Part shown: one piece after another, positions 1 to 64,000 of the stretch
Layout: every line of letters starts with the position of its first letter
Numbering within the stretch: position 1 is the first letter of the stretch
IMG/VR virus record: IMGVR_UViG_3300023174_000039
Coordinates: 248,001 to 312,000 of that record
DNA: 64,000 bases
Reading direction: 5' to 3' (one strand)
The notes under the pieces: generated by a model
What the model was told of the DNA's origin: nothing
What the model saw: only the letters and a program-made list of their open reading frames with translations
Database searches by the model: none
Position numbers and translations under genes: made by a program

Positions 1-703
1 CTAACTTGATCTCGGTAGCACCTGGTACTGTGTATGTTACACCACTTGCTGATTGGTACTGACTTGGGAAGTGATAAATGTAGGGTGGATCTAGCAGGTT
101 AGGGTGCCACGAATAATTAACAGAGTCAACTTTGATAGTAGCAGGAACTGACCAATTGTCTTTACAGGGCAATGTGGTCACTTGAAACGCATCCACCAAC
201 TTGATTTCAGTGGCACCAGGCACAGTGTATGTTACACCACTGGCTGATTGCCATTGATCTGGAAAGTGATAAATGTAAGGTGGTGCAAATGGATCAGGAT
301 GCCATGAATAATCCACGCTGGCAGTAGCGACACTGTCGGGTATGAACCAATGTTGGTTACAGGGCAATGTGGTCACTTGAAACGCATCCACCAACTTGAT
401 TTCAGTGGCGCCCGGAACGACATATGTTACCCCACTTGCGGGTTGCCATTGATCCGGGAAGTGATAAATGTAAGGCGGGTCTAGCGGGTTAGGATGCCAT
501 GAATAATCAACGGTGGACTTTGAGACAGAGTCTGGTATTAACCAATTGTCTTTACAGGGCAATGTGGTCACTTGAAACGCATCGATTAGTTTGATCTCAG
601 TGGCACCGGGCACAGTGTATGTTACACCACTGGCTGATTGATACTGGCTTGAAAAATGATAAATGTAAGGAGGATCCAATGGATCTGGGTGCCATGAATA
701 GTC
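1..703 (-). repeat. 195-bp coding tandem repeat, about 3.6 copies, plus one diverged copy extending to about 895
   Basis: The block agggcaatgtggtcacttgaaacgcatc recurs at 166, 361 and 556 (period 195 nt = 65 aa). Confidence 0.92.
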
Positions 704-1231
704 TACTCTGTCAAAGTTCACATGATTTGGGCATTTCCAATGTGCGTATTGTCGGGTTGCTTTAGCCTGTTGTGTATGTACCAGCTTGATACCCTGATTG
801 CCTGTGTACACAGGACCACCGGCGCTTTGCCATTGTGTGCCAAAGTGATATTCATATGCTGGTTCACGATAGTCCGGATGCCATGAAAAATCAAAACTAT
901 GTTGATCAATTCCTGCAGGAATCCGCCAGTTATCTACTGTAGACAATCTTGTGATAGTACGATCTACATGATAGTGTGTTTCAGTATAGCCCGCAGCAGG
1001 CACAAGATACACACCTGCATCTGCTTGATGTTGGCTAGGCCAGGCATGTCGCTGATGAGCTTGCCAAGGAACAGGCTCCCAAAGAAAATCCCACTCTCTA
1101 AGATCTGCTAAGTATGTGATCCACCAAAAGAACCTTGTGCGACTCAACTGCTGTGCATGCCCAATATCACTTGCTTCACGCTCATGAGCAAACAACCCTG
1201 GCTTCTTACCTGAATAAAAAATATCAAACAT
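2..1231 (-). CDS. Repeat-containing protein (Trp/His/Pro-rich 65-aa repeats), runs off the left edge; not in the ORF track
   Basis: Minus-strand frame from ATG at 1231 (in-frame TAA upstream at 1250-1252) reads MFDIFYSGKKPGLFAHEREASDIGHAQQLSRTRFFWWITYL... and stays open to the window edge. It contains repeats of DYSWHPxPxDPPYIYHFPxQxQSASGVTYTVPGATEIKL. Confidence 0.85.
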   Translation of the reverse strand, partial: MFDIFYSGKKPGLFAHEREASDIGHAQQLSRTRFFWWITYLADLREWDFLWEPVPWQAHQRHAWPSQHQADAGVYLVPAAGYTETHYHVDRTITRLSTVDNWRIPAGIDQHSFDFSWHPDYREPAYEYHFGTQWQSAGGPVYTGNQGIKLVHTQQAKATRQYAHWKCPNHVNFDRVDYSWHPDPLDPPYIYHFSSQYQSASGVTYTVPGATEIKLIDAFQVTTLPCKDNWLIPDSVSKSTVDYSWHPNPLDPPYIYHFPDQWQPASGVTYVVPGATEIKLVDAFQVTTLPCNQHWFIPDSVATASVDYSWHPDPFAPPYIYHFPDQWQSASGVTYTVPGATEIKLVDAFQVTTLPCKDNWSVPATIKVDSVNYSWHPNLLDPPYIYHFPSQYQSASGVTYTVPGATEIKL

Positions 1232-2336
1232 GATTAGAATAGACGAAATTTACAACAACACTTTTTGGCCCTGGATTAATAATCAAATCCCTGGCACTAG
1301 AACATACTTCTGTGATCCACCTGGCCGCAGTGATCCAGATGCATTGTTTAACTTTGGTCGAGATGACATTCCCGAAAACGATTTTGTGTTTTTCCATGAT
1401 CAAGAACCTGTGCATTTAGATCTTCATAGACCTTTGTTTACACAGGTCAGAGAGTACACCGAAGACATTAGAAAAAGCAACGGCGATGTCAAAAAAGGCG
1501 GGCATGTAATTGTCAGCGAGCATGGAGAATACGTGCGTGAGTTGTGTCGTGCATACGGATGGAAGAGCCATTATTACTTTTATCATGGATGGGCTTGCAA
1601 GGATTGGTTTCGAGGATATGATAAAACTTTCTTGATCCCTCGAGCAAAAGACAGAGCTCCTACACGCACATTTATGAGTCCTAATAGGATTGTTGCCGGC
1701 AAACGAGATCACAGAGTTTTGTTTTTGTATAATGTATTTAAGCACGGGCTAGATCAAAATTATATTTCGGCTCCTAGAATATGTCCTTACGAAAATGTAG
1801 ATATTTCACAGATAGCACTCAAGTATAATAACATATATCCTGACATAGAGCAAGTGTTCTTGGCAGCAGAATTGCCTAGATTGTTTGCCGGCGAAGACAC
1901 TCAGATCATGACCAGCTGTTGGTTGGGCAACTATGCAGAAGCACAAGACAGTTTGGTGTATGTTCCTACAGAGACTGTGTACTTTGGCAAACGATTACAC
2001 ATCACTGAGAAAACATTCAAGGCAATTGCCTTGGAAATGCCATTTGTGCTGGTAGCGCCTGCACACAGTTTGGAGTACATGCGCAGTTATGGATTCCAAA
2101 CATTTGATGGTATATTTGATGAGAGCTATGATCAGGAAACGGATGATAACAAACGTATTGAAAAAGTTACTCAGCTACTAAAAGATCTAGATAATTTATC
2201 CGTAGCAGAACGTCAACAGATACATCGTGCTTGCTTGCCCATTGTTCAACACAATTTTGAACACTTTTATGGCACCGGATTGGAAAACATCCTGTGGCCT
2301 GAACTGATCAACATGCTGAATGAACTTCGTAGCTGA
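1230..2336 (+). CDS. Glycosyltransferase-like protein, TEK family (GT10/fucosyltransferase-like C-terminal motif)
   Basis: PTETVYFGKRLHITEKTFKAI...PF...L...GFQTF...DESYD resembles the GT10 donor-binding ENxxxxxYxTEK motif; three paralogues in the window. Confidence 0.55.
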   Translation: MIRIDEIYNNTFWPWINNQIPGTRTYFCDPPGRSDPDALFNFGRDDIPENDFVFFHDQEPVHLDLHRPLFTQVREYTEDIRKSNGDVKKGGHVIVSEHGEYVRELCRAYGWKSHYYFYHGWACKDWFRGYDKTFLIPRAKDRAPTRTFMSPNRIVAGKRDHRVLFLYNVFKHGLDQNYISAPRICPYENVDISQIALKYNNIYPDIEQVFLAAELPRLFAGEDTQIMTSCWLGNYAEAQDSLVYVPTETVYFGKRLHITEKTFKAIALEMPFVLVAPAHSLEYMRSYGFQTFDGIFDESYDQETDDNKRIEKVTQLLKDLDNLSVAERQQIHRACLPIVQHNFEHFYGTGLENILWPELINMLNELRS

Positions 2337-3474
2337 TTCAATCATCAAAGGTCGGCCATACCCTGCACTGGCACAGCATCAAGCTATACCTTACACACAG
2401 GGCTGGAGAGAATTTGGAAAACATTGGCCACATACTACTCCTGCTGAGTTATTTGGACACATGAGTGATCATGGGTACCAGTATAGTTTGACCACAGAAG
2501 GCAACGGGTACTATGTAATTGGGCTGGGATTCTTTGATTTCACCATTGATTACTTTGCTCTTGTTGACCGTGCATTACTGCAAAGAATTCAGCAAAAGCT
2601 AGTGACTGTGCTGTTTTACTACCACGAAGGCGATAATCCGCACAACATCAAACAGCGTCTGGATTCATTATGCCAATTGCATGGATTGTCAACCGATTGC
2701 TATCGCTTTGTTAGCGGTAACACTGCTGCCAATTCAATCCCGGGCTTTGTGTACTTTCCTGATCATGAACTGTTGTTCTGGCGCAGGAATCAAGATGTAG
2801 CACCTGTTGTGTTGCACACTAACACAAGGCCATATACATTTGTCGCACTAAGCAGAACACACAAATGGTGGAGAGCAGCCATCATGGCAGACCTGTTACA
2901 AAGCAACATGCTGTCACAGAGTTTGTGGAGTTACAACACTGAGTTGCCACTGGGAGATGATCCTGCGGACAATCCCATAGAACAACTGCCCAATGTTGAT
3001 GTTGATGTGTTCATGACAAACGGACCATACAGATGTGACACATTAACAGTGGATGAACACAACAATCATGCATTAACAGTACCCGAGCATTACACGGATG
3101 CATATTTTAATGTTGTAGTAGAAACACACTTTGATGCTGACGGATCTGGTGGTGCTTTCCTAACTGAAAAAACATTCAAACCCATAAAGAATGCACAACC
3201 ATTTGTGCTGGTTGCACCAGCTGGTAGTTTACAATGCTTACGTGAGCTAGGATATCGTACATTTGATTCCGTGCTGGACAATAGCTACGATTTGGAAACA
3301 AACAACACTCAGCGTTGGCTCAAAGTAAAACAAACATTACAACAAATACAACAAGATCCACACGGCATTTTTTTACGCTGTCGTGATGATATACTGCACA
3401 ACCAGCAGTTATTTCAATCCACGAAACTGGACAGATTAAATACTTTACTAAAGAACCTATATGAACAAAATTAA
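2320..3474 (+). CDS. Glycosyltransferase-like protein, TEK family
   Basis: VVVETHFD...FLTEKTFKPI...PFV...LRELGYRTF...DNSYD; paralogue of 1230..2336. Confidence 0.55.
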   Translation: MNFVADSIIKGRPYPALAQHQAIPYTQGWREFGKHWPHTTPAELFGHMSDHGYQYSLTTEGNGYYVIGLGFFDFTIDYFALVDRALLQRIQQKLVTVLFYYHEGDNPHNIKQRLDSLCQLHGLSTDCYRFVSGNTAANSIPGFVYFPDHELLFWRRNQDVAPVVLHTNTRPYTFVALSRTHKWWRAAIMADLLQSNMLSQSLWSYNTELPLGDDPADNPIEQLPNVDVDVFMTNGPYRCDTLTVDEHNNHALTVPEHYTDAYFNVVVETHFDADGSGGAFLTEKTFKPIKNAQPFVLVAPAGSLQCLRELGYRTFDSVLDNSYDLETNNTQRWLKVKQTLQQIQQDPHGIFLRCRDDILHNQQLFQSTKLDRLNTLLKNLYEQN

Positions 3475-4486
3475 CTCCTACACCAGCTGGCAACCTCTTG
3501 AAGAGGTCATTGTGGGTCGCGCCTACTCACCTGATTACTTTGACTTTATTGACAATCCACAAGTGCGTAATCAACTGCAACAGATTCTCTACGAGACTGA
3601 AGAAGACTTGAACGGCCTACAACGAACCATTGAAAAGTATGGTGCTCGAGTACGTCGTCCTAACTTGCCCAGTAAAGACTCGTTTATTTGGCACCAAACA
3701 GAGGGCGGAGGTGCTCCGCTGCCGCCACTGACACCACGCGATTGGCAAATCACCATGGGCGACAAACTGTTGCGGGTGCTCAACATGGAAGAACTAGATG
3801 ACATCTGTGCCGACTTTGGCGATCAAGTTGTTAACCCTCACAAGAGTCGGTGGGACGAAGACTGTATCTTAAATGGTGCGAGTGCCAGCTGTATTGTGCG
3901 TGTGGGTCGCGATGTGTTCTTTGACAACTCAGATTTTTTACGTCCTGATCAAACCAAGTGGATTGTGGACAATGTGCTAGGAGAAGGGTATCGTGTTCAC
4001 GAAGCTATCACAGACGGTCATGGAGATGCTGTGTTTGCTATTCTCAAGCCCGGTGTGTTGCTATCCAGCAAACACGATGTGAACTTGGATCTGGCCAAAG
4101 ATTTTCCTGGCTGGGACGTTTGCAAGATCTGGGACAGTTCAATCTGGGCTGCCATGGAAGTGGGCAAGTTCAAATACGAGCAAACTCCTGGTGCTTGGTA
4201 TGTGCAAGGACAAACACCCACAGCTGAGTTCACAAAGTTTGTGGACACATATTTAAACAAGTGGACTGGCTTTGTGGCCGAAACTGTGTTTGATGTCAAC
4301 TGCCTGGTACTGGATGAAGAAAATGTTATCTTCAGCGCCTACAACCGAGAAGTGTTTGACTACTGTAAAAAACATCGTATCAATCCCATTATCAGTGAAC
4401 TGCGCCACAGCTACTTTTGGGACGGTGGCATCTCATGCTGTACACAAGATCTACGTCGTCGTGGCGGCCTAGAAGATTATCTATAA
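3461..4486 (+). CDS. Amidinotransferase (glycine/inosamine-phosphate amidinotransferase family)
   Basis: N-terminal NSYTSWQPLEEVIVGR, PRD motif, HGD (catalytic His), DVNCLVLDE, C-terminal GGISCCTQDLRR (catalytic Cys). Confidence 0.85.
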   Translation: MNKINSYTSWQPLEEVIVGRAYSPDYFDFIDNPQVRNQLQQILYETEEDLNGLQRTIEKYGARVRRPNLPSKDSFIWHQTEGGGAPLPPLTPRDWQITMGDKLLRVLNMEELDDICADFGDQVVNPHKSRWDEDCILNGASASCIVRVGRDVFFDNSDFLRPDQTKWIVDNVLGEGYRVHEAITDGHGDAVFAILKPGVLLSSKHDVNLDLAKDFPGWDVCKIWDSSIWAAMEVGKFKYEQTPGAWYVQGQTPTAEFTKFVDTYLNKWTGFVAETVFDVNCLVLDEENVIFSAYNREVFDYCKKHRINPIISELRHSYFWDGGISCCTQDLRRRGGLEDYL

Positions 4487-4508
4487 GCATGTTGCAGAGG
4501 ATATAAAA

Positions 4509-5177
4509 ATGAAAATATTGGTCAATGGCGACAGCAACATGTGCGGCGAAGAACTTGAAGACCGCAGTCTGGGTATATCATCACAGGTGGCCAAGATATT
4601 GGGTGCGGATATCAACAATCTTAGTCTCAGTGGCAGTAGCAATGATCGAATATACAACAGCACCATGGATTATGTTCTTAATCAGCCCACACCAGATCTG
4701 GTTCTGATTGGCTGGAGTGAAATGTGTCGTGTGCAATGGTTTTTGGATGATGTGCATCCGTTTGGTGAGTTTGTGGAAATAAACAACCTGGGTGTGGGAC
4801 GTCGTGAGTATCCAGACCATTATGCCAGGCGTCTAGAAAGATGGCACGAAATCAGCAACAATCTAGAATTTCGTACACATCTCAGTTACTACTGGCACGA
4901 ACGCATATATAACTTACACAAGTTTTTGCAAAACCGATGTATTAATCATTTGTTTTTTCATTCATTTCATGACTTCAAAGTAACTGATGCAAATGATCAG
5001 CTTGACTGGTCCAACTGTTTTATGGATCCTTACAGCTGGGACAACACCTATGTGCATTGGTGTGCAGATCAAGGATACAAAGAAATAACGCCTGGATGGT
5101 ATCATTATGAACCTGCGGGACAACGTGCGTGGGCCGAACGCATCGTTGAGTATATTAAACAACACAATATTATATGA
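4509..5177 (+). CDS. SGNH/GDSL hydrolase-like protein
   Basis: N-terminal ILVNGDS, NxSxSGSSN block, C-terminal HYEPAGQ. Confidence 0.65.
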   Translation: MKILVNGDSNMCGEELEDRSLGISSQVAKILGADINNLSLSGSSNDRIYNSTMDYVLNQPTPDLVLIGWSEMCRVQWFLDDVHPFGEFVEINNLGVGRREYPDHYARRLERWHEISNNLEFRTHLSYYWHERIYNLHKFLQNRCINHLFFHSFHDFKVTDANDQLDWSNCFMDPYSWDNTYVHWCADQGYKEITPGWYHYEPAGQRAWAERIVEYIKQHNII

Positions 5178-6289
5178 TTTATTCCGTTGACCAAATTCGA
5201 CATCTACATTTAGAAATAAGCAGTTTATGCAATGCCGCGTGTCCGTTGTGCCCTAGAAATTTCAATGGCTATAAACACAATGCAGGATACACAGAGCACA
5301 ACATGTCATTGGCAGAGGCACAAAAAATATTTCCCGTGGAGTTTGTGCAACAACTAGAGGTCATAGTGATCAATGGGAACTTTGGCGATGCTGTAATGAA
5401 TCCAGACACTGTGCCAATTGTTAGATATTTTAAAGAACACAATCCCAAGATACATATCAATATCAGCACCAATGGTGCCGCAAGAGATGCCAGATTCTGG
5501 AAAGACCTGGCAGCATCTGATGTTGAAGTGAGTTTTTGTATTGACGGCGTTGATGATTTCACGCACGGACTGTATCGACGCAACACAATGTACAGCACAA
5601 TCATGCGTAACTCTGCTACATTTATAGCTGCCGGAGGACGAGCTAACTGGAAGATGATTAAGTTTGATCATAATGGTCCATTTCAGGAACAGGCCCATCA
5701 GCTCAGCATACAAAGAGGATTCACGAATTTTTCACTGATCAACGACGGACGAGACATAGGACCTGTTTACAATGACCAAGGCGATTTACAATACACCATT
5801 GGAGAGGCACGGATCGATTGGCAGCCACCTGCAAGAATTGAACCGTTGTTAGAAATGAATTTTGATGAAAAATTCAAAGGTAATCAGATTATCTGGGTCA
5901 AGAAAGAAGAGATCAAAGAAATCCACTGTGAAGTTGCAGTATCAAAAAGTGTATATGTCAGCAGTACCGGAGATGTGTTCCCTTGTTGTTACATGGGCAT
6001 AAATCCTGCTGAATACAGAAACAATACCAGTCACGGATACAGCATGGAACAAATCAATCAGATTATGGCCAAGAACAATGCACTAGAGCACGATCTTGCC
6101 ACCTGTATTGCATGGTTTGATCACATTGAATCCAGCTGGAACAAAGACTCATTTGAGAATGGCAGATTACTGACCTGCAATCAATCATGCGGAGGCGACA
6201 ATCAGCGTCCGCAGTTTCATGTCAAAGAAGCCACAATATACTATAACGATGTTAACGGGTCCCAAACCCAGGATCAGGCCACCGACTAG
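5174..6289 (+). CDS. Radical SAM protein with C-terminal SPASM/twitch-like domain
   Basis: CNAACPLC (CxxxCxxC), STNG, C-terminal C...GDVFPCC...CNQSC. Confidence 0.9.
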   Translation: MIYSVDQIRHLHLEISSLCNAACPLCPRNFNGYKHNAGYTEHNMSLAEAQKIFPVEFVQQLEVIVINGNFGDAVMNPDTVPIVRYFKEHNPKIHINISTNGAARDARFWKDLAASDVEVSFCIDGVDDFTHGLYRRNTMYSTIMRNSATFIAAGGRANWKMIKFDHNGPFQEQAHQLSIQRGFTNFSLINDGRDIGPVYNDQGDLQYTIGEARIDWQPPARIEPLLEMNFDEKFKGNQIIWVKKEEIKEIHCEVAVSKSVYVSSTGDVFPCCYMGINPAEYRNNTSHGYSMEQINQIMAKNNALEHDLATCIAWFDHIESSWNKDSFENGRLLTCNQSCGGDNQRPQFHVKEATIYYNDVNGSQTQDQATD

Positions 6290-7061
6290 CATTTGGGTTC
6301 GGGGCATAAAAGTTTGTTAAATCAATGGGCCTTGATCCTGGCTCATAGTTTTGATATGTGTCAACTACCAGTGCGCTCATCATTCGATTGTTGTAAGAAC
6401 TAAAATGATTGCATCGACGGTCTTGTATCATGTAGTGCTTTATTATTTCTGCGTCAGTTCCTTTGCCCTCACTGAAACTCACATGAATCAATGGTGTTGT
6501 AAACACCACTCCGGGTAGCGCGGACTTGGAGATTTCTACTGTAAACGGATAGTTGTTAAAATGTATTTGTTTGATGTCTTTAAAAGTCCTGTCTATTTCG
6601 TGGAACCATTGCACTTGTGACCAATCTTGAAAAGAGTAATCAATCAAGTCTGCGGCCCAGGATTGTAGGGATTTTGCCAGCGTTGTTTTGTACTTGTACT
6701 TGGCATCATCTGAGTGCGGTTTCCAATCCAGGTTTAACATTTCATTTCCCACATCTCCATTTTCGCTATTGTACCTGGTGCTGTTGGTGTGACAAAATAC
6801 CATGAGTTCAATGGATTCAATCCATTCAGGATCATACTCCATATGATCAAATAGTTGTTTACGAGAATAATACCAACTGCGACCAGCAAATCCAAAACTG
6901 TACAAGTTCAACTCCAATGCCTCCGCAGTTAAATCCAGCCAACTCTTATTTTTTGGGTCAGAGTCTTTCTGCTGGGCCATCTTGTGCGGTATCACACTGT
7001 CCTCATTCCAACAACTGCAGAAACTGTCACCTACAAATACTATGTTTTTTTTAAATGGCAT
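6252..7061 (-). CDS. SGNH/GDSL hydrolase-like protein (probable start 7061, MPFKKNIVFVGDSF)
   Basis: VFVGDSF block, AGRS, C-terminal NHFS. The ATG at 7061 abuts the upstream gene's stop. Confidence 0.6.
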   Translation of the reverse strand: MPFKKNIVFVGDSFCSCWNEDSVIPHKMAQQKDSDPKNKSWLDLTAEALELNLYSFGFAGRSWYYSRKQLFDHMEYDPEWIESIELMVFCHTNSTRYNSENGDVGNEMLNLDWKPHSDDAKYKYKTTLAKSLQSWAADLIDYSFQDWSQVQWFHEIDRTFKDIKQIHFNNYPFTVEISKSALPGVVFTTPLIHVSFSEGKGTDAEIIKHYMIQDRRCNHFSSYNNRMMSALVVDTYQNYEPGSRPIDLTNFYAPNPNASRWPDPGFGTR

Positions 7062-8463
7062 TGTACCAGCCTGCCAATCTTGGGTAAGTTGCCGCAAAGT
7101 TTTTGCCTCGACGTTGATCGTATTGTTTAAAGAAGCTTTTGAAATCTTTTTGTAATGCCAATACGTTGGCTTCTTCAACATTGCCAGCAAACTCATCTGT
7201 TGTGTGCGCTATGTACTTTTCTTCATGGGGCGCAGTTACTTCCAGCAGATATTTTGAATAGCGTTCAATGTGGTCAATTTCAATATCTGCAAACAACTTT
7301 TTGATATCTGGACCCTTTAAGAAATCTGTAATTTCGTGTGCGTACTGCTCACGCAGTTCTCTAGGTAGTACTACTATGCTCTGAAATGTGGGGAAGCGCA
7401 CAGGATTAACGCTCAGCATGAGTCCACGACTGTGATTGCTATTGGGAGGTGCTGTGCGTTTGCGGTCTGCAAGCCAGTACAGGAACTCAGTAAATCCGTC
7501 GGCAGCGGCTGCACTCAGTGTGCCACATATGCCAGTATTGGCAATCACACCTGAGTTCAGTACCAGGTCTAGATTGCTGTTCCACAGTTCCCAGTCCAGC
7601 CCATCACGCACATACTCCATCTTGTTGCCTGTGCTTTCGGCACTAGTATATACCCATACAGGCACATCAATGCGACTGCATGCGTCTAAGAAACGTTTTA
7701 GTGTGTCTTGATCGTAGGCCAAGTTAGTGGTCATTTCTATACGACAATCAGTCTTGGAAGTGTTGTTGGCCAGCCAATCCAGTAACTTCCAGGTGTGACC
7801 TGACATCATTGGCTCGCCGCCACTGATTCGTATTTGTTTGATGGTTTTGTGCAGGCTAGAATCCCACCATTTAAAGAACGCATCGGCATAGGGGTTGTCC
7901 TCACCAAATGTATATCCTATTGCTTCGTCGCCAGTGGTTAGATAATGATTACGATGATCAGTTGGTAAATTTGTATAAGCACCGTTTTTGCGAATATCTT
8001 TAGCCCAGGTTGTGCTGATGGTTGGGGCACAATAACTGCATCCTAAATTGCAAGTGCGATCAAAACATATTTCCAAATAAGTCAGATCATAATCGTTTTC
8101 AGAACTGGAAGTGAACGCAGTGTTCAGCAACTCTGGACTCATTTGGCCACCCCAGGTGGTCCACACACGATCGCTGAGACCATCTGGTTCAACGTCTTCC
8201 ATTACCCAGCAGAATTGACAATTCTTGGGCTTGAGTCCCTGTTGCATCATGAGTCTCTCTTGTTTTTTAATGGGAGTATTGTGCAGGGCCATTGGGTTGG
8301 TCTTGATTGCTTCCAGGTCTATTAAATGTGGAGGATTATGGTGACAGCTTGTGGTCCATCCTTGGCTGAGCCATAGGCTGCTGTTGTACCATTTAGATCC
8401 ACAAAAACTTGGACTTTTAGAATCCAGGTTGTCAATCTTCCATTGTTTCATATTAATGCTCAT
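7051..8463 (-). CDS. Radical SAM protein with N-terminal twitch-like domain (subtype A)
   Basis: FCGSKW...SCHHNPPH...CQFCW, then CNLGCSYC, SGGEP, YVRDGLDW, C-terminal YDQRRGKNF. Confidence 0.9.
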   Translation of the reverse strand: MSINMKQWKIDNLDSKSPSFCGSKWYNSSLWLSQGWTTSCHHNPPHLIDLEAIKTNPMALHNTPIKKQERLMMQQGLKPKNCQFCWVMEDVEPDGLSDRVWTTWGGQMSPELLNTAFTSSSENDYDLTYLEICFDRTCNLGCSYCAPTISTTWAKDIRKNGAYTNLPTDHRNHYLTTGDEAIGYTFGEDNPYADAFFKWWDSSLHKTIKQIRISGGEPMMSGHTWKLLDWLANNTSKTDCRIEMTTNLAYDQDTLKRFLDACSRIDVPVWVYTSAESTGNKMEYVRDGLDWELWNSNLDLVLNSGVIANTGICGTLSAAAADGFTEFLYWLADRKRTAPPNSNHSRGLMLSVNPVRFPTFQSIVVLPRELREQYAHEITDFLKGPDIKKLFADIEIDHIERYSKYLLEVTAPHEEKYIAHTTDEFAGNVEEANVLALQKDFKSFFKQYDQRRGKNFAATYPRLAGWYNAI

Positions 8464-9110
8464 TGTATTCCTGTCAATTTATTTTTTAATACCGGGACAA
8501 TTACTTGATTGTAGTATCGTTGATGTCCGTCGTTGTTGGGATGGTCGCACACTGATGATTCTGCTTTGGTCCACTTGAAATCAGCAAAAGATAAAAACTG
8601 CGAATCACGCAGTCGATCAAGCACATGGTTATTCAGAGAAGGTATGTGTACAGGGTCAGGCATACACCAGAGAAAATCTGCACCCACCAGCTGGGCAGAA
8701 GCATATGCAGCCAACAATGTTGTGATTGAACTAGCATGCCCTATTCTATCACTGTACAAATATTTGTAGTAGTGTTCTACGGCTGTTTCAAGTTGAGGAA
8801 ATGTGCGATCTGACTGCCAGTTTGGGCCAATTGATTCGGCTGCATTTTCAGTGCGTCTGATTTGAATTCGAGCGGCAAACGACACACAACATATAACCAA
8901 TTTGATATCGTCGGTTAGTTCTTGATGTAATCGTTCCACAATAGATGCATTGCTGTAGCCTGGGCGGGAACGATTGTCCACTGTGACAGCAAACTCTTTT
9001 TGTATTAAACTAGGCCATGCATACTCACTTGGTTTAGCAATATAACCCATGGGGGTATCCGAGCATCCTTGACCAAAGGTAAAACTATCTCCTAATACCA
9101 CAATTTTCAT
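8460..9110 (-). CDS. SGNH/GDSL hydrolase-like protein
   Basis: LGDSFTFG, NRSRPGYSN, C-terminal DHPNNDGH. Confidence 0.75.
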   Translation of the reverse strand: MKIVVLGDSFTFGQGCSDTPMGYIAKPSEYAWPSLIQKEFAVTVDNRSRPGYSNASIVERLHQELTDDIKLVICCVSFAARIQIRRTENAAESIGPNWQSDRTFPQLETAVEHYYKYLYSDRIGHASSITTLLAAYASAQLVGADFLWCMPDPVHIPSLNNHVLDRLRDSQFLSFADFKWTKAESSVCDHPNNDGHQRYYNQVIVPVLKNKLTGIQ

Positions 9111-10586
9111 TTAGCTACAAACCTTTACATTGTACAACTGTTCAAATCTATCGGCATCAGCACGGTCATTTACCATGGGTTCTCCACGTATGTTTAGACT
9201 TGTGTTGAGCAACATGGCACAACCAGTTTCTTCATGCCAGGCTTCTAGTAGACGTCTGATCCCCGATCCGTCTGCGGGAACTGTTTGCACACGACTAGTG
9301 CCGTCATAATGAACGATAGCAGGAAATAAGTCACGATGCCTGCAACGAGCGATGACTTGCATATACCTACTGTTAGGGAAACCGCTAGGCATATCAAAAT
9401 AATTATGAACATGCTCCTCCAGAATAACTGGCGCAAATGGCCTGAATTGTTGTCTGCGTTTGATTGCATTTACACGTTCCTTTATGTCTGCCCCACGTGG
9501 GTCTGCCAATAATGATCTATTGCCCAAAGCCCTGGGACCAAATTCGGCACGACCACTGGCCACACCCACAATTTTATCCCGTAAAAGACCAGCCACGAGA
9601 TCGCCGACAGGATAGTGACCAGGGATATTGTGGCCCAAATAGGCATTGGTCCAATGTATCTGTTTCCTGTAAGCCAATGCTGCCGCACCAAGGCTACTGC
9701 CAGCATCGCCAGGACAAGGCATAATCCATATGTTATCAAAGTATTTTCCCAAGTTACGATTGGCACTACAGTTAAGAGCCACACCGCCCATGTACACTAA
9801 ATTGTTAGACCACGCAAAGTCACGTGCTCTACGCATTACATTATTGATCAACTGTTCTGCAATGCATTGAGCACCGGCAGCAATGTCATAATCTGACAGA
9901 TCTTTCAAGTATTTACGATCTATTCCTGTGTGTAGATTTTCACGGAATCTTATTTGATCTGAGTCTTTTACTAGTGTTTTCATACCAGTAGCCTGTGTGG
10001 CATCGCCATAGGCTGCCATGCCCATCAAGATGTATTCTTCGTCTAATGGGCGTAGGCCAACGCTGCCAGTAGCCGCAGAGTAGAACAGTCCAATTGAATG
10101 TGGATAACGTTGTGTCCAAAGTTTTCGATATGTTGCATAACCTTTTTGATCATATTCTGCTGCCCAGATTGTAATGGTATCAAATTCACCCACAGCATCA
10201 ATGACCACCACTGTGGCACGATTGTATGGCGAGGTTTGAAATCCTGCTGCCGCATGGCAAGCATGATGGTTGTGTGCGCTTGTGGTAGGTGAGCTCAGCA
10301 GAGCCCGAGGCACTTGTTGTTGTAGCACTTGATCAAGTGTGACTTTGTTCCACTCAATGCCTTGACCAGCATACCATTGTCGTAGTTGTTTAATCCAAGG
10401 ACGCTCGTAGTAGGCCACATGATCCACGCTATCAGTCAATGCATCCTCAATCAGTCCAGAGCAAATATCAGCGTCATTCTTGAGTTTTGAATAACGCTCA
10501 GAATGCCCGGCAAAAAGAATATCGCCCTGATGAATTACAGTAGCGGCAGCGTCGTGAAAACCTGCTGAAATTCCAAGTATTTTCAT
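9111..10586 (-). CDS. O-carbamoyltransferase (NodU/CmcH/TobZ family)
   Basis: HD, ERYSK, HHACHA, DAVGE, LMGMAAYG, GGVALNC, GDAG, EFGPRALGNRS, FRPFAP, RVQTV and LNTSLN..GEP motifs. Confidence 0.93.
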   Translation of the reverse strand: MKILGISAGFHDAAATVIHQGDILFAGHSERYSKLKNDADICSGLIEDALTDSVDHVAYYERPWIKQLRQWYAGQGIEWNKVTLDQVLQQQVPRALLSSPTTSAHNHHACHAAAGFQTSPYNRATVVVIDAVGEFDTITIWAAEYDQKGYATYRKLWTQRYPHSIGLFYSAATGSVGLRPLDEEYILMGMAAYGDATQATGMKTLVKDSDQIRFRENLHTGIDRKYLKDLSDYDIAAGAQCIAEQLINNVMRRARDFAWSNNLVYMGGVALNCSANRNLGKYFDNIWIMPCPGDAGSSLGAAALAYRKQIHWTNAYLGHNIPGHYPVGDLVAGLLRDKIVGVASGRAEFGPRALGNRSLLADPRGADIKERVNAIKRRQQFRPFAPVILEEHVHNYFDMPSGFPNSRYMQVIARCRHRDLFPAIVHYDGTSRVQTVPADGSGIRRLLEAWHEETGCAMLLNTSLNIRGEPMVNDRADADRFEQLYNVKVCS

Positions 10587-10684
10587 TTATAGATAAATGG
10601 ATCTCGTTTGCGTAGTTCTTTTAGTTTTTTGCGATAGCGAATTTCCATGCGAATTCTGTCAATTAAATTTCGAATCCATTTCAT
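10583..10684 (-). CDS. 33-aa basic protein ending RDPFIYK, coupled to the carbamoyltransferase; not in the ORF track
   Basis: MKWIRNLIDRIRMEIRYRKKLKELRKRDPFIYK; ATG one nt after the previous stop, and its TGA overlaps the next ATG (ATGA). Confidence 0.75.
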   Translation of the reverse strand: MKWIRNLIDRIRMEIRYRKKLKELRKRDPFIYK

Positions 10685-10685
10685 A

Positions 10686-11756
10686 TTAAGTTCCTTGTGT
10701 GATACACTGTACCTGACGATCACGAAAGTCAGCATCGCTCCAGTGATAGTTGTATATAGCACTAGAGCAACTGGTTGTTATTTTATACACATCTAAATAG
10801 TTATTTAACATGGACCAGATTGTGGCAGCATCTGTTGTGCCAAAACTCCGGATCAAATTCACTTGTGCCACTCTAGGATGGCCAATGGTGAGTGCTTTGT
10901 TTTCGGGGTCAAATCCATTGGCCACAAGCCATTCTCGGAACTGAGCCAGTTCTTTTATCTGCCACGGATAAGCGCCTGGATCTCTTGCCCACTCTATATC
11001 AAAGTCGCCGGCAGCTTCTGTTTGTGCTCGCAGTGTTGTGGTGGTCAATTCGTTTATGCGACTGTCGCGACCTTCATCATGGAACACTTCCCAATGATGT
11101 TTGCCCACTGCTTTGTTGACGCCCACATACACACCGCCTAGGCTGCGATTGATTGTTTCTATGCCAAACAGTTCATAATCTTCTGGCTGTAATTCGAATC
11201 TTGGTGCATTTAACCAACACATGAGTTGGCTGGGACGCACCCATTCAGGTGCATGTTGTGCCTTGCGCATGCTGAGCACAAGACTTTCATACTCGTGACA
11301 CAACAAGTTTAATTGACGAATGTGCCAACGTGTGGCAGCATCTGCGGCTGTGTAAAACGGACTCATTGCACCTGATACGCCTTGAAGGTCTTCAAAATAA
11401 CGGTGCAATCGATTTGTTTTGCTGTGTATGAGTTTGCCTCCAGGCAACCCATCGCCTACAGCACCTGCAGTAATGGTATTTGTGGTATCAAAATGATCTG
11501 TAATTTGATAGCCCATGTCCGCGGCATTGATGGCGGCAATTGACTGATTGATTTGATCACATATGTACTCTGCTGTTCTAGCACCTTGATGCCATCCAAA
11601 CCAACAGTAGTTCTTTTCTAAATGAAGATTGTTTTGTAATATATCATTCAGTGCCGCCAGCCAACGACGGCTAAGGCTGTGATCTTCTACATCTATGTAC
11701 ACTGGCAATAGGTCACCTGTGTGCATGTTTCTCAATGTTATTTCAATTTGTTCCAA
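10686..11756 (-). CDS. Hypothetical protein in the modification cluster
   Basis: 356-aa ORF tiling between neighbours; no family recognised. Confidence 0.75.
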   Translation of the reverse strand: MEQIEITLRNMHTGDLLPVYIDVEDHSLSRRWLAALNDILQNNLHLEKNYCWFGWHQGARTAEYICDQINQSIAAINAADMGYQITDHFDTTNTITAGAVGDGLPGGKLIHSKTNRLHRYFEDLQGVSGAMSPFYTAADAATRWHIRQLNLLCHEYESLVLSMRKAQHAPEWVRPSQLMCWLNAPRFELQPEDYELFGIETINRSLGGVYVGVNKAVGKHHWEVFHDEGRDSRINELTTTTLRAQTEAAGDFDIEWARDPGAYPWQIKELAQFREWLVANGFDPENKALTIGHPRVAQVNLIRSFGTTDAATIWSMLNNYLDVYKITTSCSSAIYNYHWSDADFRDRQVQCITQGT

Positions 11757-13056
11757 TTTGATCCCACCATTCTTTGACGTCAGTCCGTGCGCTCAATATC
11801 TTTGCCATATCAGTAGGCGCTGTGCGTATGCTTTCTAATTTTAACACACGAGCATGGCCTTTTGCAAGCCCTGCACGATAAGTATCTGGCCATTGTTCCT
11901 CAAACGTTGGTCTAGACTGTAGTTGCAACAACATGTCACGCATGACTTGTGTGCGGCATTGCGGCACTAGATCGTTTATCCAGGAATTCAGCAACGGTCT
12001 GGGCAGAGCCAATGGGCTCATTACAATATCTGGACCAAAGCTGAATATCACCTTGGCCAGCAATTCTACCCCATATTCTTCTGCAAGTTGTTCCACTGCT
12101 AGTATTTCTGTCATGCCCGGCAAGGTCAGCGTAAAGTCCAGGCGCATTTGTCTGCGGTTCTGCTGTATGGCTACGCCTTGTGCAAAGTTGTTTCTGAACT
12201 GTTCGTAGTCAAGTCCTGTGCGGATGTATTCTCCTGTGGCTCCTGTTCCGTCAAGACTGGCGCATATCTGCCAGTCGCGGATACAAGCCAAAATATCCCG
12301 ATATAGATTACAGCCCCTATAGTCAACGCGACTAAGATTGGTATTATACCTTGCATATACTCTACCTCCATCTCCTAATTCCACTATTCTTTTCATGTAG
12401 CGCCAGTGCTGTTCGTACATGAGTGGCTCGCCGCCTACCCAGTATATTTCTTCTACTCTGTGTTCTTCTACTGCTTGTGCAAACTCCGCTTCGATCTGTT
12501 GGTCTTGAAAAGCACTTATTTGAGTTCTTATTTCTGGACGCATCCAATTGTTCTTGGGATTTGACCAGTCTGTCATTTCATTTTGTTTTTGTTCTGTTTC
12601 CCACGCACTGCTCAACATATCGCCACAGGTTCTGCATTTAAAATTGCACAGGTTTGAAAAACGATAATCCCAGCTTACAGGCTTCATTGTTGTGTAGCCA
12701 GTGGCGTCTGTTGTGGCTGCTATGTCTTCGTACTTGTGCTTGAACAAATGCCAGAAGTAGGTTCTGTACACATCTGTGTTCAACAGCTTTGAATTGCATA
12801 CATCACACTCAGGCAAAGTTTCACCGGCCAACATGCGACGACGCACTGATCGCATGTGATCACTGTTCCAATGCTGTTCCAAGGTAATGGGAATGTACCG
12901 GCCTGTGCCTGCCGCAGTGTCTATGTACTGTTCAAAACTCTGTGCTGGTTCTCTAGAGGCACAGCACATTCTTCGTTCAGTTTGGGGGCTTAGGTATGTG
13001 TGCGTCCATGGGGCCATACACAATGATTCGGGTTTATTTTGACTCTGCATATGCAA
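11743..13056 (-). CDS. Radical SAM protein with N-terminal twitch-like domain (subtype B)
   Basis: LCMAPWTH...MCC...CDVC, CNFKCRTC, GGEP, YNTN, EYIRTG. Confidence 0.9.
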   Translation of the reverse strand: MHMQSQNKPESLCMAPWTHTYLSPQTERRMCCASREPAQSFEQYIDTAAGTGRYIPITLEQHWNSDHMRSVRRRMLAGETLPECDVCNSKLLNTDVYRTYFWHLFKHKYEDIAATTDATGYTTMKPVSWDYRFSNLCNFKCRTCGDMLSSAWETEQKQNEMTDWSNPKNNWMRPEIRTQISAFQDQQIEAEFAQAVEEHRVEEIYWVGGEPLMYEQHWRYMKRIVELGDGGRVYARYNTNLSRVDYRGCNLYRDILACIRDWQICASLDGTGATGEYIRTGLDYEQFRNNFAQGVAIQQNRRQMRLDFTLTLPGMTEILAVEQLAEEYGVELLAKVIFSFGPDIVMSPLALPRPLLNSWINDLVPQCRTQVMRDMLLQLQSRPTFEEQWPDTYRAGLAKGHARVLKLESIRTAPTDMAKILSARTDVKEWWDQIGTN

Positions 13057-13981
13057 TTATGGGATTTATTATTTCATTTATTATCCGAGACTCTGCCAAA
13101 TTATGATCATAAAATCGATTGTGATTGTGTTCTAACTTTTGTAATGTCAATTGGTCGTGAGGTACTGGATCAAAATTCTTTACGGTACTGACCAATGCTG
13201 TCAATCTCTCGGTGTAATCACTGATATTATCATAACTTTCGTCAAATAGATTGTCAAATGTTTCAAATCCCTGGGACTGGAGATATTTTAAATGTCCCGC
13301 TTGTGCCATTACCACAAAAGGATGATAAAAAGCCATGGGTTTAAATGTCTTTTCTGTGACAAATATTTCAGGAGCATCCACAAGTGTTTCTGCCACTATG
13401 CTAAAATATGTGCTATCATACCAGTCTGGGTTGAAGTGTCGCTGAAAGTTTACATCATTCATATCATTGTCATTGGGCAAGGTTCTACCATGCATGGTAT
13501 AACTCCATACCAGTTGATCTAGTATTTCTGCCAAGTGCACCACCAATGCGTCGCGATGCTGCCGCCGCTGACGCATCGGCAGCAGTGCCAGTTTTTGATA
13601 GGTCCTATTAGGTTGATAACCGGACCAGTTGGCTTTGTTTAGGCTGGCTTCATTGTACCAAAACCAATTCTGATTGTGCAAAACAAAACAATTCTCTACT
13701 GGGTCAGGGAATTTATGCATTATCTGTGGTGACTCCCATAAATTATCTAATACAATTTTATAAGAATCATTGAGGTACGGTCTATACCAGTCTGTATAAT
13801 ACCAGGCTGAAGAACTGGAGTGTCTAAGAGCATTTGCAACTAACACATGATCATTGCGGTTATAATCAACACCCTCTTGCCAATTTACTATATCAAAATA
13901 TGGTTCTACCAATCTCTGTAGTAGTACTTGATGAAATGATGTCCTGTCATCCTGGTTGATTAATAATTTAAGTCGCGGCAT
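13034..13981 (-). CDS. Glycosyltransferase-like protein, TEK family
   Basis: FSIVAET...FVTEKTFKPM...PFVV...GFETF...DESYD. Confidence 0.55.
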   Translation of the reverse strand: MPRLKLLINQDDRTSFHQVLLQRLVEPYFDIVNWQEGVDYNRNDHVLVANALRHSSSSAWYYTDWYRPYLNDSYKIVLDNLWESPQIMHKFPDPVENCFVLHNQNWFWYNEASLNKANWSGYQPNRTYQKLALLPMRQRRQHRDALVVHLAEILDQLVWSYTMHGRTLPNDNDMNDVNFQRHFNPDWYDSTYFSIVAETLVDAPEIFVTEKTFKPMAFYHPFVVMAQAGHLKYLQSQGFETFDNLFDESYDNISDYTERLTALVSTVKNFDPVPHDQLTLQKLEHNHNRFYDHNLAESRIINEIINPIIAYAESK

Positions 13982-15191
13982 GATTATATGAATAATTTAT
14001 CAATGCTGAAAATTCTGGTTCAACCACAGCTAGGTCTTGTTCACGTTTACGGTCCAGGTCACGTATGCGCATACGCATGATGTTGCCGTCAGTGGATGCA
14101 CCCTTCATCATGAATTCCACAATACGATCAAACTCTTCACGGTACTGAGCAGGTACATCAGCAGAGTTTAAATGGTCTGCAATGGCTGTTTTGGCATCAT
14201 CAGGCAGGGTAGCAATAGAGAAGTACCAGGCATCATGCATCATGTTCCAGTACACAAAGTCAAATTGTTGTTCTACAATCCAGTGGGCCAGTTGATCAAT
14301 ATAGCGCACATTAAAGATATTCACTGTGCTACAGCATTGCAGTTGAATATTGGGATAGTCTTCCCTTAATAAACGAAAACGATCAATATTGAACACCACG
14401 TCTGCCCACACAGCATTTGAACGCTGATACTCAAAGCGTTCGCGCAAGTCATCAATCGAAAATGCAATTTCTACTGTTTTGAAATGCTTCCAGATAGCTT
14501 CTGCTTGTTCAGGAAACTGTGTGCCATTTGTGTTGTAGTGTATTTCAACTTGATGTGCAATACCACGATCCACTAGACCCTGTAACATATTGAAGTGTTC
14601 CTGGATCATGAATGGCTCGCCACCAGTGAATTCAATGTAACGAATGTCAGTCAGAATGTGATCAATTTCTGCCCAGAACGTTTCATTTTCTCTGGGCCAG
14701 GCGCCTGCTTGTAGCATTTGATAATGAAAGCTGGCTTTCTTCTCGTCGCCACGCAGTTGTGTGAGTTCTTCAGCGGCAAATTGACTTGAGCTCCAGGATC
14801 CACATATGCGGCATTTTAAGTTGCAAATGTTGCCCAGTTTGAGATCCATGAACATCAAGGGCTTGGCATCTGCTGTCCAGGCCTGATCGTCAATCACGTG
14901 CTTGAGTCGGTTGAGTGTGTGCATGCGTTTGCTGGTGCGTCCTGAACGCTCTTCGTTCCAGCACTTGCGACATGTCTGTGGCTTTTCGCCATCCAAGAAC
15001 TGTTGCCGTAGACCGCGCATGTGAGTGCTGTTTTGTATGTCTTTAAAGTTGGCAGTCATCAAGCTGAATTTCACGTTGTTGTCATCGACAATTTCGTCAT
15101 CAGCCAAACAGCAAGGGCGCACTGTGCCAATCGGGCTAGCTTCAAGACTGACCCAAGGTAGTACGCAGAATTTTTCGTGTGGTAATTTCAT
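13968..15191 (-). CDS. Radical SAM protein with N-terminal twitch-like domain (subtype B)
   Basis: FCVLPW...PCC...CRKCW, CNLKCRIC, TGGEP, YNTNG. Confidence 0.9.
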   Translation of the reverse strand: MKLPHEKFCVLPWVSLEASPIGTVRPCCLADDEIVDDNNVKFSLMTANFKDIQNSTHMRGLRQQFLDGEKPQTCRKCWNEERSGRTSKRMHTLNRLKHVIDDQAWTADAKPLMFMDLKLGNICNLKCRICGSWSSSQFAAEELTQLRGDEKKASFHYQMLQAGAWPRENETFWAEIDHILTDIRYIEFTGGEPFMIQEHFNMLQGLVDRGIAHQVEIHYNTNGTQFPEQAEAIWKHFKTVEIAFSIDDLRERFEYQRSNAVWADVVFNIDRFRLLREDYPNIQLQCCSTVNIFNVRYIDQLAHWIVEQQFDFVYWNMMHDAWYFSIATLPDDAKTAIADHLNSADVPAQYREEFDRIVEFMMKGASTDGNIMRMRIRDLDRKREQDLAVVEPEFSALINYSYNHAAT

Positions 15192-16477
15192 TTTAATGCT
15201 TTCAATTCAGGAATAACATCCAGGATGTTTTCTTTTCTAATTTCGTCCAGCTGTTGAGTCTTGCTCCAGAATTTAGGGATCAAATGACTGTTGTCTGTAG
15301 CTTGCAAATAGTTAATAGCTGATTCAAAACCCTGTGTGGCACGACCCAACCGGTCCTGGGGGCGTAACCATGCCAGGTGCTGTTGATATAACTCAATCAA
15401 TTCAGCTTTGTATTCTGGTGTGGCAATATCAATTCTATAATACGCAGGGTCTTGCAGTATGTTTACGTTTAGATCCTGAGGGTTTAATAGACCTTTTTCA
15501 ACCCAGTCACGATGAAACTCAGGCAAGTGTTGAGCATTCATAATGCTCAACGTGGGCGAAATATAAAAATCTACTTCAGGACAAATGCTCAGCATGTCTC
15601 TGCGATTTTGTTCCACCACTGACCAGTCTGTGCCCTTGCGTATGTATTCGCCACGTGCACCAGAATCGTCTAGACTTGCGCCCACTGCCACTGATTGAAA
15701 CTGTTTCCAGTATTCAAAAACTGAGTTACCTTTAAGGTCTGTGTGTGTGAAGTTTGTGTTGTATATTAGTCGTACATCAAATCGTTGGCGTTTGACCAGC
15801 TCGTCAAGAATATGATAGTGTTCTTCCATCAACAGCGGTTCGCCGCCGGCAAAATAAATTTGTTCTACATAGTCTAGATGCGGCTCTAGTTGTTCCCACA
15901 CATCTGTTTCTGTGCGGCCAGCATAGTTGAGAACTTTGTTTTTTTGTTTCCAATCACCGCCGGCCAATTTGGCTTGATCTTGATACCACGAACTACTAAA
16001 GATATGACCACAACTGCGGCAACTTAGATTGCACAGATTACTGAAGCGAATGTCCCAGTAGGTCATTTCAAATTGGTCAGTATGTCCTGTAGAATCTGTA
16101 GCTTGTACTCGATCCACATGGTGCCCATGGTGCTTGTTTGCTGATTGTCGCCCTGTGAAGAAACCCGATTGTTCTTGTTCGTAGCAACGTCCGCAGGCAG
16201 CATTGGGTATTTCACTCAGCATGTCCTTGCGCAATTGGCGCTGTGCTGGGCTATTCCATATTTCTTTAAGAGTGTTTGTGCGACAATTGCCAATTTGCCC
16301 CACACCCATTTCGGCGTGACAGCACGGGTATGCTTCGCCTGTGGGGTAGGCATGTAAATGAATCCAAGGATAGATACAGAAAGTTTTGGATTCTGTCAAC
16401 AAGAATCTTTCACGTTCTGTCAGTGCGCTCATGTCTCCACGCACTAGATCACTGCTGTTGTATTTGTATTGTGTCAT
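15188..16477 (-). CDS. Radical SAM protein with N-terminal twitch-like domain (subtype B)
   Basis: FCIYPWIH...PCC...CGRCY, CNLSCRSC, AGGEP, YNTN. Confidence 0.9.
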   Translation of the reverse strand: MTQYKYNSSDLVRGDMSALTERERFLLTESKTFCIYPWIHLHAYPTGEAYPCCHAEMGVGQIGNCRTNTLKEIWNSPAQRQLRKDMLSEIPNAACGRCYEQEQSGFFTGRQSANKHHGHHVDRVQATDSTGHTDQFEMTYWDIRFSNLCNLSCRSCGHIFSSSWYQDQAKLAGGDWKQKNKVLNYAGRTETDVWEQLEPHLDYVEQIYFAGGEPLLMEEHYHILDELVKRQRFDVRLIYNTNFTHTDLKGNSVFEYWKQFQSVAVGASLDDSGARGEYIRKGTDWSVVEQNRRDMLSICPEVDFYISPTLSIMNAQHLPEFHRDWVEKGLLNPQDLNVNILQDPAYYRIDIATPEYKAELIELYQQHLAWLRPQDRLGRATQGFESAINYLQATDNSHLIPKFWSKTQQLDEIRKENILDVIPELKALK

Positions 16478-17801
16478 ACCATTCTTTTAAGTTGGGGAAT
16501 ACGCTGCCAAAATTCTTGTGTCTGCGATGATCGTATTGCGAATAGAACTGTTTGAAATCATTGTGCAGTGAAGGCATGTCAAATGTGTCCGAATGAGGGG
16601 TCTTTACTACATCTAGGTAATCAATTAGCCGTTGTGTGTGATTTACTTCGTGTTCGTGCAACAAAGAGTTGGTACAATTGTTTGCAAGCCATTTTTCTAG
16701 CGCCACACGGAATTGTTCACGCAGTTCTGTGGGCATTACAAGTGCAGATTGAAAACTGGGAAAGCGCAAGATATTTAATGTAAAATTCACACGTTCACGA
16801 CCGTATGTGCGTTTTAATTCCAGCAATTGATCTAGTAACTCGGGCAATGTGGGCAGGCACAAGGCATTGATTGTACACATCACGTGTACTGCTTTTACTG
16901 TATTACTCTGCAACAGCAGGTTTATGTTTGAAAGCCATTGTGCATAGTCCAGGCCGTCACGTATGTACTCAGCACTTGTACCAGTGGCTTCCATACTGGT
17001 GTAAAGTTCCACATGCGGCAGTGAACGGATGGCATCAATGAACTCCTGCAGTTTTTCGGTATCAAAACTCAGATTTGAATTGATAGCTAGTTTTGTAGTT
17101 GACTTGCCCTGATTTGTTTTGAACCAATCAATCAGCTTCCAGGTGTAGCCCGACATCAAGGGCTCTCCGCCGGTTATTCTTAGTTCTTGCAAGGTTTTGT
17201 GGAGGTCTGTTTCCCACCATTCAAAGAAGGCGTTGACGTAAGGATTATCCTCACCGAATTTATAAAGTTGAGCACTATTATGCTCATGAGTAAAGTGGTT
17301 GCGACCATCTGACTGTAACTTAACATAAGGTCCATTTCGCTTGATGTCATTGACCCATGTGCTTGAAAATGCAGGATTGCAGTAACTACAAGCAAGCTGG
17401 CAAGTGCGATCAAAAGCAATTTCCAAGGTGCGTAGGTTAACGTCTTCGTGTACAGGTGTGTTAAAAGCTTCATTTAATGATTCTATAGGATATATCTTTG
17501 ATTTATACACACGATCGCTCACAGCATCACGACCCATGTCTTCAATCTTCCAACAGTACTCGCAGCCTGCTGGTCGTTCACCTGCTAGCATTTTTGCACG
17601 ATCATCACGTTTTTGTCGTGTGTTATGCAAGGCAGCAGGATTAATAATTACTTCTTTTTCAGTCACGTGATGTGCTGGTGGATGATGACAACTTGTGGTT
17701 TGTCCTGAGCCCAACCAGATGGTTGCATTGTACCATTTAGCGGCACAAAAACTAGCTGACTTGGTATCAAGGTGTTGTTGACGGAATTCTAGATCGTTCA
17801 T
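16449..17801 (-). CDS. Radical SAM protein with N-terminal twitch-like domain (subtype A)
   Basis: FCAAKW...SCHHPPAH...CEYCW, CQLACSYC, TGGEP; close paralogue of 7051..8463. Confidence 0.9.
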   Translation of the reverse strand: MNDLEFRQQHLDTKSASFCAAKWYNATIWLGSGQTTSCHHPPAHHVTEKEVIINPAALHNTRQKRDDRAKMLAGERPAGCEYCWKIEDMGRDAVSDRVYKSKIYPIESLNEAFNTPVHEDVNLRTLEIAFDRTCQLACSYCNPAFSSTWVNDIKRNGPYVKLQSDGRNHFTHEHNSAQLYKFGEDNPYVNAFFEWWETDLHKTLQELRITGGEPLMSGYTWKLIDWFKTNQGKSTTKLAINSNLSFDTEKLQEFIDAIRSLPHVELYTSMEATGTSAEYIRDGLDYAQWLSNINLLLQSNTVKAVHVMCTINALCLPTLPELLDQLLELKRTYGRERVNFTLNILRFPSFQSALVMPTELREQFRVALEKWLANNCTNSLLHEHEVNHTQRLIDYLDVVKTPHSDTFDMPSLHNDFKQFYSQYDHRRHKNFGSVFPNLKEWYDTIQIQQQ

Positions 17802-18891
17802 TTAAAAATTGCTCTAATAGTAAGGGAAGGTGAGCACGTTGTTGTTGGTTGTACTCCACAAGATGTTGCTGATTGTATTTACAGATGTCGCGGCTGGCTC
17901 GCCAGAAATGTTCAGGACCACTTTTCAAAATATAACGCACTGTTTCTATTATACGCTTGATCCTGGCATGTGGACAATCAATTTGGTCGTAGGATTCATC
18001 TATAATGCCATCAAATGTTTGAAAGCCAGCATGCTGTAGGTCTCGAAGATAGCCGCAATTGGCAGCAACCACAAACGGATGTGCCATCAGAATTGGCTTG
18101 TAGATCTTTTCTGTTCTAAATGAATACGGATAATCAAATATGGTTTCTGACACTAGGCTAAACCAAGAGTCTGTGTAGCAAAAATGATTAACTATGGCAT
18201 CGCCCCAGGTGTTACCAAACAACTCATGCTTGATAAAACCCGATGTGCTCACCGTGGTCAATTGTGGCACAGCACGTGAAATTTCATACTCTGGAGGCAG
18301 TAATCTTATGTGCTCCTGTTTGTCGGGAGTGAGTCTGGATGTGAATTCCATTTCTACTGTGCTGCCTAGATTGGTCCACAATGCACGATCCAATAGTCCT
18401 TGATCACGCAGACCGTCAATTAAACATTTACGATGGGGGCGTAAGCGGCCGTTTAAAAACAAAAACTCATAGGGTCTTGAATCTGTATACTCCCATAATG
18501 CTTGTATCTGTGATGCCCGATTTTCCCTGTATTCAACAATGTTTGAAAAGTAACAATCTGTACTGAAATGATTCCACCCAGGTTCTAGGCCACCAGATGT
18601 CATTAACAGTATGCGGCCATCACGCACATGGTCTTCTATCATGAGTCGTTTCAATTGTAGCAGGATAGTTTCGCTTCCTTCTGCAGGATTACAAAATACA
18701 ATCCGACCCGGATGTTCCGTTGCCCATGTGGTTATTGCTGTCCAGTTGTCTTTTAACAACAGCCGCCCAATGATGTAAATATTTTCTGGATTCAAGTCAG
18801 GCATTTGCCAAAATGAGTCGTCGGCATAGGGCTTGAGTAAATCCCACACTTCAGCCCATTCGTCTACCACAATCTTATGTGTTCCTAGCAT
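17767..18891 (-). CDS. Glycosyltransferase-like protein, TEK family
   Basis: FSLVSET...FRTEKIYKPI...HPFVV...GFQTF...DESYD. Confidence 0.55.
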   Translation of the reverse strand: MLGTHKIVVDEWAEVWDLLKPYADDSFWQMPDLNPENIYIIGRLLLKDNWTAITTWATEHPGRIVFCNPAEGSETILLQLKRLMIEDHVRDGRILLMTSGGLEPGWNHFSTDCYFSNIVEYRENRASQIQALWEYTDSRPYEFLFLNGRLRPHRKCLIDGLRDQGLLDRALWTNLGSTVEMEFTSRLTPDKQEHIRLLPPEYEISRAVPQLTTVSTSGFIKHELFGNTWGDAIVNHFCYTDSWFSLVSETIFDYPYSFRTEKIYKPILMAHPFVVAANCGYLRDLQHAGFQTFDGIIDESYDQIDCPHARIKRIIETVRYILKSGPEHFWRASRDICKYNQQHLVEYNQQQRAHLPLLLEQFLNERSRIPSTTP

Positions 18892-20266
18892 GATACTTGC
18901 ATTCGGCCCACCAGGCTCGCATTTCAGGAAACGTATTTAAAAAGTCTGTGCCTCTACGGCGATCGTGCTCACTAAAGAATCTATAGAAATCGGCTTGTGC
19001 TACAGCATTAGACTGTGATTGACCTTCACGCATCCAGGCAATATCTCGTTCCAGGCGCTGTACTTCGTAGTCTTTGAATCCGTGCAAAGGATTAGCGTCA
19101 GTTGTCATGTTGTCCAGCATGAAGTTTCTGGCACGTTCTAGTTGCACAGCATAGCTTTCTGGCAACAGTTGTAGACTTTGCCAAGCAGGTTCACGGAGCA
19201 CAGGTGTATCAAACCACACACGTTGATATGTAGCAGAATGCTTTTTGCGCAGAGCAAGTATCCATTCTAGCAATACTGGCAAGCCAGTCACTGTGAGATT
19301 GTTCATTGTGATAATAAACGTTAGACTATTGCGGTTTGGTATCTCGTGCAAGAATCGTTCAACGTTTCGGGCCATACGTGCATAGTCCAGGCCATGGCGT
19401 ATGTACTCGGCTTGTGCGGCATGGCCAGAATCCAAACTAACATACTGCATGAAGTGTTCAATACGCGGAGTACATAGTTTTTTGGCATAATCCATGTACT
19501 TTTCAAACAATGTGTCTTCTACTGAAAAGTTAGATGTCACATTCAAGTGCAGTTTGGGATTGTCGTGCTCTAACACATAGTCAAATACTCTGTAGGTATT
19601 ACGATCCATGAGTGGTTCGCCGCCGGTCATGCGGAAGTGTTCCAGCTGTGGGTACAGTGTGGGCCACCATTCCCAAAATGCATCTACGTAAGGGTTAGCA
19701 GTCCGATTAGGAATAGGTCTGCGATCACCACTGAAATGTTCAGGTGCATTATGAGGGCGACTGGTGGGGTAAGCCCCAAGTCTTTCCATTTCATCTTGCC
19801 AGCTTGAACTAAACTGGGGTGAGCAATAACTACATTTAAGATTACAAGCGTGATTAAAATTAACTTCCACATAACTGGGGATAATATCATCTTCGTTTCC
19901 CGTGCTGTTACGAATTTTTTCTAGATCCACAGCGGCCCAAGGTTCACCTGAACGATAGTGCCGATCACTCAGCTTGCCTAGATTTTCCATGTTCCAACAG
20001 TACTGACATTCACTGGGTTTTTCACCAGACAACATCATTTTTCTTTGTGCTTTTTTATGATCAGTATTGTGCAAGCCACCTGGACGTTTTATATCTTCTG
20101 GGCTGATGCGATGCAGTGGAGGATGGTAGCAAGAATTGTTTAGTCCTGTTGGCAAGTGAAAACTAACTTGTTTCCACTTGGCCAGACACAGCGCCGGGCC
20201 AAGTTCTTGTTGCATCTGCTCGGCAGAGCTCATAAACCCGCTTTGATCACCTTTGCTCATTACCAA
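18875..20266 (-). CDS. Radical SAM protein with N-terminal twitch-like domain (subtype A)
   Basis: LCLAKW...SCYHPPLH...CQYCW, CNLKCSYC, TGGEP, C-terminal HDRRRGTDF. Confidence 0.9.
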   Translation of the reverse strand: MVMSKGDQSGFMSSAEQMQQELGPALCLAKWKQVSFHLPTGLNNSCYHPPLHRISPEDIKRPGGLHNTDHKKAQRKMMLSGEKPSECQYCWNMENLGKLSDRHYRSGEPWAAVDLEKIRNSTGNEDDIIPSYVEVNFNHACNLKCSYCSPQFSSSWQDEMERLGAYPTSRPHNAPEHFSGDRRPIPNRTANPYVDAFWEWWPTLYPQLEHFRMTGGEPLMDRNTYRVFDYVLEHDNPKLHLNVTSNFSVEDTLFEKYMDYAKKLCTPRIEHFMQYVSLDSGHAAQAEYIRHGLDYARMARNVERFLHEIPNRNSLTFIITMNNLTVTGLPVLLEWILALRKKHSATYQRVWFDTPVLREPAWQSLQLLPESYAVQLERARNFMLDNMTTDANPLHGFKDYEVQRLERDIAWMREGQSQSNAVAQADFYRFFSEHDRRRGTDFLNTFPEMRAWWAECKYHARNT

Positions 20267-21192
20267 CCTTCTTGCTTGCGTATGACATCAATCTCACGTG
20301 TCATAGCACCTTGGTTGTGCCAATTGCTACGATAATGGCGTTTGAAAAATGCGCTTTGCTCTTGTTCCAAAATAGCCATGGGCAAATCTAACTGAGTTCC
20401 TAAATCAACACCCAGTTGGTTGCTGAGTAATCGCGGTTGGCTGTCTTTAACTGTGAGCCATAATTCAGATAATGCATCAAACCATTGCACCTGTTTGTGA
20501 TCCCAATTGGTAAGCATGGTCATGTATGTGCCTTGTCGTGCGCCAGCAATGGCCCATTCACCGTGGTCAACATCTGTACCCACATTATGCCAGATGGTCA
20601 AGTTCTCTAGGTTTTTCTTGTGTGCTTGTTCTTTGAAGTCTTCCACTGTGGGCTTGGCGCCTTTGTTCAGACACATCTTTACACCCTCACGGAAGCCGGC
20701 ACGCCAAGCATGAAATGCATCACCGTTGGGATAAGTTGTTGAGTAGCAGTCGTACATGGGCCAGTACAAGGGATCAAAACAAAACTCTACTTCAGTTTCT
20801 GTACGGCCGTCTGTGGCTTCGTGTGTGCGCATGTTCATTACAAATTCTTGTGTCCACGAACTTAGACCTCCGTTGCCATACATGAGTCCATTGACGTGAT
20901 TACGGGCTCTCCAGCGGAACACTGCTTTTTCATACTCTGCAGTGGGAAATGACAGTGTTTGATTAAAGAACTCTGGGTCAGGCATGTTGTCGCCATCAAT
21001 GAGAATAAAGCGTTCAGTATCAGACGCTTCGGCAGCTGCCTTGTGTGCGGCATCACTTCCTTTGACCCCATCCACACGCTTGGCCCAAGGTACCATGTTG
21101 CGTATCTTGACCCAAAATTCTTCTTTCTGTGGTTCGTCGTAGGTTAGATAAATGCAGTCTAGATCTGCTACATCAATTTGATTCAAAGCCAT
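20260..21192 (-). CDS. Putative GT-A fold glycosyltransferase
   Basis: N-terminal strand plus YDEP, AHKAAA helix and hydrophobic-DxD motif FILIDGDN. Confidence 0.55.
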   Translation of the reverse strand: MALNQIDVADLDCIYLTYDEPQKEEFWVKIRNMVPWAKRVDGVKGSDAAHKAAAEASDTERFILIDGDNMPDPEFFNQTLSFPTAEYEKAVFRWRARNHVNGLMYGNGGLSSWTQEFVMNMRTHEATDGRTETEVEFCFDPLYWPMYDCYSTTYPNGDAFHAWRAGFREGVKMCLNKGAKPTVEDFKEQAHKKNLENLTIWHNVGTDVDHGEWAIAGARQGTYMTMLTNWDHKQVQWFDALSELWLTVKDSQPRLLSNQLGVDLGTQLDLPMAILEQEQSAFFKRHYRSNWHNQGAMTREIDVIRKQEGW

Positions 21193-21514
21193 GTGTTTGT
21201 TTACTCCATCGTTGGTGCGTATCAGATTCGGAAACTACAATGCTAACATCACGGGGATGACATGGTGTTCCTGTTTCTGTAGGTTTTAATTTACTAATAA
21301 TATTTTCTGTAAGTTCATACAGTTTTCCTTTGTGTACTCTCACATTTGCAGGGTTTCGACTGTATGTTTCGTGGTCAATTTCTATGTATGTACCTGGCAA
21401 ATCTTCCATGCTATAGAATAACGGAATTCCTTGTTGGTCGTAGTACAATCTATAAAAAATGTCATAGACTTTGGGAGTATCTGTTAGAATTTTCCAGAAC
21501 TCTTCATCTGTCAT
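21173..21514 (-). CDS. Hypothetical protein
   Basis: 113-aa ORF overlapping both neighbours in operon fashion. Confidence 0.7.
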   Translation of the reverse strand: MTDEEFWKILTDTPKVYDIFYRLYYDQQGIPLFYSMEDLPGTYIEIDHETYSRNPANVRVHKGKLYELTENIISKLKPTETGTPCHPRDVSIVVSESDTHQRWSKQTHGFESN

Positions 21515-22292
21515 TGGTCCACTCCTTGACTCTGTAATGCAAGGCTCCCCATTGTACTATGGTGTTGATCTTGGCTATGTAGTTGTGGTATTCAAACACA
21601 AACTCATCAAGCCAGGCCTCTGTACGACTGCCGGCATGTTGTTGCTTCATGTGGGTAATCTGTGGGTAACTGGCAAATGGCATGGTACATCGTTCTGCGC
21701 CAATGATATTGGCAGCCATAGCATACACTAGATCCGTGCTTGGAATGTCTTCGGGGAACTTCAATAACTTCCGATATTCTTCCCAGTTTTCAAATATCTT
21801 GCGTACTGTATCAAAAAATTCCTTGGCTGTTTCACTGAGTCTCCAGTATGTGATAGCATTGTACACATCTGGAAGGTCGTTGGCATCAAATACTTTGCGA
21901 TAGTATCTGCTGGCGGCCTGTTGGTTTTTCCAATCTCTGCAACCAGTTGATACCACTAGATCACGATTGCGTAACAGAGTCCACCAGTGATCAATAGGGC
22001 TAGTAATCATCATGTCTGCTTCCAGCTTGATTGTTTCTCTAAACGGTGTTGCACGAAACACTTGCCAGTCGTTGGCCCAGGGGTTTTCTAAATCCAACGG
22101 ATAAGGAAACTCACGCACATAGTCAAACAGCGGCGGATTTGATGCATCTGTAGCATTGGTCAGCAAACAGATTTGCGCATCAGGATGCCAGTATTTGATG
22201 GTCTTGGCCAGTGTTTCGGCACAACTCACATAGTTTGTGCCGGGTATGTTAATTGCTACTATTAGGTAGCCTTGTTCGGCGATCGGTTTCAA
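21504..22292 (-). CDS. GT8-like glycosyltransferase
   Basis: Y..CA..LA.TIK, TPFRETIKLEADM (ExD in place of DxD), YNA, late HMK motif. Confidence 0.6.
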   Translation of the reverse strand: MKPIAEQGYLIVAINIPGTNYVSCAETLAKTIKYWHPDAQICLLTNATDASNPPLFDYVREFPYPLDLENPWANDWQVFRATPFRETIKLEADMMITSPIDHWWTLLRNRDLVVSTGCRDWKNQQAASRYYRKVFDANDLPDVYNAITYWRLSETAKEFFDTVRKIFENWEEYRKLLKFPEDIPSTDLVYAMAANIIGAERCTMPFASYPQITHMKQQHAGSRTEAWLDEFVFEYHNYIAKINTIVQWGALHYRVKEWTNDR

Positions 22293-23088
22293 CGATGTCT
22301 CCTAGATGTTTTTTGCCCATGGCATGGAAATCCAAGCCTTCGAAGCTCATGTGTTTGAGCTTCTGGTCACTGTCTGTGTATTCTATTGCGTATGAATCAC
22401 TGTTGAGATGTTTCAAGTGTCTGCTTAATCGTGTGTTGGGCATGACGCTGGGCAAGGCCCAGGGTATTTCGTCTACCTTCATTGTATGTCCACTCACAAT
22501 GCCCAGTGCAATACTTAATGCAAAGTCGTTGCGATAGGTAGCACGATCAATGTTGTACAAGTCTCTATAATGCTGCCAGTTGTCTCGCACCATTTGCATG
22601 CAATCAAATATATATTGTGCAGTATTGCTCTTACGGAACATCATCACTGTGGCCCACCACATGGGTATGTTGTATTGTCCAAACATGTTTAGTCCACGCA
22701 TGTCTGTTTGTCCAGCAAGGTCAAATGCTTGTCTATGGCACATGAAGTCTTGCTGTGCGTTTAGTAATTGTTTTAGATTGTTACTGGCCACAACATAGTC
22801 AGCATCCAGCACAATAGTTTGATCATACGGGGTCAAACTGTATGCGTCAACACGCCCGGCATTGTGCCAAGTCACTGTTTTGTCATAATCTTCAAAGTAG
22901 CGAGTACCGCCTGATTCAGCATCAGCGCGGATCACACGGTCAAATGCTGTGCCAGTGTATTCAATATTGGTCACTACACTAACAGGTAGATTCAAATGTC
23001 GACGTACATTGCCAGCACTCCATTCAGCCATGGCCAAGTAGTCTGTTTCTTCGTTGTTGAAGGCAAAGATTAGCACACCTGCGGTCAT
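22249..23088 (-). CDS. GT8-like glycosyltransferase
   Basis: TPYDQTIVLDADY (DxD), RND, late HAMGK motif; paralogous to the adjacent gene. Confidence 0.65.
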   Translation of the reverse strand: MTAGVLIFAFNNEETDYLAMAEWSAGNVRRHLNLPVSVVTNIEYTGTAFDRVIRADAESGGTRYFEDYDKTVTWHNAGRVDAYSLTPYDQTIVLDADYVVASNNLKQLLNAQQDFMCHRQAFDLAGQTDMRGLNMFGQYNIPMWWATVMMFRKSNTAQYIFDCMQMVRDNWQHYRDLYNIDRATYRNDFALSIALGIVSGHTMKVDEIPWALPSVMPNTRLSRHLKHLNSDSYAIEYTDSDQKLKHMSFEGLDFHAMGKKHLGDIVETDRRTRLPNSSN

Positions 23089-23390
23089 CGTTGCTTTCTT
23101 AATTCTTCATGCTCTGCAAGCCATCCGTTCATTTGCTCTTGCCATCGTTGCTGTGCTGCCAGTTCAAGTTCTCTAACATCAACCTTTACTGGAGTTTCGT
23201 ACAAGTCTAGCAACACTGCTGTGTCATCAGGGCACACAGCTAGCACGGCCAATAGTTCAGCACCTGCTCTCCACATACCACCTGCATAAGCAAACAACAT
23301 GCGAGCTTCGTATTTTTCTTTTAGTACACGTTTTGCGGCAACGTGATCAAACCTTGCTCGTGCGTGAGCAACTAATTCATTGGTATCCAT
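23085..23390 (-). CDS. Hypothetical protein, first gene of the leftward modification operon
   Basis: 101-aa ORF directly behind a sigma70-like promoter. Confidence 0.75.
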   Translation of the reverse strand: MDTNELVAHARARFDHVAAKRVLKEKYEARMLFAYAGGMWRAGAELLAVLAVCPDDTAVLLDLYETPVKVDVRELELAAQQRWQEQMNGWLAEHEELRKQR

Positions 23391-23396
23391 AGTGAT

Positions 23397-23425
23397 AGTA
23401 TACGCTGGTTTTAGATAAAAGTAAA
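23397..23425 (-). promoter_or_regulatory. Sigma70-type promoter TTTACT-N17-TATACT, probably giving a leaderless transcript
   Basis: Minus strand reads tttact tttatctaaaaccagcg tatact atcact ATG(23390). Confidence 0.6.
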
Positions 23426-23442
23426 GGGCCCAACGGCCCTTT
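23416..23442 (-). terminator. Intrinsic terminator after the tail fibre genes
   Basis: Hairpin aaagggcc-gttg-ggcccttt followed by actttt on the minus strand, about 20 nt after the stop at 23461. Confidence 0.7.
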
Positions 23443-23460
23443 TGGTAAACAAGTTTGCTA

Positions 23461-24435
23461 TTAAGCGAACGTTGCTGCCACAGTTGGAGTTCCCCAGGCG
23501 GCTGTGGTTAGATATGTTGAACTTGGTGGGTAATATGTAACAATAGTACATGGTGCTGTTCCTGGTGTTGCACTAGTTGGGGCTGAGCCACCAGAAATTG
23601 GGTCACCTTCAGGATTTACCCAGGTTGTTGAGATTACCAATGTATCAGAACTTGCACCTTTGGCCAATGTGTGTTGGATATAGTTAGCAGTGTATGGTGC
23701 AGTGGCTGAGAACTGTTTGTAAACAATGGTTGCGGCAGCACCAGCAGTTAATGAATACCAGCCAGTGGTAGTGGCCAGTGTATTAGGCGTACCTGTTCCA
23801 CCAATTTTGGTTGTTCCTGTGTAGCTGGTAGAGGCAATGGTTTGTGCCGCACCGTTTACACGTCCAGAAATCCAAATTGCACCACACAGTGTGTTGGCCA
23901 AGTTATTCCATTCAGGATCACCTGTTTGTCCAGTAGAACTCTTTGCCACTTGAATTTTAACAAGTCCGCCAGCATTAAAGAAATATCTTGCGGCAGCAGC
24001 ACTGGCAAATGTCACAGTGTTTGTAAATGTCATTGTCCAAGCACCGGCAGTTTTACCACCTGTGTTAGAGTTAGTACCAGTCCAGCCAGTGAACTGCGAA
24101 CCACTCGCGGCTGCGTTTCCACGATTGGTAGTCAATGTAGTCAAGTCAGTGTTTAGTGCTGCCAAAATATTAATGATGTTACCAGCAGTTGGTGCGGTTC
24201 TAGCAGTGATTGCTGTGCCTTGATGGCTTCCCATTGAACTAATGGTGTTGACCAAACTAGCCCACTGTGTAGCAGTAACAGTGTTTGTAGCGGCCACAGT
24301 ACCCAATGCTGATTGTCCGTACCCTGCATCAGTTGACCCAGTTGCCCATATGCTATTGACGTTGGCACCGGCCGTGTCATTAGCAAACCCATTGTAGTCC
24401 GTTGCTACAATTAAACTACCGCTTGAATATGTCAT
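23461..24435 (-). CDS. Virion structural / short tail-fibre-like protein
   Basis: Thr/Ala/Gly-rich, N-terminal MTYSSGSLIVATDYN, ARYFFNAGG motif, located in the tail module. Confidence 0.6.
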   Translation of the reverse strand: MTYSSGSLIVATDYNGFANDTAGANVNSIWATGSTDAGYGQSALGTVAATNTVTATQWASLVNTISSMGSHQGTAITARTAPTAGNIINILAALNTDLTTLTTNRGNAAASGSQFTGWTGTNSNTGGKTAGAWTMTFTNTVTFASAAAARYFFNAGGLVKIQVAKSSTGQTGDPEWNNLANTLCGAIWISGRVNGAAQTIASTSYTGTTKIGGTGTPNTLATTTGWYSLTAGAAATIVYKQFSATAPYTANYIQHTLAKGASSDTLVISTTWVNPEGDPISGGSAPTSATPGTAPCTIVTYYPPSSTYLTTAAWGTPTVAATFA

Positions 24436-24448
24436 GCTATTATCCTAA

Positions 24449-26191
24449 TTAATTTATACTTACAATGGCTTCCACTGTGCCTAGATCAACTGTTGATTTA
24501 TCTACTAATGATCTACCAATTACGTTAAATGGGGTTGGTTCTCCGGGTAGTGCGGCACGGGCTACACCATTTCCGGCACTGACCAAGCGGTCACCTTTAG
24601 TAATTTGTCCTACAACCTTAACTGGTACACGCCCAGTCATTGCAACTGGCGGGTGTGTATCGTTCTGACCGGCACCACCATTCATAGTAAAAGCTGGTCT
24701 TGTACTTATCACTCCGAACACATTTTCGCTTAAATCTGTACGAGATCTAGTAATTTCTTTGGCTCCACCAAGTTCAACCACGGTTCCTGGGTCCATAACT
24801 TCGTCTGCTTCAAATCGTTCTGCAACGTCAGCGTATAGTGCAGTGGTCGCAGTAGCAAACACTTGGTTAAAGTAGTTGGAACTTGATCCAATGTTACCCA
24901 CAGCGTTTGATCCTGATTTGGCAATGCTTTGAGTGGTCAATGTTGAAACAGTAATACCTGTACCAGAAACTACCATGACATTTGATGTGCCACCAATATT
25001 AAAGTTGATGTTACCGCCACTTGCACCAACGTTGGCTTCTGAAGTACCATTTGAAATCTTTGTTACTGAAACGGCTGCACTAATACCAGTCAATTGAGAT
25101 CCGTTACCAACAAAATATATGGCATCAATGTTACCTGAACTTGTGATATTACCGGTTGAACTAATCAATCCAGATGTACGTAAATTCCCGCCTTGAACGT
25201 TGGCAGTAGCACTGATATTTGTGCCTTGAACCAATGCACCTGAAATAACATTGCCGCCTGTGACGTTGCCTGTAGCAGTGACCAAGCCTACTGTACGCAA
25301 GTTTCCGCCATCAATGTTACCTGTTGAGCTAACACTAGCTGTTTGGAAAGAGCCTGCAGTAATAATATTTCCGCCGGTGATGTTGCCAGTGGCTGTTATA
25401 GTACCACCAGTACCTAAATTACCACCAATGATTGATCCAGTAACAATTGCAGTACCACCTGATAACAAGTTACCACCGGTGATGTTACCTGAACTAGTTA
25501 GATATCCGTTGACATTCGCACCAGTTGATGTTACTGTAACAGAGGTAGCACCGCCTGCAGTGAGCGTGATATTTCCGCCATTGGTAACATTACCAGCTAG
25601 TGTACTAGAAGCACTCTTGGTAACTGTGATACCTGGATAGATTGTTGGAAAATTTGTGTTTGTAGGAGCAGCTGGAGTAAATGCACTATCAACACTGACA
25701 ATGGCAATTTGCTGATTGTTTACATACAGGCTGGTAATAAAGTGTGGCGAACCGCCTGAGTCGTTGACTGTGCCTGGAATAGCACCTGCAGTACCCTCAC
25801 TGCTGGTATATGCAGGACCAACTACAATAAAACTAGAACCAGTGTATACTTTTAATTGTTGGTTTGTTGTATCGTACCATAAGTCGCCAGTGACATTTGA
25901 TGTAGGTTGTGTGCTACTGGCAGTGGCAGCACTAATAGTTTTAAAGATAGAACCGTTGTAGACTTTTAACAAGTTATTGGTTTTATCCCACCACAGTTGT
26001 CCAGTTAACGGTGCGCCAGGGGCTGTGGTATTGGATCCATTTTCCAGCAAGTGGATAAAGTTTTCGTCTAAAAATTCACCATAGCCAGCGTAGTTCTTAC
26101 CTACCAGCGTCATGCTACTAGATGAATTGATTGTGCCGTCTGGTATTGTTGCAAAAACTGCACCATCAGTAAGATTAATTGTATATGCCAT
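24449..26191 (-). CDS. Tail fibre protein with GNxTGGN repeats and a C-terminal intramolecular chaperone/auto-cleavage-like domain
   Basis: GQLWWD/GDLWYD...LKVY repeats, GN(I/V)TGGN repeats, C-terminal YADVAE...GVIS...VAMTGRVPVKV...KGDRLVS. Confidence 0.75.
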   Translation of the reverse strand: MAYTINLTDGAVFATIPDGTINSSSSMTLVGKNYAGYGEFLDENFIHLLENGSNTTAPGAPLTGQLWWDKTNNLLKVYNGSIFKTISAATASSTQPTSNVTGDLWYDTTNQQLKVYTGSSFIVVGPAYTSSEGTAGAIPGTVNDSGGSPHFITSLYVNNQQIAIVSVDSAFTPAAPTNTNFPTIYPGITVTKSASSTLAGNVTNGGNITLTAGGATSVTVTSTGANVNGYLTSSGNITGGNLLSGGTAIVTGSIIGGNLGTGGTITATGNITGGNIITAGSFQTASVSSTGNIDGGNLRTVGLVTATGNVTGGNVISGALVQGTNISATANVQGGNLRTSGLISSTGNITSSGNIDAIYFVGNGSQLTGISAAVSVTKISNGTSEANVGASGGNINFNIGGTSNVMVVSGTGITVSTLTTQSIAKSGSNAVGNIGSSSNYFNQVFATATTALYADVAERFEADEVMDPGTVVELGGAKEITRSRTDLSENVFGVISTRPAFTMNGGAGQNDTHPPVAMTGRVPVKVVGQITKGDRLVSAGNGVARAALPGEPTPFNVIGRSLVDKSTVDLGTVEAIVSIN

Positions 26192-26216
26192 GTCAGTTAC
26201 CTGTTCCTGTTTTCAA

Positions 26217-26224
26217 TATTTATA
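26217..26224 (-). promoter_or_regulatory. T4-type late promoter TATAAATA
   Basis: Exact TATAAATA 25 nt upstream of ATG 26191, with AGGA in the leader; a gp55-like gene is in the window. Confidence 0.7.
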
Positions 26225-26825
26225 CAGCATTAATATTGCTTAATGTCTGTATACGTAATGTATAATCAATTTGAATCTGTCGATTCAAACTTTTTTGCAC
26301 TGGATGGAAGATCACATGCGTGATCAAACGTAGGTTATCTGCGCTTCCGTTCCAGGCTTTTAGTCCCAATTCGTCAAATACATATTCGCCATTGTAATTT
26401 GTTGAATTATCAAATGCTTGTTGTTCTGGCGGCTCGCCGTAGTCTAGCAAACAACTTACCAAAATGTCTGTATAAACATTTCCAGATGTATGTAACACTG
26501 TCATTTTGTTGTTTTCTGGATCAGTATCTGCTGCCGAATTGTCGTTTATTACCTTGGCATAGGTTTGATTGTACAAGTCAGCATTTTGACCTGTTGTGTT
26601 TGGGGGCAAATATGTAATAACGCCCGTAGGGTCTACACTAGATCCACCGTTGCCAAACGCCATTTGATAGATATACCCGGTGTTACGATCAGCCAGAGTC
26701 TGGGCCATTGCAATTGAAATATTTTCGTAATGAATAGCATTATGATCATCATAAAAGATCTCACCACTTTTTGGGTCGTGTATCTTGACATGTCCTGTAA
26801 TCTTGGCAAGTCCTGAAGTTATCAT
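26220..26825 (-). CDS. Baseplate / tail-fibre attachment protein
   Basis: MAFGNGG, FDELGL and THVIFHPVQKS..R.IQIDYT motifs; lies between the giant baseplate protein and the fibres. Confidence 0.6.
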   Translation of the reverse strand: MITSGLAKITGHVKIHDPKSGEIFYDDHNAIHYENISIAMAQTLADRNTGYIYQMAFGNGGSSVDPTGVITYLPPNTTGQNADLYNQTYAKVINDNSAADTDPENNKMTVLHTSGNVYTDILVSCLLDYGEPPEQQAFDNSTNYNGEYVFDELGLKAWNGSADNLRLITHVIFHPVQKSLNRQIQIDYTLRIQTLSNINAV

Positions 26826-26974
26826 CCTCGTCCCTCCACAATGGTTTTTTGTGTAGTTGGGTCGCTGATTCTAAAATGGGCTTGTACGCTGATTGTGCCC
26901 ATTTCGTTTGGGCGGCGGGGCCGGGCCGGCTGTGGAGCGGGTGTTGCGGGCTTGTTGTGCGTTGTATTTGACAT
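26822..26974 (-). CDS. 50-aa small protein; not in the ORF track
   Basis: MSNTTHNKPATPAPQPARPRRPNEMGTISVQAHFRISDPTTQKTIVEGRG; ATGA overlap with the next gene; preceded by GATAAATA. Confidence 0.7.
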   Translation of the reverse strand: MSNTTHNKPATPAPQPARPRRPNEMGTISVQAHFRISDPTTQKTIVEGRG

Positions 26975-26982
26975 GGTCTTTT

Positions 26983-26990
26983 ATTTATCC
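26983..26990 (-). promoter_or_regulatory. Late promoter variant GATAAATA
   Basis: Lies in the 19-nt gap between the giant gene stop and the small ORF start. Confidence 0.5.
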
Positions 26991-26993
26991 GTG

Positions 26994-29900
26994 TTATAAT
27001 CCGCGTAAGAACCTTGCGGCTTGTGTGTTGGTTTGTTGCAGAGCAATACCATTGGAAACTGTGCTTATTGTACCTGTTCCTGTGCCAGGTCCTGTTGCAG
27101 TAAACAGTATTCCCACTGTGTTTTCTGCGGCGCCAATCCGGGTAAAATCAGTGTTGCCAACAGCATTAATAAAGTAACTTTCTCCGGCAATTGCCGTGGT
27201 TGCCTTTTGAACTATGCCATTACCATACCAGAAGTATCCACGACGTTGAGCAATAGTAACTGATACTCCAGCTGCTGGCGCCAGCAACGGATGATATGGA
27301 TCGTTATCGGTGATAAATTCTACGCCAATTGTGTAAGGGTCTCCTGGCACCACTGGATCCACAGTAAACACAGTATAGCGATATTGACTGGGTGTGTTGA
27401 CTTCTGTAATTGGGTATTGGCGAGTTCCTCCCACATACACTTCAATGCTGTGATCAATGTACACTGTACTGGAATCTTTGGGGTCTACAATAGGCAAGTA
27501 AATGCTTGGGGCATAGAATATAGTAGTTGATCCATCTGCCAATGTGTCATCTTTGATGATGTGATCTTGGTACTGTTCGCCCAGCAAATTGCCACGGCCC
27601 ATGTCGTAGATTGGGGTGCCAATGATGTGCTCTGCGGCAGCAGTACCAGCAGTACCTCGCATGAGTCCTGAAATTGTATTCAATGCAGTATTGCGGTAAC
27701 GATACATAATGCGCTCGCCACCAATGGTACACACACCAAATACTCCATTTGTTAAGTCTGGCTCAGACAAGTTTGATGCATTTAACACATACATTATGTC
27801 AGCTATAGAACTTAATGGTTGAACTAGTTCTGTGGTGGAGTTTGTTGTAATTCTGTAGGTAGCTTGTACTCCTCGCATGTCCTGAAACACCCGGAAAGCC
27901 ATGGCTTCTGGTACAATGCTATTGGTAAATTCTTGTATTACTGCAATATCGCTAGAAGCAATTGCACCGCTGGCAAAAATCACATACTGTCCTTGCACAG
28001 TGTAATCTTGTCCGTCAAACAATCTATAACCATTGAGTGTTACCCATAGACGACTTGCATCAACTCCCAGTCTACCAAGGTCAAATTGATTTGACAGCAA
28101 CGGAATACCTTCAGAATAAGCATATGATCCGGGATCATTGTTGACTACTCCTGTATCAAATGCAGTTGAATCATATGGTTCATCAATAACCACTCCGCCT
28201 ACTACGGGTCCTTGATACACTTGAGTTAAAATGTTCTGTTGTGAAGTATCATTAAACGTAGTCACAGCAATAATTGATCCAACCGATGGCGGGCTAATCA
28301 GTTGCAATTGAGATCCTGCTACATAGTATGCGGCTGCAACACTTACAGAGATTAAAATTCTAGCACCGTAATCAGGCGCTGTAACAAACTGTACTTGACG
28401 ACCCGGAGTGTTAGATCCATTCCAGTTGGTCACACTGTAGTCTCCTGTGATTGAACCAAAACTCTGCACTTGTAGAACGTTATCTACAAACACAGTAATG
28501 TCTGTCACAGGATTGATAATTGATTGCTGATATCCACCACGTTGTGGCAATCCAAAGCTGGTAGTACTGTTGTCACCAATCCACTCAATGCCTTCATAAG
28601 GACGCAATCTAACACCATTGATTTCTACAATCATGTTAGGAATATTTGTACCTGCTACCGAATTGGCCAAGTTAACAGTTTTGCTGGCATTAATAGCCGA
28701 AGTAACTGTGAAATATTCTGTTTGCGGTGTGCTCCAGGAATACTGTTTTGGTGTAGTAAATCCAAGAATAGTTATATTCAACGCATCGGTACTGGTGTAT
28801 ACTCGGTTCAGCGCGATCTTGCTAAGAGTTGTTGGCACAAACTGTTGCCAGTAGGCTGTGTTATGGATATCAATACCGGCAATGACATTTTGTAATGCTC
28901 TATAATATGTTGTAGGCCCTGTTGTGTATACTACATCAAGTGTGCTGTAAGTATTCAACTGGTTCCATATACTTGCTGGATAGTAAGGTTCCCAGGAGTT
29001 AACTGCGGTATACACGCCATTAACAAACAAAACTGCTTGATATATTTCAGTTGAATTAACAGGCACAATCAATTTGTTGCCCACTTTGTCACCAACATAA
29101 TTTTGTCTGTACAACTGACTTCCGCCGCCCAATTCGTAAGCTGTGATGTTTATAATGTCGCCACTGGTCACTCCAGAACGCATTGCAACAGTGCGAGCTA
29201 CCCAATCAACCACATAGTCAATATTTGGCACAAGATCTATTCCTGAGCTAACATTGCTAATTTCAAGATGCACTGGGTTTTCTACCAGTCCGTTCCAATT
29301 CAGCTCAGTGTTGCTCAAGCTGTATGTGTACCGACGGCTGGTAATTTGAAATCCATGACCGTTGGATCCAGCAATGTTGTCATACAATGTCCAGTCTGAC
29401 CCTGGACGAGTATATACTCTTATGTCTAGTGTGTCAAATTCAGAGCCATTTACTAGTTCTTCGGGTGCATAACCTTCATACATTCCAATAAATTTTCCAC
29501 CATCAATGTTGATGTCAGAATATCTTGTGCCCAGGTATACATCACGGAAACTACTGGAGTATGTGGCATCCAGCATTTGCAAACTGATTGCTTGCATAGA
29601 TCCCGTGGCTGTTGTTAGCTCTATTGTAAACCCGCCAACTTTGGCGCAGATAGTAAAATGTGTTTGATCAACTATGTCTTTTACAAAATAGTTAACATCT
29701 TGTTCTATACCGCCAATGGTAGTGCCTAAGAATTTGATAGGTGCAGTTGCTTGCAGTCCCAAAGTATTGGTGCACGTAATTTGGTTGTTGTCTGCAGAAG
29801 TTGCAGTACACTCAAGTTGTGTACTGGTTGGGTCACTTCCCAAGAAATAGTCTCCCCAAACCTGCACACCTGGATAACTTGTACCATCAATCAACAATGG

Positions 29901-32900
29901 CAGGTCAAGACCTGGTTCGTTGACTCCTGGAATATAGTAACCCATTGTGCGATCAACCCCACTAAGTTCATTAGCAGGAACTAATTGCCAATCTTCTAAA
30001 TTAAATGTTGCACTTGTTACTGATGTACCAGTAGGATTGGCAGCTCTCCAAACTTGATCATCGTATCTAACTAATGTACCGTTCTCGTAAGTGACATTGG
30101 CAGTCCATGTGAGTATGTTTGTATGGTACTGATACCGATCGTATTTGATAACAGTTTTAAAGCTACGAACAAGGTCGTTATTCATTAACGCATATGCTCG
30201 CGCTCCAGAGCCATTGCCACCACTGAATATCACATTGGGTGTCGCATAATATCCTGAACCTTCGTCAATGATTGCAACGTACAATACCGACGCTGTACCT
30301 GATGCATTAACTGGTCCCAAGAAAGCCTGTAGTGTAGCAGGCGTTGTTGCATCACCATCAAGAGTTACTGTTGGCGGTTCTGTATAGCCGCTGCCGCCAG
30401 TGATCACTTTGATAAGTTGTAAATTCAACAAGTAATGATTGTACCACTGACTGTACGGCCATGCTTGCCATACTAGACTTGATGGCGGAGTATCACTCAG
30501 TGTATTGTCTTGCTGGTGTGTGCTGTGCAAGTACGGCTCTTGATAACGTGGGTCAGTGGTGTCATCAATGTTTAAAATTGGACTTGTGTACTGGGGAACA
30601 ACCAAACTGGTATTATAGTAAGCCGGTACATCAAAGTCAGTTACGTCACCGCCGTATTCGTCTTGACCGTTGTATCGCAAATTAAATTCACGAATTTGAA
30701 CGTGATAGGGTTTGACTTCTTTGACGTAGTCAAGCACAAATTCTTGATTGTCACGACGATAGTTCTGGAACGGTGCTAGGTTACGAATATTATGATCTAC
30801 ATCAATCAATGATGTTTTGACCAACCACTCAGGTGCTGAGAATTCACTCAACACAAAGTTAAACATCAAAGTTAATGCTTTGTTGCGCTCAAGTGCAAGT
30901 TCGTCAATGAACAATTCTTCGTTGATTGCTTGTATAATCTTGCGAGTTTCAATCACTGGCTCCTGGTCAAAGTATTGTGCGTCAAATACTTCAACGTCAA
31001 ATCCAAAACGTCCCAGTGCATAGTTGTATATTTCTGCAGAGATTTCAATTGTTCCATCTTGTAACCCAACTCGTTCCCATCCAAGATCAGTTAACAAATA
31101 AATTTCAAACTTGCCTTGAGCATTGGCAGTGACCTTTACACTAGATCCAACAGGCACCGTGATTGTTGCCAGGGCACTGTAGTTAGGAACTTCAGCGATA
31201 ACTTTGGTGCTTGAATTGTATCCTGGACGATACCAGTTGACATAACTCCAGTATCTACGAGTATCATAATTTTGCACACGAGTCAACACAAGTTCTTTGG
31301 TACCAACCAAAGCGCCTTGTCCGTTTTGAACTGTGTAAATTGTCCACAAGCCGTTGTTTCGACTATCACTGTCAACTAGATACTTGTATCCAAATGGTAC
31401 TAGACTGATATCTTGAAAACTAAGAATTTCTAAATTAGCAACTCTTAGATTCCAATTGACAATTCCACCGGTAGTTGATGGCGGTTCAGGTTCTCTAGAG
31501 TTCAACAGCAAAAGGCTGCGATTTTCAACTATGGGATACAATGATAACACATTGTTTGTGCGCACAATGTAATTTTTCAGTGCGGCAAATCGGTCCACAA
31601 ACATTGACTGTCGTGGACGGAACTGTACGCCGTATCGTTCTGCATCGTTTAGTGTGGGGTCAGGAACTAAATTACCAGCAGTATCAACACCGCAAAAGCT
31701 GTCTTGCAATTTGCGATACAAGTTGGTGCTTAAGAATGCGTCTGACTTTCCTTGTGCAATTAGTTCATATTCAACGTGAACATTGTTATCAGTGTATTCT
31801 CGATCAAATTCAACACTGATCACTGTGTCTTCTGCTTCAATGATCGTTGTGGCATTGTAAATTGCAACAGTACTTGCATTAACCGGAGCAATATATGCTA
31901 TTCCGCTGGCTTTGGGATTTTCAATATAATTGGCCACTGTTTGTGGTGCCAGAGTTTTACCTTGTTGTGTTGCAACAGTTGTGAGTCCCTTGACCCAGAA
32001 ATAGTAATAGGTATTGAATGTACCATCAACACTTAATTTGGTACTCACAGTATATGAATACACATTCAATGGTTTTCCTTCACCTGTGTATGTTGCAGGT
32101 GGTACACTAGATTGTATCCATTGATACATATCAACGGTACTTCCTGGAAATACTTGTCCCCAACGACGGCTTGCATACACAATGTCATCCTGGTTTGGAT
32201 CAATAAATCTCACTGTGCTAACATCCCACCAGACTTGTCCCACATGATCAGCTAACCAGGTGTTTCCTGAATTGTTAGTTGGGCCAACATTATAACCTGC
32301 GGGGTCAATTGCGCTGATGTAATTGATATTTTGTTTGGCAGCGCCAAGTATCTTACCTTGCAATGGATCAAAGAAATCAAACTGCTGTGTTCTTGCACTG
32401 GTAAGTCGATCGTATGTAAACACCGAATTCAACAGTCGAATATCCACCACTGGTTGTTGTACTCGTATTGGAGTCCAAGCTGGCATGCGAGTTGCATTTT
32501 CGAACACAAATACACGACCATAGTTAGATCCTGAACTGTCAGCGGCAGTAGCATCACTGCCCGACGCTCCAACCATTAACACACCGTCAACATAGCTTAC
32601 AGATGCACCATATACATCATAAGGATAAACGTTGCTGTCAGTTATTTGTAAACCAAATGCAAATTTACCTGGGTTGGCTGCGGTTTCATCTGCGCTGGCC
32701 AAATAATCATATGTGTACACCGCACCACTTTGAACCACTTCTGAGAAGAAGATTGTGCTGTTTTCATCAAAGTCTGTGGTACCATCATCAAATATAGTGA
32801 TCAAATACAATGTGCCACGAGGAGAGCCAACTACTAAGTTAGCAGCCGAGTCATCAATGCTAATACTTGTGCCAAATCCAGCAAAGTCTACAGGATAAGG

Positions 32901-35900
32901 GCTATAGATACTTTGGGTGTATGTAAAAGTATTGAAACCAATTGTGGTAAATGCACTACCAACTGATCCTGGAGCCACCTGAAGTTTGTTGCCCGGTGCA
33001 GCCGAGGCAGGATTTTTAACAGCAATAGTCAGGTATCCTTTAGATACACTGGCCACAACGTTTGGTACAGTTTCTGTAATAGACTGTGCTAGACGTTGCA
33101 GGCTTGTTTGTTCAGCGGTGGGAAATAAAATTACAACGTCTTGATTGTTGACTCGTAGAGTATGTCCGGGTGTCAACACCGGATCCTGGTTTAAAGACAC
33201 TGTGCTACCGTACACACGGCTTTGATTTACATTGCGTTGTACACTTCCAGACTTCCAGCCATCTGTGCTGTCTTGTGGAGCACCAACATACAAACTGCAA
33301 CTGTACACACAGATGTCTACAGATTGTCCAAAGTTAGTGTATTCAGTCACAGTATTTTTGGTAATCTTTTGCATCTGTGTGAACTGGTTGGTTTCAATCT
33401 CAATTACATCGCCAGTTTGTAGATCAGAGTTAATGGTGATATCATTGCCGCTGACAGTGAAACTATTTGAAGCTCCAATGATACTGTTGTTTTGGTTTAC
33501 CAAGAATACATTATTAACAATAACACTTACAGGTGCAGTAACAGTTCCTAGTACTGTGAACATGGTTGAGCTTGGATCAGTTCCGTAATCAAACCGCTGA
33601 ACGTTGCGATCAAACACATACACACTACCAGCATCAACCTTGCCACTGATGTCTTCGTCTTTACATCCAATAATGACTTGTCGGCCATCAACTGTGGTAG
33701 TGACACTATAGCCAAACTGTGCATCGGCTGCTAGTCCGGCAACAGTCAATGTGTTAACATATTCAAAATAACTCTGAGCTTGTACTGAAATTAAGGTACC
33801 TGCGGCAGGATTGTTAACAAATGTCATGTCCTGTGTGCTGGTATTAAATGTGTAATCGATACCTGGACGTTGTAACACAGTATCAACATATACAGAGAAT
33901 GAATAGATGTTATCAACTGTGAAGAAATATTCATTTAGAGAAAATGTTGATGTTAGTGTAACAGGAGTGTATGCAATATTAAATGTTTCAACTTTTCCAC
34001 CTGCGCCCACAGATACCACTGTTAGCACTAAATTTGCTTGGCCGCCAAACTTGCTGGCTGCAAAAGTTATTGTATTTCCTACTGCATACCCAGTACCACC
34101 AGCAGTTACACCTACACCTCCTGAGATACTGCCTGGTTGTCCAACTTCATTACGAACTCGTCTGATAGTAAACTTAGCGCCTGTGCCTGAACCAGAAGTT
34201 GATGTTTGAGCAACGTTATAGTAATTGCCGCCATCAATAATTTTATTGTTATAACGGTGAATGTCAACCAACACACCAACTGCTGGCGCTGTTGCAAATG
34301 TCACTGTGGCCAATCCTGAGTCAACTGTGTAGTCTGTACCAAGTAATTGTTGTGTTCCGTCGAGTGTTACCAACAGCTGAGTAGCAGTGTTAATTTGTAT
34401 AGTTTGAGCTATGCTAAAAGATTTGGTGACTCCATCTCCTCTAGATTTAACAAATTGATCTTGCCAGTCTACTCGACCGTATGCATATACTTTGTTGGCA
34501 GCAGGTGCTCCTATGTATACCCAGCGTTCATCAGTGCTGATTGCTACGCTGTGTCCAAATAATCCTGATTCAGTGTTGTTGGGTGATACCAACAACTGCC
34601 ACGATACATAGGGAATTACACCCGGTTTGCCAAGATTTGGATCACGATAAATTATCGCGGCGTATCCAACATCTGCTTGGCTGGCAGGACCAAGACTCTT
34701 GCTTGCACCAGCAACTGCCCATGTTTGGTTGCCAAATTCCACGGCATTTCCAAATCCGCGAGCGCCGGTAGTGTCAAGAGTTAAAACAGCATCTCCGTTG
34801 GCCACTGGACTTACAGGTGCATACTGATCGCTGTAGTTTTTAACATAAACATACACAGCACCTTTTTCTGCACCAGTTGGGAATCCGTAGCGTGGGCTAC
34901 CTACCAAAGCGGCAAATCTATTACGGGCCTGTGACACGCTCTGTCCATACTGCTCTGTGGCATCTAGTAATTTAGGTGACAACTCAATCACTGTTGAAAA
35001 CTGATTTTCTTTTTGTAAAACTTCCCAATGCCCTGTTCCGTCATTGTCTACCCATAACTTAGCACCTGTTTGAATATCATTTGCATAAGGTAGATTTATA
35101 ATGTCACTGGCCTGTCTCACACGTTGAGTTTTTAATGTAAATCCAATACCAACGCCGTTGATAACTGTTTGGCCACCAGGGGTGAATGTATATGCAATAG
35201 TAACACGGTTAATACCTTGAACAGTTAGTACTTTGTATACACCATCAATTCTTGTGTCAAATTGTTTGATGATCAGTCGATCGCCAACTGACAAACCGTG
35301 TGGCTTGGTAAAGTTTACAATTGATGTTCCATCTAGGTTGTCACACACGTGGTCAATAAAACCTGGAATGTTGACGCAACGATAAATGTCCCAGTCGTAG
35401 TTGTTGACCTTGGCCACCCATACGGTGGCACCAACACTCACCAATCCTAAATTGGCAGCAATAGTAGATCTTGTTCCGAGATCAAAAGTAGCAATGTCAG
35501 CATCTTCAAGATTGACATATCCTGCATTTGGCAATGCAGTATCAGTTACTTGTGTGATTGTGGTAGGCAAAAAGTCTGGAGAAGTCAATTTATAACTTTG
35601 TCTCCAGACATTGTCTAATAAAATAGTCTGGTCTGCTTGACTTTGTTCTTGTGGTTGAATAACTTGTACTAAACTTGGATTTGCACTTAGCAATGCACGA
35701 TTTAGTTTTAGTTCAACAAAACTGCGGTTAGCATTGGCTCCGTATACTGCACGTTGTACCGCCCAGTTTTCATAGATCTGATAGTCTGCAGATTCTTTAC
35801 CAAGATTAGCATTGCTCAACAACTCTGCTGAAAGAATTGTGCCTTTGGTGCCCAAAAACTGTGAATAAACATTTACCTGGCTGACATCATCCAAATTCAG

Positions 35901-38900
35901 TGCTGCCATGTACTGGCGCGGACGGAATCCAATCAAGCCATAACTCAGCAAATCGTTGTCATTCTCAAGATTGGCACTGTTGATACTGTATGAATTTTGT
36001 AATTGGTTGGCCTTGTTTGAGATATTGGGCAATAATCCCAATGCAATCTGATTGTAATCGCTCTTGACCCACTTGTTGAAATCAAAGTCAGTACTGGGAT
36101 CAACAATGACCTGCGCACTCCAATACTGGTCTTTGTACTTGACAATTTGTCCTTTGCTGTACTTCTTGAGACCAGACCATTCTTCAACATTGTCTTGGTT
36201 TAGAATGAAACCTTGTGCATCCACAGTGCCATTCCACTCAGTGGTTGTTACACCAACAAAATTCAATCGGCTTTGTCTAGCACCTGTAATTGGTTGATAT
36301 ATTAAATCTCCAAACACTGATTGATTGTTCAACACAATCATGTGTTCAAAATTTGTGAATCTTAAATCAGCAAAACTTAAACTTTGATCAGTCAATGGCT
36401 GTAATGTCAATGTGTTATCAAGACGAACAATATTGATATTACGAGCAGGCAGCTCACGTTTGTTTTGATCTAGTATGACATTCTCGCTGGTCTGTGTGAC
36501 AATGCTGTCAACCACTGCGCCTGGTTTGGTAATTGTCAACGCACTGGCCAGTGGGTTGAGATTGATCAGGCAATTGTTTTCCCATCCTTGCTGACTCCAA
36601 TACAAGAACTCAACAACCATCTGGTCCCAGTCTAACTGATAGCCGTTGACTCTGTCATCAAACGTGAGTCCTTGATCTGTTAGTAGTTTGCCATAGCTCA
36701 ACAAGAAATCACAAACACTGGTTTGGTTAGTAAACACATACCCATAAGGAACTTGTGCCACTGTATTTGTATAAGTGGTAGGGACTCTCACAGTAACATC
36801 GCCAACTGTATATGGCTTTAATCTACCAGCTGACTGGCTTACTAAAATATTAAAGTACGGCTGAGTGGTTGAATATCCATATACAGCATAACCGCCTTCA
36901 ACAATTTGTATCACAACTGAGCTATAAATTAGTCGATCAAATGGCTGATTTTTGTACAGCAACAAATCATAACTTTCGTCAGGAATCAACAATGTTGCAT
37001 TCAAGCTGTTGGGGCTAGATTTTTCTGTGTATAATTTGATATACTGTTTGTCGGAATAACTAGCCAGTCTATAGCACAAGCGAACATCAATGCTGGCAAG
37101 ATCTGCTTCAAGGGCAGAGGTGCTGTTTATACCAGTGATACGATTATAGTCCACAATCCAGTTAATAAAACTAGCTTTGCTTGTGCCGTCACCGTACACT
37201 TGTATGCCATTGGCATCAAGTCGATACCGGTCATTGTAAAGAAATTGATCAAACTCTGCCTGATAACGATATAAATCTCTATCAGCGTACAGTGCGTAAA
37301 ACTTAGCTGGAATTGTCAATGCATACAATCTCATGACAGCAAATGGATAAGCACTAGAGTTCCGCCATGATGATTCAACAGGACTACCGTCGCCGGCACT
37401 CCAACTCTTTTGAAATGTTGTTTCGTTGTAGTTGCCAACTACACATTCAAACGGGCTTACTAAATTGCCTTCAGTATCAACTGGTATCACTTGAGTGAGT
37501 CCTGGACGCACATAGGCTGGTAGTACATATGTTCCTGCTGGATCTGCTACAATACCTGCTTCTAAATCATCCCATAGCACCATGTTTTCAGATGTGTAAG
37601 GTCCTACACCATATACAGTTTCCCACCAGGTTGGTTTGATACTGAATCCCAGCATCTCCCAAGGAGTTTTGGCAGGATCTTGTGTGTCATAAAAGTATCT
37701 ATAGATGCCACGCCAGGAGCCAATTAAGTTTTGACCAGTAGATAGTTTGTTTTGTGATCCACTATAGTTCCAGGAGAATTCGTTGTTTACAATATAATTT
37801 TGTGTGTTGTAATCAAGTTTGTTCCAGCCCACATAACTTAAAAAATCAACATTCAATATGGAATTAATTTCTTGTGATGAGTAACCGGTGTTGCGGAATT
37901 GTCCAGGAATAACATCACTGGCATTGATAGGCACTGGGTTGCCATCAAGTTTCAAGTTGTTGTAGATTCGAGTTTCAAACTCAAGTAACACTTGGTCTCG
38001 TACGTCACCAAATACTGGGGTTTGACTACCATCATGCCCAATGATAACTTCGCTGGAGCCGGATGTGGTGTCAATTGCAGTTATTACTGGACGGAATGTT
38101 GGGTACAGACCCATCTTGGTAGGAGTGTTTGGAACAAAACTTCCGTAAGTCGCTGAGTATTCTTGAACAGAGATAACATCGCCAATGGCCAATGGCACAA
38201 GTACTGTAATGCGTGGGCCATCTGTAGCAACAGTATAATCAATGCCACGAGTTAGTAATGCTTTGTTTTTGTAAACTAACAGTCCCAGATAGTTAGATGA
38301 TGTATAATTGTAAACTTGTACTGTATCAAATACATTGGTTGTGATCAAACTTACTGTGTAATTGTTTTCAATGTACACTGACCCTGATGGCAACATGTCT
38401 GACCAATAGAACGGATTAGATTCTAATCGTCCCAGAGTAATGTTGGCCATGGCCTCTACCAATATCTCTGCAGGAGTTTCTGTGTACAAAGTTAAATTGG
38501 TAACTTCGTTCATCAATAAGTCTTTGAACTTTTGGTATTCTCGCGAATTGTACTGCAAGGCAGCAAAAATATTATATTCTTTACTACGATTAAAATATCC
38601 AGCCAGTGTCAACGGACTACTTTGTTGTAGGATAATCAATCCATAAGGGCCAATGTTTCCAAGGTCTCGAGTGTTGTTGGCACCATTGATTTTACCAGAC
38701 AGTGTAATTAAGTTTTCACATATGGATTCGTAATGCGTACGAATGGTACCCAAAGTGAATACATCGCTGTTGCCATTGAGCGGGTTGTTCTCCAAATTGA
38801 TAGGCACTTGATAAAATGCCACTTGACTTGTTTGGTCGCTTAACACCAATACTTCCACAATATCGCCAATGGCATAGGTATTATCCAACGTGATAGTAGA

Positions 38901-41804
38901 TGAGTTAGACGTGGTTTCTAAAGTGTATGTTCCTGGATCTTTAAATTTACTACCAACGTAGATTTTTACAGCTGGAACAATGCCGTCGCTTTGTGCTTGA
39001 ATATCCAGCAACAAAGGTCTACCAGTGTAGGTAAATTTAAACTGTTGTCTAACCTGAGTTGGTGTAATTGCTGTGTTCCATCCTAGCAGTCGATCATACA
39101 ATAATCTTGTGGCATACTCTCTAGGAAATCCAGAGCTGATGGACGAAGTTGTACTAACGTTATCACGCACATATAAAAATGTATCTTTGTATAGATTATT
39201 TTCAAATACAATGTCACCAACGTTGTTCAAATTCAAATACTGTAACGGAAATTGTAAAATTGGATCTAATATACCTGTAGATCCTTCGGCATAACTGAAT
39301 AATTTTGATCCAGCAAATGTTGTTGATGGGTATACTGCTTTGTTTCCAAAGCTCACCCCATTGGCGTCGTACACATTGAACAATGGTGCTTGTTGAACTT
39401 TGGTTTTCAGTTGCGCTTTGGTCCAAACAACTCCATCATACCAAAATGTAATGCCTCTAAGAGTTGAGCCATCTAGACACACAGTACTCTCGTCGACTAA
39501 TACATCACCGTCATTGGCCAGCGTCAAATTAATAACAGGCTGAGAAATTATTGGAGATATTGAATCGGGAGACACAAAATTAACAACCCAAATCTTATTT
39601 CGAACATTGGCATCTGCATCCTTGGCAAAGATAACTCGGCTGCCTTGAACAAAATTGTATCCGTCTACGGTATAACCAGTTGACCCTTCTACATTACTAA
39701 ACGCATCAGTTTCTGCAAAGTCAATGACATTGACCGGCTGTTTGCCTTCTGTACCCATGTTGTACAACCGTAGTCCAGGGCGAAATTGAATAATTGGACG
39801 TTTGGCTCGGTACTGATTGTCAATGGTAACATCTGTATTATTGTATTTTGCAGTGGCGTTGATAACATCTATATGAAACCAGCGATTGCCTCTGGTCCAG
39901 GCATTGAGATCCAAGCTGGCACGGCTGATGGTTAGATAATCCAAATCTGACGGCTCTGATGCAAATGTACTGGTATCAGCATCTACCACATATGTTTCTG
40001 GGCAGATAAAATCTGTCACTGGCAACAACTTTATGGCCGTACCAACCCCACTGATATAATATTCGTTGCCAATGTAACTTGCTGGCACCACATCTCCACG
40101 GAATACAATTTTCAACCCATTGGTAAACTCTACACCATTTGGGCTGGTATATGTTTTTTTGCCAATGATTTCATCAATGTACAAAGTAGAACTTTGTGAT
40201 TGTTCAATCAGTCTGATTCGACCAAATATTCCTGGATCTGTCCCATCTTGATAGTACAACGTATCCTGCGACGCAGTCAGCAACGGTATTTGTTTAAACA
40301 CCCCAGCATCGTTCTTAAACCATCCGGTACTGGCATAAGTGTTACCATACAAGATAGTGAACTTTTCTAGATCATTGATAGTACCTACATTGGTTAGGCT
40401 AATGTAAATAAAACCATTATTATTAATATAGTTAATCTGCCAGATATCTCGACGCTGGGACAATGGTACTTCAGTTTGTTGTGTATATAACAAACTATCA
40501 TATCCTCCCACTTGACTTGTACTGCCTTGTGACAACGGATCAAAGTATGTGGTTTTGGTCCAACCGCCTACATCAGTATCCAGTGATGTGCCTTCAAAAA
40601 TCAGTGTTCTACCATCAAGTGCAGTGATGCCATCGATACCGCCGTGAGTGGCAATAAAATCAGCCACAGTGATATTGTTGATTTGATCAAATCTCAAATC
40701 AGTCAATAAATCAACTGTGCCAATGCTGGGTAGATTATAGTAAAACTGTTGCGCAATTTTGGTAGGAGCGTTAAATGTTATGGTGCCAAGATCTTCTCCA
40801 TTATTGGTTACACCATACACATCTCTAGAACTGATATTTGGGGTAGAGGGCATTTTTCCATTGAACCCTGGCGCGGCTTGAATCCAAAAGCCTGGACCAG
40901 TTCCTGGGGTACCATCAACAATGTTCAGTTGTCCACGCATGTTTGATTGCGTGGAGCTAGAATAGTACAAGGTATCTGGGGCGTCTTGGGGCACAACAAA
41001 TGTTACCAATCCAGTAACAGCACCATTATTGGTTACACCTATACTGTAAACATTGTTTAGTCCTGTGGTTGCGGCTGTTTTAATATAGAACGGATACACA
41101 CCATTTAAATTTAAATTAAACACATAGGTGTTGCCACGAACCAAAGTCAATGTAGGATTGTTAACATAGTCAATGACATATGCACTGGTTCCAGAATTAG
41201 TCACACGATAGTTTACAGTTTCTTTATCGTTTTGTGCCACTTGAAAAGTGTAACTGCCGCCACGCACCAGATCAACTGTGGGATTATCTCCGTTAAGACC
41301 AGAGAATGTGTACACACCATTGGCTCTTGTGACTACAAAATTGTCCGATGCCGGAACTCCAGTCGCTGCCACATCTACTGCTCCTGGCCCGCCAGGTAGC
41401 CAAAAATACTGACTGAAGTTGATGAACGTATCCCAGTCAATGAATGGGTCCCAGGTATAGTATTCGCTTTCAAATAGTCTGTCAGGTCGTGCAGAATTGC
41501 CGCCTTGATATGCAATTGAATCCAGCAGGCCCGGGTAAGTGATAGCATCTTCAATGGTATTGGTATCTGGCTTGAGACTGATAATACCTGGCTCAAGTTG
41601 ATAATCAGCACGAGCTTTGGTTGGCTCTACGACATATTTTTCGTTGGGGTTAACACCTGGACCCACTGTGCGGCCAATGAATCCTTGAGTCTTTTTAAAT
41701 TTGGGCTCTTGTATCAACTGATCCAGCGTGGCCGCTAGGAACTGTTTGTTTACATCAGTCTGAAAAATTTCAGGTAAAAAATCTACGCTTCGTACTTTTG
41801 CCAT
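26994..41804 (-). CDS. Giant (4936 aa) baseplate wedge/fibre-like structural protein
   Basis: Uninterrupted 14.8-kb ORF directly downstream of the gp6-like gene. It has FG-GAP-like repeats (FGxSVxxS...VGA) and many VxVNG/DG...GxDY beta repeats. Confidence 0.8.
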   Translation of the reverse strand: MAKVRSVDFLPEIFQTDVNKQFLAATLDQLIQEPKFKKTQGFIGRTVGPGVNPNEKYVVEPTKARADYQLEPGIISLKPDTNTIEDAITYPGLLDSIAYQGGNSARPDRLFESEYYTWDPFIDWDTFINFSQYFWLPGGPGAVDVAATGVPASDNFVVTRANGVYTFSGLNGDNPTVDLVRGGSYTFQVAQNDKETVNYRVTNSGTSAYVIDYVNNPTLTLVRGNTYVFNLNLNGVYPFYIKTAATTGLNNVYSIGVTNNGAVTGLVTFVVPQDAPDTLYYSSSTQSNMRGQLNIVDGTPGTGPGFWIQAAPGFNGKMPSTPNISSRDVYGVTNNGEDLGTITFNAPTKIAQQFYYNLPSIGTVDLLTDLRFDQINNITVADFIATHGGIDGITALDGRTLIFEGTSLDTDVGGWTKTTYFDPLSQGSTSQVGGYDSLLYTQQTEVPLSQRRDIWQINYINNNGFIYISLTNVGTINDLEKFTILYGNTYASTGWFKNDAGVFKQIPLLTASQDTLYYQDGTDPGIFGRIRLIEQSQSSTLYIDEIIGKKTYTSPNGVEFTNGLKIVFRGDVVPASYIGNEYYISGVGTAIKLLPVTDFICPETYVVDADTSTFASEPSDLDYLTISRASLDLNAWTRGNRWFHIDVINATAKYNNTDVTIDNQYRAKRPIIQFRPGLRLYNMGTEGKQPVNVIDFAETDAFSNVEGSTGYTVDGYNFVQGSRVIFAKDADANVRNKIWVVNFVSPDSISPIISQPVINLTLANDGDVLVDESTVCLDGSTLRGITFWYDGVVWTKAQLKTKVQQAPLFNVYDANGVSFGNKAVYPSTTFAGSKLFSYAEGSTGILDPILQFPLQYLNLNNVGDIVFENNLYKDTFLYVRDNVSTTSSISSGFPREYATRLLYDRLLGWNTAITPTQVRQQFKFTYTGRPLLLDIQAQSDGIVPAVKIYVGSKFKDPGTYTLETTSNSSTITLDNTYAIGDIVEVLVLSDQTSQVAFYQVPINLENNPLNGNSDVFTLGTIRTHYESICENLITLSGKINGANNTRDLGNIGPYGLIILQQSSPLTLAGYFNRSKEYNIFAALQYNSREYQKFKDLLMNEVTNLTLYTETPAEILVEAMANITLGRLESNPFYWSDMLPSGSVYIENNYTVSLITTNVFDTVQVYNYTSSNYLGLLVYKNKALLTRGIDYTVATDGPRITVLVPLAIGDVISVQEYSATYGSFVPNTPTKMGLYPTFRPVITAIDTTSGSSEVIIGHDGSQTPVFGDVRDQVLLEFETRIYNNLKLDGNPVPINASDVIPGQFRNTGYSSQEINSILNVDFLSYVGWNKLDYNTQNYIVNNEFSWNYSGSQNKLSTGQNLIGSWRGIYRYFYDTQDPAKTPWEMLGFSIKPTWWETVYGVGPYTSENMVLWDDLEAGIVADPAGTYVLPAYVRPGLTQVIPVDTEGNLVSPFECVVGNYNETTFQKSWSAGDGSPVESSWRNSSAYPFAVMRLYALTIPAKFYALYADRDLYRYQAEFDQFLYNDRYRLDANGIQVYGDGTSKASFINWIVDYNRITGINSTSALEADLASIDVRLCYRLASYSDKQYIKLYTEKSSPNSLNATLLIPDESYDLLLYKNQPFDRLIYSSVVIQIVEGGYAVYGYSTTQPYFNILVSQSAGRLKPYTVGDVTVRVPTTYTNTVAQVPYGYVFTNQTSVCDFLLSYGKLLTDQGLTFDDRVNGYQLDWDQMVVEFLYWSQQGWENNCLINLNPLASALTITKPGAVVDSIVTQTSENVILDQNKRELPARNINIVRLDNTLTLQPLTDQSLSFADLRFTNFEHMIVLNNQSVFGDLIYQPITGARQSRLNFVGVTTTEWNGTVDAQGFILNQDNVEEWSGLKKYSKGQIVKYKDQYWSAQVIVDPSTDFDFNKWVKSDYNQIALGLLPNISNKANQLQNSYSINSANLENDNDLLSYGLIGFRPRQYMAALNLDDVSQVNVYSQFLGTKGTILSAELLSNANLGKESADYQIYENWAVQRAVYGANANRSFVELKLNRALLSANPSLVQVIQPQEQSQADQTILLDNVWRQSYKLTSPDFLPTTITQVTDTALPNAGYVNLEDADIATFDLGTRSTIAANLGLVSVGATVWVAKVNNYDWDIYRCVNIPGFIDHVCDNLDGTSIVNFTKPHGLSVGDRLIIKQFDTRIDGVYKVLTVQGINRVTIAYTFTPGGQTVINGVGIGFTLKTQRVRQASDIINLPYANDIQTGAKLWVDNDGTGHWEVLQKENQFSTVIELSPKLLDATEQYGQSVSQARNRFAALVGSPRYGFPTGAEKGAVYVYVKNYSDQYAPVSPVANGDAVLTLDTTGARGFGNAVEFGNQTWAVAGASKSLGPASQADVGYAAIIYRDPNLGKPGVIPYVSWQLLVSPNNTESGLFGHSVAISTDERWVYIGAPAANKVYAYGRVDWQDQFVKSRGDGVTKSFSIAQTIQINTATQLLVTLDGTQQLLGTDYTVDSGLATVTFATAPAVGVLVDIHRYNNKIIDGGNYYNVAQTSTSGSGTGAKFTIRRVRNEVGQPGSISGGVGVTAGGTGYAVGNTITFAASKFGGQANLVLTVVSVGAGGKVETFNIAYTPVTLTSTFSLNEYFFTVDNIYSFSVYVDTVLQRPGIDYTFNTSTQDMTFVNNPAAGTLISVQAQSYFEYVNTLTVAGLAADAQFGYSVTTTVDGRQVIIGCKDEDISGKVDAGSVYVFDRNVQRFDYGTDPSSTMFTVLGTVTAPVSVIVNNVFLVNQNNSIIGASNSFTVSGNDITINSDLQTGDVIEIETNQFTQMQKITKNTVTEYTNFGQSVDICVYSCSLYVGAPQDSTDGWKSGSVQRNVNQSRVYGSTVSLNQDPVLTPGHTLRVNNQDVVILFPTAEQTSLQRLAQSITETVPNVVASVSKGYLTIAVKNPASAAPGNKLQVAPGSVGSAFTTIGFNTFTYTQSIYSPYPVDFAGFGTSISIDDSAANLVVGSPRGTLYLITIFDDGTTDFDENSTIFFSEVVQSGAVYTYDYLASADETAANPGKFAFGLQITDSNVYPYDVYGASVSYVDGVLMVGASGSDATAADSSGSNYGRVFVFENATRMPAWTPIRVQQPVVDIRLLNSVFTYDRLTSARTQQFDFFDPLQGKILGAAKQNINYISAIDPAGYNVGPTNNSGNTWLADHVGQVWWDVSTVRFIDPNQDDIVYASRRWGQVFPGSTVDMYQWIQSSVPPATYTGEGKPLNVYSYTVSTKLSVDGTFNTYYYFWVKGLTTVATQQGKTLAPQTVANYIENPKASGIAYIAPVNASTVAIYNATTIIEAEDTVISVEFDREYTDNNVHVEYELIAQGKSDAFLSTNLYRKLQDSFCGVDTAGNLVPDPTLNDAERYGVQFRPRQSMFVDRFAALKNYIVRTNNVLSLYPIVENRSLLLLNSREPEPPSTTGGIVNWNLRVANLEILSFQDISLVPFGYKYLVDSDSRNNGLWTIYTVQNGQGALVGTKELVLTRVQNYDTRRYWSYVNWYRPGYNSSTKVIAEVPNYSALATITVPVGSSVKVTANAQGKFEIYLLTDLGWERVGLQDGTIEISAEIYNYALGRFGFDVEVFDAQYFDQEPVIETRKIIQAINEELFIDELALERNKALTLMFNFVLSEFSAPEWLVKTSLIDVDHNIRNLAPFQNYRRDNQEFVLDYVKEVKPYHVQIREFNLRYNGQDEYGGDVTDFDVPAYYNTSLVVPQYTSPILNIDDTTDPRYQEPYLHSTHQQDNTLSDTPPSSLVWQAWPYSQWYNHYLLNLQLIKVITGGSGYTEPPTVTLDGDATTPATLQAFLGPVNASGTASVLYVAIIDEGSGYYATPNVIFSGGNGSGARAYALMNNDLVRSFKTVIKYDRYQYHTNILTWTANVTYENGTLVRYDDQVWRAANPTGTSVTSATFNLEDWQLVPANELSGVDRTMGYYIPGVNEPGLDLPLLIDGTSYPGVQVWGDYFLGSDPTSTQLECTATSADNNQITCTNTLGLQATAPIKFLGTTIGGIEQDVNYFVKDIVDQTHFTICAKVGGFTIELTTATGSMQAISLQMLDATYSSSFRDVYLGTRYSDINIDGGKFIGMYEGYAPEELVNGSEFDTLDIRVYTRPGSDWTLYDNIAGSNGHGFQITSRRYTYSLSNTELNWNGLVENPVHLEISNVSSGIDLVPNIDYVVDWVARTVAMRSGVTSGDIINITAYELGGGSQLYRQNYVGDKVGNKLIVPVNSTEIYQAVLFVNGVYTAVNSWEPYYPASIWNQLNTYSTLDVVYTTGPTTYYRALQNVIAGIDIHNTAYWQQFVPTTLSKIALNRVYTSTDALNITILGFTTPKQYSWSTPQTEYFTVTSAINASKTVNLANSVAGTNIPNMIVEINGVRLRPYEGIEWIGDNSTTSFGLPQRGGYQQSIINPVTDITVFVDNVLQVQSFGSITGDYSVTNWNGSNTPGRQVQFVTAPDYGARILISVSVAAAYYVAGSQLQLISPPSVGSIIAVTTFNDTSQQNILTQVYQGPVVGGVVIDEPYDSTAFDTGVVNNDPGSYAYSEGIPLLSNQFDLGRLGVDASRLWVTLNGYRLFDGQDYTVQGQYVIFASGAIASSDIAVIQEFTNSIVPEAMAFRVFQDMRGVQATYRITTNSTTELVQPLSSIADIMYVLNASNLSEPDLTNGVFGVCTIGGERIMYRYRNTALNTISGLMRGTAGTAAAEHIIGTPIYDMGRGNLLGEQYQDHIIKDDTLADGSTTIFYAPSIYLPIVDPKDSSTVYIDHSIEVYVGGTRQYPITEVNTPSQYRYTVFTVDPVVPGDPYTIGVEFITDNDPYHPLLAPAAGVSVTIAQRRGYFWYGNGIVQKATTAIAGESYFINAVGNTDFTRIGAAENTVGILFTATGPGTGTGTISTVSNGIALQQTNTQAARFLRGL

Positions 41805-44800
41805 TAAATGACTCCACTGCCTGGTGCTGTTCTTAGATTGGTGCTGGTCAGGGCTTCAATCACTTCTATATTAGTTATGTCTGCTGCATTCACAAAAATT
41901 TCGTTGGGCTCAGATCTAATCTCATACAAGTCACCAAAACTTTTCTGTGTGTCAAGTGGTACTAGCACTATTGAACTAATGATAGTGCCAAGTGTTCTGT
42001 GTAAGTATCCTGCTAGTTCAGAGAAATAAAATGTATCGCCAAAGTTCCATTTGTCAATGCTGAAATAGCTGTTCATTGCTGCCACCACACTGCTCTTGAT
42101 TTCACTGGTACTGGCTGTTGAGTTCTGTGCTTTGATCACTTTGATTGTGGCTCTCAGTTGTTGTGCGGCTTTGGCACCAAACAATGGTTTAAAGTTCACT
42201 GAGTTCAACACAATGTTGTCTGAAATCATTTTGTAATCTTGTAAGCCTTGGTATGCTGTTGACAATTCATCAATGGTAGGAACGTCAGGTTCTGTCACTG
42301 TACCTGTGGTGTCTTTGATCCAGTTCTGATATGCGGTATAATATGCCTGTGTAACCACGTACAGGTCAATGATGTTTGTGGTGCCAGGATCAATGCGATT
42401 GGTCAATGGCGAGTTGTGACGATACTGGAAATACAAGTTTTGTCTTCCTGCTCTTGCAATCCATCCTGACTGTTGAACCAATGTTCGTGTGCCAGCAACA
42501 TTGATACTGAGTAGATAAAACAAGTTTTGAGAATAAGCATAGAACACTTGTCCTGGACTCCACTCTGATTTTACCAATTCAATGTCGTCTAATGTAGCGT
42601 AGTCTGAGTTGACTACCCCTTCTTCAACCAACAAGTAACGTTGTAAGTTGTCAAAGTCCACTGTTTGCTGGAGGAACACCCAAGGTCCTGTGCTGGGAGT
42701 AGTTGGAACTGGTCCTACAATCTCACTAAAGAAATCTGGATTATCAGGTACACCATCATTGTCTGAATCGCGGAAACTTACCAAGACCTGGAAGTCATCA
42801 ACATATCCGTCACTCTCTACAGGCTGTCCAATGATATTCATGTAGATATCACTTTGCAACGGCTTGCTGTCAGTTGGTTGTGTATTCATTGCCAACACAT
42901 TGATAAAGTCTTTGATAATTGTGCCAGTTCGACTGTCGTAGACCAATTGGTCATCATAGAAGAAGAAACGTGTTTGTAACACACTGCCAAAGTTATATGC
43001 AAGTCCGCGGAAAGTCACTGTGTAGTTTTGATTTTCAACCACAAACTGTGCTAGCCAACTGGCATCCTTGTTTGTGCCTGATGTATCCCCGGCATATGTT
43101 TGACTCCACGTAGCATTGGCGTTGAGATTTGTACTGGTGATCAAATACCATGTACCTGGAGGAATAGTTACACCTTGTGCTGTGACGAGTTCTGTACTGG
43201 CGTAACCAATACCAAAATTGCGGAACAATTCAATTTGATCGCCCATTTGTTGCTCTAGTGACAATGGCAAGTCTGTGATAAACACAGGAATGATGCTGTC
43301 AACCACTGCTCCTGTTGGCACAAAGTTATTGAGAGTTACTGGGCCAGTGCCTGATGGTAAGTTGCCAATACCGCCATTGTACCCGTCTCCCACGATGGCT
43401 TGTGGAGCTGCCCATATCTCAGAACTTTCTTCTGGTTTAGTAGGTGGCCCTGGTTGCAATCTGTTGTTACGATCAAAATGGTATTCTATCCCGTTGATTG
43501 TTGGGGCAGTGAATTTAATAATGCTGCCGACTTGTACGTATTTAAAAACCGTCGTGGTGCTATTACCAACCGGAATAGCATTTCCGTTGGCATTTTCAAA
43601 GTACCCAGTGGTTTCGTTGGCCAGTGTGGTACTCTGTTGCCAGGTACTTAATGCTGTGGCTGAATCTACAACGTTGACTGTGGGTCTAGGAAAGTTGGCA
43701 TAATAAAATTGTTTCATTGTGGCTTTGCCCACTTGTGGTTGAGCAGAGTTAGTAACAAAGTCAGCAATTTCGTTGCGGTTGATCCACGAGAACAATACTG
43801 TGGGGAGAATATTTTGTTCCCACAACGCACCGTCACTGGAGAAAGAGTTAGTTGATGAATACTTGCCAGTATTGTCCACTAGATCCAGGTACCGGCTGGT
43901 ACCAATTGAACTACGGTTTAGAGCCTTGGATTTAATAATACTATTGTAGGCAGTGTAAGGAAACAGATTGTAGTCTTCACCATTGACCATACGGTTTTGT
44001 GTGTAGTATCTGGCAGGAGCACGTTGCTTGATTGCGTCAATTGTTTCACGTGCTTGTGCATTGCTCACTGGTTGAGTGATGCCACAAGTGAATGTGATTG
44101 TTTGAATGTTACCATTGCGGTCAGTGTAACTGATTGGCAATGTAACGTTTTGCATTTCTTCAGGATTGATAATGTACTGCAATCCGTTTGATGCACGAGT
44201 ATAGCAACGGAAGATACCAACTGGAATCTCTGAGAACACTCCGTCGCCAAAAACTAGAGTAATTTGGTCATTGCTACGACTGGTGGTAGAATAAATAGGA
44301 CGCAATGCCACAGTTTGTTCTGCGGCTGCTGTGTATACACTTTCTACATACTGCCATTCGCGGTTGATATTGCCTAGATTGGTAAGTTCAAACAACCAAC
44401 GGTCGGTGTTGTTGACGCCTTCTACATTGATGTTTACAGTGCGGTTGCTTGTGCGTTCCGCCAAGTTAAAATCTGTGTTCTGCAATGTGCCTTGCTTGAA
44501 CATAAAGAAGTAGCCGGTGTTGGCAGAACTAAATCCCAATTGATCATTACGGAACAACACGTTGAAACTTGTGTTTGGAACTGGTGGTGGCTCATATAGA
44601 TAGTCTCGGCCTACACTGGTGGATGTGGTGGCTTCAAATGGCATATTAACACCATCAACTGTGGCAGTATAAGGGATCACTGGCAAAAAGCCTGGCACTA
44701 GATTCACTGCATACTCAGCAGTATCCACACCTAGTATTGTTTGTTTGTTGCCTGGACGACCAACACGTTGAGTATCAACCAATGAAGCATTGATAATTGC

Positions 44801-45271
44801 TGTGAACTGTTCTTGCCAGTCTGGATTTGTAGGATCTGCCCAGTCAACTGTGACGTTAGATAAGTTCACTCCGTTATAGTCAACAACATTTTCTGTTGTG
44901 GTAACATTGAATACTTTTAACAGGCCTTGAGCGGCTGTGTTGCGCTTGGGACTGTAGCTTACTAGGTTAGCAAGACGCACAACAGAATCACGACGTTCTG
45001 CTGTGTCCAAATAATTCTCACGAGTATTAAGGTCAGTACGGAAAGCAAGCGATTGCCCCATAAACGCAATAATGTCTAACAGCGCAATAAATTCACTTGA
45101 CTCAATGTAGTCATTGAATGTTTCTGGATAGTACAAACGTAGATAATCTACAAAACTCTTGCGTAGAGTTTCAAAATCGTAGCTTTGGAAGTCTGCTTCT
45201 CTATACGTCTGATAGATTTGCTTCCAATCTTCTACTCCAAATATTGCCGTTTGTCTAGTGGTTGTTGCCAT
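41804..45271 (-). CDS. Baseplate wedge subunit, T4 gp6-like
   Basis: DFETLRKSF, LLDIIAF, RENYLDTAERRDSVVRLA..VSY.PKR, FGDG, ETIDAIKQRAP..Y.TQNRMV..EDY. Confidence 0.85.
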   Translation of the reverse strand: MATTTRQTAIFGVEDWKQIYQTYREADFQSYDFETLRKSFVDYLRLYYPETFNDYIESSEFIALLDIIAFMGQSLAFRTDLNTRENYLDTAERRDSVVRLANLVSYSPKRNTAAQGLLKVFNVTTTENVVDYNGVNLSNVTVDWADPTNPDWQEQFTAIINASLVDTQRVGRPGNKQTILGVDTAEYAVNLVPGFLPVIPYTATVDGVNMPFEATTSTSVGRDYLYEPPPVPNTSFNVLFRNDQLGFSSANTGYFFMFKQGTLQNTDFNLAERTSNRTVNINVEGVNNTDRWLFELTNLGNINREWQYVESVYTAAAEQTVALRPIYSTTSRSNDQITLVFGDGVFSEIPVGIFRCYTRASNGLQYIINPEEMQNVTLPISYTDRNGNIQTITFTCGITQPVSNAQARETIDAIKQRAPARYYTQNRMVNGEDYNLFPYTAYNSIIKSKALNRSSIGTSRYLDLVDNTGKYSSTNSFSSDGALWEQNILPTVLFSWINRNEIADFVTNSAQPQVGKATMKQFYYANFPRPTVNVVDSATALSTWQQSTTLANETTGYFENANGNAIPVGNSTTTVFKYVQVGSIIKFTAPTINGIEYHFDRNNRLQPGPPTKPEESSEIWAAPQAIVGDGYNGGIGNLPSGTGPVTLNNFVPTGAVVDSIIPVFITDLPLSLEQQMGDQIELFRNFGIGYASTELVTAQGVTIPPGTWYLITSTNLNANATWSQTYAGDTSGTNKDASWLAQFVVENQNYTVTFRGLAYNFGSVLQTRFFFYDDQLVYDSRTGTIIKDFINVLAMNTQPTDSKPLQSDIYMNIIGQPVESDGYVDDFQVLVSFRDSDNDGVPDNPDFFSEIVGPVPTTPSTGPWVFLQQTVDFDNLQRYLLVEEGVVNSDYATLDDIELVKSEWSPGQVFYAYSQNLFYLLSINVAGTRTLVQQSGWIARAGRQNLYFQYRHNSPLTNRIDPGTTNIIDLYVVTQAYYTAYQNWIKDTTGTVTEPDVPTIDELSTAYQGLQDYKMISDNIVLNSVNFKPLFGAKAAQQLRATIKVIKAQNSTASTSEIKSSVVAAMNSYFSIDKWNFGDTFYFSELAGYLHRTLGTIISSIVLVPLDTQKSFGDLYEIRSEPNEIFVNAADITNIEVIEALTSTNLRTAPGSGVI

Positions 45272-45298
45272 TGTTCTGTAACCTTTGTGTCACTGAAG

Positions 45299-45306
45299 TA
45301 TTTATG
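45299..45306 (-). promoter_or_regulatory. Late promoter variant CATAAATA
   Basis: Intergenic, 27 nt upstream of ATG 45271. Confidence 0.6.
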
Positions 45307-45325
45307 GTTACTAAAAACGGCGTAG

Positions 45326-45700
45326 TTATACGTAGGAGGCCACTCGTTGTTGTTGATCAAAGAATATGCTGAGAATTTCGGCGTTTTGCGTGGGCACTGC
45401 TGTGAGTTGTATCTCGATCAAGATACCATTTTCCTGTGGATAAGTTTGTATATCACTGATGTAGATGCGCGGATCACCGCCTGCTACACGTTGTATTTCT
45501 GCTTCTATTCCGTTTTGTGTTTGTGTTGTTTGTGGTTCAAACAAAAAATCCCAAATCACTGTGCCATATGCTGGGCGACCAGGCAGTTGTCCTTGACGGA
45601 TATTAAATGCATTCAACAGGTCACGTTTGATCAGATCAAAGTCAGTTAATGTAAACTTTTTGTATTGTCTAATGGTGTTGAACCCAATGAATGTAGTCAT
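45326..45700 (-). CDS. Baseplate wedge subunit, gp25-like
   Basis: IKRDLLNAFNIRQG...PAYG..IWDFLFEP...DPRI pattern and length. Confidence 0.85.
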   Translation of the reverse strand: MTTFIGFNTIRQYKKFTLTDFDLIKRDLLNAFNIRQGQLPGRPAYGTVIWDFLFEPQTTQTQNGIEAEIQRVAGGDPRIYISDIQTYPQENGILIEIQLTAVPTQNAEILSIFFDQQQRVASYV

Positions 45701-45705
45701 GATAA

Positions 45706-45713
45706 TATTTATA
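45706..45713 (-). promoter_or_regulatory. T4-type late promoter TATAAATA
   Basis: Exact TATAAATA, 5 nt before ATG 45700. Confidence 0.65.
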
Positions 45714-47049
45714 TGCTTTGTAACGAGGCATTAAATCGGCGAATGTTTTCAATTTCGTTATCTAATAATTCAATCAATGCTTGAGCGTTTGCGATTGCCA
45801 ATTCAGCTCGGGTACTAAGTGTTTTAGAAGTAGTTGCTACTGAAATTGCTACTGCGGCCAAACTGTCAACGACTGGAGTAATTTCGGACTTTAATGCTGT
45901 TATTCGTGCTTCTCTAGCGTCAACTGTGTCTGACAACATGGGTTCAGCAATGATAGCATTGGCCTTGGACTCAACATCACTGAGTTGCATATACAATGTT
46001 TTTAGTTCTTGTTCAGCAGCTGGGTCAGGTGTACCTTTGTTATAGTTTAAACTGGGGATCTTATCGTTTCCAACTACTCTACCAACGGCAGCATTAAGAG
46101 TTGTTCTGTTAACAGTCCCCACTGATCCAGTGATCTGTTTGATGTTCAATGTCTCGTTAGCCAGTTTCTCATCAACTAGATTTACTGCAAACGATGCATC
46201 TTTAGCTGTTTGGTTGAACTTTGACAGTAGACCCGAACTTAACGTTGATGTTTGTCCTGTTGCCCAGGCCAGAGTTGCAGTAACATCTTTGGCTGCGTTT
46301 AATGCAACTCCTCCGAGCACTGTTGCAGATAATTTATCTATAGGCAACCCCAATGATTTAACTTGATCTAATCCTGTGGTCATGAGACTCTGTTGTACTT
46401 TGCTTTGCGCTGCCGGGTTGTTTAACATATTCTGAACTTGGTTAATTCCATCTTTACCAGTCCATACCGAAGGGCTGTTCAACACACTGGTTATAGAATT
46501 TTGTCCCGTGGAAACATATTTGGCTGTCATGCCTGGCTTGATGTATCCTGCTTTTTCTAACTGCCCAACATCAAGTCCAAAATTGCCGGCACCCCCAAGA
46601 TTACTCACAATTGATGATGGTTGAGCCAATAACTTACTTGCCTGAGCAAGGGTACCAGTGACCTGTGAAGGATTTAGATTTCCAATGCTAGCAAGTGCTG
46701 GTAATTCTTTAACAAAGTTTCCTGGATTTATACCAGCAGTAATTCCTGTTTTACTGAGTGCAGATGTTATTCCATTGGTTGCTTTGGAAACTGATGCTCC
46801 TATACTGCTTATACCTGAAGTCAACTGAGATTGTGCTGATTTCAACCCATCAGCCACTTGACTTGCCGCATTTAGTACGTCACCTGATTTAAATCCTGTT
46901 AGGCCGCCTGTTTTGACTTGTTTTTCAAATATAGCCTGCGCTTGTGCCTGTGTCAAAGTGCTGGGTCCAGAAATTTTAAATGTTTTTGCACTGTCGGCAT
47001 CTGCTGGTGCGCCCGGCACCTGATCAATATTGAATGTAAATGTTCCCAT
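45709..47049 (-). CDS. Baseplate-associated hypothetical protein
   Basis: 446-aa ORF between the gp5-like and gp25-like genes; C-terminal coiled coil. Confidence 0.7.
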   Translation of the reverse strand: MGTFTFNIDQVPGAPADADSAKTFKISGPSTLTQAQAQAIFEKQVKTGGLTGFKSGDVLNAASQVADGLKSAQSQLTSGISSIGASVSKATNGITSALSKTGITAGINPGNFVKELPALASIGNLNPSQVTGTLAQASKLLAQPSSIVSNLGGAGNFGLDVGQLEKAGYIKPGMTAKYVSTGQNSITSVLNSPSVWTGKDGINQVQNMLNNPAAQSKVQQSLMTTGLDQVKSLGLPIDKLSATVLGGVALNAAKDVTATLAWATGQTSTLSSGLLSKFNQTAKDASFAVNLVDEKLANETLNIKQITGSVGTVNRTTLNAAVGRVVGNDKIPSLNYNKGTPDPAAEQELKTLYMQLSDVESKANAIIAEPMLSDTVDAREARITALKSEITPVVDSLAAVAISVATTSKTLSTRAELAIANAQALIELLDNEIENIRRFNASLQSI

Positions 47050-47050
47050 G

Positions 47051-48550
47051 TTATTCTGCCTGTATTTCTACGCCTTCAGGAACAGGTTCTGCTCCTGGTG
47101 GAGGTGGTGGTTTACCTTCTTCAAGACTCAGCTTGACATCAACCCCTTCGTTGTGATAACTGTAGGGTTCGTGTGTGGGTGCTCTGCTCACAATACTTTC
47201 AAGTCCGTCTGCTAGAGTTTGCCAACCTTTACTGGTGTCAAACTCTGTGTCGTCCATGGTGGTTTTAACCACGGGCTTGGGTGCTGTTACTGAGGCTGCT
47301 GATGGCCCGTTCAAATCAATACCACCAGCTGAGAATATCAGCGTACTACCACCTTTCCAGGAACCGTTTGAACTATCTAACGCAAGTGATCCATCTGCTT
47401 TGACTCCAATGTAACTCTTGCTGTACAAGGTTAAATTTTCCTGTGCTGTAGCAGTCAAATTCATTTCTGCTTCTAATGTGATATTTTCTTTGGATTTGGC
47501 AGTGATGTTACGACCTGCATACATGTTGATATCTCGGTCGGCATGAAGATTGATATCTCCACGGGTGCGAACATTTACAGAGTTTGTGGCAAACACATCC
47601 ACAGTGCCTTCAGATCCAAACTCCAACCATGTGAGTCCATTGGCATGTGTGATATAAAAGAAATCGCCCGAATCACTCATGGTAATTTGATGACCCTTGG
47701 CAGTTCGCAAACGGAACAATGCATTATCGCCGTCTTGATTACCGTCGTCCATGACCAATGTATGGCCGCCCATGCGTCCAATAACTTTGACATCTTGTGG
47801 TTTTAGTGTGCCCGCATCAATGCGATCTCTAATCTCACCTGGTTTGATACCGCCTTGGTAAATGGCAACACCTGGAGTACTGACACCAAATACTGCACTA
47901 GGCGATTCTCGTTGACAGCTACTGGCAATTGGGCCGCGCTCGGGGTCATTTATTAGACCTTGTTGGAATAGCGCGGCGGCCACAACACTGTGGACTGGCT
48001 TGGACTGTTCAAAGAAACGTGGATTGTTGATTACCCCAAGATTAGTGTCGTTGATTTCAGTTACAGGTGCTTGACTAGCATCTGCTAGATACACTTTTTG
48101 GTTTTCGTTTTGTGCCACAAAATTTGTTGCAGAGCCAATTGCAGGGATCATGTGGTTGATACCTTGTTCAGGTACTACACCAATGTAATAACCTTGATCT
48201 CGATCACCGTTGATAAAGATACAAACTACGGTGACTCCCAGATCTGGCGGTGTGAACCACATACCATAACTGTTTCTGTTGCCAGGATATGTGCCTGGAC
48301 CTGTGCTGGTTCCTGACTTAGGTGTGGCGCCATAAAAACTAGGCAAATAATCCACTGTGGTCCACTTGGTTTCGTCAGTCATGTTGCCATCGTTGAAGTT
48401 GGTAATGAATACTTGTAGTCTCCCTGCTCGTGTGGGGTCAATGTTGTTCATTACTATGCCCAAAAACGGACCGTTCTCTGATGGGTATCCGCCACGGTCT
48501 AATTTATAATTCCCGGGACGTCCACGACTGCGTTGTGTATTTTCTGCCAT
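47051..48550 (-). CDS. Baseplate central spike, gp5/VgrG-like
   Basis: N-terminal OB-fold motif DPTRAGRLQV...W...YGMW..PPD.G..V, GH.LVMDD, beta-helix repeats, C-terminal PTHEPY. Confidence 0.85.
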   Translation of the reverse strand: MAENTQRSRGRPGNYKLDRGGYPSENGPFLGIVMNNIDPTRAGRLQVFITNFNDGNMTDETKWTTVDYLPSFYGATPKSGTSTGPGTYPGNRNSYGMWFTPPDLGVTVVCIFINGDRDQGYYIGVVPEQGINHMIPAIGSATNFVAQNENQKVYLADASQAPVTEINDTNLGVINNPRFFEQSKPVHSVVAAALFQQGLINDPERGPIASSCQRESPSAVFGVSTPGVAIYQGGIKPGEIRDRIDAGTLKPQDVKVIGRMGGHTLVMDDGNQDGDNALFRLRTAKGHQITMSDSGDFFYITHANGLTWLEFGSEGTVDVFATNSVNVRTRGDINLHADRDINMYAGRNITAKSKENITLEAEMNLTATAQENLTLYSKSYIGVKADGSLALDSSNGSWKGGSTLIFSAGGIDLNGPSAASVTAPKPVVKTTMDDTEFDTSKGWQTLADGLESIVSRAPTHEPYSYHNEGVDVKLSLEEGKPPPPPGAEPVPEGVEIQAE

Positions 48551-48559
48551 TATAGGTCC

Positions 48560-51500
48560 TTAGAAGTCTTTCTCTATAGTTTGTGGATTTGAATCAGTTT
48601 GTAGTTCAGCATTGGCATCAATCATGTTTTGATCTACGCCCATTTTAGGTGGTGCTAAAAACGCATTCAAACCAATGTCTTGGCCGTCACTGCTGGTTGT
48701 AGAATTTTGTTGCGGTCCTGGTGCTGAATCATCATTGGGTGTGGTGCTGGTAATAGATGCACTGGCAGTATTAGAATTATTAACTTCTGCTTCTATCTCT
48801 GCCTTTGTCTTGCCACCAGTTTTATTTGTTGATGTGCTGTCTTCAGATCTACTGCTAGCACCATCATTGCCAACACTGTTGCTTGGTTGCGTTACTGCAT
48901 TCTTCAAATTTTCAGTTGGATACAGATACAATGATCCATCAATGGTTTGTTCAAATCTACCTTGACGAAATTCTGAAGTACACTTGATTGCCTGGTACAC
49001 ATAGCTGTTTATAGGTTTACGTGGGCCGCCTTCTTTTCCATACGGGTTAGCAAGTCCTGTGTTTAAATTGTAGTCTTGTGGCTTTTGCCATTCAATGGAA
49101 AACATCACCTGCTGCGAATCAAAATTTATAGTGCCGTCAGGTAAAAACCCACCGTAATAAAAATTGCCAATGCCAACTCCGCTAGATACACTGCCTTGTT
49201 GTATCCATCCTGGATCACCAACAATTTTTATTTTGCCTTTGGCCAAGTCACTGGGGCTGTACAAAGACTCTGCCGCATTGGCACTGACTTCATTGGCATC
49301 TAACTCGGCACCTGATCGTGTTTGATCACTTGCAGCCTGGTAAGAATATTTTGTTAGTTCTCTCATACTACTGGTATATTTTTGTCGTAGTTTCTTAAGG
49401 TTGTTGTTGCCAGGTTCTTTACCACTTACTGTCATGTTATACAAGTGATTGAATGTGGCTTGGTAGTCAATCACATCTGTGTTTTCTCCAGTGAACCAGT
49501 AAAGATATTGTTTGTGTACTCCCAAGAACTTGGGAATAGGATAGAACTTGCTGTTGAAGTTTTGTATGATGTACGGACTGATAATGTATCTAATGGTATA
49601 AGAATAATCGTTGCGCTTGTAATCATATTTGCCAGGAATTGCTTCCATGGTAATTTCAAACCAATTTAAATTTGCAGTTGCCGGAACTTTGTTTTCAGAC
49701 GAGTTGTCATCTTCTCCGTCTTTGTTTATTTTTTCTACGTTGGGAGTCTCTGAGTTTTGTATTGCTGCCTGCTTGTAGATATAACTGCTGTTGCGAATGG
49801 TCAAATCAATAGCTTGCAGTATTTGTTGACCTGCAGTTACATTGAAATTTCTTACATTGTTGTCAGTGCGTTGTCTAGCAGTGTCTTTGCTCTTGGGATC
49901 CTTGGCTGCGGCTGGAGACATAGGAGTTGCACTTTGGTTTTTTACTTTACCAGGCAAAGTAATCAATGCATCTCTAATGGCTTCAGCTCCATTGGTAAAC
50001 ACAATTTCGTATGTGTCTGGTACTTGATAAATTCCTTTGGCTACTAGTTCGGCCTGAAGTTCATTCATGGCACCCATAAGTCCGGCAGTGATGGTTTTCT
50101 TAGGAGTTGGCGCCGCACTGGCTTTGGCTGGGCTGGGCAGTGCTACTCCAGTTACCGAGTTTAGACCGCCAGTTGCGCTGTCTGTACGTCTTGGATCGTT
50201 TGCATTACGCCCGCCGGCTGCCGCTGCATTTTGTCTTGTTAGCCGAGCAGTTTCAGCATTGCTTTGATTGCTGTTTGTAGGAGTAGTTGTGGTACTTGCT
50301 CCGGGGTTTGACGTAGTAGTTGCACCAGTTCCGTATTTGGCCGACCCGCCAAGCAATCCGCTTACAGTTGAATCTGACAGTTCTATATCATAAGGAACAG
50401 TGCCACGTGCGGTTGTACCGGCAATCAACTGTCCCACTGGTCCACATTCAAAATCATAGCTTACCAACTTGTTGCTCACACCCCAGTTGATTTTTTTAAT
50501 AATAAAAGGAATAAACTTTTCACAAATGGCATTGGGGTCACTCAGTCCGTCTTTGCCTTTGGCACCTGGTCGTATCAAGTTACCTGCTTCGTCATATCCA
50601 TACCAACGTATGACCATGAGATATTGTGCGGCTGTGTAGTTAACTGCACCTGTAGAATCTCTGGGTGCTTGATCTTGTACAGCTTGGTATAATCTGTCAA
50701 TTAGTGTGATGCCACCAGGTTCAATTACAGTGAACTTCATGTTGGTAACCATGTGCGCTGCATTGGTTTGCTTGCCTGGAAACTGATTTTCAACGGTGAT
50801 ACTTTCAATATAAAAGTCATCCGCAAAAAATGGATTACGTCCAGCATCTGGATCTTTGGCTCCAGGGGTAGCAATTGCTGACGATGTGTCTACACCCGGA
50901 GTAGGGTCTCCAGCATTCAAATTACTTGTACTGGCACTTGATAGCGCACCTTTAGCTCCCCCAACATTGGTAGGTGCTCCGCCAGATTGGAACAGCAAAT
51001 TGTAGCCGTTGACTTTCTTTTGTTTGCTTTGTATTAGTGCTTGGTACTGTGCCGGTGTCATCAAATACACCGAAGCATTATATGTTGAACTAGCAAACTT
51101 GGCTAGAATATTAGGCTGAGGAACAATAGGTTGTGGATCGTTAAACCCATTGTTAGTTTTTACAGATTGTGTTTCGGGTGTTGGGGGAATATTATCGTCA
51201 ACTTGCCCGTTGCCAGCAGTGGTTGGTGTGATTGGAGCACCGGTAGAACTTCCATTGGCTTCGCTGCCAATATTGGTATTAGTATCAGAATTAAGATTAA
51301 ATGTTGTTGTATTTGCACCTGTGTTTGTGTTTGTGTTTGTGTTTGTATTTGCACCTGTGTTTGTGTTTGTGTTTGTGTTTGTATTTGCACCTGTGGTCAC
51401 AAAACCATCACCAGTGTTTACCGGAGGAACTGGCATTGCTTGTCCAGACACTCCCTCATAGGTAGCTTGTGTGGTATTAAACGTTTTAGTAGCTTGATCA

Positions 51501-51862
51501 GTTCCTGCACTTGCAACTCCCACATCAGGCTGAGTGGCATTTGTAGGAGTGGTTGTTGCTGGAGGCGTTGTTACACGCCCGTCAGGACCTGCTTGCAATG
51601 GCGGCGGCTTGTTGGAATTGTTTGTTGCATCATCGTTGACTGTTTTACCAGCAGATTCTCCTGGGGTTGTTTGAATAGAATTTAGTTGTGCTTCCAGTGC
51701 TCTAATTTGCCCAGGAATAGTGGCAACTTCGGTAGTGTATCTTGCTATGATAGCCTGATTGCTTTGTAAACTTTTGTTTAATGTAGAAAGGCCATTTTGA
51801 GCAACACGATAGCGATCCTGAAGGGCGGCAATCTGTTGTTGAATTTGTGCCGAGGTAGCCAT
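48560..51862 (-). CDS. Baseplate hub (gp27-like) protein with low-complexity extensions
   Basis: F.VIEP.G..L, KIKIVGDP.W, Y......SEF..G.FEQ motifs; lies between the gp53-like and gp5-like genes. Confidence 0.65.
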   Translation of the reverse strand: MATSAQIQQQIAALQDRYRVAQNGLSTLNKSLQSNQAIIARYTTEVATIPGQIRALEAQLNSIQTTPGESAGKTVNDDATNNSNKPPPLQAGPDGRVTTPPATTTPTNATQPDVGVASAGTDQATKTFNTTQATYEGVSGQAMPVPPVNTGDGFVTTGANTNTNTNTNTGANTNTNTNTNTGANTTTFNLNSDTNTNIGSEANGSSTGAPITPTTAGNGQVDDNIPPTPETQSVKTNNGFNDPQPIVPQPNILAKFASSTYNASVYLMTPAQYQALIQSKQKKVNGYNLLFQSGGAPTNVGGAKGALSSASTSNLNAGDPTPGVDTSSAIATPGAKDPDAGRNPFFADDFYIESITVENQFPGKQTNAAHMVTNMKFTVIEPGGITLIDRLYQAVQDQAPRDSTGAVNYTAAQYLMVIRWYGYDEAGNLIRPGAKGKDGLSDPNAICEKFIPFIIKKINWGVSNKLVSYDFECGPVGQLIAGTTARGTVPYDIELSDSTVSGLLGGSAKYGTGATTTSNPGASTTTTPTNSNQSNAETARLTRQNAAAAGGRNANDPRRTDSATGGLNSVTGVALPSPAKASAAPTPKKTITAGLMGAMNELQAELVAKGIYQVPDTYEIVFTNGAEAIRDALITLPGKVKNQSATPMSPAAAKDPKSKDTARQRTDNNVRNFNVTAGQQILQAIDLTIRNSSYIYKQAAIQNSETPNVEKINKDGEDDNSSENKVPATANLNWFEITMEAIPGKYDYKRNDYSYTIRYIISPYIIQNFNSKFYPIPKFLGVHKQYLYWFTGENTDVIDYQATFNHLYNMTVSGKEPGNNNLKKLRQKYTSSMRELTKYSYQAASDQTRSGAELDANEVSANAAESLYSPSDLAKGKIKIVGDPGWIQQGSVSSGVGIGNFYYGGFLPDGTINFDSQQVMFSIEWQKPQDYNLNTGLANPYGKEGGPRKPINSYVYQAIKCTSEFRQGRFEQTIDGSLYLYPTENLKNAVTQPSNSVGNDGASSRSEDSTSTNKTGGKTKAEIEAEVNNSNTASASITSTTPNDDSAPGPQQNSTTSSDGQDIGLNAFLAPPKMGVDQNMIDANAELQTDSNPQTIEKDF
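51309..51395 (-). repeat. In-frame nested tandem repeat: 36-bp unit containing a 6-bp microsatellite, encoding TGANTNTNTNTN
   Basis: gtatttgcacct at 51309, 51345 and 51381, with (gtgttt)4 between copies. Confidence 0.9.
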
Positions 51863-51865
51863 TGA

Positions 51866-52165
51866 TTAAAACCCCAGTGATGTTTTGAGAGTGTTGAGTT
51901 TAGGCAAGTAAATTTTTACACCTGACTTAAAATCCAACGGTGGTGCTGTGAGTGTGTTAGGGTTGCGTTGATAAAATACCCACCACAAGGCAGCATCTTG
52001 GTACAAGTCAAATGCCAACAGGTCTGGTCGATACTGGTATGTTTGATTGATGATAAATTCCAGGTCATCAGTTTCTTTGGGAATAGATCGGTTGACCATG
52101 ACATCCAAGAAAAACTGACTATATCCAGTTTGATAGTACGGGCTTGTTGACACATAGTTAGACAT
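51866..52165 (-). CDS. Baseplate wedge subunit, gp53/LysM-like
   Basis: YRPDLLAFDLY...LWWVF..RN...G..IYLP pattern. Confidence 0.8.
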   Translation of the reverse strand: MSNYVSTSPYYQTGYSQFFLDVMVNRSIPKETDDLEFIINQTYQYRPDLLAFDLYQDAALWWVFYQRNPNTLTAPPLDFKSGVKIYLPKLNTLKTSLGF

Positions 52166-54918
52166 TACCAGAATCCTCCTTTGATCAACGCACCCGATGC
52201 AAATTCTTTCATGTTGAACTGTGTGCTCACTTGACTGCGTGTGTTGATTGGCAGCAGAGTAATACTGAGTTCAATCTTGGTTGGCACATAGGTTGCCTGC
52301 GAAGTGTTATTGACGTTTTGATTTATCATACCTGGAGTTGGCGGAGTTGCTGTAGCACCCACTGGGGGTTTGGTTGGTGTTCCTAACAATCGTGTTAGGC
52401 TAGCAGATCCAGCATTGGCCGCAATAGCACCTGTTCGGGCACGTTGTGTTAACAAATTTGTACCATAGTTGTTGGGTGCATTTGCTCTTATATAGTCAAC
52501 ATCAGGCGGTAGGCTGTAGTTAAACTGCGATACCACACACGGATGCTGATTAAACTGGTACGCACCCAGGCCACTTAGATAAGTCAGCGGGGGCGGTGCA
52601 CCGCGATATGCATCTTTGGCACCGTAGAACATTTTGGTTACACTGCGGAAGAAGTGAATTACTGCTAACAAGTAGGCGGCTTCTTGTGTGTCTTGTGCGG
52701 TAAATGTAGCACGAATATTGATGTCATTCACGCGGCTGTTCTTGTAGAAGTATCCACGGAAGTTTGAGTGTGTGAGATCATACATTTCATAGTTGGCATT
52801 GTATGATGTTTCAATTGACGGAGTGTAAGGGAATATCACACCATCGGTGTCGTATAAGGGTTTTAATATGCCTGCTTCGGCACCATCTTTGCCGGCTTTG
52901 TACAGGTAGTTTGCCCCAGGTGCCAGTTGCAATCGCACACGCCAATCTGAACTGGCAGGCTGTTTGTAACGTGCTTGTAGTGTGGCTTGGTTCAGTGCAT
53001 TATTTTTAGCGGCTGCAGTTTCGGCAGCATCTCGATCAGCATTGATTTGATCTTGTATAGGGCCTGTGGTTCCATCATCAGCGGCGGCACCCAGTGCTGG
53101 ATCAGTTTTAGAGTCAACATTGGTGGCTTCATATTGTTCGGCACCTTCAGCAGCGGCAGCTGCCAATTCAGCATCAACTTCTTCCGGCGATAACAGCGGC
53201 GGTTCTTCTAGTGCGTTTTCATTGGCACGAACTTGTTCATCAACTCCGGCAAATTCATCTACAGCTTCTGGATCAAAGTGCTGAGGTTCTGCATTGGCGT
53301 CAATAAGATTTTGATCAACTATAGAGTTTTGAGGGTCTGCATTAGCGTCAACAAAATTCTGGTCAACTGCTTGCGGATCAAAACTTTGAGGTGCTGCATT
53401 AGCGTCAAGAAGATTCTGATCAACTGCTTGTGGATCAAAGTTTTCCGGCGCCGTGTTAGCGTCAATAAAGTTTTGATCAACTGCTGCTGGGTCTCTCGAT
53501 TCAAACAGTGCCGCAGTTTCAGCTTCGGTCAATTCTGTTACGGTAACATCAGCTTCAACAAACGAATCAACTAAGTTTGGATCAGCACCATCAAACAATG
53601 CATTGGTTTCTTCTTCGCTGAGAATTGTTAATGTAGTTTCTGCCTGAACTTCTGCATTGGCGTCAAGAAAGTTCTGATCCACAGCAGTTTCTGGATCATT
53701 GTCGGCGACTACTAATGCATTGAGATTTTGGTTGTTAGCGGTGAATGCATCAGAGTTTTCTACAATTACTGCTTGATTTATTTCAACAGATGTCAGCTGG
53801 CGGTTATTGTTATCTGTTGCATTGTCAATGTTGGTCTGTGCTCGATCGATTACAGATGCATTTTCTGCAATTGTGGCCAGTTGTGCGGCATTGTTTGCTT
53901 CAAGTAATGCTCGTCGATCAGCAGGCAAGTTGTCATCTGCGAGTTCACGATTGTTCTGATCAATGATTGCTTGTGCTTGCCGTTGCTGTTCTTGTGCCTC
54001 TGCCAATGATTCTTGATTGGCCAAGATTGATCGATTGTTGGCTTGAATATTTTCTTCTGCTCGGGCAATTTCGGTTTGTGCACCAACAACATTTTGTAAA
54101 TTTTGATCCTCGTCATCTGTTAATACAGTGTTTCCGGCCAAAAGTTTTGCGGCATCCTGAGCAACAGCGGATGTGTCAGGTGTTGGTACTGGATTGCCCG
54201 TGGTAGTACCACTCTGTGTCACTGATGAGTTGGTGGTTTTACCTAGTCCAGAATAATATGTACCGCCAGTTTCTTCATTGATAGCAAAGCCAGGCATCAA
54301 GTTACCATCGTCGTCATATGCAGGAAACTGACTGGGATCTGAAGAGGGCTTAACCAGTGTTTTACTTGTTGCTGGTCCGGGATCAAAAACTGATTCGCCA
54401 ATGTTGGCTACAGCCGACGGTGCAGTTGTAGAAGAAGTAGTGCCTCCTACACCTAAAATATCTTTGGCTGAACTGAATAACGATCCAACCAGTTTGGCAG
54501 TTCCTGCAGGATTGGCCACTGCCATTGCCAAGGCAGTTGCACCTGCAATATCTAACAGTCCATTACTACTACTCATAGTTGGACCAGTTCCAGTGTTAGT
54601 TTGTACGTTGTATGGTTTTGCTTGTTTAACCCCAGAATCAACTGCTGGTGATACTGCTTTTCCTGTGGTTCCTGCGGCCACTGCTACCTTATTGTTGGCA
54701 GCATTTAGTGCCATTTGTGCGCTTTTGACTGTGGTGCTACTGGTAGTCACAGCATTTTGTGCCGCCGTTAATGCCGCAGTTTGTGCGGCTGTAGGAGTTC
54801 CGCCCTTGGCTGTTATAGTTGCAATTGCTTGCTGAGACGCGGCCAATGAAGCAACTGCATTGTTATATGCTCGTTGAGCTAGCACAGCGGCATTGTTTAG
54901 TTTTGGATCGACGGCCAT
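52165..54918 (-). CDS. Tail-tube initiator / baseplate cap-like protein with a long low-complexity N-terminal region
   Basis: C-terminal domain DWRVRL...GVIFPYTP...FTAQ...HFFRSVTKMFYG...PPP...VP..I.LSITL.P; adjacent to the gp53-like gene. Confidence 0.6.
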   Translation of the reverse strand: MAVDPKLNNAAVLAQRAYNNAVASLAASQQAIATITAKGGTPTAAQTAALTAAQNAVTTSSTTVKSAQMALNAANNKVAVAAGTTGKAVSPAVDSGVKQAKPYNVQTNTGTGPTMSSSNGLLDIAGATALAMAVANPAGTAKLVGSLFSSAKDILGVGGTTSSTTAPSAVANIGESVFDPGPATSKTLVKPSSDPSQFPAYDDDGNLMPGFAINEETGGTYYSGLGKTTNSSVTQSGTTTGNPVPTPDTSAVAQDAAKLLAGNTVLTDDEDQNLQNVVGAQTEIARAEENIQANNRSILANQESLAEAQEQQRQAQAIIDQNNRELADDNLPADRRALLEANNAAQLATIAENASVIDRAQTNIDNATDNNNRQLTSVEINQAVIVENSDAFTANNQNLNALVVADNDPETAVDQNFLDANAEVQAETTLTILSEEETNALFDGADPNLVDSFVEADVTVTELTEAETAALFESRDPAAVDQNFIDANTAPENFDPQAVDQNLLDANAAPQSFDPQAVDQNFVDANADPQNSIVDQNLIDANAEPQHFDPEAVDEFAGVDEQVRANENALEEPPLLSPEEVDAELAAAAAEGAEQYEATNVDSKTDPALGAAADDGTTGPIQDQINADRDAAETAAAKNNALNQATLQARYKQPASSDWRVRLQLAPGANYLYKAGKDGAEAGILKPLYDTDGVIFPYTPSIETSYNANYEMYDLTHSNFRGYFYKNSRVNDINIRATFTAQDTQEAAYLLAVIHFFRSVTKMFYGAKDAYRGAPPPLTYLSGLGAYQFNQHPCVVSQFNYSLPPDVDYIRANAPNNYGTNLLTQRARTGAIAANAGSASLTRLLGTPTKPPVGATATPPTPGMINQNVNNTSQATYVPTKIELSITLLPINTRSQVSTQFNMKEFASGALIKGGFW
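53255..53490 (-). repeat. 57-bp coding repeat (AVDQNxxDANAxPQxFDPQ), about 4 copies, with another core copy near 53660-53700
   Basis: Seen directly in the translation of 52165..54918. Confidence 0.8.
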
Positions 54919-54936
54919 TATTAGTTTCCTATATGT

Positions 54937-54944
54937 TATTTACC
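54937..54944 (-). promoter_or_regulatory. Late promoter variant GGTAAATA heading the baseplate operon
   Basis: Followed by acatatAGGAaactaata ATG(54918). Confidence 0.55.
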
Positions 54945-54987
54945 GGGTTTAAAATGTGGGCCGTTTATCCGTAATCGCACAAACAGG

Positions 54988-55015
54988 TTGACAAATGTTG
55001 TAAATATGCTACACT
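54988..55015 (+). promoter_or_regulatory. Sigma70-type promoter for the late sigma factor gene
   Basis: Perfect TTGACA (54988-54993), 16-nt spacer ending TGC, TACACT (55010-55015); AGGAG ribosome binding site near 55028. Confidence 0.65.
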
Positions 55016-55044
55016 ACATTATATTTTAGGAGTTCATACACAGT

Positions 55045-55944
55045 ATGTCTTTATTGCCCAAGCCGGCCGCCAAGGTCAACTATCTCAACAACAGAGATAT
55101 TTTAAAAGAGATTCACCACAGCAAAAACACTTACTGCTGGTACAGAGACAGAGATCTAGATCATCAGTTTGATTTAATCTTACCTAGCGTGGACAAAATA
55201 AATCAACGCACTGTGGTTGAAGCACGTAAAAACCGTGCGGACCGTATCAAACGAGAAACAGGCGAAATTATTGATCAAAAGAAGATACCCAATACAGATC
55301 TAGTGTTTCGTATCACGTGTTGGGATCATATTCCCAAGGCACCTAAGAAAATTACCAAAGCTGAAGCAAAAAAGAAAAAGCTAGAAGAAATACTGGATCT
55401 AGATGATGCGGTTGAAGATGACCCGCTAGCAGACCTAGTAGATGTGCCGGTACTGAACATGAACTATGTGCGTTTGAACTTCCCACCGTTTGAACACTAT
55501 CGACTAGATGAAAATAAAAATACTTTTTTGGTTGGGCGAAGTCACTGGCAGGGCGACTTGGAAACAGGAGAGTTTTCTAGAGATCATGGCAACATGACTC
55601 GTAAACTTGCAATGATGTTTATGAAGCTGTGTGAGCGTTATGCCACACGGTCAAACTGGCGTGGCTACACCTACAACGAAGAGATGCGTGGACAGGCTCT
55701 ACTACAACTCAGCCAAATTGGTCTGCAGTTTGACGAGTCAAAATCGCAGAACCCTTTTGCTTATTACACTGCGGCCATTACCAACAGCTTTACTCGTATC
55801 CTAAATATTGAGAAGAAGAATCAAAACATACGCGATGACATTTTGGAAATGAACGGATTGAATCCATCATGGACTAGACAGAATTCCGGCAAGGCAGGTA
55901 TGGCAGCCATGTCCGGACCGGTTGTGTCTAGCTTGGATGAGTAG
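55045..55944 (+). CDS. Late-transcription sigma factor, T4 gp55-like
   Basis: NYLNNRDIL, NWRGYTYNEEM, FDESKSQNPFAYYT...F.R....EKK; sits upstream of gp47/gp46. Confidence 0.85.
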   Translation: MSLLPKPAAKVNYLNNRDILKEIHHSKNTYCWYRDRDLDHQFDLILPSVDKINQRTVVEARKNRADRIKRETGEIIDQKKIPNTDLVFRITCWDHIPKAPKKITKAEAKKKKLEEILDLDDAVEDDPLADLVDVPVLNMNYVRLNFPPFEHYRLDENKNTFLVGRSHWQGDLETGEFSRDHGNMTRKLAMMFMKLCERYATRSNWRGYTYNEEMRGQALLQLSQIGLQFDESKSQNPFAYYTAAITNSFTRILNIEKKNQNIRDDILEMNGLNPSWTRQNSGKAGMAAMSGPVVSSLDE

Positions 55945-55950
55945 TATAAT
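55922..55950 (+). promoter_or_regulatory. Sigma70-type promoter (TTGTGT-N17-TATAAT), probably leaderless, for gp47
   Basis: Perfect TATAAT at 55945-55950; ATG 55957 follows after 6 nt with no Shine-Dalgarno. Confidence 0.55.
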
Positions 55951-55956
55951 CAATAG

Positions 55957-56973
55957 ATGAGTAATCTATTTAAAAAAGCCGCAATCTTCACAGACATCCA
56001 CTTTGGTCTCAAGTCAAACAGCACATTGCACAACGAAGACTGTTTGGCTTTTGTCAAATGGGCCACTGCCAAGGCCAAGGCAGAAGGCTGTGACACTTGT
56101 CTGTTTCTAGGTGATTGGCACAACAATCGATCAAGCCTAAACATTGTCACACTAAGCTACAGTCTGCGAGCATTAGAACACATGAATGCCAACTTTGATC
56201 GTGTGTTTTTCATTCCTGGCAATCATGACTTGTATTATCGTGACAAGCGTGATATACAAAGTGTAGAATGGGCCAAACACTTGCCAAACATTGAAATATG
56301 CAACGACTGGTTCAGTGATGGCAATGTTATCATTGCTCCTTGGTTGTGTGGCGACGATCATAAACGTATTCCCAAACTAAAAGGTCAGTACATGTTTGGG
56401 CATTTTGAACTGCCTGGATACATGATGAATGCCATGGTAGAGATGCCAGATCACGGAGAGATCCGCAGGGAAGACTTCAACAACTTTGATCATGTGTTCA
56501 CTGGTCACTTTCACAAACGTCAGACCAAAAAGAACATTACCTACATTGGTAACTGCTTTCCGCACAACTATGCTGATGCCGGTGACGATGATCGTGGATT
56601 GACTATTTTAGAGTGGGGGCAAGATCCGGTGTATCATGCGTGGCCCGCACAACCCAAATATCGGGTGTTAGGGTTAAGCTCGGTAATTGACAATGCTGCC
56701 ACACTGCTTGCTCCTGACATGCATGTTCGTGTACAATTAGACATTGAGATCTCATACGAAGAAGCCAACTTCATTAAAGAAACATTTATCAAGCAGTATC
56801 AACTGCGAGAAATGGCATTGATTCCTAACAAGAACTCCGGGGTTGACACAGACATGGCACCCGGAGAAGTAAAGTTTGAATCTGTTGATCAAATTGTTAC
56901 AGACCAACTCACCAACATTGAATCTGAATTTTACGATCCAAAACTGTTGCTAAAGATTTATCAAAACTTATGA
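55957..56973 (+). CDS. Recombination endonuclease subunit gp47 (Mre11/SbcD-like)
   Basis: Metallophosphoesterase motifs DIHFG, GDW, GNHD, GHFE, GHFH. Confidence 0.93.
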   Translation: MSNLFKKAAIFTDIHFGLKSNSTLHNEDCLAFVKWATAKAKAEGCDTCLFLGDWHNNRSSLNIVTLSYSLRALEHMNANFDRVFFIPGNHDLYYRDKRDIQSVEWAKHLPNIEICNDWFSDGNVIIAPWLCGDDHKRIPKLKGQYMFGHFELPGYMMNAMVEMPDHGEIRREDFNNFDHVFTGHFHKRQTKKNITYIGNCFPHNYADAGDDDRGLTILEWGQDPVYHAWPAQPKYRVLGLSSVIDNAATLLAPDMHVRVQLDIEISYEEANFIKETFIKQYQLREMALIPNKNSGVDTDMAPGEVKFESVDQIVTDQLTNIESEFYDPKLLLKIYQNL

Positions 56974-57680
56974 GATTTCAAGACACACGTTTCTGGAAAA
57001 ATTACAGTGAGTACACTCGTATTACACTGAACTCGTCTATGCGATCAACCGTTGATGCTGTAATTTACTGGCGGTTGTTAAATTATTTTAAGTTTAATAA
57101 GTTTTTAGAAATTGGGGTATATCAAGGATTAACTACTGGATTGATATTTGACACAACACCTACTGCTCATGTGACTGCAATTGATCCAACAGATCGGTTG
57201 GCATTATTTTATAAAAATTATCCAGAATACCAATCACAGTTTACTTTTATTAACCAACCAAGTCAAAAAGTTGAGTTAGGTGACACCATGTATGATTTTA
57301 TTCTAGTCGATGGCGACCATTCCTACGAGATAGTGGTAGATGATATTTTAAAATGTTTACCAAGGCTGGACACTAGTGGGGTGTTAGCAATTGACGATTA
57401 CAAACTGCCGGGGGTTGCAAAAGCAATAGAATACCTGTATAATTTAAAAACTGACTGGGTTCCATTTTTACGATCTGAACAAACTGAATTTTGGCATCAT
57501 TGCAGGTGTGATCGTGGTGACTTTTTAGATTCCTTGTTCACTGATTCAATTAGTAAATTTATTTTTATTAGAAACACAGTTGACCAATATAACAATACCA
57601 TATGCTCTGCAACCACACTAGGCATATTTACTGATCAAACTGAATACTTTGATATGGCCTTACAGCACTATAACATATGA
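56970..57680 (+). CDS. Class I SAM-dependent methyltransferase (Methyltransf_24-like)
   Basis: LEIGVYQG, AIDP, YDFILVDGDHSYE...D...L...G.LAIDDY. Confidence 0.8.
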   Translation: MRFQDTRFWKNYSEYTRITLNSSMRSTVDAVIYWRLLNYFKFNKFLEIGVYQGLTTGLIFDTTPTAHVTAIDPTDRLALFYKNYPEYQSQFTFINQPSQKVELGDTMYDFILVDGDHSYEIVVDDILKCLPRLDTSGVLAIDDYKLPGVAKAIEYLYNLKTDWVPFLRSEQTEFWHHCRCDRGDFLDSLFTDSISKFIFIRNTVDQYNNTICSATTLGIFTDQTEYFDMALQHYNI

Positions 57681-59758
57681 TCCAAATTAAAAACTTGACT
57701 GTTAAAAACTTCATGAGTGTGGGCAATGCCACACAAGGTATTGACTTTGACCGTAACGACCTTACACTTGTGCTGGGCGAAAACTTGGATCTAGGCGGTG
57801 ACGGATCACGCAATGGCACAGGCAAGACCACTATCATTAATGCGTTGAGTTATGCTTTGTATGGACAAGCACTATCAAACATTCGCAAAGATAATCTTGT
57901 GAACAAAACCAACGGCAAGAATATGTTGGTTAGTCTAGACTTTGTTGTGAACGGGCAAGAATACAAGATCGAACGTGGGCGCAAACCCAATGTGTTGCGG
58001 TTTTATGTCAACAATCAAGCGCAGGTATCTACAGACGAAGCGCAAGGCGATAGTCGAGAAACACAAGATGCAATTGAACGGATTATGAATATGAGTCATG
58101 ACATGTTCAAACATGTGCTGGCGCTAAACACTTACACCGAACCGTTCTTGAGTTTAAAAGCCAATGACCAGCGCAACATAATCGAGCAGTTGTTGGGTAT
58201 CACTTTGCTGAGTGAACGTGCAGATGCCATCAAAGAACTTAATCGACAGACCAAAGATGGCATCAGTCAAGAAGAATTTCGTATTCGTGCTGTGCAAGAA
58301 GCCAACAAACGCATCGAAGAACAGATTGAAAGTTTGAAACGCAGACAAGTACTCTGGCAGAAGAAGTACGATAGTGATGTAGCATATCTCGTGGCACAAT
58401 ATGATGATCTAGACAAGATTGATATTGAAGTAGAATTACTAGCTCACAAAGATCTGGCCTTGTGGACCACAAGAAAACAACAACAAGATGCGTATACTGC
58501 ACTTGTTGGTCGCCAAACTGCTTGGAAGCAAAAACAACAAAAAGATATCAGTGAGTTGGAATCAGGTTACAACAATCTCAGTCACATTGACATTACTGCA
58601 GAACTACAAGCACATGCGGACTTGGCTGCTCACACACAACAAGCCAAGGACATTGCTGACCTTGAAAAACTCATTGCTAGATGTGTTACCGACGAGGCAA
58701 AAGAACAGAAAACAATTGATAAGCTCAAAACCGAAATTGATGAATTAAAAAATCACAAGTGTTATGCTTGTGGGCAAGACTTTCACGACGCCAATCATGA
58801 AACAGTGCTAGCAACAAAAGAAAAGGCTCTACAAGAAGCCGCACTGCAAGCATTGAGTACCAATGGTCAGTGGATAGAAAATACAGATGCATTGGCTGCA
58901 TTAGGTGTGCTAGGTACCAAACCCACCACACACTACCGTACAGAAACAGAAGCAATTCGACATTCAAGTGAACTAGAAAATATTCAACACAAGATTGATG
59001 CCAAACGTGCAGAAACAGATCCCTATGCTGAACAACTAGCAGAACATGCCCTTGTAGAAGTCGGCACACAACCTGTTACACATTACGACACAGAGGCTCA
59101 AGCTGTTGAGCACCGCAGTCGTATGAACACATTGCTGACACAGATTGCTACCAAAGGTGAAGAGAAGGATCCTTACACAGAACAGATTGTTGAAATGCAA
59201 CAACAAGCATTGCAGACTGTGAGTTACGATACACTCAACGATCTTACCAGATTGCAAGATCATCAAGACTTCTTGCTCAAACTATTGACATCAAAAGATT
59301 CATTTGTGCGCAAGAAAATTATTGATCAGAACTTGAGTTACCTGAACGCACGACTCACACACTATCTAGATCGCATTGGATTGCCACACACTGTGAAGTT
59401 CCAGAACGATCTAAGTGTAAGCATTGAAGAACTGGGTCGTGAACTAGATTTTGATAACTTATCACGTGGTGAACGCAATCGATTAATCTTGAGTATGTCA
59501 TGGGCCTTCCGTGACGTATGGGAAAGTCTGTACTCACCAATCAACTTGTTGTTTATTGACGAGTTAATTGACAACGGTCTAGACACACAAGGCGTAGAAA
59601 ATGCCCTGGCTTTGCTGAAGAAGATGAGTCGCGAACGCCACAAGAGTATCTGGCTTGTAAGCCATAGAGACGAGCTTGCAGGGCGTGTGGAAAACATTCT
59701 CAAAGTTGTAAAAGAGAATGGCTTTACCAGCTACAACACCGACATAGAACTGGCATAA
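57677..59758 (+). CDS. Recombination ATPase subunit gp46 (Rad50/SbcC-like)
   Basis: NFMSVG, Walker A NGTGKTT, zinc hook CYAC, signature LSRGE, Walker B LLFIDE, VSH. Confidence 0.93.
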   Translation: MIQIKNLTVKNFMSVGNATQGIDFDRNDLTLVLGENLDLGGDGSRNGTGKTTIINALSYALYGQALSNIRKDNLVNKTNGKNMLVSLDFVVNGQEYKIERGRKPNVLRFYVNNQAQVSTDEAQGDSRETQDAIERIMNMSHDMFKHVLALNTYTEPFLSLKANDQRNIIEQLLGITLLSERADAIKELNRQTKDGISQEEFRIRAVQEANKRIEEQIESLKRRQVLWQKKYDSDVAYLVAQYDDLDKIDIEVELLAHKDLALWTTRKQQQDAYTALVGRQTAWKQKQQKDISELESGYNNLSHIDITAELQAHADLAAHTQQAKDIADLEKLIARCVTDEAKEQKTIDKLKTEIDELKNHKCYACGQDFHDANHETVLATKEKALQEAALQALSTNGQWIENTDALAALGVLGTKPTTHYRTETEAIRHSSELENIQHKIDAKRAETDPYAEQLAEHALVEVGTQPVTHYDTEAQAVEHRSRMNTLLTQIATKGEEKDPYTEQIVEMQQQALQTVSYDTLNDLTRLQDHQDFLLKLLTSKDSFVRKKIIDQNLSYLNARLTHYLDRIGLPHTVKFQNDLSVSIEELGRELDFDNLSRGERNRLILSMSWAFRDVWESLYSPINLLFIDELIDNGLDTQGVENALALLKKMSRERHKSIWLVSHRDELAGRVENILKVVKENGFTSYNTDIELA

Positions 59759-60768
59759 TGTTAGCTACTTGGCACTTTCACATTGAGATCTCCAGCAAGT
59801 GTACCTTGCAGTGTCCTCGTTGTGCTCGTCAAGAAGTACCCAACAGTCTTGTGAATACAGAACTAGACCTAGAATTTTTTAAACGTAATTTTACTCCAGA
59901 GTTTATCAAAAACAATGTAGAGAAGATTACGTTTTGTGGCGACGATGGTGATCCTATATATGCACATGATCTAATTCCTGTTATAGAATATATCAAAAGC
60001 GTCAAACCTGTTGAGTTTGTGATTGTCACCAATGGATCGCATAAAAAAACTGCATGGTGGACAGAACTAGGCCAATCTCTAGATTCCAGCGACAGTGTGC
60101 ATTTTAGTGTAGACGGATATGACAATGACAGCAATAACCTGTATCGTGTCAACAGTGATTATGATAGTGTTGTTGATGGCATAAAAACTTTGCGAGCATC
60201 AAGCGATTGCAAGATTGTGTGGGCCGCTATTGCTTTCAAATTCAACGAAGAACAATTAGACTCCATGAAAGAGTTTGCACAATCTATAGGTGTTGACCGG
60301 TTCCAGTTAACCAAGAGTACCAAATTTGGCAGTGTGTATCCTTCATATGGCATAAACGATCCATTGCAACCCAGTGTAAAATACATTAGCAGTACTCACC
60401 GATTTGAACGTGAGGCAACGGTGTTTACAGATACAGGATCCCAAGACTCTGTATCCCAGACAAACATACAATTATTCAAACAAACAACAAGTCGCAATGG
60501 TATTACTCCATTGTGCATGATAGGCAACAAAGGACTGTACATTGATGCCCGCGGCAGGTTATTTCCCTGCTGTTGGGTAGCTAACCGATACAATCACAAT
60601 TCAGACTGGCAACAACAGGCAACAAACTTTGATTTACACAACAAAACATTAATCAATGTACTTGCAGATACATTTTGGTCTACAGAATTTCAAACATTCA
60701 AGTGGCAAGAATGCCAAAGCAAGTGCAAAACTTCAGTAGTAGACGAGAAATACGCAACTTCTTGGTAA
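59758..60768 (+). CDS. Radical SAM protein with C-terminal SPASM/twitch-like domain
   Basis: CTLQCPRC, TNG, C...GRLFPCCW...CQSKC; paralogue of 5174..6289. Confidence 0.9.
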   Translation: MLATWHFHIEISSKCTLQCPRCARQEVPNSLVNTELDLEFFKRNFTPEFIKNNVEKITFCGDDGDPIYAHDLIPVIEYIKSVKPVEFVIVTNGSHKKTAWWTELGQSLDSSDSVHFSVDGYDNDSNNLYRVNSDYDSVVDGIKTLRASSDCKIVWAAIAFKFNEEQLDSMKEFAQSIGVDRFQLTKSTKFGSVYPSYGINDPLQPSVKYISSTHRFEREATVFTDTGSQDSVSQTNIQLFKQTTSRNGITPLCMIGNKGLYIDARGRLFPCCWVANRYNHNSDWQQQATNFDLHNKTLINVLADTFWSTEFQTFKWQECQSKCKTSVVDEKYATSW

Positions 60769-60808
60769 CGGAGATAACTATACAGCAAGGATAAATCGCA
60801 TACAACAC

Positions 60809-61237
60809 ATGACATGGCTATATCAAGATACCCCAATTGAGATGTTGCCCGATGAGTGTGTTGGATTTGTTTACTTGATTACAAATAATCTCACTGGACG
60901 CAAGTACATAGGCAAAAAATTAGCAAAATTTAGCAAAACAACATACAAGACAGTTAAGCAAAAGAATGGCATCAAGAAGAAGAAAAAGATACGATCAAAG
61001 GTCGACTCAGACTGGAGAGAGTACTATGGGTCAAGCCCAGAATTAACTTCAGACGTAATCAAACTAGGCACCGAAAACTTTACCAGAGAAATACTTTTTT
61101 ATTGCAACTCTAAATCGGAATGTAGTTACATTGAAGCAAGAGAACAATTTGCAAGAAGAGTATTAGAATCACAAGATTATTACAATGGCCACATACAAGT
61201 GCGTGTGCATGGCAGTCATATTATAGGCAAATTATGA
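60809..61237 (+). CDS. Stand-alone GIY-YIG family nuclease
   Basis: GFVYLITNNLTGRKYIGKK, YYGS, FTREIL, catalytic-type Glu in YIEAREQ, YYN. Confidence 0.8.
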   Translation: MTWLYQDTPIEMLPDECVGFVYLITNNLTGRKYIGKKLAKFSKTTYKTVKQKNGIKKKKKIRSKVDSDWREYYGSSPELTSDVIKLGTENFTREILFYCNSKSECSYIEAREQFARRVLESQDYYNGHIQVRVHGSHIIGKL

Positions 61238-61503
61238 CCAAACTTGATTGGAACCGACAACCTTGGATCAGTACAATGAACTCAGAGTACTGGACAAATC
61301 CAAAGACCGGGTTTGACAAGGCTTGGCACGAGCAACAAAAACACAAAAAAGCACAGACAGAGAAAGAAAAGCAGTTTTTAGGCATACATGCAACACACGA
61401 GTTAGATCGCATTCAGCTAGAGTACGGTCCTCATGCAGGCAAACTTATTTGTAAAACTTGTAAAAATAAATTTCTAAAGTGGCTTCCAAAGGAAGCATTT
61501 TAA
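61234..61503 (+). CDS. Small hypothetical protein, possible Zn ribbon
   Basis: ATGA overlap with the nuclease gene; H...H...CKTC motif. Confidence 0.65.
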   Translation: MTKLDWNRQPWISTMNSEYWTNPKTGFDKAWHEQQKHKKAQTEKEKQFLGIHATHELDRIQLEYGPHAGKLICKTCKNKFLKWLPKEAF

Positions 61504-61504
61504 T

Positions 61505-61900
61505 CTAACACTGAAGGTTAGCGGGCCAGTTTGTAATACCGCTGTGGAAAAACCGGGGAATAACCGGACACGTAACATATTGAAGCACTCCCGTCAGTAG
61601 ATCTGACTATCCTGAAAAATTGGAAGTGAGTCTGAGAGCAGAACCCTACGCTCAACGCTTTGATATAGTATGAATGTTAGCATACGAGAACACCGGCTAT
61701 AAAAACTTAAACACTAGGAACGAGGTTTAAGGTAGCAAGAGATTGCAATGTCGACGTAGGTTGGGAAAGGTCAGAGCCCAGTAGCACACGGTGTATAAAA
61801 ATACCTACTTCCAATGTCGTGGCTGTGACAACTCACATGAAGACAAAAACGGAACCGCGCAAAACGGTTCCGTCTGACTAAAACAATCTACATGAATACT
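61505..61900 (+). ncRNA. Candidate large structured non-coding RNA of unknown family
   Basis: Nested helices attggaagt(61619-27)/acttccaat(61807-15), tctga/tcaga and cctacg/cgtagg, plus at least six local hairpins, in the only long ORF-free gap. Strand inferred from a GAGA tetraloop and G-U pairs. Confidence 0.6.
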
Positions 61901-61929
61901 TAATCGCTTCGCTCTTGAATTAAAAAAAC

Positions 61930-61971
61930 ATTGACGAGCAAAGCGAGTCAATAGAACTTCGTAGAAGTTCT
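61930..61971. terminator. Two tandem hairpins at the convergence of the + and - operons
   Basis: attgac...gtcaat (61930-52) and agaacttc-gta-gaagttct (61953-71), abutting the stop of the nucleosidase gene. Confidence 0.5.
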
Positions 61972-62531
61972 TAAACAGTTACTCCAAGTTCAAGTAGTTT
62001 AGCAATAAAGAACTTTTCTCCATTGGATACAGATTGTTTCCAAGAGTCATGAGCTTGATCATCTGCTTGATCAGTAATGTATTTGAAGCAACGGAATTTG
62101 ACCTTGTACCGTAAACATGCCTTGGCAATTGCATATGCCTCCATATCAACTACGTCTGCAGGTATGTCAAGTTTGGGATTCATCACAAAGTTATCTCCGG
62201 TACTGCATGTGAGTCCATTGGTACCTGTGCTCAGTATGATATCATCTTCAAATGGAGTTTGTCCGTCTGCACATCCCATGGCCTGACACGTGATATCTCT
62301 TTGTACAAATTGAGTACATTCATGTAGACCGGGACCAGCAGTAATACCACCTGCTGTGCCTATATTGATAATGCGATCTGGTTGATAACGTTCGATCACT
62401 TGTGCGGCAGTTAATGCCGCATTGACCTTGCCAACCCCGGTATAGAACACATTCATCATGTGTCGTAGGTTAGGAGCCTCGCTGGGCAAGGCTATCAAGA
62501 TCACAGTTTTCATACAAAGGTATCTGGCCAA
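61971..62531 (-). CDS. mtnN: 5'-methylthioadenosine/S-adenosylhomocysteine nucleosidase (probable start 62513, MKTVILIAL)
   Basis: AL.SE, TGVGKVNAA, IINIGTAGG, STGDNF, VDMEAYAIA, KYITDQAD. Confidence 0.85.
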   Translation of the reverse strand: MARYLCMKTVILIALPSEAPNLRHMMNVFYTGVGKVNAALTAAQVIERYQPDRIINIGTAGGITAGPGLHECTQFVQRDITCQAMGCADGQTPFEDDIILSTGTNGLTCSTGDNFVMNPKLDIPADVVDMEAYAIAKACLRYKVKFRCFKYITDQADDQAHDSWKQSVSNGEKFFIAKLLELGVTV

Positions 62532-62845
62532 TCACGGAACAATGCGTGTTGAATTGTTCCTGACACAAATTGATTGAAACTTTTGTGTTTGACTTCTAGT
62601 TCACCTGCAAGAGGTGCAACACGTTTGAATGCCAAGTCCATTTGGCCCATGTCTTTGAACTCCATCAAGATCATCCATTCTGGCATGTTGGCAATACTTC
62701 TAAAGCCCATCTTGCATCTGGTAATGCGATAGTCTTCTAGTTTGCCTTCTGATTTCAAATGATCAAAGAAACTCTTCATGCCGTTAACCCAGTCCAAGTC
62801 TGAGATGTCGCCTTCTTTATCTGCCCAAATTGTGTAAATGTCCAT
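62510..62845 (-). CDS. Small alpha/beta protein (DUF6614-like)
   Basis: HLKSEGKLEDYRITRCKMG...EFKDMGQMDLAF...H pattern; family recalled from memory only. Confidence 0.5.
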   Translation of the reverse strand: MDIYTIWADKEGDISDLDWVNGMKSFFDHLKSEGKLEDYRITRCKMGFRSIANMPEWMILMEFKDMGQMDLAFKRVAPLAGELEVKHKSFNQFVSGTIQHALFRDWPDTFV

Positions 62846-63276
62846 TATAGTGGTCCTAGTATTTCAAAACCTTCAAGGTCCTGTTTATACAGATGTGCCT
62901 GATCCAAGTACAGGTACTGGAATCCGCGCTCTCTGTAGATTGCACATTCTGTTTGTAAGCTCGTAATACCCAACCGTAGTCGGGGCTTGCGATAGTTCCA
63001 AGCAAATTGTGCGGCTAATAAATTTTTGTCGTCGTAACGTTTCATTATTGAAAACGCTGCCAGTTCGCCGTTGTCTCGGTATCCTATTAGATCCACACCT
63101 GGTTCTGTAAATTGGCTGTCAAACAACGGCATCACACTGGCAAAGTGTTTGTAGGTACAATAGGTTCTGTATATGTCCTGTAGTTCTGCAATATTGGGCT
63201 GAGTGATATAAAACCAGTCAACTGTGGGTTTGTATGTTGTTTTTTCCAAATTGATTCTAGCAAACTGATAGGTCAT
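62845..63276 (-). CDS. GNAT-fold protein resembling the C-terminal domain of arginyl-tRNA-protein transferase (ATE/Bpt)
   Basis: YRDNGELAAF...RLGITSL..E....RERGFQYLYL...YK...GFE. Confidence 0.55.
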   Translation of the reverse strand: MTYQFARINLEKTTYKPTVDWFYITQPNIAELQDIYRTYCTYKHFASVMPLFDSQFTEPGVDLIGYRDNGELAAFSIMKRYDDKNLLAAQFAWNYRKPRLRLGITSLQTECAIYRERGFQYLYLDQAHLYKQDLEGFEILGPL

Positions 63277-63776
63277 GTTCTTGGGTCTTTTCTATGTTGA
63301 AATAAGCCAGTGAGATACTCTTCGGGCCAGGTGTCATAAAATCCTCGCTTGGCCATTAACTGTGCTTTTGAATCAAGATCGCTCAGACTTTGTACTAATG
63401 CAAGCGCATATGTACCTTGATTCATACAGATTCCGTTGACAATTTCAACATCGTTGGGATGATCTTCAAGTGTTAACAAATCTGCATTTAACAAAAAATC
63501 TCTGTTGGCCTGATCTAAGCTACTTGCAAACAGGTCGTGTGGCCATTCTTTAGGATCATATGCATACACAATAACTTCTTTGTCGCCCATGCCATACCGG
63601 GCACGATTTTTAAGATCAAAGTAAGGATCAGCACCAATGAACACATCGTAGCTGTTTTTGAGTCTTGAGCTACGAGCATATGGGCAAGGAGGGAAGTTGC
63701 CCAGGGCAGGATGCGGAACTTCTACAAAGTTCACAATCCACTGCTCAATATCTCGTTTAACTTGATCTATATCCAT
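63273..63776 (-). CDS. Hypothetical protein (DUF1415-like)
   Basis: W...FV.......PCPYAR N-terminus and a DHP motif. Confidence 0.5.
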   Translation of the reverse strand: MDIDQVKRDIEQWIVNFVEVPHPALGNFPPCPYARSSRLKNSYDVFIGADPYFDLKNRARYGMGDKEVIVYAYDPKEWPHDLFASSLDQANRDFLLNADLLTLEDHPNDVEIVNGICMNQGTYALALVQSLSDLDSKAQLMAKRGFYDTWPEEYLTGLFQHRKDPRT

Positions 63777-64000
63777 TAGAAGAACGGTAGTTTGCTGTTT
63801 TTAGTTGTTTCAAGATTGTCTTTGATTAACTCACTGATCATCTGACGTTCATGATGACTCATGTTCATAACATCATCATAACTGGCTCCGCCACGCATGT
63901 ACCACGACATTTTTAAGCCTTGACGTCTTAGGTCACTGGCCTCCTGGTCCATCCTGTCTACCATAGCAGAAATCTGCTCAGCTGACGAAATCAGGAGGCG
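63776..64000 (-). CDS. Baseplate hub assembly catalyst-like (gp51-like) protein; frame open to the right edge
   Basis: SWYMRGGASY.D.MNMS..ER..I.ELIK motif; the upstream frame RLLISSAEQISA has no stop. Confidence 0.5.
   Translation of the reverse strand, partial: RLLISSAEQISAMVDRMDQEASDLRRQGLKMSWYMRGGASYDDVMNMSHHERQMISELIKDNLETTKNSKLPFF

What the first reader, a model, noticed from the sequence alone, without database searches (positions are those of the whole stretch)
1..900. 65-aa Trp/His/Pro-rich repeat protein inside the enzyme cluster: carrier, scaffold or RiPP-like substrate?
Seen: at least 3.6 near-identical 195-bp units and a diverged fifth. Each has a constant DYSWHP-x-P-x-DPPYIYHF core and a variable linker. 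High DNA identity suggests recent expansion. Inference: it is either an aromatic sugar-binding module array or a repeated substrate for the radical SAM enzymes. SPASM/twitch enzymes are known to cross-link W/Y/H in peptides.
Basis: partly seen in the sequence, partly recalled or inferred. Interest (0 to 1): 0.6.

Follow-up and report, generated by a model that had tools for sequence, protein, structure and literature searches.

The report
Repeat-bearing phage glycosyltransferase-like giant protein
The repeats are the first part of a 2047-residue protein of a jumbo phage, in which 21 folded 65-residue modules link sugar-transferase-like domains; it belongs to a large, unnamed, phage-only family that sits in a conserved sugar and radical-SAM gene cassette beside the tail genes, and it is most likely an enzyme arm, not a peptide substrate.

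Summary
The repeat is real but lies on the minus strand, and the window shows only its start. The gene (window 1-1231, running on upstream of the window) encodes 2047 residues. It has a small GT-A-like N-terminal domain, 21 tandem ~65-aa units, then three GT-A-fold domains, the last of which is highly conserved.

The units are not near-identical: DNA identity is 57-82%, dS about 1.3 and dN/dS 0.17. They are old copies under purifying selection.

AlphaFold models are confident (pLDDT 93), so the units are folded beta modules. They are homologous to the second half of the protein's own GT-A-like domains.

The repeat profile finds only 185 clusters among 1.84 billion representatives, with 0 to about 25 units. 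Nearly all full-length members end in the conserved GT-A-like domain.

Relatives lie on 528 viral contigs. The 80 examined share neighbours: sugar aminotransferase, carbamoyltransferase, N-terminal-twitch radical SAM paralogues and a DXD-bearing GT-A paralogue, downstream of baseplate and giant fibre-like genes.

Best reading: a cytoplasmic multi-domain glycosyltransferase-like protein whose repeats act as a spacer or acceptor-binding arm. The RiPP-like substrate reading is unlikely but not excluded. Transferase activity and repeat function are inferred, not shown.

The parts
1..1231 (-). 5' part (residues 1-410) of the 2047-aa repeat protein gene. The whole gene is G000:C1:243088-249231, minus strand, so 4912 bases lie upstream of the window.
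   Evidence: ORF list and translation; window placement.
896..1231 (-). N-terminal domain (residues 1-112): a minimal GT-A / nucleotide-diphospho-sugar-transferase-like fold. Its second half (residues 47-111, window 899-1093) is a cryptic 'unit 0' of the repeat.
707..895 (-). Repeat unit 1 (residues 113-175), the diverged 'fifth' unit of the finding.
   Evidence: 21-35% protein identity to units 2-10.
512..706 (-). Repeat unit 2 (residues 176-240).
317..511 (-). Repeat unit 3 (residues 241-305).
122..316 (-). Repeat unit 4 (residues 306-370).
1..121 (-). First 40 residues of repeat unit 5. Units 5-21 and the three C-terminal GT-A-fold domains (residues about 1468-1598, 1594-1725 and 1813-1957) lie outside the window.
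1230..4486 (+). Three divergently transcribed ORFs (1230-2336, 2320-3474, 3461-4486) with no Pfam family. The first two belong to a four-member paralogue family, with 13034-13981 and 17767-18891. The start codon of 1230-2336 overlaps the repeat gene's start codon by 2 nt.
   Evidence: The ORF at 1230-2336 has a counterpart in 67-68 of 80 related loci. The GT10 lead is weak only.
4509..6289 (+). DUF6071-like ORF (4509-5177) and a radical SAM enzyme with a C-terminal SPASM domain (5174-6289). These are not conserved partners.
   Evidence: the radical SAM is below every NCBIfam cut-off and found in 6 of 80 loci.
7051..20260 (-). Array on the same strand as the repeat gene: six N-terminal-twitch radical SAM paralogues (7051-8463, 11743-13050, 13968-15191, 15188-16477, 16449-17801, 18875-20260), a GDSL-like hydrolase (8460-9110), a carbamoyltransferase (9111-10586) and conserved unknowns (10686-11726, 13034-13981, 17767-18891).
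   Evidence: Pfam; NF033640 at 260-405 bits against a cut-off of 170; paralogy; conservation in related loci.
20260..21192 (-). 310-aa stand-alone paralogue of the repeat protein's last GT-A-like domain. It carries D-G-D where the repeat protein has an invariant A-K.
   Evidence: hhalign probability 99%, E 8.8e-18, with alignment shown; BLASTP.
21173..45271 (-). Upstream structural context: small conserved ORFs and virion-structural-like proteins (21173-26825), a 4936-aa FG-GAP giant protein (26994-41804) and a baseplate wedge subunit (41804-45271).
   Evidence: Pfam and PHROGs; collinear with locus L089 of a relative; nearest isolates are Atu_ph07, CBB and XbC2.

Best explanation
The repeats are part of a large cytoplasmic, multi-domain, glycosyltransferase-like protein of an uncultured jumbo myovirus.

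Architecture:
- a small GT-A-like N-terminal domain;
- 21 tandem ~65-residue beta-rich modules, which arose by amplifying the second (acceptor-side) half of that GT-A-like domain;
- two further GT-A-fold domains;
- a highly conserved terminal GT-A-fold domain followed by a helical tail.

Proposed role (inferred):
- The protein works with the neighbouring genes, which are nucleotide-sugar enzymes (dehydratase/epimerase, DegT aminotransferase), a carbamoyltransferase, a GDSL enzyme, six N-terminal-twitch radical SAM paralogues and a DXD-bearing GT-A paralogue.
- Together they would build or attach an unusual, heavily tailored glycan.
- The likely target is a virion surface or fibre component made from the adjacent baseplate and giant-protein module.
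- The repeats are not a substrate. They would be a rigid, length-variable arm (0 to about 25 units in relatives) that spaces the catalytic end from the N-terminal domain, or holds a long acceptor (glycan chain or fibrous protein).
- The radical SAM enzymes would tailor the sugars.

Shown: the gene structure, the fold class, the homology of the unit to the GT-A-like half-domain, purifying selection, restriction of the family to phages, copy-number variation and the conserved neighbourhood.

Inferred: transferase activity, the glycan, its target and the arm or binding role.
For: - Full gene and unit map.
- AlphaFold2 models: residues 1279-2047 at pLDDT 92.6, pTM 0.75; residues 1-435 at pLDDT 92.7, pTM 0.78. 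The units are therefore folded and packed in a defined way.
- Foldseek on the C-terminal model finds tandem GT-A enzymes: K4CP chondroitin polymerase at E 3.7e-6, then LH3, Mimivirus R699, WrtF, ArnC, PmHS2 and LARGE1. It also finds phage and giant-virus glycosyltransferases.
- The unit HMM hits the N-terminal half-domain (i-E 8e-9) and the start of each C-terminal module at i-E about 1e-4. hhalign of units against a module gives E 1.2e-5.
- The paralogue at window 20260-21192 aligns to the last domain (99%, E 9e-18) and has a canonical D-G-D at the DXD position.
- Context: an NAD epimerase/dehydratase and a DegT aminotransferase lie convergent with the gene; carbamoyltransferase, GDSL and radical SAMs are nearby.
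- Conservation: aminotransferase in 74 of 80 loci, carbamoyltransferase in 70 of 80, and hits to the twitch radical SAM paralogues in 48-65 of 80, or 41-60 for the best-kept ones when each ORF is assigned to its closest window gene.
- Family size: more than 4530 proteins (90% clusters) and 528 IMG/VR contigs.
- Length ranges from 742 to 2109 aa in steps of about 65 aa.
- The repeat is found only in 185 clusters of 1.84 billion, and nearly every representative of 450 aa or more ends in the last domain; those that do not look like fragments.
- A shorter architecture (3-4 units plus the last domain only) keeps the same linkage to radical SAM genes and to a giant protein.
- dN/dS is 0.17 among units 2-9.
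- There is no N-terminal signal-like or membrane segment in the sequence (read directly).
Against: - No sequence-level membership in any glycosyltransferase family: Pfam, PHROGs, NCBIfam and PDB sequence searches were all empty.
- The GT-A fold is shared with nucleotidyltransferases (IspD, MobA, cytidylyltransferases), which score about as well. The chemistry is therefore not fixed.
- The conserved last domain lacks DXD and has an invariant A-K instead. It could be metal-independent, or a non-catalytic binding domain.
- The repeat unit alone was not folded and searched as a single domain. No structural analogue was found in the five-unit model, so a binding role has no precedent to lean on.
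- No glycan, target or expression data exist.
- Giant-protein length does not track unit number in the three cases seen: 4936 aa with 21 units, 5463 aa with 3 units and 3925 aa with 4 units. This speaks against a simple ruler matched to that protein.
Confidence: 0.5

Rival explanations
1. RiPP-like or protein-substrate reading: the units are repeated substrates. Their invariant Trp, or other aromatic residues, would be cross-linked or otherwise modified by the neighbouring radical SAM enzymes.
For: - Radical SAM genes are linked to this family in two different architectures. In L089 a radical SAM gene overlaps the start of the repeat gene by 11 nt.
- Each unit has an invariant S/T-W-x-P and several conserved Tyr/Phe residues.
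- The array of six paralogous enzymes has no assigned substrate.
Against: - The units are confidently folded domains (pLDDT >90), and homologous to part of a GT-A-like domain.
- The protein is 2047 aa, with no leader/core organisation.
- No peptidase, exporter or RRE-type domain was found in the ORFs scanned.
- His is variable.
- The enzymes fall in NF033640 and reach no peptide-maturase cut-off.
- Family members with few or no free units still exist.
- Radical SAM counts within 10-kb flanks do not rise with unit number (Spearman -0.44, though confounded by the flank limit).
- Sugar-nucleotide enzymes in the cassette give the radical SAMs a more ordinary substrate.
Confidence: 0.1
2. Structural fibre or adhesin: the protein is itself a virion appendage encoded in the tail module. 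The repeats would form the shaft, and the GT-A-like domains (with DXD lost) would act as sugar-binding receptor heads rather than enzymes.
For: - The gene lies in the block downstream of the baseplate wedge, the giant FG-GAP protein and virion-structural-like proteins.
- Copy number varies as it does in phage fibres and decoration proteins.
- The last domain has A-K in place of DXD.
- A glycosyltransferase fold used for binding has precedent: vaccinia H3 appears among the fold matches.
Against: - The last domain has very many invariant polar residues, as expected for an active site.
- The gene is embedded among sugar-biosynthesis enzymes rather than between fibre genes, and in this genome it is 25 kb from the giant protein.
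- No similarity to any known fibre, Ig-like or decoration domain was found.
- No virion proteome is available.
Confidence: 0.15
3. Glycan carrier: the repeats are themselves the acceptors. The protein would glycosylate its own Ser/Thr-rich linkers, or be glycosylated by the cassette, acting as a mucin-like carrier.
For: - The linkers of units 2-9 are Ser/Thr-rich (for example SVSKST, SVATAS, TVVESS) and evolve faster than the core: dN/dS 0.46 against 0.09.
- Several transferase-like proteins are encoded nearby.
Against: - The Ser/Thr richness is confined to the lineage-specific units 2-9. It is weak in units 11-21, which are the ones with positional orthologues in relatives.
- No conserved acceptor sequon was seen across the family.
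Confidence: 0.1
4. The cassette makes a small molecule (for example an aminoglycoside-like compound) or a DNA hypermodification. The protein would be a nucleotidyl- or glycosyl-transferase of that pathway, with the repeats merely structural.
For: - DegT-type aminotransferase, carbamoyltransferase and twitch-type radical SAM enzymes also occur in aminoglycoside pathways (my own knowledge of BtrN, TobZ and GenS-type enzymes; not tested here).
- A cyanophage paper calls a similar aminotransferase/radical SAM trio 'antibiotic synthesis genes' of unclear role (PMC12801897).
- ThyX lies 2.3 kb from the gene's 3' end.
- The GT-A fold matches nucleotidyltransferases equally well.
Against: - ThyX is present in only 26 of 80 related loci.
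- No DNA-modification hallmark genes were seen in the ORFs scanned.
- The position downstream of tail genes is conserved.
- A 0-25 unit arm is hard to rationalise for a small-molecule enzyme.
Confidence: 0.1

Closest known systems
Tandem GT-A glycosyltransferases: E. coli K4 chondroitin polymerase K4CP (PDB 2z86), Pasteurella heparosan synthase PmHS2, LARGE1, human LH3 and Mimivirus R699
   Same: Several GT-A-fold domains in one chain. These are the best Foldseek matches to the C-terminal 580 residues (E 4e-6 to 1e-3, probability 0.57-0.99). Viral multi-GT proteins match likewise.
   Different: Sequence identity is only 8-12%, and no Pfam or CAZy-type family is detectable. The conserved last domain has no DXD. 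None of these enzymes carries an array of 65-aa modules derived from half of a GT-A domain.
Single-domain GT-A enzymes (SpsA, WrtF fucosyltransferase, B4GALNT1, TarS) and nucleotidyltransferases of the same superfold (IspD, MobA, glucose-1-phosphate cytidylyltransferase)
   Different: The fold alone does not separate sugar transfer from nucleotidyl transfer. The signature here (F-D-F/Y-S-W-x-P ... H-x-F) is not one I know from those families.
Virus-encoded glycosylation cassettes: chlorovirus PBCV-1 capsid glycosylation (A64R), Mimivirus fibril glycans, mycobacteriophage virion glycosylation
   Same: Virus-encoded nucleotide-sugar enzymes plus transferases placed with structural genes. PBCV-1 A64R is among the weak fold matches of the N-terminal domain. 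Virion glycosylation of phages is documented in Freeman et al. 2023, cited in PMC12801897.
   Different: None of those systems, to my knowledge, combines six N-terminal-twitch radical SAM paralogues, a carbamoyltransferase and a repeat-bearing transferase. No glycan has been shown here.
Multi-core RiPP precursors modified by radical SAM/SPASM enzymes (cyclophane-forming triceptides, sactipeptides, ranthipeptides)
   Different: Here the repeats are folded 65-aa domains inside a 2047-aa enzyme-like protein. The radical SAMs belong to another family (NF033640) and reach no peptide-maturase cut-off. There is no leader, protease or exporter.
Hypervariable tail-fibre region of marine T4-like myophages carrying glycosyltransferases and radical SAM cassettes
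   Same: Zaragoza-Solas et al. 2020 (PMC7029224) describe glycosyltransferases and radical SAM gene cassettes in the tail-fibre hypervariable region. Nishimura et al. 2017 (PMC5332604) note a T4-like viral genome with 12 radical SAM genes. The genomic setting is the same kind.
   Different: Those papers do not describe this protein family, its repeat or the conserved cassette. They propose host O-antigen modification without a test.

Membership tests
GT-A fold nucleotide-diphospho-sugar transferase superfamily | Rossmann-like alpha/beta/alpha GT-A fold | tested here: met
GT-A fold nucleotide-diphospho-sugar transferase superfamily | DXD (or equivalent) metal- and diphosphate-binding motif at the end of beta-4 | tested here: not met
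   In the conserved last domain this position is an invariant A-K (F-A-K-L-E-V). The stand-alone paralogue at window 20260-21192 has D-G-D there. Domains 1 and 2 have E-N-D and x-C-D, which are not clear DXD motifs.
GT-A fold nucleotide-diphospho-sugar transferase superfamily | Sequence membership in a curated glycosyltransferase family (Pfam PF00535 and relatives) | tested here: not met
   No Pfam hit for the whole protein. Only 2 of 68 last-domain sequences touch PF00535, at E 0.15. A PDB profile search was empty.
GT-A fold nucleotide-diphospho-sugar transferase superfamily | Transfer of a sugar from a nucleotide donor | not testable with these tools
   Needs an enzyme assay.
Tandem or bifunctional GT-A polymerases (K4CP, PmHS2, LARGE1) | Two or more GT-A domains in one polypeptide | tested here: met
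   Domains at residues about 1468-1598, 1594-1725 and 1813-1957, plus the N-terminal half-domain.
Tandem or bifunctional GT-A polymerases (K4CP, PmHS2, LARGE1) | Two catalytically competent sites that alternate to make a repeating polymer | not testable with these tools
   All three domains are well conserved, but competence cannot be read from sequence.
RiPP precursor for radical SAM/SPASM maturases | Short precursor with a leader and unstructured core peptide(s) | tested here: not met
   The protein is 2047 aa and the units are modelled as folded domains at pLDDT >90.
RiPP precursor for radical SAM/SPASM maturases | Adjacent maturase of a peptide-modifying radical SAM family, usually with a recognition (RRE) domain | tested here: not met
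   Six neighbours are NF033640 N-terminal-twitch proteins. Hits to PapB, YhhB, StsB, WgkB and similar families are far below their cut-offs. The SPASM enzyme at 5174-6289 is in 6 of 80 loci. RRE was not searched for with a dedicated tool.
RiPP precursor for radical SAM/SPASM maturases | Conserved modifiable residues in every repeat | tested here: inconclusive
   Trp5 and Pro7 are invariant and Tyr/Phe conserved, but His is variable. The same residues are conserved in the GT-A-like modules, so a structural role explains them.
RiPP precursor for radical SAM/SPASM maturases | Leader peptidase and/or exporter in the cluster | tested here: not met
   None was found by Pfam in the 20 ORFs of window 1230-24435 that were scanned. 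The DUF2201 metallopeptidase-like/VWA protein about 10.5 kb upstream of the window start (G000 236214-237509) is a different kind.
RiPP precursor for radical SAM/SPASM maturases | Observed mass change after co-expression | not testable with these tools
   Needs mass spectrometry.
Carbohydrate-binding module arrays | Match to a known CBM or lectin family by sequence or fold | tested here: not met
   No Pfam hit. Foldseek on the five-unit model gives nothing at E <0.2 and nothing over the units. The Atlas returns only viral hypothetical proteins. The single unit was not folded and searched alone, so a known fold is not excluded.
Carbohydrate-binding module arrays | Glycan binding | not testable with these tools
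   Needs glycan arrays or calorimetry on the isolated repeat region.

The most novel reading that the evidence does not exclude
The family would be a new class of phage glycan-assembly enzyme. An internally amplified half-GT-A module forms a rigid arm of 0 to about 25 units that sets the reach or chain length of a glycan. The sugars of that glycan are tailored by an array of N-terminal-twitch radical SAM enzymes, and it decorates the giant fibre-like protein of aquatic jumbo myoviruses. This would give a function both to the unexplained radical SAM cassettes of marine and freshwater myophages and to an unnamed family of several thousand proteins. An even bolder variant, not excluded, is that the radical SAM enzymes act on the invariant Trp of each unit.
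Probability: 0.2. Interest if true: 0.8.

Novelty: new variant of a known kind. Interest (0 to 1): 0.55.

Why it matters
- Aquatic large myophages are known to carry many radical SAM and glycosyltransferase genes near their tail-fibre genes, with no assigned role (PMC7029224, PMC5332604).
- This locus shows these genes form a conserved cassette, seen in the 80 related loci examined out of 528 viral contigs that carry a relative.
- The cassette is centred on an unnamed, phage-only protein family: more than 4500 sequence clusters and no Pfam family.
- The family's signature is a length-variable array of modules derived from half of a GT-A domain.
- If the cassette makes a virion glycan, it would add a new kind of virus-encoded glycosylation, and a natural system for asking how a repeat arm controls a transferase.
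- It also gives the NF033640 radical SAM family a testable context.
- If the repeats turn out to be only a spacer, this is an ordinary, though new, domain family.

Tried and rejected
- Pfam, PHROGs and PDB sequence searches of the whole protein gave nothing usable. A profile of the last domain against PDB sequences and Pfam also gave nothing.
- tblastn against 50,697 phage records: the N-terminal 760 residues had no match. The C-terminal part matched only Ralstonia phage RsoM2USA ORF348, which is the last domain alone, at 28% identity.
- The Atlas feature search of five units among named clusters gave no usable hit. The Atlas fold search returned only viral hypothetical proteins.
- Foldseek and VIA-align on the model of the N-terminal domain plus five units matched only the N-terminal domain. 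I therefore do not claim the unit has a new fold.
- The correlation of unit number with radical SAM count in 51 loci gave Spearman -0.44. Longer genes push neighbours out of the 10-kb flank, so it is no evidence either way.
- Literature searches for the cassette, for NF033640 and for N-terminal twitch enzymes found no description.
No read-level check of the array and no habitat or expression data were obtained, and read laying was not used.
- A genome-contig scan found 4 loci, all on MAG contigs (Haliscomenobacter, Legionellales, Fischerella). I take these for binned phage contigs, not cellular homologues.
- Complex prediction was not used. I make no specific binding claim that a pair test could settle.
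- 'Recent expansion' was considered and rejected on dS of about 1.3.
- A simple ruler matched to the giant protein was considered and set aside on three anecdotal cases.
Full report
**1. What is in the sequence**

The window is bases 248001-312000 of a 331,654-bp viral record (CheckV completeness 95%, GC 44%).

Tandem Repeats Finder reports one array at window 3-700: period 195 bp, 3.6 copies, 75% matches. The coding strand is minus. The ORF at window 2-1231 runs off the window start.

Fetching the flanking DNA (L007) shows a single 2047-codon ORF, G000 243088-249231. The finding therefore saw only residues 1-410.

Anchoring on the F/V-D-Y-S-W motif gives 21 tandem units of 62-68 residues, covering residues 113-1478. 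Three more copies of the motif sit inside larger C-terminal domains. Nowhere else in the phage genome does the motif occur, in any frame.

**2. The units are old, selected and folded**

- Units 2-10 share 57-82% DNA identity and 49-84% protein identity. Unit 1 is far more diverged.
- Among units 2-9, mean dS is 1.3 (saturated) and mean dN is 0.21. The ratio is 0.09 in the 44-residue core and 0.46 in the linker.
- So the array is not a recent expansion. It is kept by purifying selection on the protein.
- Units 11-21 have positional orthologues in relatives (for example unit 18 with L026 unit 14, 78%; unit 20 with L079 unit 21, 76%). Units 2-9 are mostly closer to each other than to units of other phages. 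One relative has two units that are 97% identical.
- The N-proximal part of the array is therefore the zone that grows and shrinks.
- Across 38 units from four proteins only Trp5 and Pro7 are invariant.
- AlphaFold2 with family alignments gives pLDDT 92.7 and pTM 0.78 for residues 1-435, and pLDDT 92.6 and pTM 0.75 for residues 1279-2047. Each unit is modelled as a small beta-rich module.
- The high pTM of a six-module chain suggests fixed packing between units. This is an inference, as I could not inspect coordinates.

**3. What the rest of the protein is**

- Foldseek on the C-terminal model finds multi-domain GT-A glycosyltransferases: K4CP chondroitin polymerase at E 3.7e-6, then LH3, Mimivirus R699, WrtF, ArnC, PmHS2 and LARGE1. 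Among viral models it finds glycosyltransferases of phages and giant viruses.
- Nucleotidyltransferases of the same superfold score similarly, so the fold does not fix the chemistry.
- A profile of the 21 units also hits residues 47-111 of the N-terminal domain over its full length (i-E 8e-9), and the first 20 or so positions of each C-terminal module at i-E about 1e-4. hhalign of units against a module gives E 1.2e-5.
- The unit is thus an amplified copy of the second half of the protein's own GT-A-like module. That half follows the DXD position and, in GT-A enzymes generally, faces the acceptor (established knowledge).
- No Pfam, PHROG, NCBIfam or PDB sequence match exists for any part.
- The 310-aa protein at window 20260-21192 is a paralogue of the last domain (hhalign 99%, E 9e-18). 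It carries D-G-D exactly where the repeat protein has an invariant A-K.
- That supports the GT-A assignment. It also shows the big protein's last domain is either metal-independent or not catalytic.

**4. The family**

- The C-terminal 648 residues find more than 4530 proteins (90% clusters). All are unnamed and without Pfam domains. Their lengths fall in steps of about 65-68 aa.
- 528 IMG/VR contigs encode relatives. In the best 80, the protein is 742-2109 aa long.
- The unit profile, run against 1.84 billion representative proteins, finds only 185 clusters, with up to 25 matched stretches (22 units at 20 bits or more). Nearly every representative of 450 aa or more ends in the conserved last domain. 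Those that do not look like fragments, and some members have no free unit at all.
- A second architecture of 493-578 aa has 3-4 units plus only the last domain.
- Ralstonia phage RsoM2USA has the last domain alone, the only match among 50,697 deposited phage genomes.
- Among one genome for each of 185,579 prokaryote species, only four MAG contigs match.
- The repeat is therefore a phage-only accessory of this one enzyme-like domain.

**5. Neighbourhood**

- Convergent with the gene's 3' end lie an NAD-dependent sugar epimerase/dehydratase and a DegT/DnrJ/EryC1 aminotransferase.
- On the other side come three unknown ORFs, a DUF6071-like ORF and a radical SAM/SPASM gene, all on the plus strand.
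- Then, on the same strand as the repeat gene, come six paralogous radical SAM genes, a GDSL-like gene, a carbamoyltransferase, three unknown ORFs and the DXD paralogue.
- The six radical SAMs are all NF033640, N-terminal-twitch proteins, at 260-405 bits against a cut-off of 170. None reaches the cut-off of a peptide-maturase family.
- In the 80 related loci (44-69% identity in the family protein), the counterparts found within 10-kb flanks are:

| Gene | Loci with a counterpart (of 80) |
|---|---|
| DegT aminotransferase | 74 |
| Carbamoyltransferase | 70 |
| ORF 1230-2336 | 67-68 |
| Individual twitch radical SAM paralogues | 48-65 by any hit; 41-60 for the best-kept ones when each ORF is assigned to its closest window gene |
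| SPASM enzyme at 5174-6289 | 6 |

- Further along the minus strand lie virion-structural-like proteins, a 4936-aa FG-GAP protein and a baseplate wedge subunit. The nearest cultured relatives of the baseplate wedge are Atu_ph07, CBB and XbC2, at 33-35% identity.
- A relative with the short architecture (L089) is collinear: giant protein, eight conserved genes, the DXD paralogue, two radical SAM genes, then the repeat protein. The repeat protein's start overlaps the preceding radical SAM gene by 11 nt.
- The link between this family and radical SAM genes, downstream of the tail module, is thus conserved across two architectures.

**6. Interpretation**

The best-supported reading is a cytoplasmic, multi-domain glycosyltransferase-like protein. 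It would act in a phage cassette that makes and attaches a tailored sugar or glycan, probably onto a virion surface component.

In this reading the repeats are a rigid, length-variable arm or acceptor-holding array, and the radical SAM enzymes act on sugars.

The shown steps are the architecture, fold class, internal homology, selection, distribution and synteny. The inferred steps are activity, product, target and the role of the arm.

The substrate (RiPP-like) reading is disfavoured by the folded nature and origin of the units, the enzyme families, the variable His and the lack of leader, protease and exporter. The conserved, even overlapping, placement of radical SAM genes keeps it alive at about 0.1.

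The other rivals are:
- a structural fibre or adhesin whose GT-A-like domains only bind sugars;
- a self-glycosylated carrier;
- a small-molecule or DNA-modification pathway.

**7. Novelty and score**

The fold class is known. The family, its signature motif, the half-domain repeat and the conserved cassette are, as far as these searches and the literature library show, undescribed.

Earlier papers only note radical SAM and glycosyltransferase genes in myophage hypervariable regions.

I rate it a new variant of a known kind, with interest 0.55.

**8. Limits**

- No coordinates of the models could be inspected.
- The single unit was not folded alone.
- No reads, expression or habitat data were obtained.
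- Neighbourhood counts are limited to 10-kb flanks, and paralogues cross-hit.
- All functional statements rest on predicted structures and gene context.

Noticed in passing
window 1229-1232: The start codons of the repeat gene (minus strand, CAT at 1229-1231) and of the divergent ORF 1230-2336 (plus strand, ATG at 1230-1232) overlap by two bases. The two divergent genes have no intergenic space, so each promoter must lie inside the other gene. The plus-strand block 1230-6289 looks like an insertion into an otherwise minus-strand operon.
   Followed up: partly
window 1230-2336, 2320-3474, 13034-13981, 17767-18891: Four paralogous proteins (27-41% identity over their conserved C-terminal portions, about 95-220 aligned residues) have no Pfam, PHROG, NCBIfam or PDB sequence match. 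Two of them each follow a twitch radical SAM gene. The Atlas gives only a weak lead (score 0.79) to GT10 fucosyltransferase-like viral proteins.
   Followed up: partly
window 7051-20260: Six paralogous radical SAM proteins of NCBIfam NF033640 (auxiliary-cluster twitch/SPASM-like domain at the N-terminus) sit in one array. Among deposited phage genomes only Vibrio phages K566 and K567 and Ralstonia phage RsoM2USA have detectable relatives. I found no paper describing the family's function.
   Followed up: partly
window 26994-41804 (minus strand): A 4936-residue ORF whose only family hit is FG-GAP repeats lies directly downstream of a baseplate wedge gene (41804-45271). Relatives carry giant proteins of 5463 and 3925 aa in the same place.
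   Followed up: partly
L091 and L092 (Haliscomenobacter sp. MAG contigs of 183 kb and 148 kb); L093 (Legionellales MAG); L094 (Fischerella MAG): The only 'cellular' genomes with the family are MAG contigs. They are probably jumbo-phage contigs binned into bacterial MAGs, and might hint at hosts.
   Followed up: no
L007 214-1509 and 4073-4744 (G000 236214-237509 and 240073-240744): A DUF2201 metallopeptidase-like/VWA protein (present in 62 of 80 related loci) and a ThyX thymidylate synthase (26 of 80) lie upstream of the sugar genes. The first appears to travel with the cassette.
   Followed up: no
window 6252-7196 (minus strand): A 314-codon ORF overlaps the end of the SPASM gene (5174-6289) by 38 bases and the twitch radical SAM gene (7051-8463) by 146 bases, with no family hit. 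It is unclear whether it is a real gene.
   Followed up: no
L089 12953-17532: The relative with the short architecture carries a porin-like gene, a PstS-like phosphate-binding protein gene and a GT2 glycosyltransferase next to the cassette. The GT2, a metallophosphatase and a BPL_N-like gene have 61-77% identical homologues elsewhere in this phage (G000 about 94-96 kb).
   Followed up: no

What the first reader, a model, noticed from the sequence alone, without database searches (positions are those of the whole stretch)
1..23390. Phage-encoded ~23 kb tailoring factory (7 radical SAM, 7 GT-like, carbamoyl- and amidinotransferase, 3 SGNH) next to the tail fibres
Seen: 20+ tightly overlapping genes, almost all of them modifying enzymes, directly downstream of the fibre genes. 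No nucleotide-metabolism gene (thymidylate synthase/hydroxymethylase, kinase) and no PKS/NRPS is in the window. Known: the same enzyme families tailor aminoglycoside sugars (twitch radical SAM dehydrogenase BtrN and epimerase NeoN, amidinotransferase StrB1, carbamoyltransferase TobZ). Inference: the phage builds a glycan with the GT-A/GT8 and TEK transferases, then oxidises or epimerises, carbamoylates, amidinylates and acylates it. The target could be virion proteins, the host surface or phage DNA. I know of no characterised phage pathway of this size.
Basis: partly seen in the sequence, partly recalled or inferred. Interest (0 to 1): 0.9.

Follow-up and report, generated by a model that had tools for sequence, protein, structure and literature searches.

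The report
Jumbo-phage sugar-tailoring gene island
A widespread group of uncultured giant phages carries a conserved gene island of about 30 kb that appears to build and chemically decorate an unusual sugar chain using five to seven radical SAM enzymes; no characterised phage pathway like it was found, and what the sugar is attached to is still unknown.

Summary
Window 1230-23390 contains 22 tightly packed genes.

- **Radical SAM enzymes.** There are seven: six paralogues of NCBIfam NF033640, which has an N-terminal twitch domain, and one classical rSAM/SPASM enzyme.
- **Confirmed tailoring enzymes.** g09 is a NodU/CmcH-type carbamoyltransferase. g03 is an AGAT/StrB1-type amidinotransferase with its catalytic Cys and His/Asp conserved.
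- **Glycosyltransferases.** Four paralogues (g01, g02, g12, g16) model as a GT-B fold closest to GT10. g20 and g21 have only weak GT-A/GT8 support. g18 is GT-like by motif only.
- **SGNH genes.** The three are weakly supported and lie in a strain-specific insert.

New evidence favours a glycan pathway:
- A DegT aminotransferase and a sugar dehydratase lie just left of the window.
- Bacterial NF033640 members sit in polysaccharide loci, and some are fused to GT4 domains.
- None of the proteins has a transmembrane segment.

The core order g22 to g09 plus g03 recurs in about 80 IMG/VR contigs. A reduced version sits beside the fibre genes of the cultured Ralstonia phage RsoM2USA. A conserved terminator and sigma-70-like promoter separate the island from the fibre genes.

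My best reading is a cytoplasmic glycan-tailoring pathway, probably decorating virion fibres. The acceptor is unproven. DNA, the host envelope, a small molecule and a peptide remain rivals.

The parts
1..1231 (-). g00. This is the 5' part of a 2047-aa protein whose remainder lies left of the window. It has about 22 tandem 65-aa modules with the motif 'D(Y/F)SWxPDPxDPPYIYxF', followed by three C-terminal modules. The last module is homologous to g18.
   Evidence: Six-frame reading. A 195-bp tandem repeat, 3.6 copies, at 3-700. The full ORF is L088:9920-16063. blastp of g18 against the g00 C-terminus gives 1e-7. No Pfam match.
1230..2336 (+). g01. Family-B glycosyltransferase-like protein (GT-B fold, closest to GT10). 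It is variable among relatives.
   Evidence: Paralogue of g02, g12 and g16. The family fold comes from the g16 model. Identity to relatives is 38-75% and presence is patchy.
2320..3474 (+). g02. Family-B GT-B-like glycosyltransferase.
   Evidence: blastp to g16 at 3.5e-18, and also to g01 and g12. It is a member of alignment A3.
3461..4486 (+). g03. Amidinotransferase of the AGAT/StrB1 family. It is highly conserved, with a median identity of 83%.
   Evidence: Profile A4 against PDB sequences: AGAT 7.5e-19, StrB1 4.3e-14, HsvA 5e-13, SxtG 8.8e-13. Cys326 aligns with the Cys of the AGAT 'GGGFHCWT' motif, and His187/Asp189 align with its 'HIDA' motif. Also matches phrog_25854.
4509..5177 (+). 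g04. SGNH-like protein with an N-terminal GDS motif. It belongs to the variable insert.
   Evidence: DUF6071 at 26.2 bits against a cutoff of 27. The motif 'NGDSNMCG' was read directly. Found in only 3 of about 80 loci.
5174..6289 (+). g05. Classical radical SAM enzyme with a C-terminal SPASM domain. It belongs to the variable insert.
   Evidence: Radical_SAM at 30.3 bits and SPASM at 21.7 bits, both at their cutoffs. CxxxCxxC at residue 19. Only weak matches to many maturase families.
6252..7196 (-). g06. Possible SGNH-like protein in the variable insert. The start codon is probably called too far upstream, because the ORF overlaps g07 by 146 nt.
   Evidence: No Pfam, PHROG or NCBIfam match. 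The motif 'VGDSFCS' was read directly.
7051..8463 (-). g07. NF033640 radical SAM enzyme with an N-terminal twitch domain. It is an extra paralogue, closest to g15.
   Evidence: NF033640 at 260 bits against a cutoff of 170. 41% identical to g15. A true orthologue is present only in L004/L005.
8460..9110 (-). g08. SGNH/GDSL-like protein, unique to this phage among the loci fetched.
   Evidence: Lipase_GDSL_2 at E 1e-4 and 23.3 bits, below the cutoff of 32.9. No orthologue in any of about 80 loci.
9111..10586 (-). g09. O-carbamoyltransferase of the NodU/CmcH/TobZ type. Core gene.
   Evidence: Carbam_trans_N at 2.2e-34 and Carbam_trans_C at 4.7e-49. NodU model at 132 bits, far below its equivalog cutoff of 1000. 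46% identical to RsoM2USA ORF199.
10686..11756 (-). g10. Conserved core protein of unknown fold.
   Evidence: No Pfam, PHROG, NCBIfam or PDB-sequence match. AF2 model at pLDDT 76 has no PDB fold match; the best TM-score is below 0.2.
11743..13056 (-). g11. NF033640 twitch radical SAM enzyme. Core gene.
   Evidence: 267 bits. Median identity 75% across 68 loci.
13034..13981 (-). g12. Family-B GT-B-like glycosyltransferase, variable among relatives.
   Evidence: blastp to g16 at 1.5e-21. Median identity 33%, and absent from many loci.
13968..15191 (-). g13. NF033640 twitch radical SAM enzyme. Core gene.
   Evidence: 332 bits. SPASM match at residues 9-78, N-terminal to the rSAM core.
15188..16477 (-). 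g14. NF033640 twitch radical SAM enzyme. Core gene and the best match to the family model.
   Evidence: 405 bits. 187 IMG/VR relatives were found, and the 80 kept are 71-100% identical. 7779 database proteins at E<=1e-5.
16449..17801 (-). g15. NF033640 twitch radical SAM enzyme. Core gene.
   Evidence: 306 bits. 51% identical to RsoM2USA ORF202.
17767..18891 (-). g16. Family-B glycosyltransferase, the member that was modelled.
   Evidence: AF2 pLDDT 89.3 and pTM 0.88. Foldseek against PDB: top hit 2nzw, alpha1,3-fucosyltransferase, probability 0.99; the other top hits are nearly all GT-B enzymes. Against BFVD: many uncultured-phage proteins, Mimivirus L138, and giant-virus fucosyltransferase-like and dehydratase-fused proteins.
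18875..20266 (-). g17. NF033640 twitch radical SAM enzyme. Core gene.
   Evidence: 312 bits. 36% identical to RsoM2USA ORF349, which lies next to the g18-like gene there.
20260..21192 (-). g18. The most conserved core protein (median identity 78%), with a 'DGDN' motif. GT-A-like by motif only. It is homologous to the C-terminal module of g00.
   Evidence: Alignments A2 and A6. No Pfam or PDB-sequence match. 39% and 34% identical to RsoM2USA ORF350 and ORF348.
21173..21514 (-). g19. Small conserved protein of 113 aa, function unknown.
   Evidence: No family match. Present in 72 loci.
21504..22292 (-). g20. Putative GT-A nucleotide-sugar transferase, GT8-like with weak support.
   Evidence: phrog_1903 at 2.7e-9. 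Paralogue of g21. A 148-sequence profile gives glycogenin as 12 of its 13 best PDB matches, at E 0.23-1.1, aligned across the DxD motif. A few family members hit Mannosyl_trans3 or Nucleotid_trans at 0.0018. hhalign against WaaJ/WaaO was negative.
22249..23088 (-). g21. Putative GT-A transferase carrying 'LDADYVV'. Paralogue of g20.
   Evidence: blastp to g20 at 1.1e-8. One Asp of the DxD-like motif (D93, g20 numbering) is invariant across 148 sequences. 28% identical to RsoM2USA ORF353.
23085..23390 (-). g22. Small helical protein and first gene of the operon.
   Evidence: No family match. Weak similarity to RsoM2USA ORF354, 24% identity at 1e-6.
23397..23442 (-). A conserved terminator hairpin after fibre gene g23, overlapping a sigma-70-like promoter (TTTACT-N17-TATACT) for the island.
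   Evidence: Scan. 36 of 40 distinct orthologous spacers keep TTTACT-N16-18-TAnAAT. 25 keep a perfect hairpin, with at least four different stem sequences.
23461..26825 (-). g23, g24 and g25. Fibre-like structural genes directly upstream of the island. They are candidate acceptors and are not themselves enzymes.
   Evidence: g24 matches PHROG virion structural families and g25 matches phrog_11259. g23 is rich in Ser, Thr, Ala and Gly. A T4-type TATAAATA motif lies 26-33 nt upstream of g24.

Best explanation
The island encodes a phage-run, entirely soluble pathway that makes and heavily tailors an unusual oligosaccharide.

**Proposed steps (inferred):**
1. A 4,6-dehydratase-type SDR and a DegT aminotransferase, both just left of the window, supply an NDP-amino-deoxy-sugar.
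2. Four GT-B (GT10-like) transferases, and probably two or three GT-A-like transferases, assemble the chain.
3. Five conserved NF033640 radical SAM enzymes, plus two extra in this phage, carry out radical chemistry on the sugars. Candidate reactions are oxidation, epimerisation, deoxygenation or C-C/C-methyl bond formation. Each enzyme has an N-terminal auxiliary Fe-S (twitch) domain.
4. The NodU-type enzyme O-carbamoylates a hydroxyl group.
5. The AGAT-type enzyme converts an amine to a guanidine.
6. Strain-specific SGNH enzymes add or remove acyl groups.

**Proposed acceptor (inferred).** The most likely acceptor is a phage structural protein, probably the fibres encoded directly upstream. 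That would make this a virion-glycosylation system, analogous to the giant-virus fibril glycosylation clusters.

**Shown here:** the enzyme families, their linkage, and their association with glycans. **Inferred:** the order of steps, the radical reactions and the acceptor.
For: **Enzyme identities.**

**NDP-sugar genes.** DegT at 5.6e-61 and Epimerase/GDP_Man_Dehyd at 2.4e-44 lie beside the island in the source contig. They are conserved next to g00, g01 and g02 in relatives.

**The rSAM family is linked to glycans in bacteria.**
- On a Methylomagnum plasmid it lies among GT2, GT4, GT39, polyprenyl synthase and ABC transporter genes.
- In L103 it is fused to a GT4 domain inside a Wzm/Wzt locus with GT2, GT4 and polysaccharide deacetylases.
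- In L104 it lies next to GT2 and an RmlA/RmlC/SDR set.
- Four listed homologues are rSAM-GT4 fusions and three carry CBM_4_9.
- Brachyspira plasmid pBHWA1 combines rfbABCD, glycosyltransferases and about seven rSAM genes.

**A cytoplasmic acceptor is favoured.** None of the 26 proteins has a transmembrane-grade hydrophobic segment.

**Link to fibres.**
- The order fibres, g22, g21, g20, g19, g18, g17 is kept in about 80 contigs.
- The same order is kept in the distant cultured phage RsoM2USA (ORF355 to ORF349). There a GDP-mannose dehydratase (ORF358) sits among proteins detected in virions by mass spectrometry, ORF356 and ORF361 (PMC8504454).

**Analogy to giant viruses.** The g16 fold resembles Mimivirus L138 and giant-virus glycosyltransferases fused to dTDP-glucose dehydratase.

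**Pattern of variation.** The GT-B genes are variable (33-51% median identity, patchy presence) while the rSAM, g18 and g03 genes are conserved (70-83%). This is the pattern expected for a surface glycan under diversifying selection.
Against: - There is no direct evidence for any acceptor.
- The island has its own conserved sigma-70-like promoter behind a terminator, rather than the T4-type late motif seen upstream of g24. It may therefore be expressed earlier than the fibres.
- The radical SAM core is as similar to peptide maturases (TvgB 1.3e-11, CteB 2.3e-8) as to sugar enzymes (BlsE 2.3e-7, BtrN 5.6e-6).
- g10, g18, g19 and g22 have no assignable function.
- In RsoM2USA the carbamoyltransferase and one rSAM gene lie at a second locus about 90 kb away.
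- Only about 74 kb of the 332-kb genome was examined, so DNA-modification genes elsewhere cannot be excluded.
Confidence: 0.45

Rival explanations
1. DNA hypermodification. The transferases glycosylate a hydroxymethyl-pyrimidine or another modified base in phage DNA. The sugar or the base is then carbamoylated, amidinylated and radical-modified to evade host restriction.
For: - All proteins are soluble.
- A non-late, sigma-70-like promoter would suit an early DNA-modifying function.
- The variable glycosyltransferase repertoire resembles the variation among T-even phage glucosylation systems (the comparison rests on my own knowledge).
- ThyX lies about 7 kb to the left.
- To my knowledge, carbamoyl and glycosyl derivatives of 5-hmC have been reported for phage TET-linked clusters (Burke et al. 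2021). I did not check this here.
Against: - No hydroxymethylase, TET/JBP enzyme, DNA kinase or base-exchange enzyme is present in the window or in the 10-kb left flank. ThyX is an ordinary dTMP synthase family.
- No T4 alpha- or beta-glucosyltransferase appears among the 50 best PDB fold matches of g16.
- RsoM2USA has a separate T4-type beta-glucosyltransferase (ORF2) and extra thymidylate-synthase-like genes elsewhere in its genome (PMC8504454).
- Seven transferases and seven rSAM enzymes far exceed any known DNA sugar modification (my knowledge).
Confidence: 0.15
2. Host envelope remodelling. The phage makes or alters a host surface polysaccharide (LPS, capsule or S-layer glycan) early in infection, to block superinfection or to prevent progeny from being trapped.
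For: - Bacterial homologues of the rSAM family sit in O-antigen-type loci with Wzm/Wzt exporters.
- The promoter is sigma-70-like and therefore possibly early.
- SGNH enzymes commonly O-acetylate or de-acetylate surface glycans (my knowledge).
Against: - None of g00-g25 has a membrane-spanning segment. There is therefore no initiating phosphoglycosyltransferase, flippase, ABC exporter, polymerase or ligase. The phage would have to feed host machinery.
- The island is linked to the fibre module in both the clade and RsoM2USA.
Confidence: 0.12
3. A diffusible small molecule. The island makes an aminoglycoside- or nucleoside-antibiotic-like pseudo-oligosaccharide that acts on the host or on competitors.
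For: The enzyme families match those of aminoglycoside pathways. StrB1 and SxtG are among the PDB relatives of g03. BtrN and BlsE are among the relatives of the rSAM enzymes, and the N-terminal domain aligns with the twitch domain of BtrN. g09 belongs to the same Pfam family as TobZ, by my knowledge. All enzymes are soluble.
Against: - No scaffold-forming enzyme was found, such as a 2-deoxy-scyllo-inosose synthase or an inositol-phosphate synthase. No exporter or self-resistance gene was found either.
- Rapid turnover of the glycosyltransferase set among close relatives is atypical for a fixed metabolite.
Confidence: 0.1
4. Peptide or protein radical modification. The twitch rSAM enzymes act on a protein, such as a fibre or the small products g19 and g22, as RiPP-type maturases do. 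The sugar enzymes would be a separate, merely adjacent function.
For: The best solved-structure match of the rSAM profile is the RiPP cyclopropyl synthase TvgB (8vpo, 1.3e-11; identified from PMC10878394). CteB, anSME, SkfB and YydG follow. Two small conserved ORFs sit in the operon.
Against: - The similarity is confined to the generic rSAM core.
- No RRE or leader-peptide features were seen.
- The family is fused to GT4 and CBM4_9 domains and embedded in polysaccharide loci in bacteria.
- The rSAM genes alternate with GT-B genes in the island.
Confidence: 0.08

Closest known systems
Giant-virus glycosylation clusters, for example the Mimivirus fibril cluster with dehydratase R141, aminotransferase L136 and glycosyltransferases L137/L138 (gene names from my own knowledge)
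   Same: Both are virus-encoded, host-independent and soluble sets made up of an NDP-sugar 4,6-dehydratase, a DegT aminotransferase and several glycosyltransferases. The g16 fold matches Mimivirus L138 and giant-virus glycosyltransferases fused to dehydratases. The flank carries DegT and SDR genes.
   Different: This system is in a bacterial virus. It has five to seven radical SAM enzymes, a carbamoyltransferase and an amidinotransferase, none of which I know from those clusters. No glycosylated protein has been shown.
Mycobacteriophage virion glycosylation (Freeman et al. 2023, from my own knowledge; the paper was not retrieved here)
   Same: Phage glycosyltransferase genes lie next to the structural genes they are thought to serve.
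   Different: Those systems have one to a few glycosyltransferases and no radical SAM or amidino/carbamoyl tailoring. Here the island is a separate transcription unit of more than 17 kb.
Bacterial polysaccharide loci that contain NF033640 or multiple rSAM genes: Methylomagnum pRS11DPr1, metagenomic loci L103 and L104, and Brachyspira hyodysenteriae pBHWA1
   Same: They combine the same radical SAM family with GT2/GT4 enzymes and NDP-sugar enzymes. Some show rSAM-GT fusions, and some carry multiple rSAM genes.
   Different: The bacterial loci carry membrane exporters and lipid-carrier genes. The phage island has none. To my knowledge none of these bacterial rSAM enzymes has been characterised, and no paper was found.
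   Same: StrB1 and BtrN are detectable relatives. g09 matches the Pfam carbamoyltransferase domains to which TobZ belongs, by my knowledge.
   Different: The twitch domain is N-terminal rather than C-terminal. No cyclitol-forming enzyme is present, and there are many more glycosyltransferases. Similarity to the named enzymes is at superfamily level only.
Ralstonia phage RsoM2USA, ORF346-358 and ORF199-202 (closest cultured relative)
   Same: It has homologues of g22, g21, g20, g18 (two copies) and g17 in the same order beside the fibre genes. It also has homologues of g15 (51%) and g09 (46%).
   Different: Its set is reduced to two rSAM genes and is split over two loci. All of these genes are annotated as hypothetical, and their function has not been studied (PMC8504454).

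Membership tests
NCBIfam NF033640 (radical SAM protein with an N-terminal twitch domain) | Whole-protein score above the curated cutoff of 170 bits | tested here: met
   g07 260, g11 267, g13 332, g14 405, g15 306 and g17 312 bits. g05 scores only 27.7 bits and is not a member.
NCBIfam NF033640 (radical SAM protein with an N-terminal twitch domain) | A Cys-rich auxiliary-cluster domain lying N-terminal to the CxxxCxxC radical SAM core | tested here: met
   Four invariant N-terminal Cys residues (C34, C53, C95, C98 in g14) plus C149, C153 and C156, and the GGEP motif, across 12 sequences. Pfam SPASM hits fall at residues 9-99, ahead of the core. Profile positions 13-94 align to BtrN residues 161-249.
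Radical SAM sugar-modifying enzymes (BtrN, DesII, BlsE type) | Demonstrated activity on a sugar or NDP-sugar | not testable with these tools
   There is only context evidence, namely GT4 fusions and polysaccharide loci. Sequence similarity does not separate sugar-acting from peptide-acting enzymes.
NodU/CmcH/TobZ O-carbamoyltransferases | Both Carbam_trans_N and Carbam_trans_C domains above the Pfam gathering score | tested here: met
   119.9 bits and 166.6 bits, against cutoffs of 24 and 27.
NodU/CmcH/TobZ O-carbamoyltransferases | Equivalog-level identity to NodU (cutoff 1000 bits) | tested here: not met
   132 bits. g09 is a family member but not a NodU orthologue.
Amidinotransferases (AGAT, StrB1) | Significant sequence relationship across the whole fold | tested here: met
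   The profile hits AGAT at 7.5e-19 in three stretches covering N-terminal, middle and C-terminal parts. It also hits StrB1, HsvA and SxtG. The single sequence gave no Pfam hit at E<=0.01.
Amidinotransferases (AGAT, StrB1) | Catalytic Cys, together with His and Asp | tested here: met
   Cys326 aligns with the Cys of AGAT 'GGGFHCWT'. His187 and Asp189 align with its 'HIDA' motif. All three are invariant in 14 orthologues. The catalytic roles of the AGAT residues come from my own knowledge.
GT-B glycosyltransferases, GT10-like (g01, g02, g12, g16) | Two-Rossmann-domain GT-B fold | tested here: met
   The g16 model has pLDDT 89. Nearly all of the 50 best PDB matches are GT-B enzymes, with 2nzw (GT10) on top at probability 0.99. 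E-values (1.9e-3 and weaker) and TM-scores (0.34-0.47) are modest.
GT-B glycosyltransferases, GT10-like (g01, g02, g12, g16) | Sequence membership of a CAZy or Pfam GT family | tested here: not met
   No Pfam hit for any of 27 members, and no PDB-sequence hit. Only an 'E..TEK'-type C-terminal motif, read from alignment A3.
GT8 / GT-A (g20, g21) | Significant match to GT8, or a GT-A fold | tested here: inconclusive
   A 148-sequence profile puts glycogenin first, but at E 0.23-1.1. One Asp of the DxD-like motif (D93) is invariant. A few members hit GT-A Pfam families at 0.0018. hhalign against WaaJ/WaaO was negative.
GT-A (g18) | Any detectable similarity to a known glycosyltransferase | tested here: not met
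   No Pfam, PDB-sequence or hhalign match. The DGD motif is present in g18 and the RsoM2USA copies but absent from the homologous g00 module.
SGNH/GDSL hydrolases (g04, g06, g08) | A match above the Pfam cutoff | tested here: not met
   g08 scores 23.3 bits against a cutoff of 32.9. g04 matches only DUF6071, at 26.2 against 27. g06 has no match. Block-I GDS motifs are visible by eye.
Und-P-dependent surface polysaccharide pathways (Wzx/Wzy or ABC type) | A membrane initiating transferase, a flippase or exporter, and a polymerase or ligase | tested here: not met
   No 19-residue window exceeds a Kyte-Doolittle mean of 1.6 in any of g00-g25. No such Pfam families were found.
Phage DNA hypermodification systems | A linked enzyme that creates the modifiable base (hydroxymethylase, TET/JBP enzyme or base-exchange enzyme) | tested here: not met
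   None was found in the 64-kb window or the 10-kb left flank; only ThyX is present. The rest of the 332-kb genome was not examined.
Phage virion glycosylation | A glycan demonstrated on a virion protein | not testable with these tools
   This needs glycoproteomics. Only gene linkage to the fibres is shown.

The most novel reading that the evidence does not exclude
The island is the first autonomous protein-glycosylation system of a bacterial virus that uses radical SAM chemistry. On this reading, five to seven enzymes of the uncharacterised NF033640 family, each working with a partner glycosyltransferase, create new sugar structures (C-branched, epimerised or deoxygenated, and bearing guanidino and carbamoyl groups). 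These structures form a glycan coat on the fibres of an abundant clade of environmental jumbo phages and shape host recognition or evasion of defence.
Probability: 0.3. Interest if true: 0.9.

Novelty: new variant of a known kind. Interest (0 to 1): 0.75.

Why it matters
- **Scale.** If this is right, phages can run glycan biosynthesis of a complexity so far documented only for giant eukaryotic viruses and for bacteria.
- **A handle on an unstudied enzyme family.** It would open NF033640 to study. The family is large: the closest homologues of g14 alone number more than 7,700 database proteins. The fusions and contexts found here point to carbohydrate substrates.
- **Abundance.** The clade is common in metagenomes: 187 IMG/VR contigs were recovered with one probe. 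Any virion glycan would therefore matter for phage-host recognition in natural waters.
- **Testability.** A cultured relative with a reduced island, RsoM2USA, makes the question experimentally tractable.

Tried and rejected
- **megablast of bases 1-23390 against the phage collection:** no match.
- **Pfam, PHROGs and NCBIfam on single sequences:** nothing for g01, g02, g06, g10, g12, g16, g18, g19, g21 or g22. g20 matched only phrog_1903, which has no known function.
- **Profiles A1, A2, A3, A5 and A6 against PDB sequences:** nothing meaningful.
- **Pfam scan of all members of A3 and A5:** noise only.
- **hhalign of A5 against A2, and of A5 and A6 against an E. coli WaaJ/WaaO pair:** negative, although the GT8 profile had only two sequences.
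- **g10 structure:** a medium-confidence model with no fold match.
- **Genome-contig scan:** spent on a single protein. It returned only two phage contigs binned into a Haliscomenobacter MAG, so bacterial contexts had to be reached another way.
- **First homologue search with g14:** returned only clade orthologues.
- **Literature searches** for the rSAM family name, and for jumbo phage with radical SAM or carbamoyltransferase: no description of such a cluster.
- **Rfam and tRNA scans of the window:** empty.
- **Extended -10 promoter:** I first read the promoter as a canonical extended -10 element. The TG abuts the hexamer directly, so I dropped that claim.
- **Counts of sigma-70-like and TATAAATA motifs:** both are at chance level across the window. 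Only the conservation of the g23-g22 spacer carries weight.

Full report
**What is in the window**

The window comes from a 331,654-bp IMG/VR contig, IMGVR_UViG_3300023174_000039, and corresponds to contig coordinates 248,001-312,000. It is a jumbo myovirus with T4-like modules:
- a gp25-like protein, a gp6-like baseplate wedge and a hub protein;
- a gp55-like late sigma factor;
- gp46/gp47-like nuclease subunits.

Its wedge protein is only about 34% identical to those of Atu_ph07, CBB, XbC2 and the Rak2-like phages. No cultured phage is close at the DNA level.

**Gene map**

| Position | Strand | Genes |
|---|---|---|
| <1-1231 | minus | g00, running off the left edge |
| 1230-6289 | plus | g01-g05 |
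| 6252-23390 | minus | g06-g22, converging on g05 |
| 23461-26825 | minus | fibre-like g23-g25 |
| 26994-41804 | minus | a 4936-aa ORF |
| 41804-45271 | minus | baseplate wedge |

Seventeen of the 21 junctions between g01 and g22 overlap.

**Checking the inventory**

*Radical SAM enzymes.* All seven carry CxxxCxxC.
- Six are mutual paralogues: g07, g11, g13, g14, g15 and g17. They score 260-405 bits on NCBIfam NF033640, 'twitch domain-containing radical SAM protein', whose cutoff is 170.
- Their auxiliary-cluster domain is N-terminal. Pfam SPASM hits fall at residues 9-99, ahead of the core.
- Four N-terminal Cys residues are invariant, together with the core Cys triad and the GGEP motif.
- The N-terminal region aligns with the C-terminal twitch domain of BtrN.
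- g05 is a conventional rSAM/SPASM protein.

*Tailoring enzymes.*
- g09 is a clear NodU/CmcH-family carbamoyltransferase.
- g03 is an amidinotransferase. A 14-sequence profile hits AGAT (7.5e-19), StrB1, HsvA and SxtG. Cys326 aligns with the Cys of the AGAT 'GGGFHCWT' motif, and His187/Asp189 align with 'HIDA'. All three residues are invariant.

*The 'TEK' proteins.* g01, g02, g12 and g16 are paralogues with no Pfam or PDB-sequence match.
- An AlphaFold model of g16 (pLDDT 89) is a GT-B fold.
- Its best PDB match is the GT10 alpha1,3-fucosyltransferase of H. pylori. Nearly all other top matches are GT-B transferases.
- In the viral structure library it matches many uncultured-phage proteins, Mimivirus L138, and giant-virus fucosyltransferase-like and dehydratase-fused proteins.

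*Less secure assignments.*
- g20 and g21 are paralogues that belong to a large family: 2302 clusters at 50% identity. A 148-sequence profile of that family puts glycogenin (GT8) first among solved structures, aligned across the DxD motif, but only at E 0.2-1.
- g18 has a DGD motif but no detectable relative of known fold.
- g04, g06 and g08 have GDS motifs, but their SGNH matches are sub-threshold or absent.
- g10 gives a medium-confidence model with no fold match.
- g19 and g22 are small proteins of unknown function.

**Conservation**

A probe with g14 recovered 187 IMG/VR contigs, and the 80 kept are 71-100% identical to the query. Across them the order g24-g23-g22-g21-g20-g19-g18-g17-(g16)-g15-g14-g13-(g12)-g11-g10-g09, followed by the convergent g03-g02-g01, is kept.

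| Class | Genes | Median identity or presence |
|---|---|---|
| Conserved core | five rSAM genes, g18, g03, g09, g10 | 65-83% |
| Variable | GT-B genes | 33-51%, patchy presence |
| Variable insert | g04-g07 | g04-g05 in 3 loci; true g07 orthologue only in L004/L005; g06-like ORFs in 6, mostly about 29% identical |
| Variable insert | g08 | no other locus |

Loci that span g18 to g09 carry five to seven NF033640 genes and zero to four GT-B genes.

The only cultured phages with relatives are distant:
- **Ralstonia phage RsoM2USA** keeps homologues of g22, g21, g20, g18 (two copies) and g17 in the same order, directly after its fibre genes. A g15 homologue (51%) and a g09 homologue (46%) lie at a second locus.
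- **Vibrio phages K566 and K567** have four NF033640-like genes in a cassette.

**The island extends beyond the window**

g00 is a 2047-aa protein. It has about 22 tandem 65-aa modules followed by three C-terminal modules, and the last of these is homologous to g18.

Immediately beyond it lie three further genes:
- a DegT/DnrJ/EryC1 aminotransferase (5.6e-61);
- an NAD-dependent epimerase/dehydratase (2.4e-44);
- ThyX.

The first two are conserved beside g00, or directly beside g01 and g02, in relatives. Together they are the standard route to an NDP-amino-deoxy-sugar, which is established knowledge of these families. Such a sugar would supply the amine that an amidinotransferase needs; that step is my inference.

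**Is the radical SAM family tied to sugars?**

Sequence similarity does not settle this. The nearest solved structures are the RiPP cyclopropyl synthase TvgB (8vpo; PMC10878394), CteB, viperins, BlsE, MoaA, BtrN and anSME.

Context is more informative.
- **Methylomagnum plasmid:** a family member lies among GT2, GT4, GT39, polyprenyl synthase and ABC transporter genes.
- **Homologue list:** four of the 120 listed homologues of that protein are fused to GT4 domains, and three carry a CBM_4_9 module.
- **L103:** the fusion protein sits in a Wzm/Wzt locus with GT2, GT4, deacetylases and further rSAM genes.
- **L104:** the gene sits next to GT2 and an RmlA/RmlC/SDR set.
- **Brachyspira pBHWA1:** the plasmid combines rfbABCD, glycosyltransferases and about seven rSAM genes.

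I take this as good evidence that NF033640 enzymes act in glycan biosynthesis.

**Which acceptor?**

- **No membrane proteins.** None of g00-g25 has a transmembrane-grade hydrophobic segment. The usual lipid-carrier and export route is therefore not encoded, and a cytoplasmic acceptor is favoured.
- **Linkage to fibres.** Linkage to the fibre module is kept across the clade and in RsoM2USA. In that phage a GDP-mannose dehydratase (ORF358) lies among proteins detected in virions, ORF356 and ORF361 (PMC8504454).
- **A separate transcription unit.** Against simple co-expression, the 70-nt spacer between g23 and g22 holds a terminator hairpin followed by TTTACT-N17-TATACT. In 36 of 40 distinct orthologous spacers the promoter-like element is kept. 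In 25 there is a perfect hairpin, with at least four different stem sequences, which indicates compensatory change.
- **Late motifs.** The T4-type late motif TATAAATA occurs upstream of g24 and of the gp25-like gene but not here. Its count in the window is at chance level. The island is therefore its own transcription unit, and it may be expressed before the late genes. The timing is an inference.
- **No DNA-modification genes nearby.** No base-modifying enzyme was found in the 74 kb examined. The g16 fold does not resemble the T4 DNA glucosyltransferases among its 50 best matches.

**Verdict**

The interpretation that a glycan is built and then tailored is supported and extended. The specific aminoglycoside-like reaction assignments, and the GT-A/GT8 labels for three genes, are not established. 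The target is open.

I rate the statement 'this is a glycan biosynthesis and tailoring island' at about 0.8. I rate 'the acceptor is a virion protein' at about 0.45 overall, with these rivals:

| Rival | Confidence |
|---|---|
| DNA hypermodification | 0.15 |
| Host envelope remodelling | 0.12 |
| Small molecule | 0.10 |
| Peptide modification | 0.08 |

No paper in the searched library describes such a phage cluster or the rSAM family.

Noticed in passing
window 26994-41804 (-): A single 4936-aa ORF lies between the baseplate wedge gene and the fibre genes. It is presumably a giant fibre or decoration protein. RsoM2USA has a counterpart, ORF361, which runs off the fetched locus (at least 2541 codons) and was detected in virions at more than 288 kDa.
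   Followed up: partly
window 1-1231 (-) and L088:9920-16063: g00 is a 2047-aa protein with about 22 tandem 65-aa 'WxPDPxDPPYIY' modules. These appear at the DNA level as a 195-bp tandem repeat at 3-700. Three C-terminal modules follow. The start codons of g00 and g01 overlap back to back at 1229-1232. Function unknown.
   Followed up: partly
window 59758-60768 (+): An eighth radical SAM gene (336 aa; Radical_SAM and Fer4_12) lies outside the island, between the Rad50-like gp46 homologue and a SegE-type GIY-YIG endonuclease gene.
   Followed up: no
window 56970-57680 (+): A Methyltransf_24 gene is inserted between the SbcD-like (gp47) and Rad50-like (gp46) nuclease genes.
   Followed up: no
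window 61238-61970: A 730-bp stretch has no ORF of 100 aa or more, no tRNA and no Rfam match. It lies between convergent genes.
   Followed up: partly
L081 and L082 (NZ_JBBAKG010000003.1 and NZ_JBBAKG010000001.1): Two contigs of 148 and 183 kb, filed under a Haliscomenobacter sp. MAG, carry the whole island at 66-83% identity for the core genes. They are phage contigs of this clade. This is either a binning artefact or a hint about the host.
   Followed up: partly
L084 (Vibrio phage K566, record 160-171 kb): A cassette of four NF033640-like radical SAM genes is interleaved with hypothetical genes in a KVP40-like phage. A marine T4-like environmental genome with 12 rSAM genes is mentioned in PMC5332604. 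rSAM-rich cassettes may be a wider feature of large myoviruses.
   Followed up: no
window 61971-62531 (-) and 62845-63276 (-): A PNP_UDP_1 phosphorylase-family gene lies here, together with a small ORF that weakly matches the C-terminal domain of arginyl-tRNA-protein transferase (E 4e-4, below cutoff).
   Followed up: no

What the first reader, a model, noticed from the sequence alone, without database searches (positions are those of the whole stretch)
1230..18891. Four paralogous TEK-motif proteins interleaved with radical SAM genes
Seen: 1230, 2320, 13034 and 17767 share a C-terminal ET...TEKxxKxI...PF...GFxTF...DESYD...HN core but have unrelated N-termini; two sit between radical SAM genes. 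Known: a similar TEK motif binds GDP-fucose in GT10. Inference: an unclassified GT-B family with swapped acceptor domains, possibly one transferase per radical-SAM-modified sugar.
Basis: partly seen in the sequence, partly recalled or inferred. Interest (0 to 1): 0.6.

Follow-up and report, generated by a model that had tools for sequence, protein, structure and literature searches.

The report
Phage GT10-like glycosyltransferases among radical SAM genes
A freshwater jumbo phage carries five copies of an unannotated sugar-transferase family that is very large and found mostly in viruses; its donor site resembles fucosyltransferases, and the genes sit in a conserved block with six unusual radical SAM enzymes whose glycan product is unknown.

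Summary
Four paralogs share a C-terminal ET…TEKxxKP…PF…GFxTFD…DESYD…R…HN core (pairwise BLAST E 1e-14 to 1e-25). A fifth paralog lies outside the window. Two of the four sit between radical SAM genes.

AlphaFold models of P0003 and P0004 (pLDDT 94 and 91) are complete GT-B folds. The best or tied-best solved matches are H. pylori α1,3-fucosyltransferase (GT10), T4 β-glucosyltransferase and other GT-B enzymes (Z 11-13). A profile comparison aligns the TEK block with GT10's YxTEK GDP-fucose motif (P 5e-4; all controls weaker). No Pfam, NCBIfam or PHROG model matches, so this is GT10-like, not GT10.

The family has about 13,000 clusters at 50% identity. In the sources searched it is almost entirely viral and unnamed.

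The N-terminal halves fall into three conserved classes. The two classes modelled are Rossmann-like, so they have diverged rather than become unrelated.

The gene order v-R-B-R-R-R-A-R-u-K-w-B-C-Z-N recurs, in full or with small changes, in about 30 jumbo-phage contigs (R = N-terminal-twitch radical SAM, K = carbamoyltransferase, A/B/C = the TEK classes). TEK and radical SAM copy numbers do not track one to one.

Most likely this is a late-expressed, wholly soluble pathway that builds a heavily tailored glycan. Donor, acceptor and radical SAM chemistry are unknown.

The parts
1230..2336 (+). TEK glycosyltransferase, N-domain class C (P0001, 368 aa)
   Evidence: Translation and motif HITEKTFKAI. 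C-terminal core BLAST E 1e-14 to 1e-25 against the paralogs. Class C together with the fifth paralog. Conserved DQEP and E97 in the N-domain.
2320..3474 (+). TEK glycosyltransferase, N-domain class B (P0002, 384 aa)
   Evidence: Class B with P0004. Used in alignment A3.
3461..4486 (+). Unknown 341-aa protein 'w', often found next to the class B/C TEK genes
   Evidence: phrog_25854, unknown function. Homolog in 11 of 36 long related loci. Position conserved.
4509..5177 (+). 222-aa protein, weak DUF6071 match
   Evidence: Pfam E 7e-6, just under the cut-off.
5174..6289 (+). Radical SAM enzyme with a C-terminal SPASM domain (classical order)
   Evidence: PF04055 and PF13186 over cut-off. Not a member of NF033640. 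Homolog in only 1 of 36 long related loci, so not a conserved member of the module.
6252..7196 (-). SGNH/GDSL-like protein (IVFVGDSF motif). As read from its first start codon it overlaps the 3' end of the next gene by 146 nt, so its true start is probably further downstream.
   Evidence: Translation, and homologs in L059 and L006.
7051..8463 (-). N-terminal-twitch radical SAM enzyme (NF033640)
   Evidence: 260 bits against a cut-off of 170.
8460..9110 (-). GDSL/SGNH hydrolase-like protein
   Evidence: PF13472 E 1e-4, below cut-off.
9111..10586 (-). NodU/CmcH-type carbamoyltransferase
   Evidence: Carbam_trans_N 120 bits and Carbam_trans_C 167 bits. Present in 28 of 36 long related loci.
10686..11756 (-). 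Unknown 356-aa protein 'u', conserved member of the module
   Evidence: No family, PDB or Atlas lead. Present in 22 of 36 long loci, always between a radical SAM gene and the carbamoyltransferase.
11743..13056 (-). N-terminal-twitch radical SAM enzyme
   Evidence: NF033640, 266.6 bits.
13034..13981 (-). TEK glycosyltransferase, class A (P0003, 315 aa), inside the radical SAM block
   Evidence: AF2 pLDDT 94.1, GT-B fold. VIA Z 12.1 to H. pylori FucT 2nzx and 11.5 to T4 BGT. 490 full-length homologs.
13968..15191 (-). N-terminal-twitch radical SAM enzyme
   Evidence: NF033640, 332 bits.
15188..16477 (-). N-terminal-twitch radical SAM enzyme
   Evidence: NF033640, 405 bits.
16449..17801 (-). N-terminal-twitch radical SAM enzyme
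   Evidence: NF033640, 305.5 bits.
17767..18891 (-). TEK glycosyltransferase, class B (P0004, 374 aa), inside the radical SAM block
   Evidence: AF2 pLDDT 91.4. GT-B matches Z 11-13 spanning residues 1-370.
18875..20266 (-). N-terminal-twitch radical SAM enzyme
   Evidence: NF033640, 312 bits.
20260..21192 (-). Unknown 310-aa protein 'v', usually the outer edge of the module
   Evidence: No family. Present in 22 of 36 long loci. Order shown.
2..1231 (-). First 410 residues of a 2047-aa repeat protein 'Z' (G000 243088-249231), divergent from P0001 and running off the left end of the window
   Evidence: At least 8 copies of a W-x-P-x-P-x-D-P-P-Y-I-Y-x-F…G-A-T-E repeat. Homolog in 17 of 36 long loci, next to the class C TEK gene. 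No Pfam or NCBIfam match.
26217..26224 (-). TATAAATA, a T4-type late-promoter-like box 26 nt upstream of the first gene of the minus-strand run that leads into the cluster
   Evidence: Genome-wide, 10 of 15 occurrences lie within 60 nt upstream of a same-strand start. A gp55-like late sigma factor is encoded at 55045-55944.

Best explanation
The four TEK proteins, plus a fifth elsewhere in the genome, are soluble GT-B glycosyltransferases of a very large, unnamed family found mostly in viruses.

Their C-terminal domain is a nucleotide-sugar-binding Rossmann domain. Its signature is a strand ending in E-T, then a loop, then [F/H]-x-T-E-K at a helix start, preceded by an invariant Arg. This corresponds to the metal-independent donor site of GT10 fucosyltransferases (F-x-x-x-x-E-N … Y-x-T-E-K). 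I infer that Lys and Arg hold the diphosphate and that Glu contacts the sugar.

The N-terminal domains (three old classes, A, B and C) would bind different acceptors, so the paralogs add different linkages or act at successive steps.

The genes belong to a conserved ~20-25 kb phage module: five or six N-terminal-twitch radical SAM enzymes, an O-carbamoyltransferase, SGNH proteins, several unknown proteins, a 2047-aa repeat protein and, just upstream, an SDR sugar dehydratase/epimerase and a DegT aminotransferase.

I take the module to be a late-expressed, fully cytoplasmic pathway that assembles and heavily tailors (carbamoylation, possibly acylation, radical chemistry) a glycan on a soluble acceptor. 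The most likely acceptor is a virion protein such as the neighbouring giant fibre or repeat proteins.

Shown: fold, motif correspondence, family size, synteny, absence of membrane proteins. Inferred: transferase activity, inverting mechanism, donor, acceptor, timing.

My sub-probabilities: GT-B glycosyltransferase 0.85. Donor site homologous to GT10 0.6. GDP-fucose as the actual donor 0.2 or less. Virion protein as acceptor about 0.35.
For: Fold:
- P0003 pLDDT 94 and P0004 pLDDT 91, both with two Rossmann-like domains.
- Foldseek top hits are T4 BGT, phage HY126 GT, SdgB and H. pylori FucT.
- VIA-align Z 12.1 (rmsd 4.2, 265 aligned) to FucT 2nzx for P0003. FUT9, FUT11 and FUT13 are also listed.

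Motif:
- GT10 Tyr246/Glu249/Lys250 bind GDP-fucose (PMC11468063). FUT9 uses Arg202/Lys256 for the diphosphate (PMC12717137).
- hhalign of 167 TEK proteins against 24 bona fide Bacteroidota GT10 proteins aligns FSlVxET…FxTEKTfKPI…PFI with FxiaxEN…YxTEK…iPIYwG. Score 36.8, P 5e-4.
- Controls: GT4 16.5, reversed GT10 9.5, best of 20 column shuffles 16.9, GT10 against GT4 21.6.
- The nearest named Atlas clusters and the first annotated BFVD hits are GT10.

Family:
- 13,043 representatives at E <= 1e-3 and more than 519 viral contigs.
- Only 7 loci in one genome per species by pattern scan, at least four of them phage contigs inside MAGs.

Module:
- The same gene order recurs in about 30 loci.
- In 36 long loci: radical SAM in 29-31 (depending on the paralog used as query), carbamoyltransferase in 28, 'u' in 22, 'v' in 22.

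Glycan context:
- GalE, a heptose-epimerase-like protein, an SDR and a DegT aminotransferase are in the genome. The last two lie just upstream behind a TATAAATA box.
- A bacterial 577-aa homolog sits among GT4, a GT32-like gene, UDP-glucose dehydrogenase and a carbamoyltransferase.

Soluble and late:
- No TM-like segment in any cluster protein.
- The cluster is co-directional with, and directly downstream of, baseplate and giant-fibre genes, behind a late-promoter-like box.
Against: - No activity data, and no RNA runs were found.
- Z scores of 10-13 are tied across many GT-B families, so fold alone does not single out GT10.
- The profile match to GT10 covers only 56 columns, with HHalign probability 31%.
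- PF00852 does not match at all.
- I could not superpose the model on 2NZY, so the equivalence of Arg143/154/159 and of any N-domain catalytic base to GT10 residues is unverified. The conserved N-domain acidic residues differ between classes.
- No GDP-fucose pathway was recognised in the phage.
- TEK genes also occur without the radical SAM block.
- The acceptor is a guess. Published opinion on similar tail-fibre-adjacent GT/radical SAM cassettes in pelagimyophages favours modification of the host O-chain (PMC7029224).
Confidence: 0.6

Rival explanations
1. The module remodels the host cell surface (LPS O-chain, capsule or another envelope glycan) during infection, for example to block superinfection. 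The TEK transferases would act on host lipid-linked or nucleotide-linked intermediates at the cytoplasmic face.
For: - Pelagimyophage genomes carry glycosyltransferases and radical SAM cassettes in the tail-fibre-adjacent hypervariable region, and their authors favour O-chain modification (PMC7029224).
- The bacterial TEK-like gene lies in a polysaccharide locus with a UbiA prenyltransferase, GT4 and a sugar dehydrogenase.
- The phage encodes GalE and a heptose-epimerase-like enzyme.
Against: - No initiating polyprenyl-phosphate transferase, flippase, polymerase or any other membrane protein is in the ~30-gene cluster.
- The cluster follows structural genes behind a late-promoter-like box, which is late for exclusion.
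- The module is very large for a serotype-conversion function.
Confidence: 0.2
2. The radical SAM/SPASM-type enzymes modify a peptide or protein, in the manner of a RiPP or of protein cross-linking. The TEK enzymes then glycosylate that same polypeptide. The sugars themselves would not be radical SAM substrates.
For: - SPASM/twitch radical SAM enzymes are mostly peptide or protein maturases. Weak matches to PapB, StsB, anSME and mycofactocin maturases appear.
- GT10 members FUT10 and FUT11 are protein O-fucosyltransferases (PMC11949838, title).
- Two giant repeat-rich proteins flank the cluster.
Against: - No conserved small precursor ORF was seen.
- The N-twitch family's other weak matches are to nucleotide-acting enzymes: MoaA, viperin, QueE and NrdG activase.
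- The carbamoyltransferase, SDR, DegT and SGNH genes point to sugar chemistry.
Confidence: 0.15
3. The TEK proteins glycosylate phage DNA, like T4 alpha- and beta-glucosyltransferases, as an anti-restriction hypermodification.
For: - T4 BGT, T4 AGT and phage HY126 GT are among the best fold matches.
- The genome is T4-like.
- Virus GTs are known to hypermodify DNA (Pyle et al. 2024, cited in PMC12619734).
Against: - No thymidylate-synthase/dCMP-hydroxymethylase-like gene is in the 95%-complete genome, so there is no obvious 5-hm-pyrimidine acceptor.
- The fold scores are tied with unrelated GT-B enzymes.
- The donor motif matches GT10, not GT63/GT72.
- Five transferases plus a carbamoyltransferase and an aminosugar pathway are more than any known DNA glycosylation system uses.
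Confidence: 0.05

Closest known systems
CAZy GT10 alpha-1,3/4-fucosyltransferases (Pfam PF00852; H. pylori FucT 2NZW/2NZX/2NZY, human FUT9)
   Same: GT-B fold. Best or tied-best structural match (Z 12.1). No DxD motif, as in the metal-independent GT10 enzymes. The block 'strand-E-[T/N] … aromatic-x-T-E-K-helix … P-[F/I]-[V/I]' aligns between profiles with P 5e-4 and beats all controls. An invariant Arg sits at the start of the C-domain, as in GT10.
   Different: No match to PF00852 even at E 10. The loop between E and TEK is 2-5 residues longer. There is an extra conserved C-terminal signature (GFxTFD, DESYD, R, HN) that I did not find in the 24 GT10 sequences. The N-domains are unrelated in sequence. 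Donor unknown, and no GDP-fucose pathway was seen in the phage.
T4 beta-glucosyltransferase (GT63) and other phage DNA glycosyltransferases (T4 AGT, HY126 GT)
   Same: Phage-encoded, soluble, minimal GT-B enzymes of similar size. Foldseek top hit (E 3.8e-5) and VIA Z 11.2-12.3.
   Different: No sequence or motif similarity. No hydroxymethyl-pyrimidine pathway in this genome. Here there are five paralogs inside a sugar-tailoring module.
Tail-fibre-adjacent 'hypervariable region' of pelagimyophages and cyanomyophages, which carries glycosyltransferases and radical SAM cassettes (PMC7029224)
   Same: T4-like aquatic myophages with GT and radical SAM genes next to the tail-fibre/baseplate module.
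   Different: That paper names GT8 as the main GT family and gives no conserved order. Here the GTs are an unnamed family and the order R-B-R-R-R-A-R-u-K is conserved across about 30 contigs. Whether the pelagimyophage cassettes are the same module was not tested.
NCBIfam NF033640, 'twitch domain-containing radical SAM protein' (N_Twi_rSAM)
   Same: Six radical SAM genes in the window score 260-405 bits against a cut-off of 170. Thirteen matches in the genome.
   Different: The family has a name but, as far as I could find, no assigned reaction. Six papers contain the phrase, all apparently about other enzymes. In Bacteroidota it was found in 5 of 301 genomes sampled (over the family cut-off in 2), as small paralog groups, once next to a carbamoyltransferase.

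Membership tests
GT-B fold glycosyltransferase superfamily | Two Rossmann-like beta/alpha/beta domains with a cleft between them, and C-terminal helices crossing back | tested here: met
   AF2 models of P0003 (pLDDT 94.1) and P0004 (91.4). More than 180 and more than 300 PDB chains at Z >= 8 respectively, and the rows shown are almost all GT-B enzymes spanning residues 1-315 and 1-370.
CAZy GT10 / Pfam PF00852 Glyco_transf_10 | Significant match to the curated family model | tested here: not met
   hmmscan at E <= 1 finds nothing for the four proteins. A six-frame genome search with PF00852 at E <= 10 finds nothing. The profile of 46 homologs finds no PDB sequence.
CAZy GT10 / Pfam PF00852 Glyco_transf_10 | Donor-site motif aromatic-x-T-E-K (Tyr246, Glu249, Lys250 of H. 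pylori FucT) after a strand ending in E-N | tested here: met
   FVTEK, FLTEK, HITEK, FRTEK and HLTEK after AET/VET/TET/SET/LET. T-E-K is invariant in classes B and C and 87-100% conserved in class A. It aligns to the GT10 block by hhalign with controls weaker. Residue roles are from PMC11468063.
CAZy GT10 / Pfam PF00852 Glyco_transf_10 | Diphosphate-binding Arg at the start of the C-domain (Arg195 in HpFucT, from my own knowledge; Arg202 in FUT9) and a catalytic Glu in the N-domain (Glu95, from my own knowledge; Glu137 in FUT9) | tested here: inconclusive
   An invariant Arg exists (R143 / R154 / R159-R162) on the first strand-helix of the C-domain. No residue-level superposition on 2NZY was possible. 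N-domain acidic candidates differ by class (WE83 in A, D10 in B, DQE59P in C).
CAZy GT10 / Pfam PF00852 Glyco_transf_10 | Uses GDP-beta-L-fucose and inverts configuration | not testable with these tools
   Needs enzyme assays. No GMD/Fcl pair was recognised in the genome and no NTP_transferase.
GT63-type phage DNA beta-glucosyltransferase | Acts on 5-hydroxymethylcytosine DNA, so the genome encodes a dCMP hydroxymethylase | tested here: not met
   There is no PF00303-like gene in the 95%-complete genome, while 10 of 14 control genomes ring. The similarity is at fold level only.
NF033640 N-terminal-twitch radical SAM (the neighbouring genes) | Full-length match above the curated 170-bit cut-off, with CxxxCxxC after an N-terminal Cys-rich twitch/SPASM domain | tested here: met
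   Six genes score 260-405 bits. Pfam places SPASM N-terminal of Radical_SAM in three of them. CxxxCxxC is present.
NodU/CmcH carbamoyltransferase (the neighbouring gene 9111-10586) | Both Carbam_trans_N and Carbam_trans_C domains | tested here: met
   119.9 and 166.6 bits. It scores well below the NodU equivalog cut-off (132 against 1000 bits), so it is a family member, not NodU itself.

The most novel reading that the evidence does not exclude
A widespread module of freshwater jumbo phages makes a previously unseen kind of viral glycan. Five or six paralogous N-terminal-twitch radical SAM enzymes each perform a different radical tailoring step (for example C-methylation, epimerisation, deoxygenation or C-C/C-O cross-linking) on sugars or nucleotide sugars. 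A dedicated family of GT10-like transferases found mostly in viruses then assembles these on virion proteins. That would be both a new CAZy-level glycosyltransferase family and the first multi-radical-SAM glycan pathway.
Probability: 0.25. Interest if true: 0.85.

Novelty: new variant of a known kind. Interest (0 to 1): 0.62.

Why it matters
If the TEK proteins are active transferases, one of the largest protein families without an annotation (about 13,000 clusters at 50% identity, found almost entirely in viruses in the sources searched) gets a fold, a donor-site model and a testable activity. It would probably merit its own CAZy family next to GT10.

The conserved interleaving with five or six paralogs of a radical SAM family that has no known reaction gives that family a concrete biochemical context: sugars, carbamoylation, phage late genes. 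That makes the question of what N-twitch radical SAM enzymes do directly testable.

It also bears on how large aquatic phages decorate their virions or their hosts. This has so far been shown experimentally mainly for mycobacteriophage capsids and for T-even DNA.

Tried and rejected
Family and sequence scans that found nothing:
- Pfam, PHROGs and NCBIfam scans of the TEK proteins found nothing useful. The only hit was a chance-level DUP match; one NCBIfam call failed because of a bad reference.
- PDB sequence searches with 4- and 46-sequence profiles gave only a chance Vps74 hit, or nothing.
- megablast and tblastn against 50,697 deposited phage records found nothing for the region, P0003 or P0002. 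That collection may leave out the window's own record.

Comparison with GT10:
- The first hhalign against only 5 GT10 sequences was not significant (E 0.26), although it aligned the right motif. It became P 5e-4 only with broader alignments.

N-domains:
- hhalign between N-domain classes aligns only the Arg-bearing strand-helix, which belongs to the C-domain. The true N-domains are not detectably similar in sequence.

Neighbouring unknown proteins:
- Unknown proteins u, v, w and the 2047-aa protein gave no Pfam, NCBIfam, PDB or Atlas lead.

Literature:
- Searches for the module (radical SAM + carbamoyltransferase + glycosyltransferase + phage; 'twitch domain-containing radical SAM'; nucleotide-sugar radical SAM) found nothing describing it.
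- The 'moraphage' paper mentions four GT orthogroups but no radical SAM genes, and I could not link it to this lineage.

Ideas rejected or not pursued:
- One TEK gene per radical SAM gene is rejected on the counts.
- DNA glycosylation was considered and ranked low.
- No protein-complex prediction was run, because I make no binding claim.

Operators' notes:
- No alternative genetic code was used.

Full report
**Where the window lies.** The window is bases 248001-312000 of a 331,654-bp IMG/VR virus record judged 95% complete. It encodes a gp55-like late sigma factor, gp46/47-like nuclease subunits, baseplate wedge and hub proteins and a 4936-aa protein. Its baseplate wedge protein is about 34% identical to those of Agrobacterium phage Atu_ph07 and the RaK2-like group of jumbo myophages. 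It is therefore an uncultivated, distantly T4-like jumbo phage. Near-identical DNA occurs in lake and freshwater metagenomes of several studies, and no RNA run holds it. Contigs of an independent study tile the stretch 13034-18891 without differences.

**The observation.** All four ORFs exist as described. Their alignment has 29 invariant columns, concentrated in the last ~130 residues: E-T, T-E-K-x-x-K, P-F-V, G-x-x-T-F-D, D-x-S-Y-D, R and N.
- The C-terminal parts match pairwise at 33-41% identity, E 1e-14 to 1e-25. The N-terminal parts give nothing, or only marginal hits.
- A fifth paralog (496 aa, TEKSLRPI) lies at G000 88821-90311.
- P0003 and P0004 each sit between two radical SAM genes.

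**Fold.**
- With 46 homologs as alignment, P0003 folds at pLDDT 94.1 into two Rossmann-like domains.
- Foldseek puts T4 beta-glucosyltransferase, phage HY126 glycosyltransferase, SdgB and H. pylori alpha-1,3-fucosyltransferase at the top.
- VIA-align ranks the three H. pylori FucT entries first (Z 12.1-11.4, about 265 residues aligned), then T4 BGT (11.5) and human FUT9 (11.1). Many GT-B enzymes lie within one Z unit.
- P0004, from another N-domain class, folds at pLDDT 91.4. It matches GT-B enzymes over residues 1-370 at Z 11-13.

Both N-terminal halves modelled are ordinary GT-B N-domains.

**Relation to GT10.** In GT10, Tyr246, Glu249 and Lys250 of H. pylori FucT contact GDP-fucose (PMC11468063). 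FUT9 uses Arg202 and Lys256 for the diphosphate and Glu137 as base (PMC12717137).
- I fetched 24 proteins that pass Pfam's GT10 cut-off from Bacteroidota genomes. They read F-x-L-C-x-E-N-x(5)-Y-x-T-E-K-…-P-[IV]-Y.
- hhalign of 167 TEK-family proteins against them aligns FSlVxET…FxTEKTfKPI…PFII with that block. Score 36.8, P 5e-4, 56 columns.
- Controls are all weaker: 26 GT4 proteins 16.5 (at a non-equivalent place), reversed GT10 9.5, best of 20 column shuffles 16.9, and GT10 against GT4 21.6.
- The nearest named ESM-Atlas clusters are GT10 (0.81-0.82, a lead only). In BFVD the first annotated matches after 21 uncharacterised phage proteins include GT10 proteins of giant viruses.
- Against membership: PF00852 does not match at any threshold. 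The E-to-TEK loop is longer. The family has its own extra C-terminal signature.

I therefore call it GT10-like in its donor site, not a GT10 member.

**Size and range of the family.**
- The word search found 490 full-length relatives of P0003. Every one is either called a hypothetical protein by its source or has no name, and none carries a Pfam domain.
- The exhaustive profile search found 13,043 cluster representatives at E <= 1e-3 and 9,715 at <= 1e-10. I used this costly search once, because the family scans had left the protein open.
- A pattern scan of IMG/VR found more than 519 viral contigs.
- A pattern scan of one genome per prokaryote species found 7 loci. At least four of these are phage contigs inside MAGs, including two Haliscomenobacter MAG contigs that carry nearly the same cluster.
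- Two are genuine Chitinophagales chromosomal genes of 571-577 aa. One lies among GT4, a GT32-like gene, a UbiA-type gene, a UDP-glucose dehydrogenase and a carbamoyltransferase.
- P0002 and P0003 find no match in deposited phage records.

**N-terminal domains.** Single-linkage clustering of N-terminal parts from 167 family members gives three main classes:
- A: P0003, with 72 members.
- B: P0002 and P0004, with 35 members.
- C: P0001 and the fifth paralog, with 23 members.

Between classes, only the Arg-bearing first strand-helix of the C-domain aligns. Each class has its own conserved N-domain residues: WE83 in part of A, D10 and Y39 in B, DQE59P and E97 in C. The paralogs are thus old, each conserved across many phages. 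'Swapped' domains are not shown. Divergent acceptor domains are plausible.

**The module.** Six radical SAM genes in the window belong to NCBIfam NF033640, with a twitch domain N-terminal of the radical SAM core (260-405 bits against a cut-off of 170). The genome has 13 matches to that family and 18 CxxxCxxC proteins.
- Also present are a classical radical SAM/SPASM enzyme, a NodU/CmcH-type carbamoyltransferase, two SGNH-like proteins and several unknown proteins.
- Just left of the window lie a 2047-aa repeat protein, a DegT aminotransferase and an SDR dehydratase/epimerase.
- In 36 related viral loci of at least 18 kb, N-twitch radical SAM genes occur in 29-31 depending on the paralog used as query, the carbamoyltransferase in 28, unknown 'u' in 22, unknown 'v' in 22 and the repeat protein in 17.
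- The order v-R-B-R-R-R-A-R-u-K-(w)-B-C-Z-N recurs, in full or with small changes, in about 30 loci.
- In Bacteroidota, N-twitch radical SAM genes are rare (5 of 301 genomes sampled, over the family cut-off in 2). They occur as small paralog groups, once directly beside a carbamoyltransferase.

**Copy numbers.** Across 30 viral records, matches to the TEK profile and to NF033640 correlate weakly (Spearman 0.37, p 0.04). The records are fragmentary and related to one another, so this overstates independence.
- Records with one TEK match and 5-7 radical SAM matches exist.
- About a quarter of the long loci have a class A TEK gene with no radical SAM block, or only one distant radical SAM gene.

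One transferase per radical-SAM-modified sugar is not supported.

**Clues to target and timing.**
- No protein of the cluster has a TM-like segment. There is no initiating transferase, flippase or polymerase.
- There is no thymidylate-synthase-like gene and no nucleotidyltransferase. GalE, a heptose-epimerase-like protein, an SDR and DegT are present.
- TATAAATA, the T4 late-promoter box, occurs 15 times in the genome. Ten of these lie within 60 nt upstream of a same-strand start. One heads the minus-strand run that leads from 26191 into the cluster, and one heads the SDR/DegT operon.
- The whole minus-strand run continues directly from the baseplate and giant-fibre genes.

These points favour a late, cytoplasmic pathway acting on a soluble acceptor. 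I rank virion protein first (about 0.35), host envelope second, a modified polypeptide third and DNA last. None of these is shown.

**Verdict.**
- The core interpretation (an unclassified GT-B family with a GT10-like TEK donor motif) is supported.
- 'Swapped acceptor domains' and 'one transferase per radical SAM product' are not supported.
- The TEK family is a new variant of a known kind. The conserved TEK / N-twitch radical SAM / carbamoyltransferase module has not been described in the literature I could search, and it is the more interesting object.

Noticed in passing
window 2-1231 (-), continuing to G000 243088-249231: A 2047-aa protein rich in Trp, Pro and Tyr. It has at least 8 copies of a ~60-aa repeat (D-Y-S-W-H-P-x-P-x-D-P-P-Y-I-Y-H-F…Q-W-Q…G-A-T-E-I-K) and a C-terminal 'DIVFISNGEP' stretch. 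No Pfam or NCBIfam match. A homolog lies next to the class C TEK gene in 17 of 36 related loci. Its start codon overlaps that of P0001 on the opposite strand.
   Followed up: partly
whole genome G000 (e.g. 21338-22516, 29347-30591, 42573-45012, 48364-49866, 114057-115184, 198919-200094): The phage has 13 matches to the N-terminal-twitch radical SAM family and 18 proteins with CxxxCxxC. That is an unusually high radical SAM load for a virus. Seven of the N-twitch copies lie outside the window in other contexts.
   Followed up: partly
window 26217-26224 (-) and 45706-45713 (-); G000-wide: TATAAATA is not more frequent than chance in the window. Genome-wide, however, 10 of 15 copies lie within 60 nt upstream of a same-strand gene start, as expected for a T4-type late promoter read by the gp55-like sigma factor at 55045-55944.
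   Followed up: partly
L090 and L091 (contigs of 148 kb and 183 kb in a Haliscomenobacter sp. MAG): Two contigs binned into a Saprospiraceae MAG carry the same TEK/radical SAM/carbamoyltransferase cluster, with protein E-values down to 1e-249. They look like jumbo-phage contigs inside the bin. This is either contamination of the MAG or a weak hint at the host.
   Followed up: partly
window 26994-41804 (-): A 4936-aa ORF rich in Thr, Ser, Gly and Asn, with an FG-GAP repeat match. It lies between the baseplate wedge gene and the glycan cluster, and is presumably a giant fibre or decoration protein. It is one candidate acceptor.
   Followed up: no
L134 (Chitinophagales chromosome, contig of 1.46 Mb) and L139 (G282): Bacterial counterparts exist. 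A 577-aa TEK-like protein lies in a polysaccharide locus with a carbamoyltransferase. In another genome, two N-twitch radical SAM genes lie within 3 kb of a 603-aa carbamoyltransferase. The three gene families therefore associate outside phages too.
   Followed up: partly
G000 204462-205274 and 202858-204397: A GTP cyclohydrolase I gene lies next to GalE and a short (209-aa) DegT-like fragment. FolE in phages is often part of 7-deazaguanine DNA modification. I did not look for the other genes of that pathway.
   Followed up: no
window 6252-7196 (-): An ORF with an SGNH-type GDS motif overlaps the 3' end of the radical SAM gene 7051-8463 by 146 nt if read from its first start codon. It has homologs in two related loci, so it is a real gene, probably with a start further downstream.
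   Followed up: partly
records G407, G410, G422, G427 (class B TEK matches): Several matches to the TEK profile in related phage records contain one to three in-frame stops (TGA or TAA). These could be broken copies or matches that run across gene borders. Not examined.
   Followed up: no
BFVD hit A0A6J5TB28 (788 aa), Atlas cluster of 571 aa, P0237 (738 aa): The TEK-type fold also occurs fused to a UDP-glucose/GDP-mannose dehydrogenase N-terminal domain and to an MTS-type methyltransferase, and as an apparent tandem protein. Such fusions fit sugar-nucleotide chemistry.
   Followed up: no
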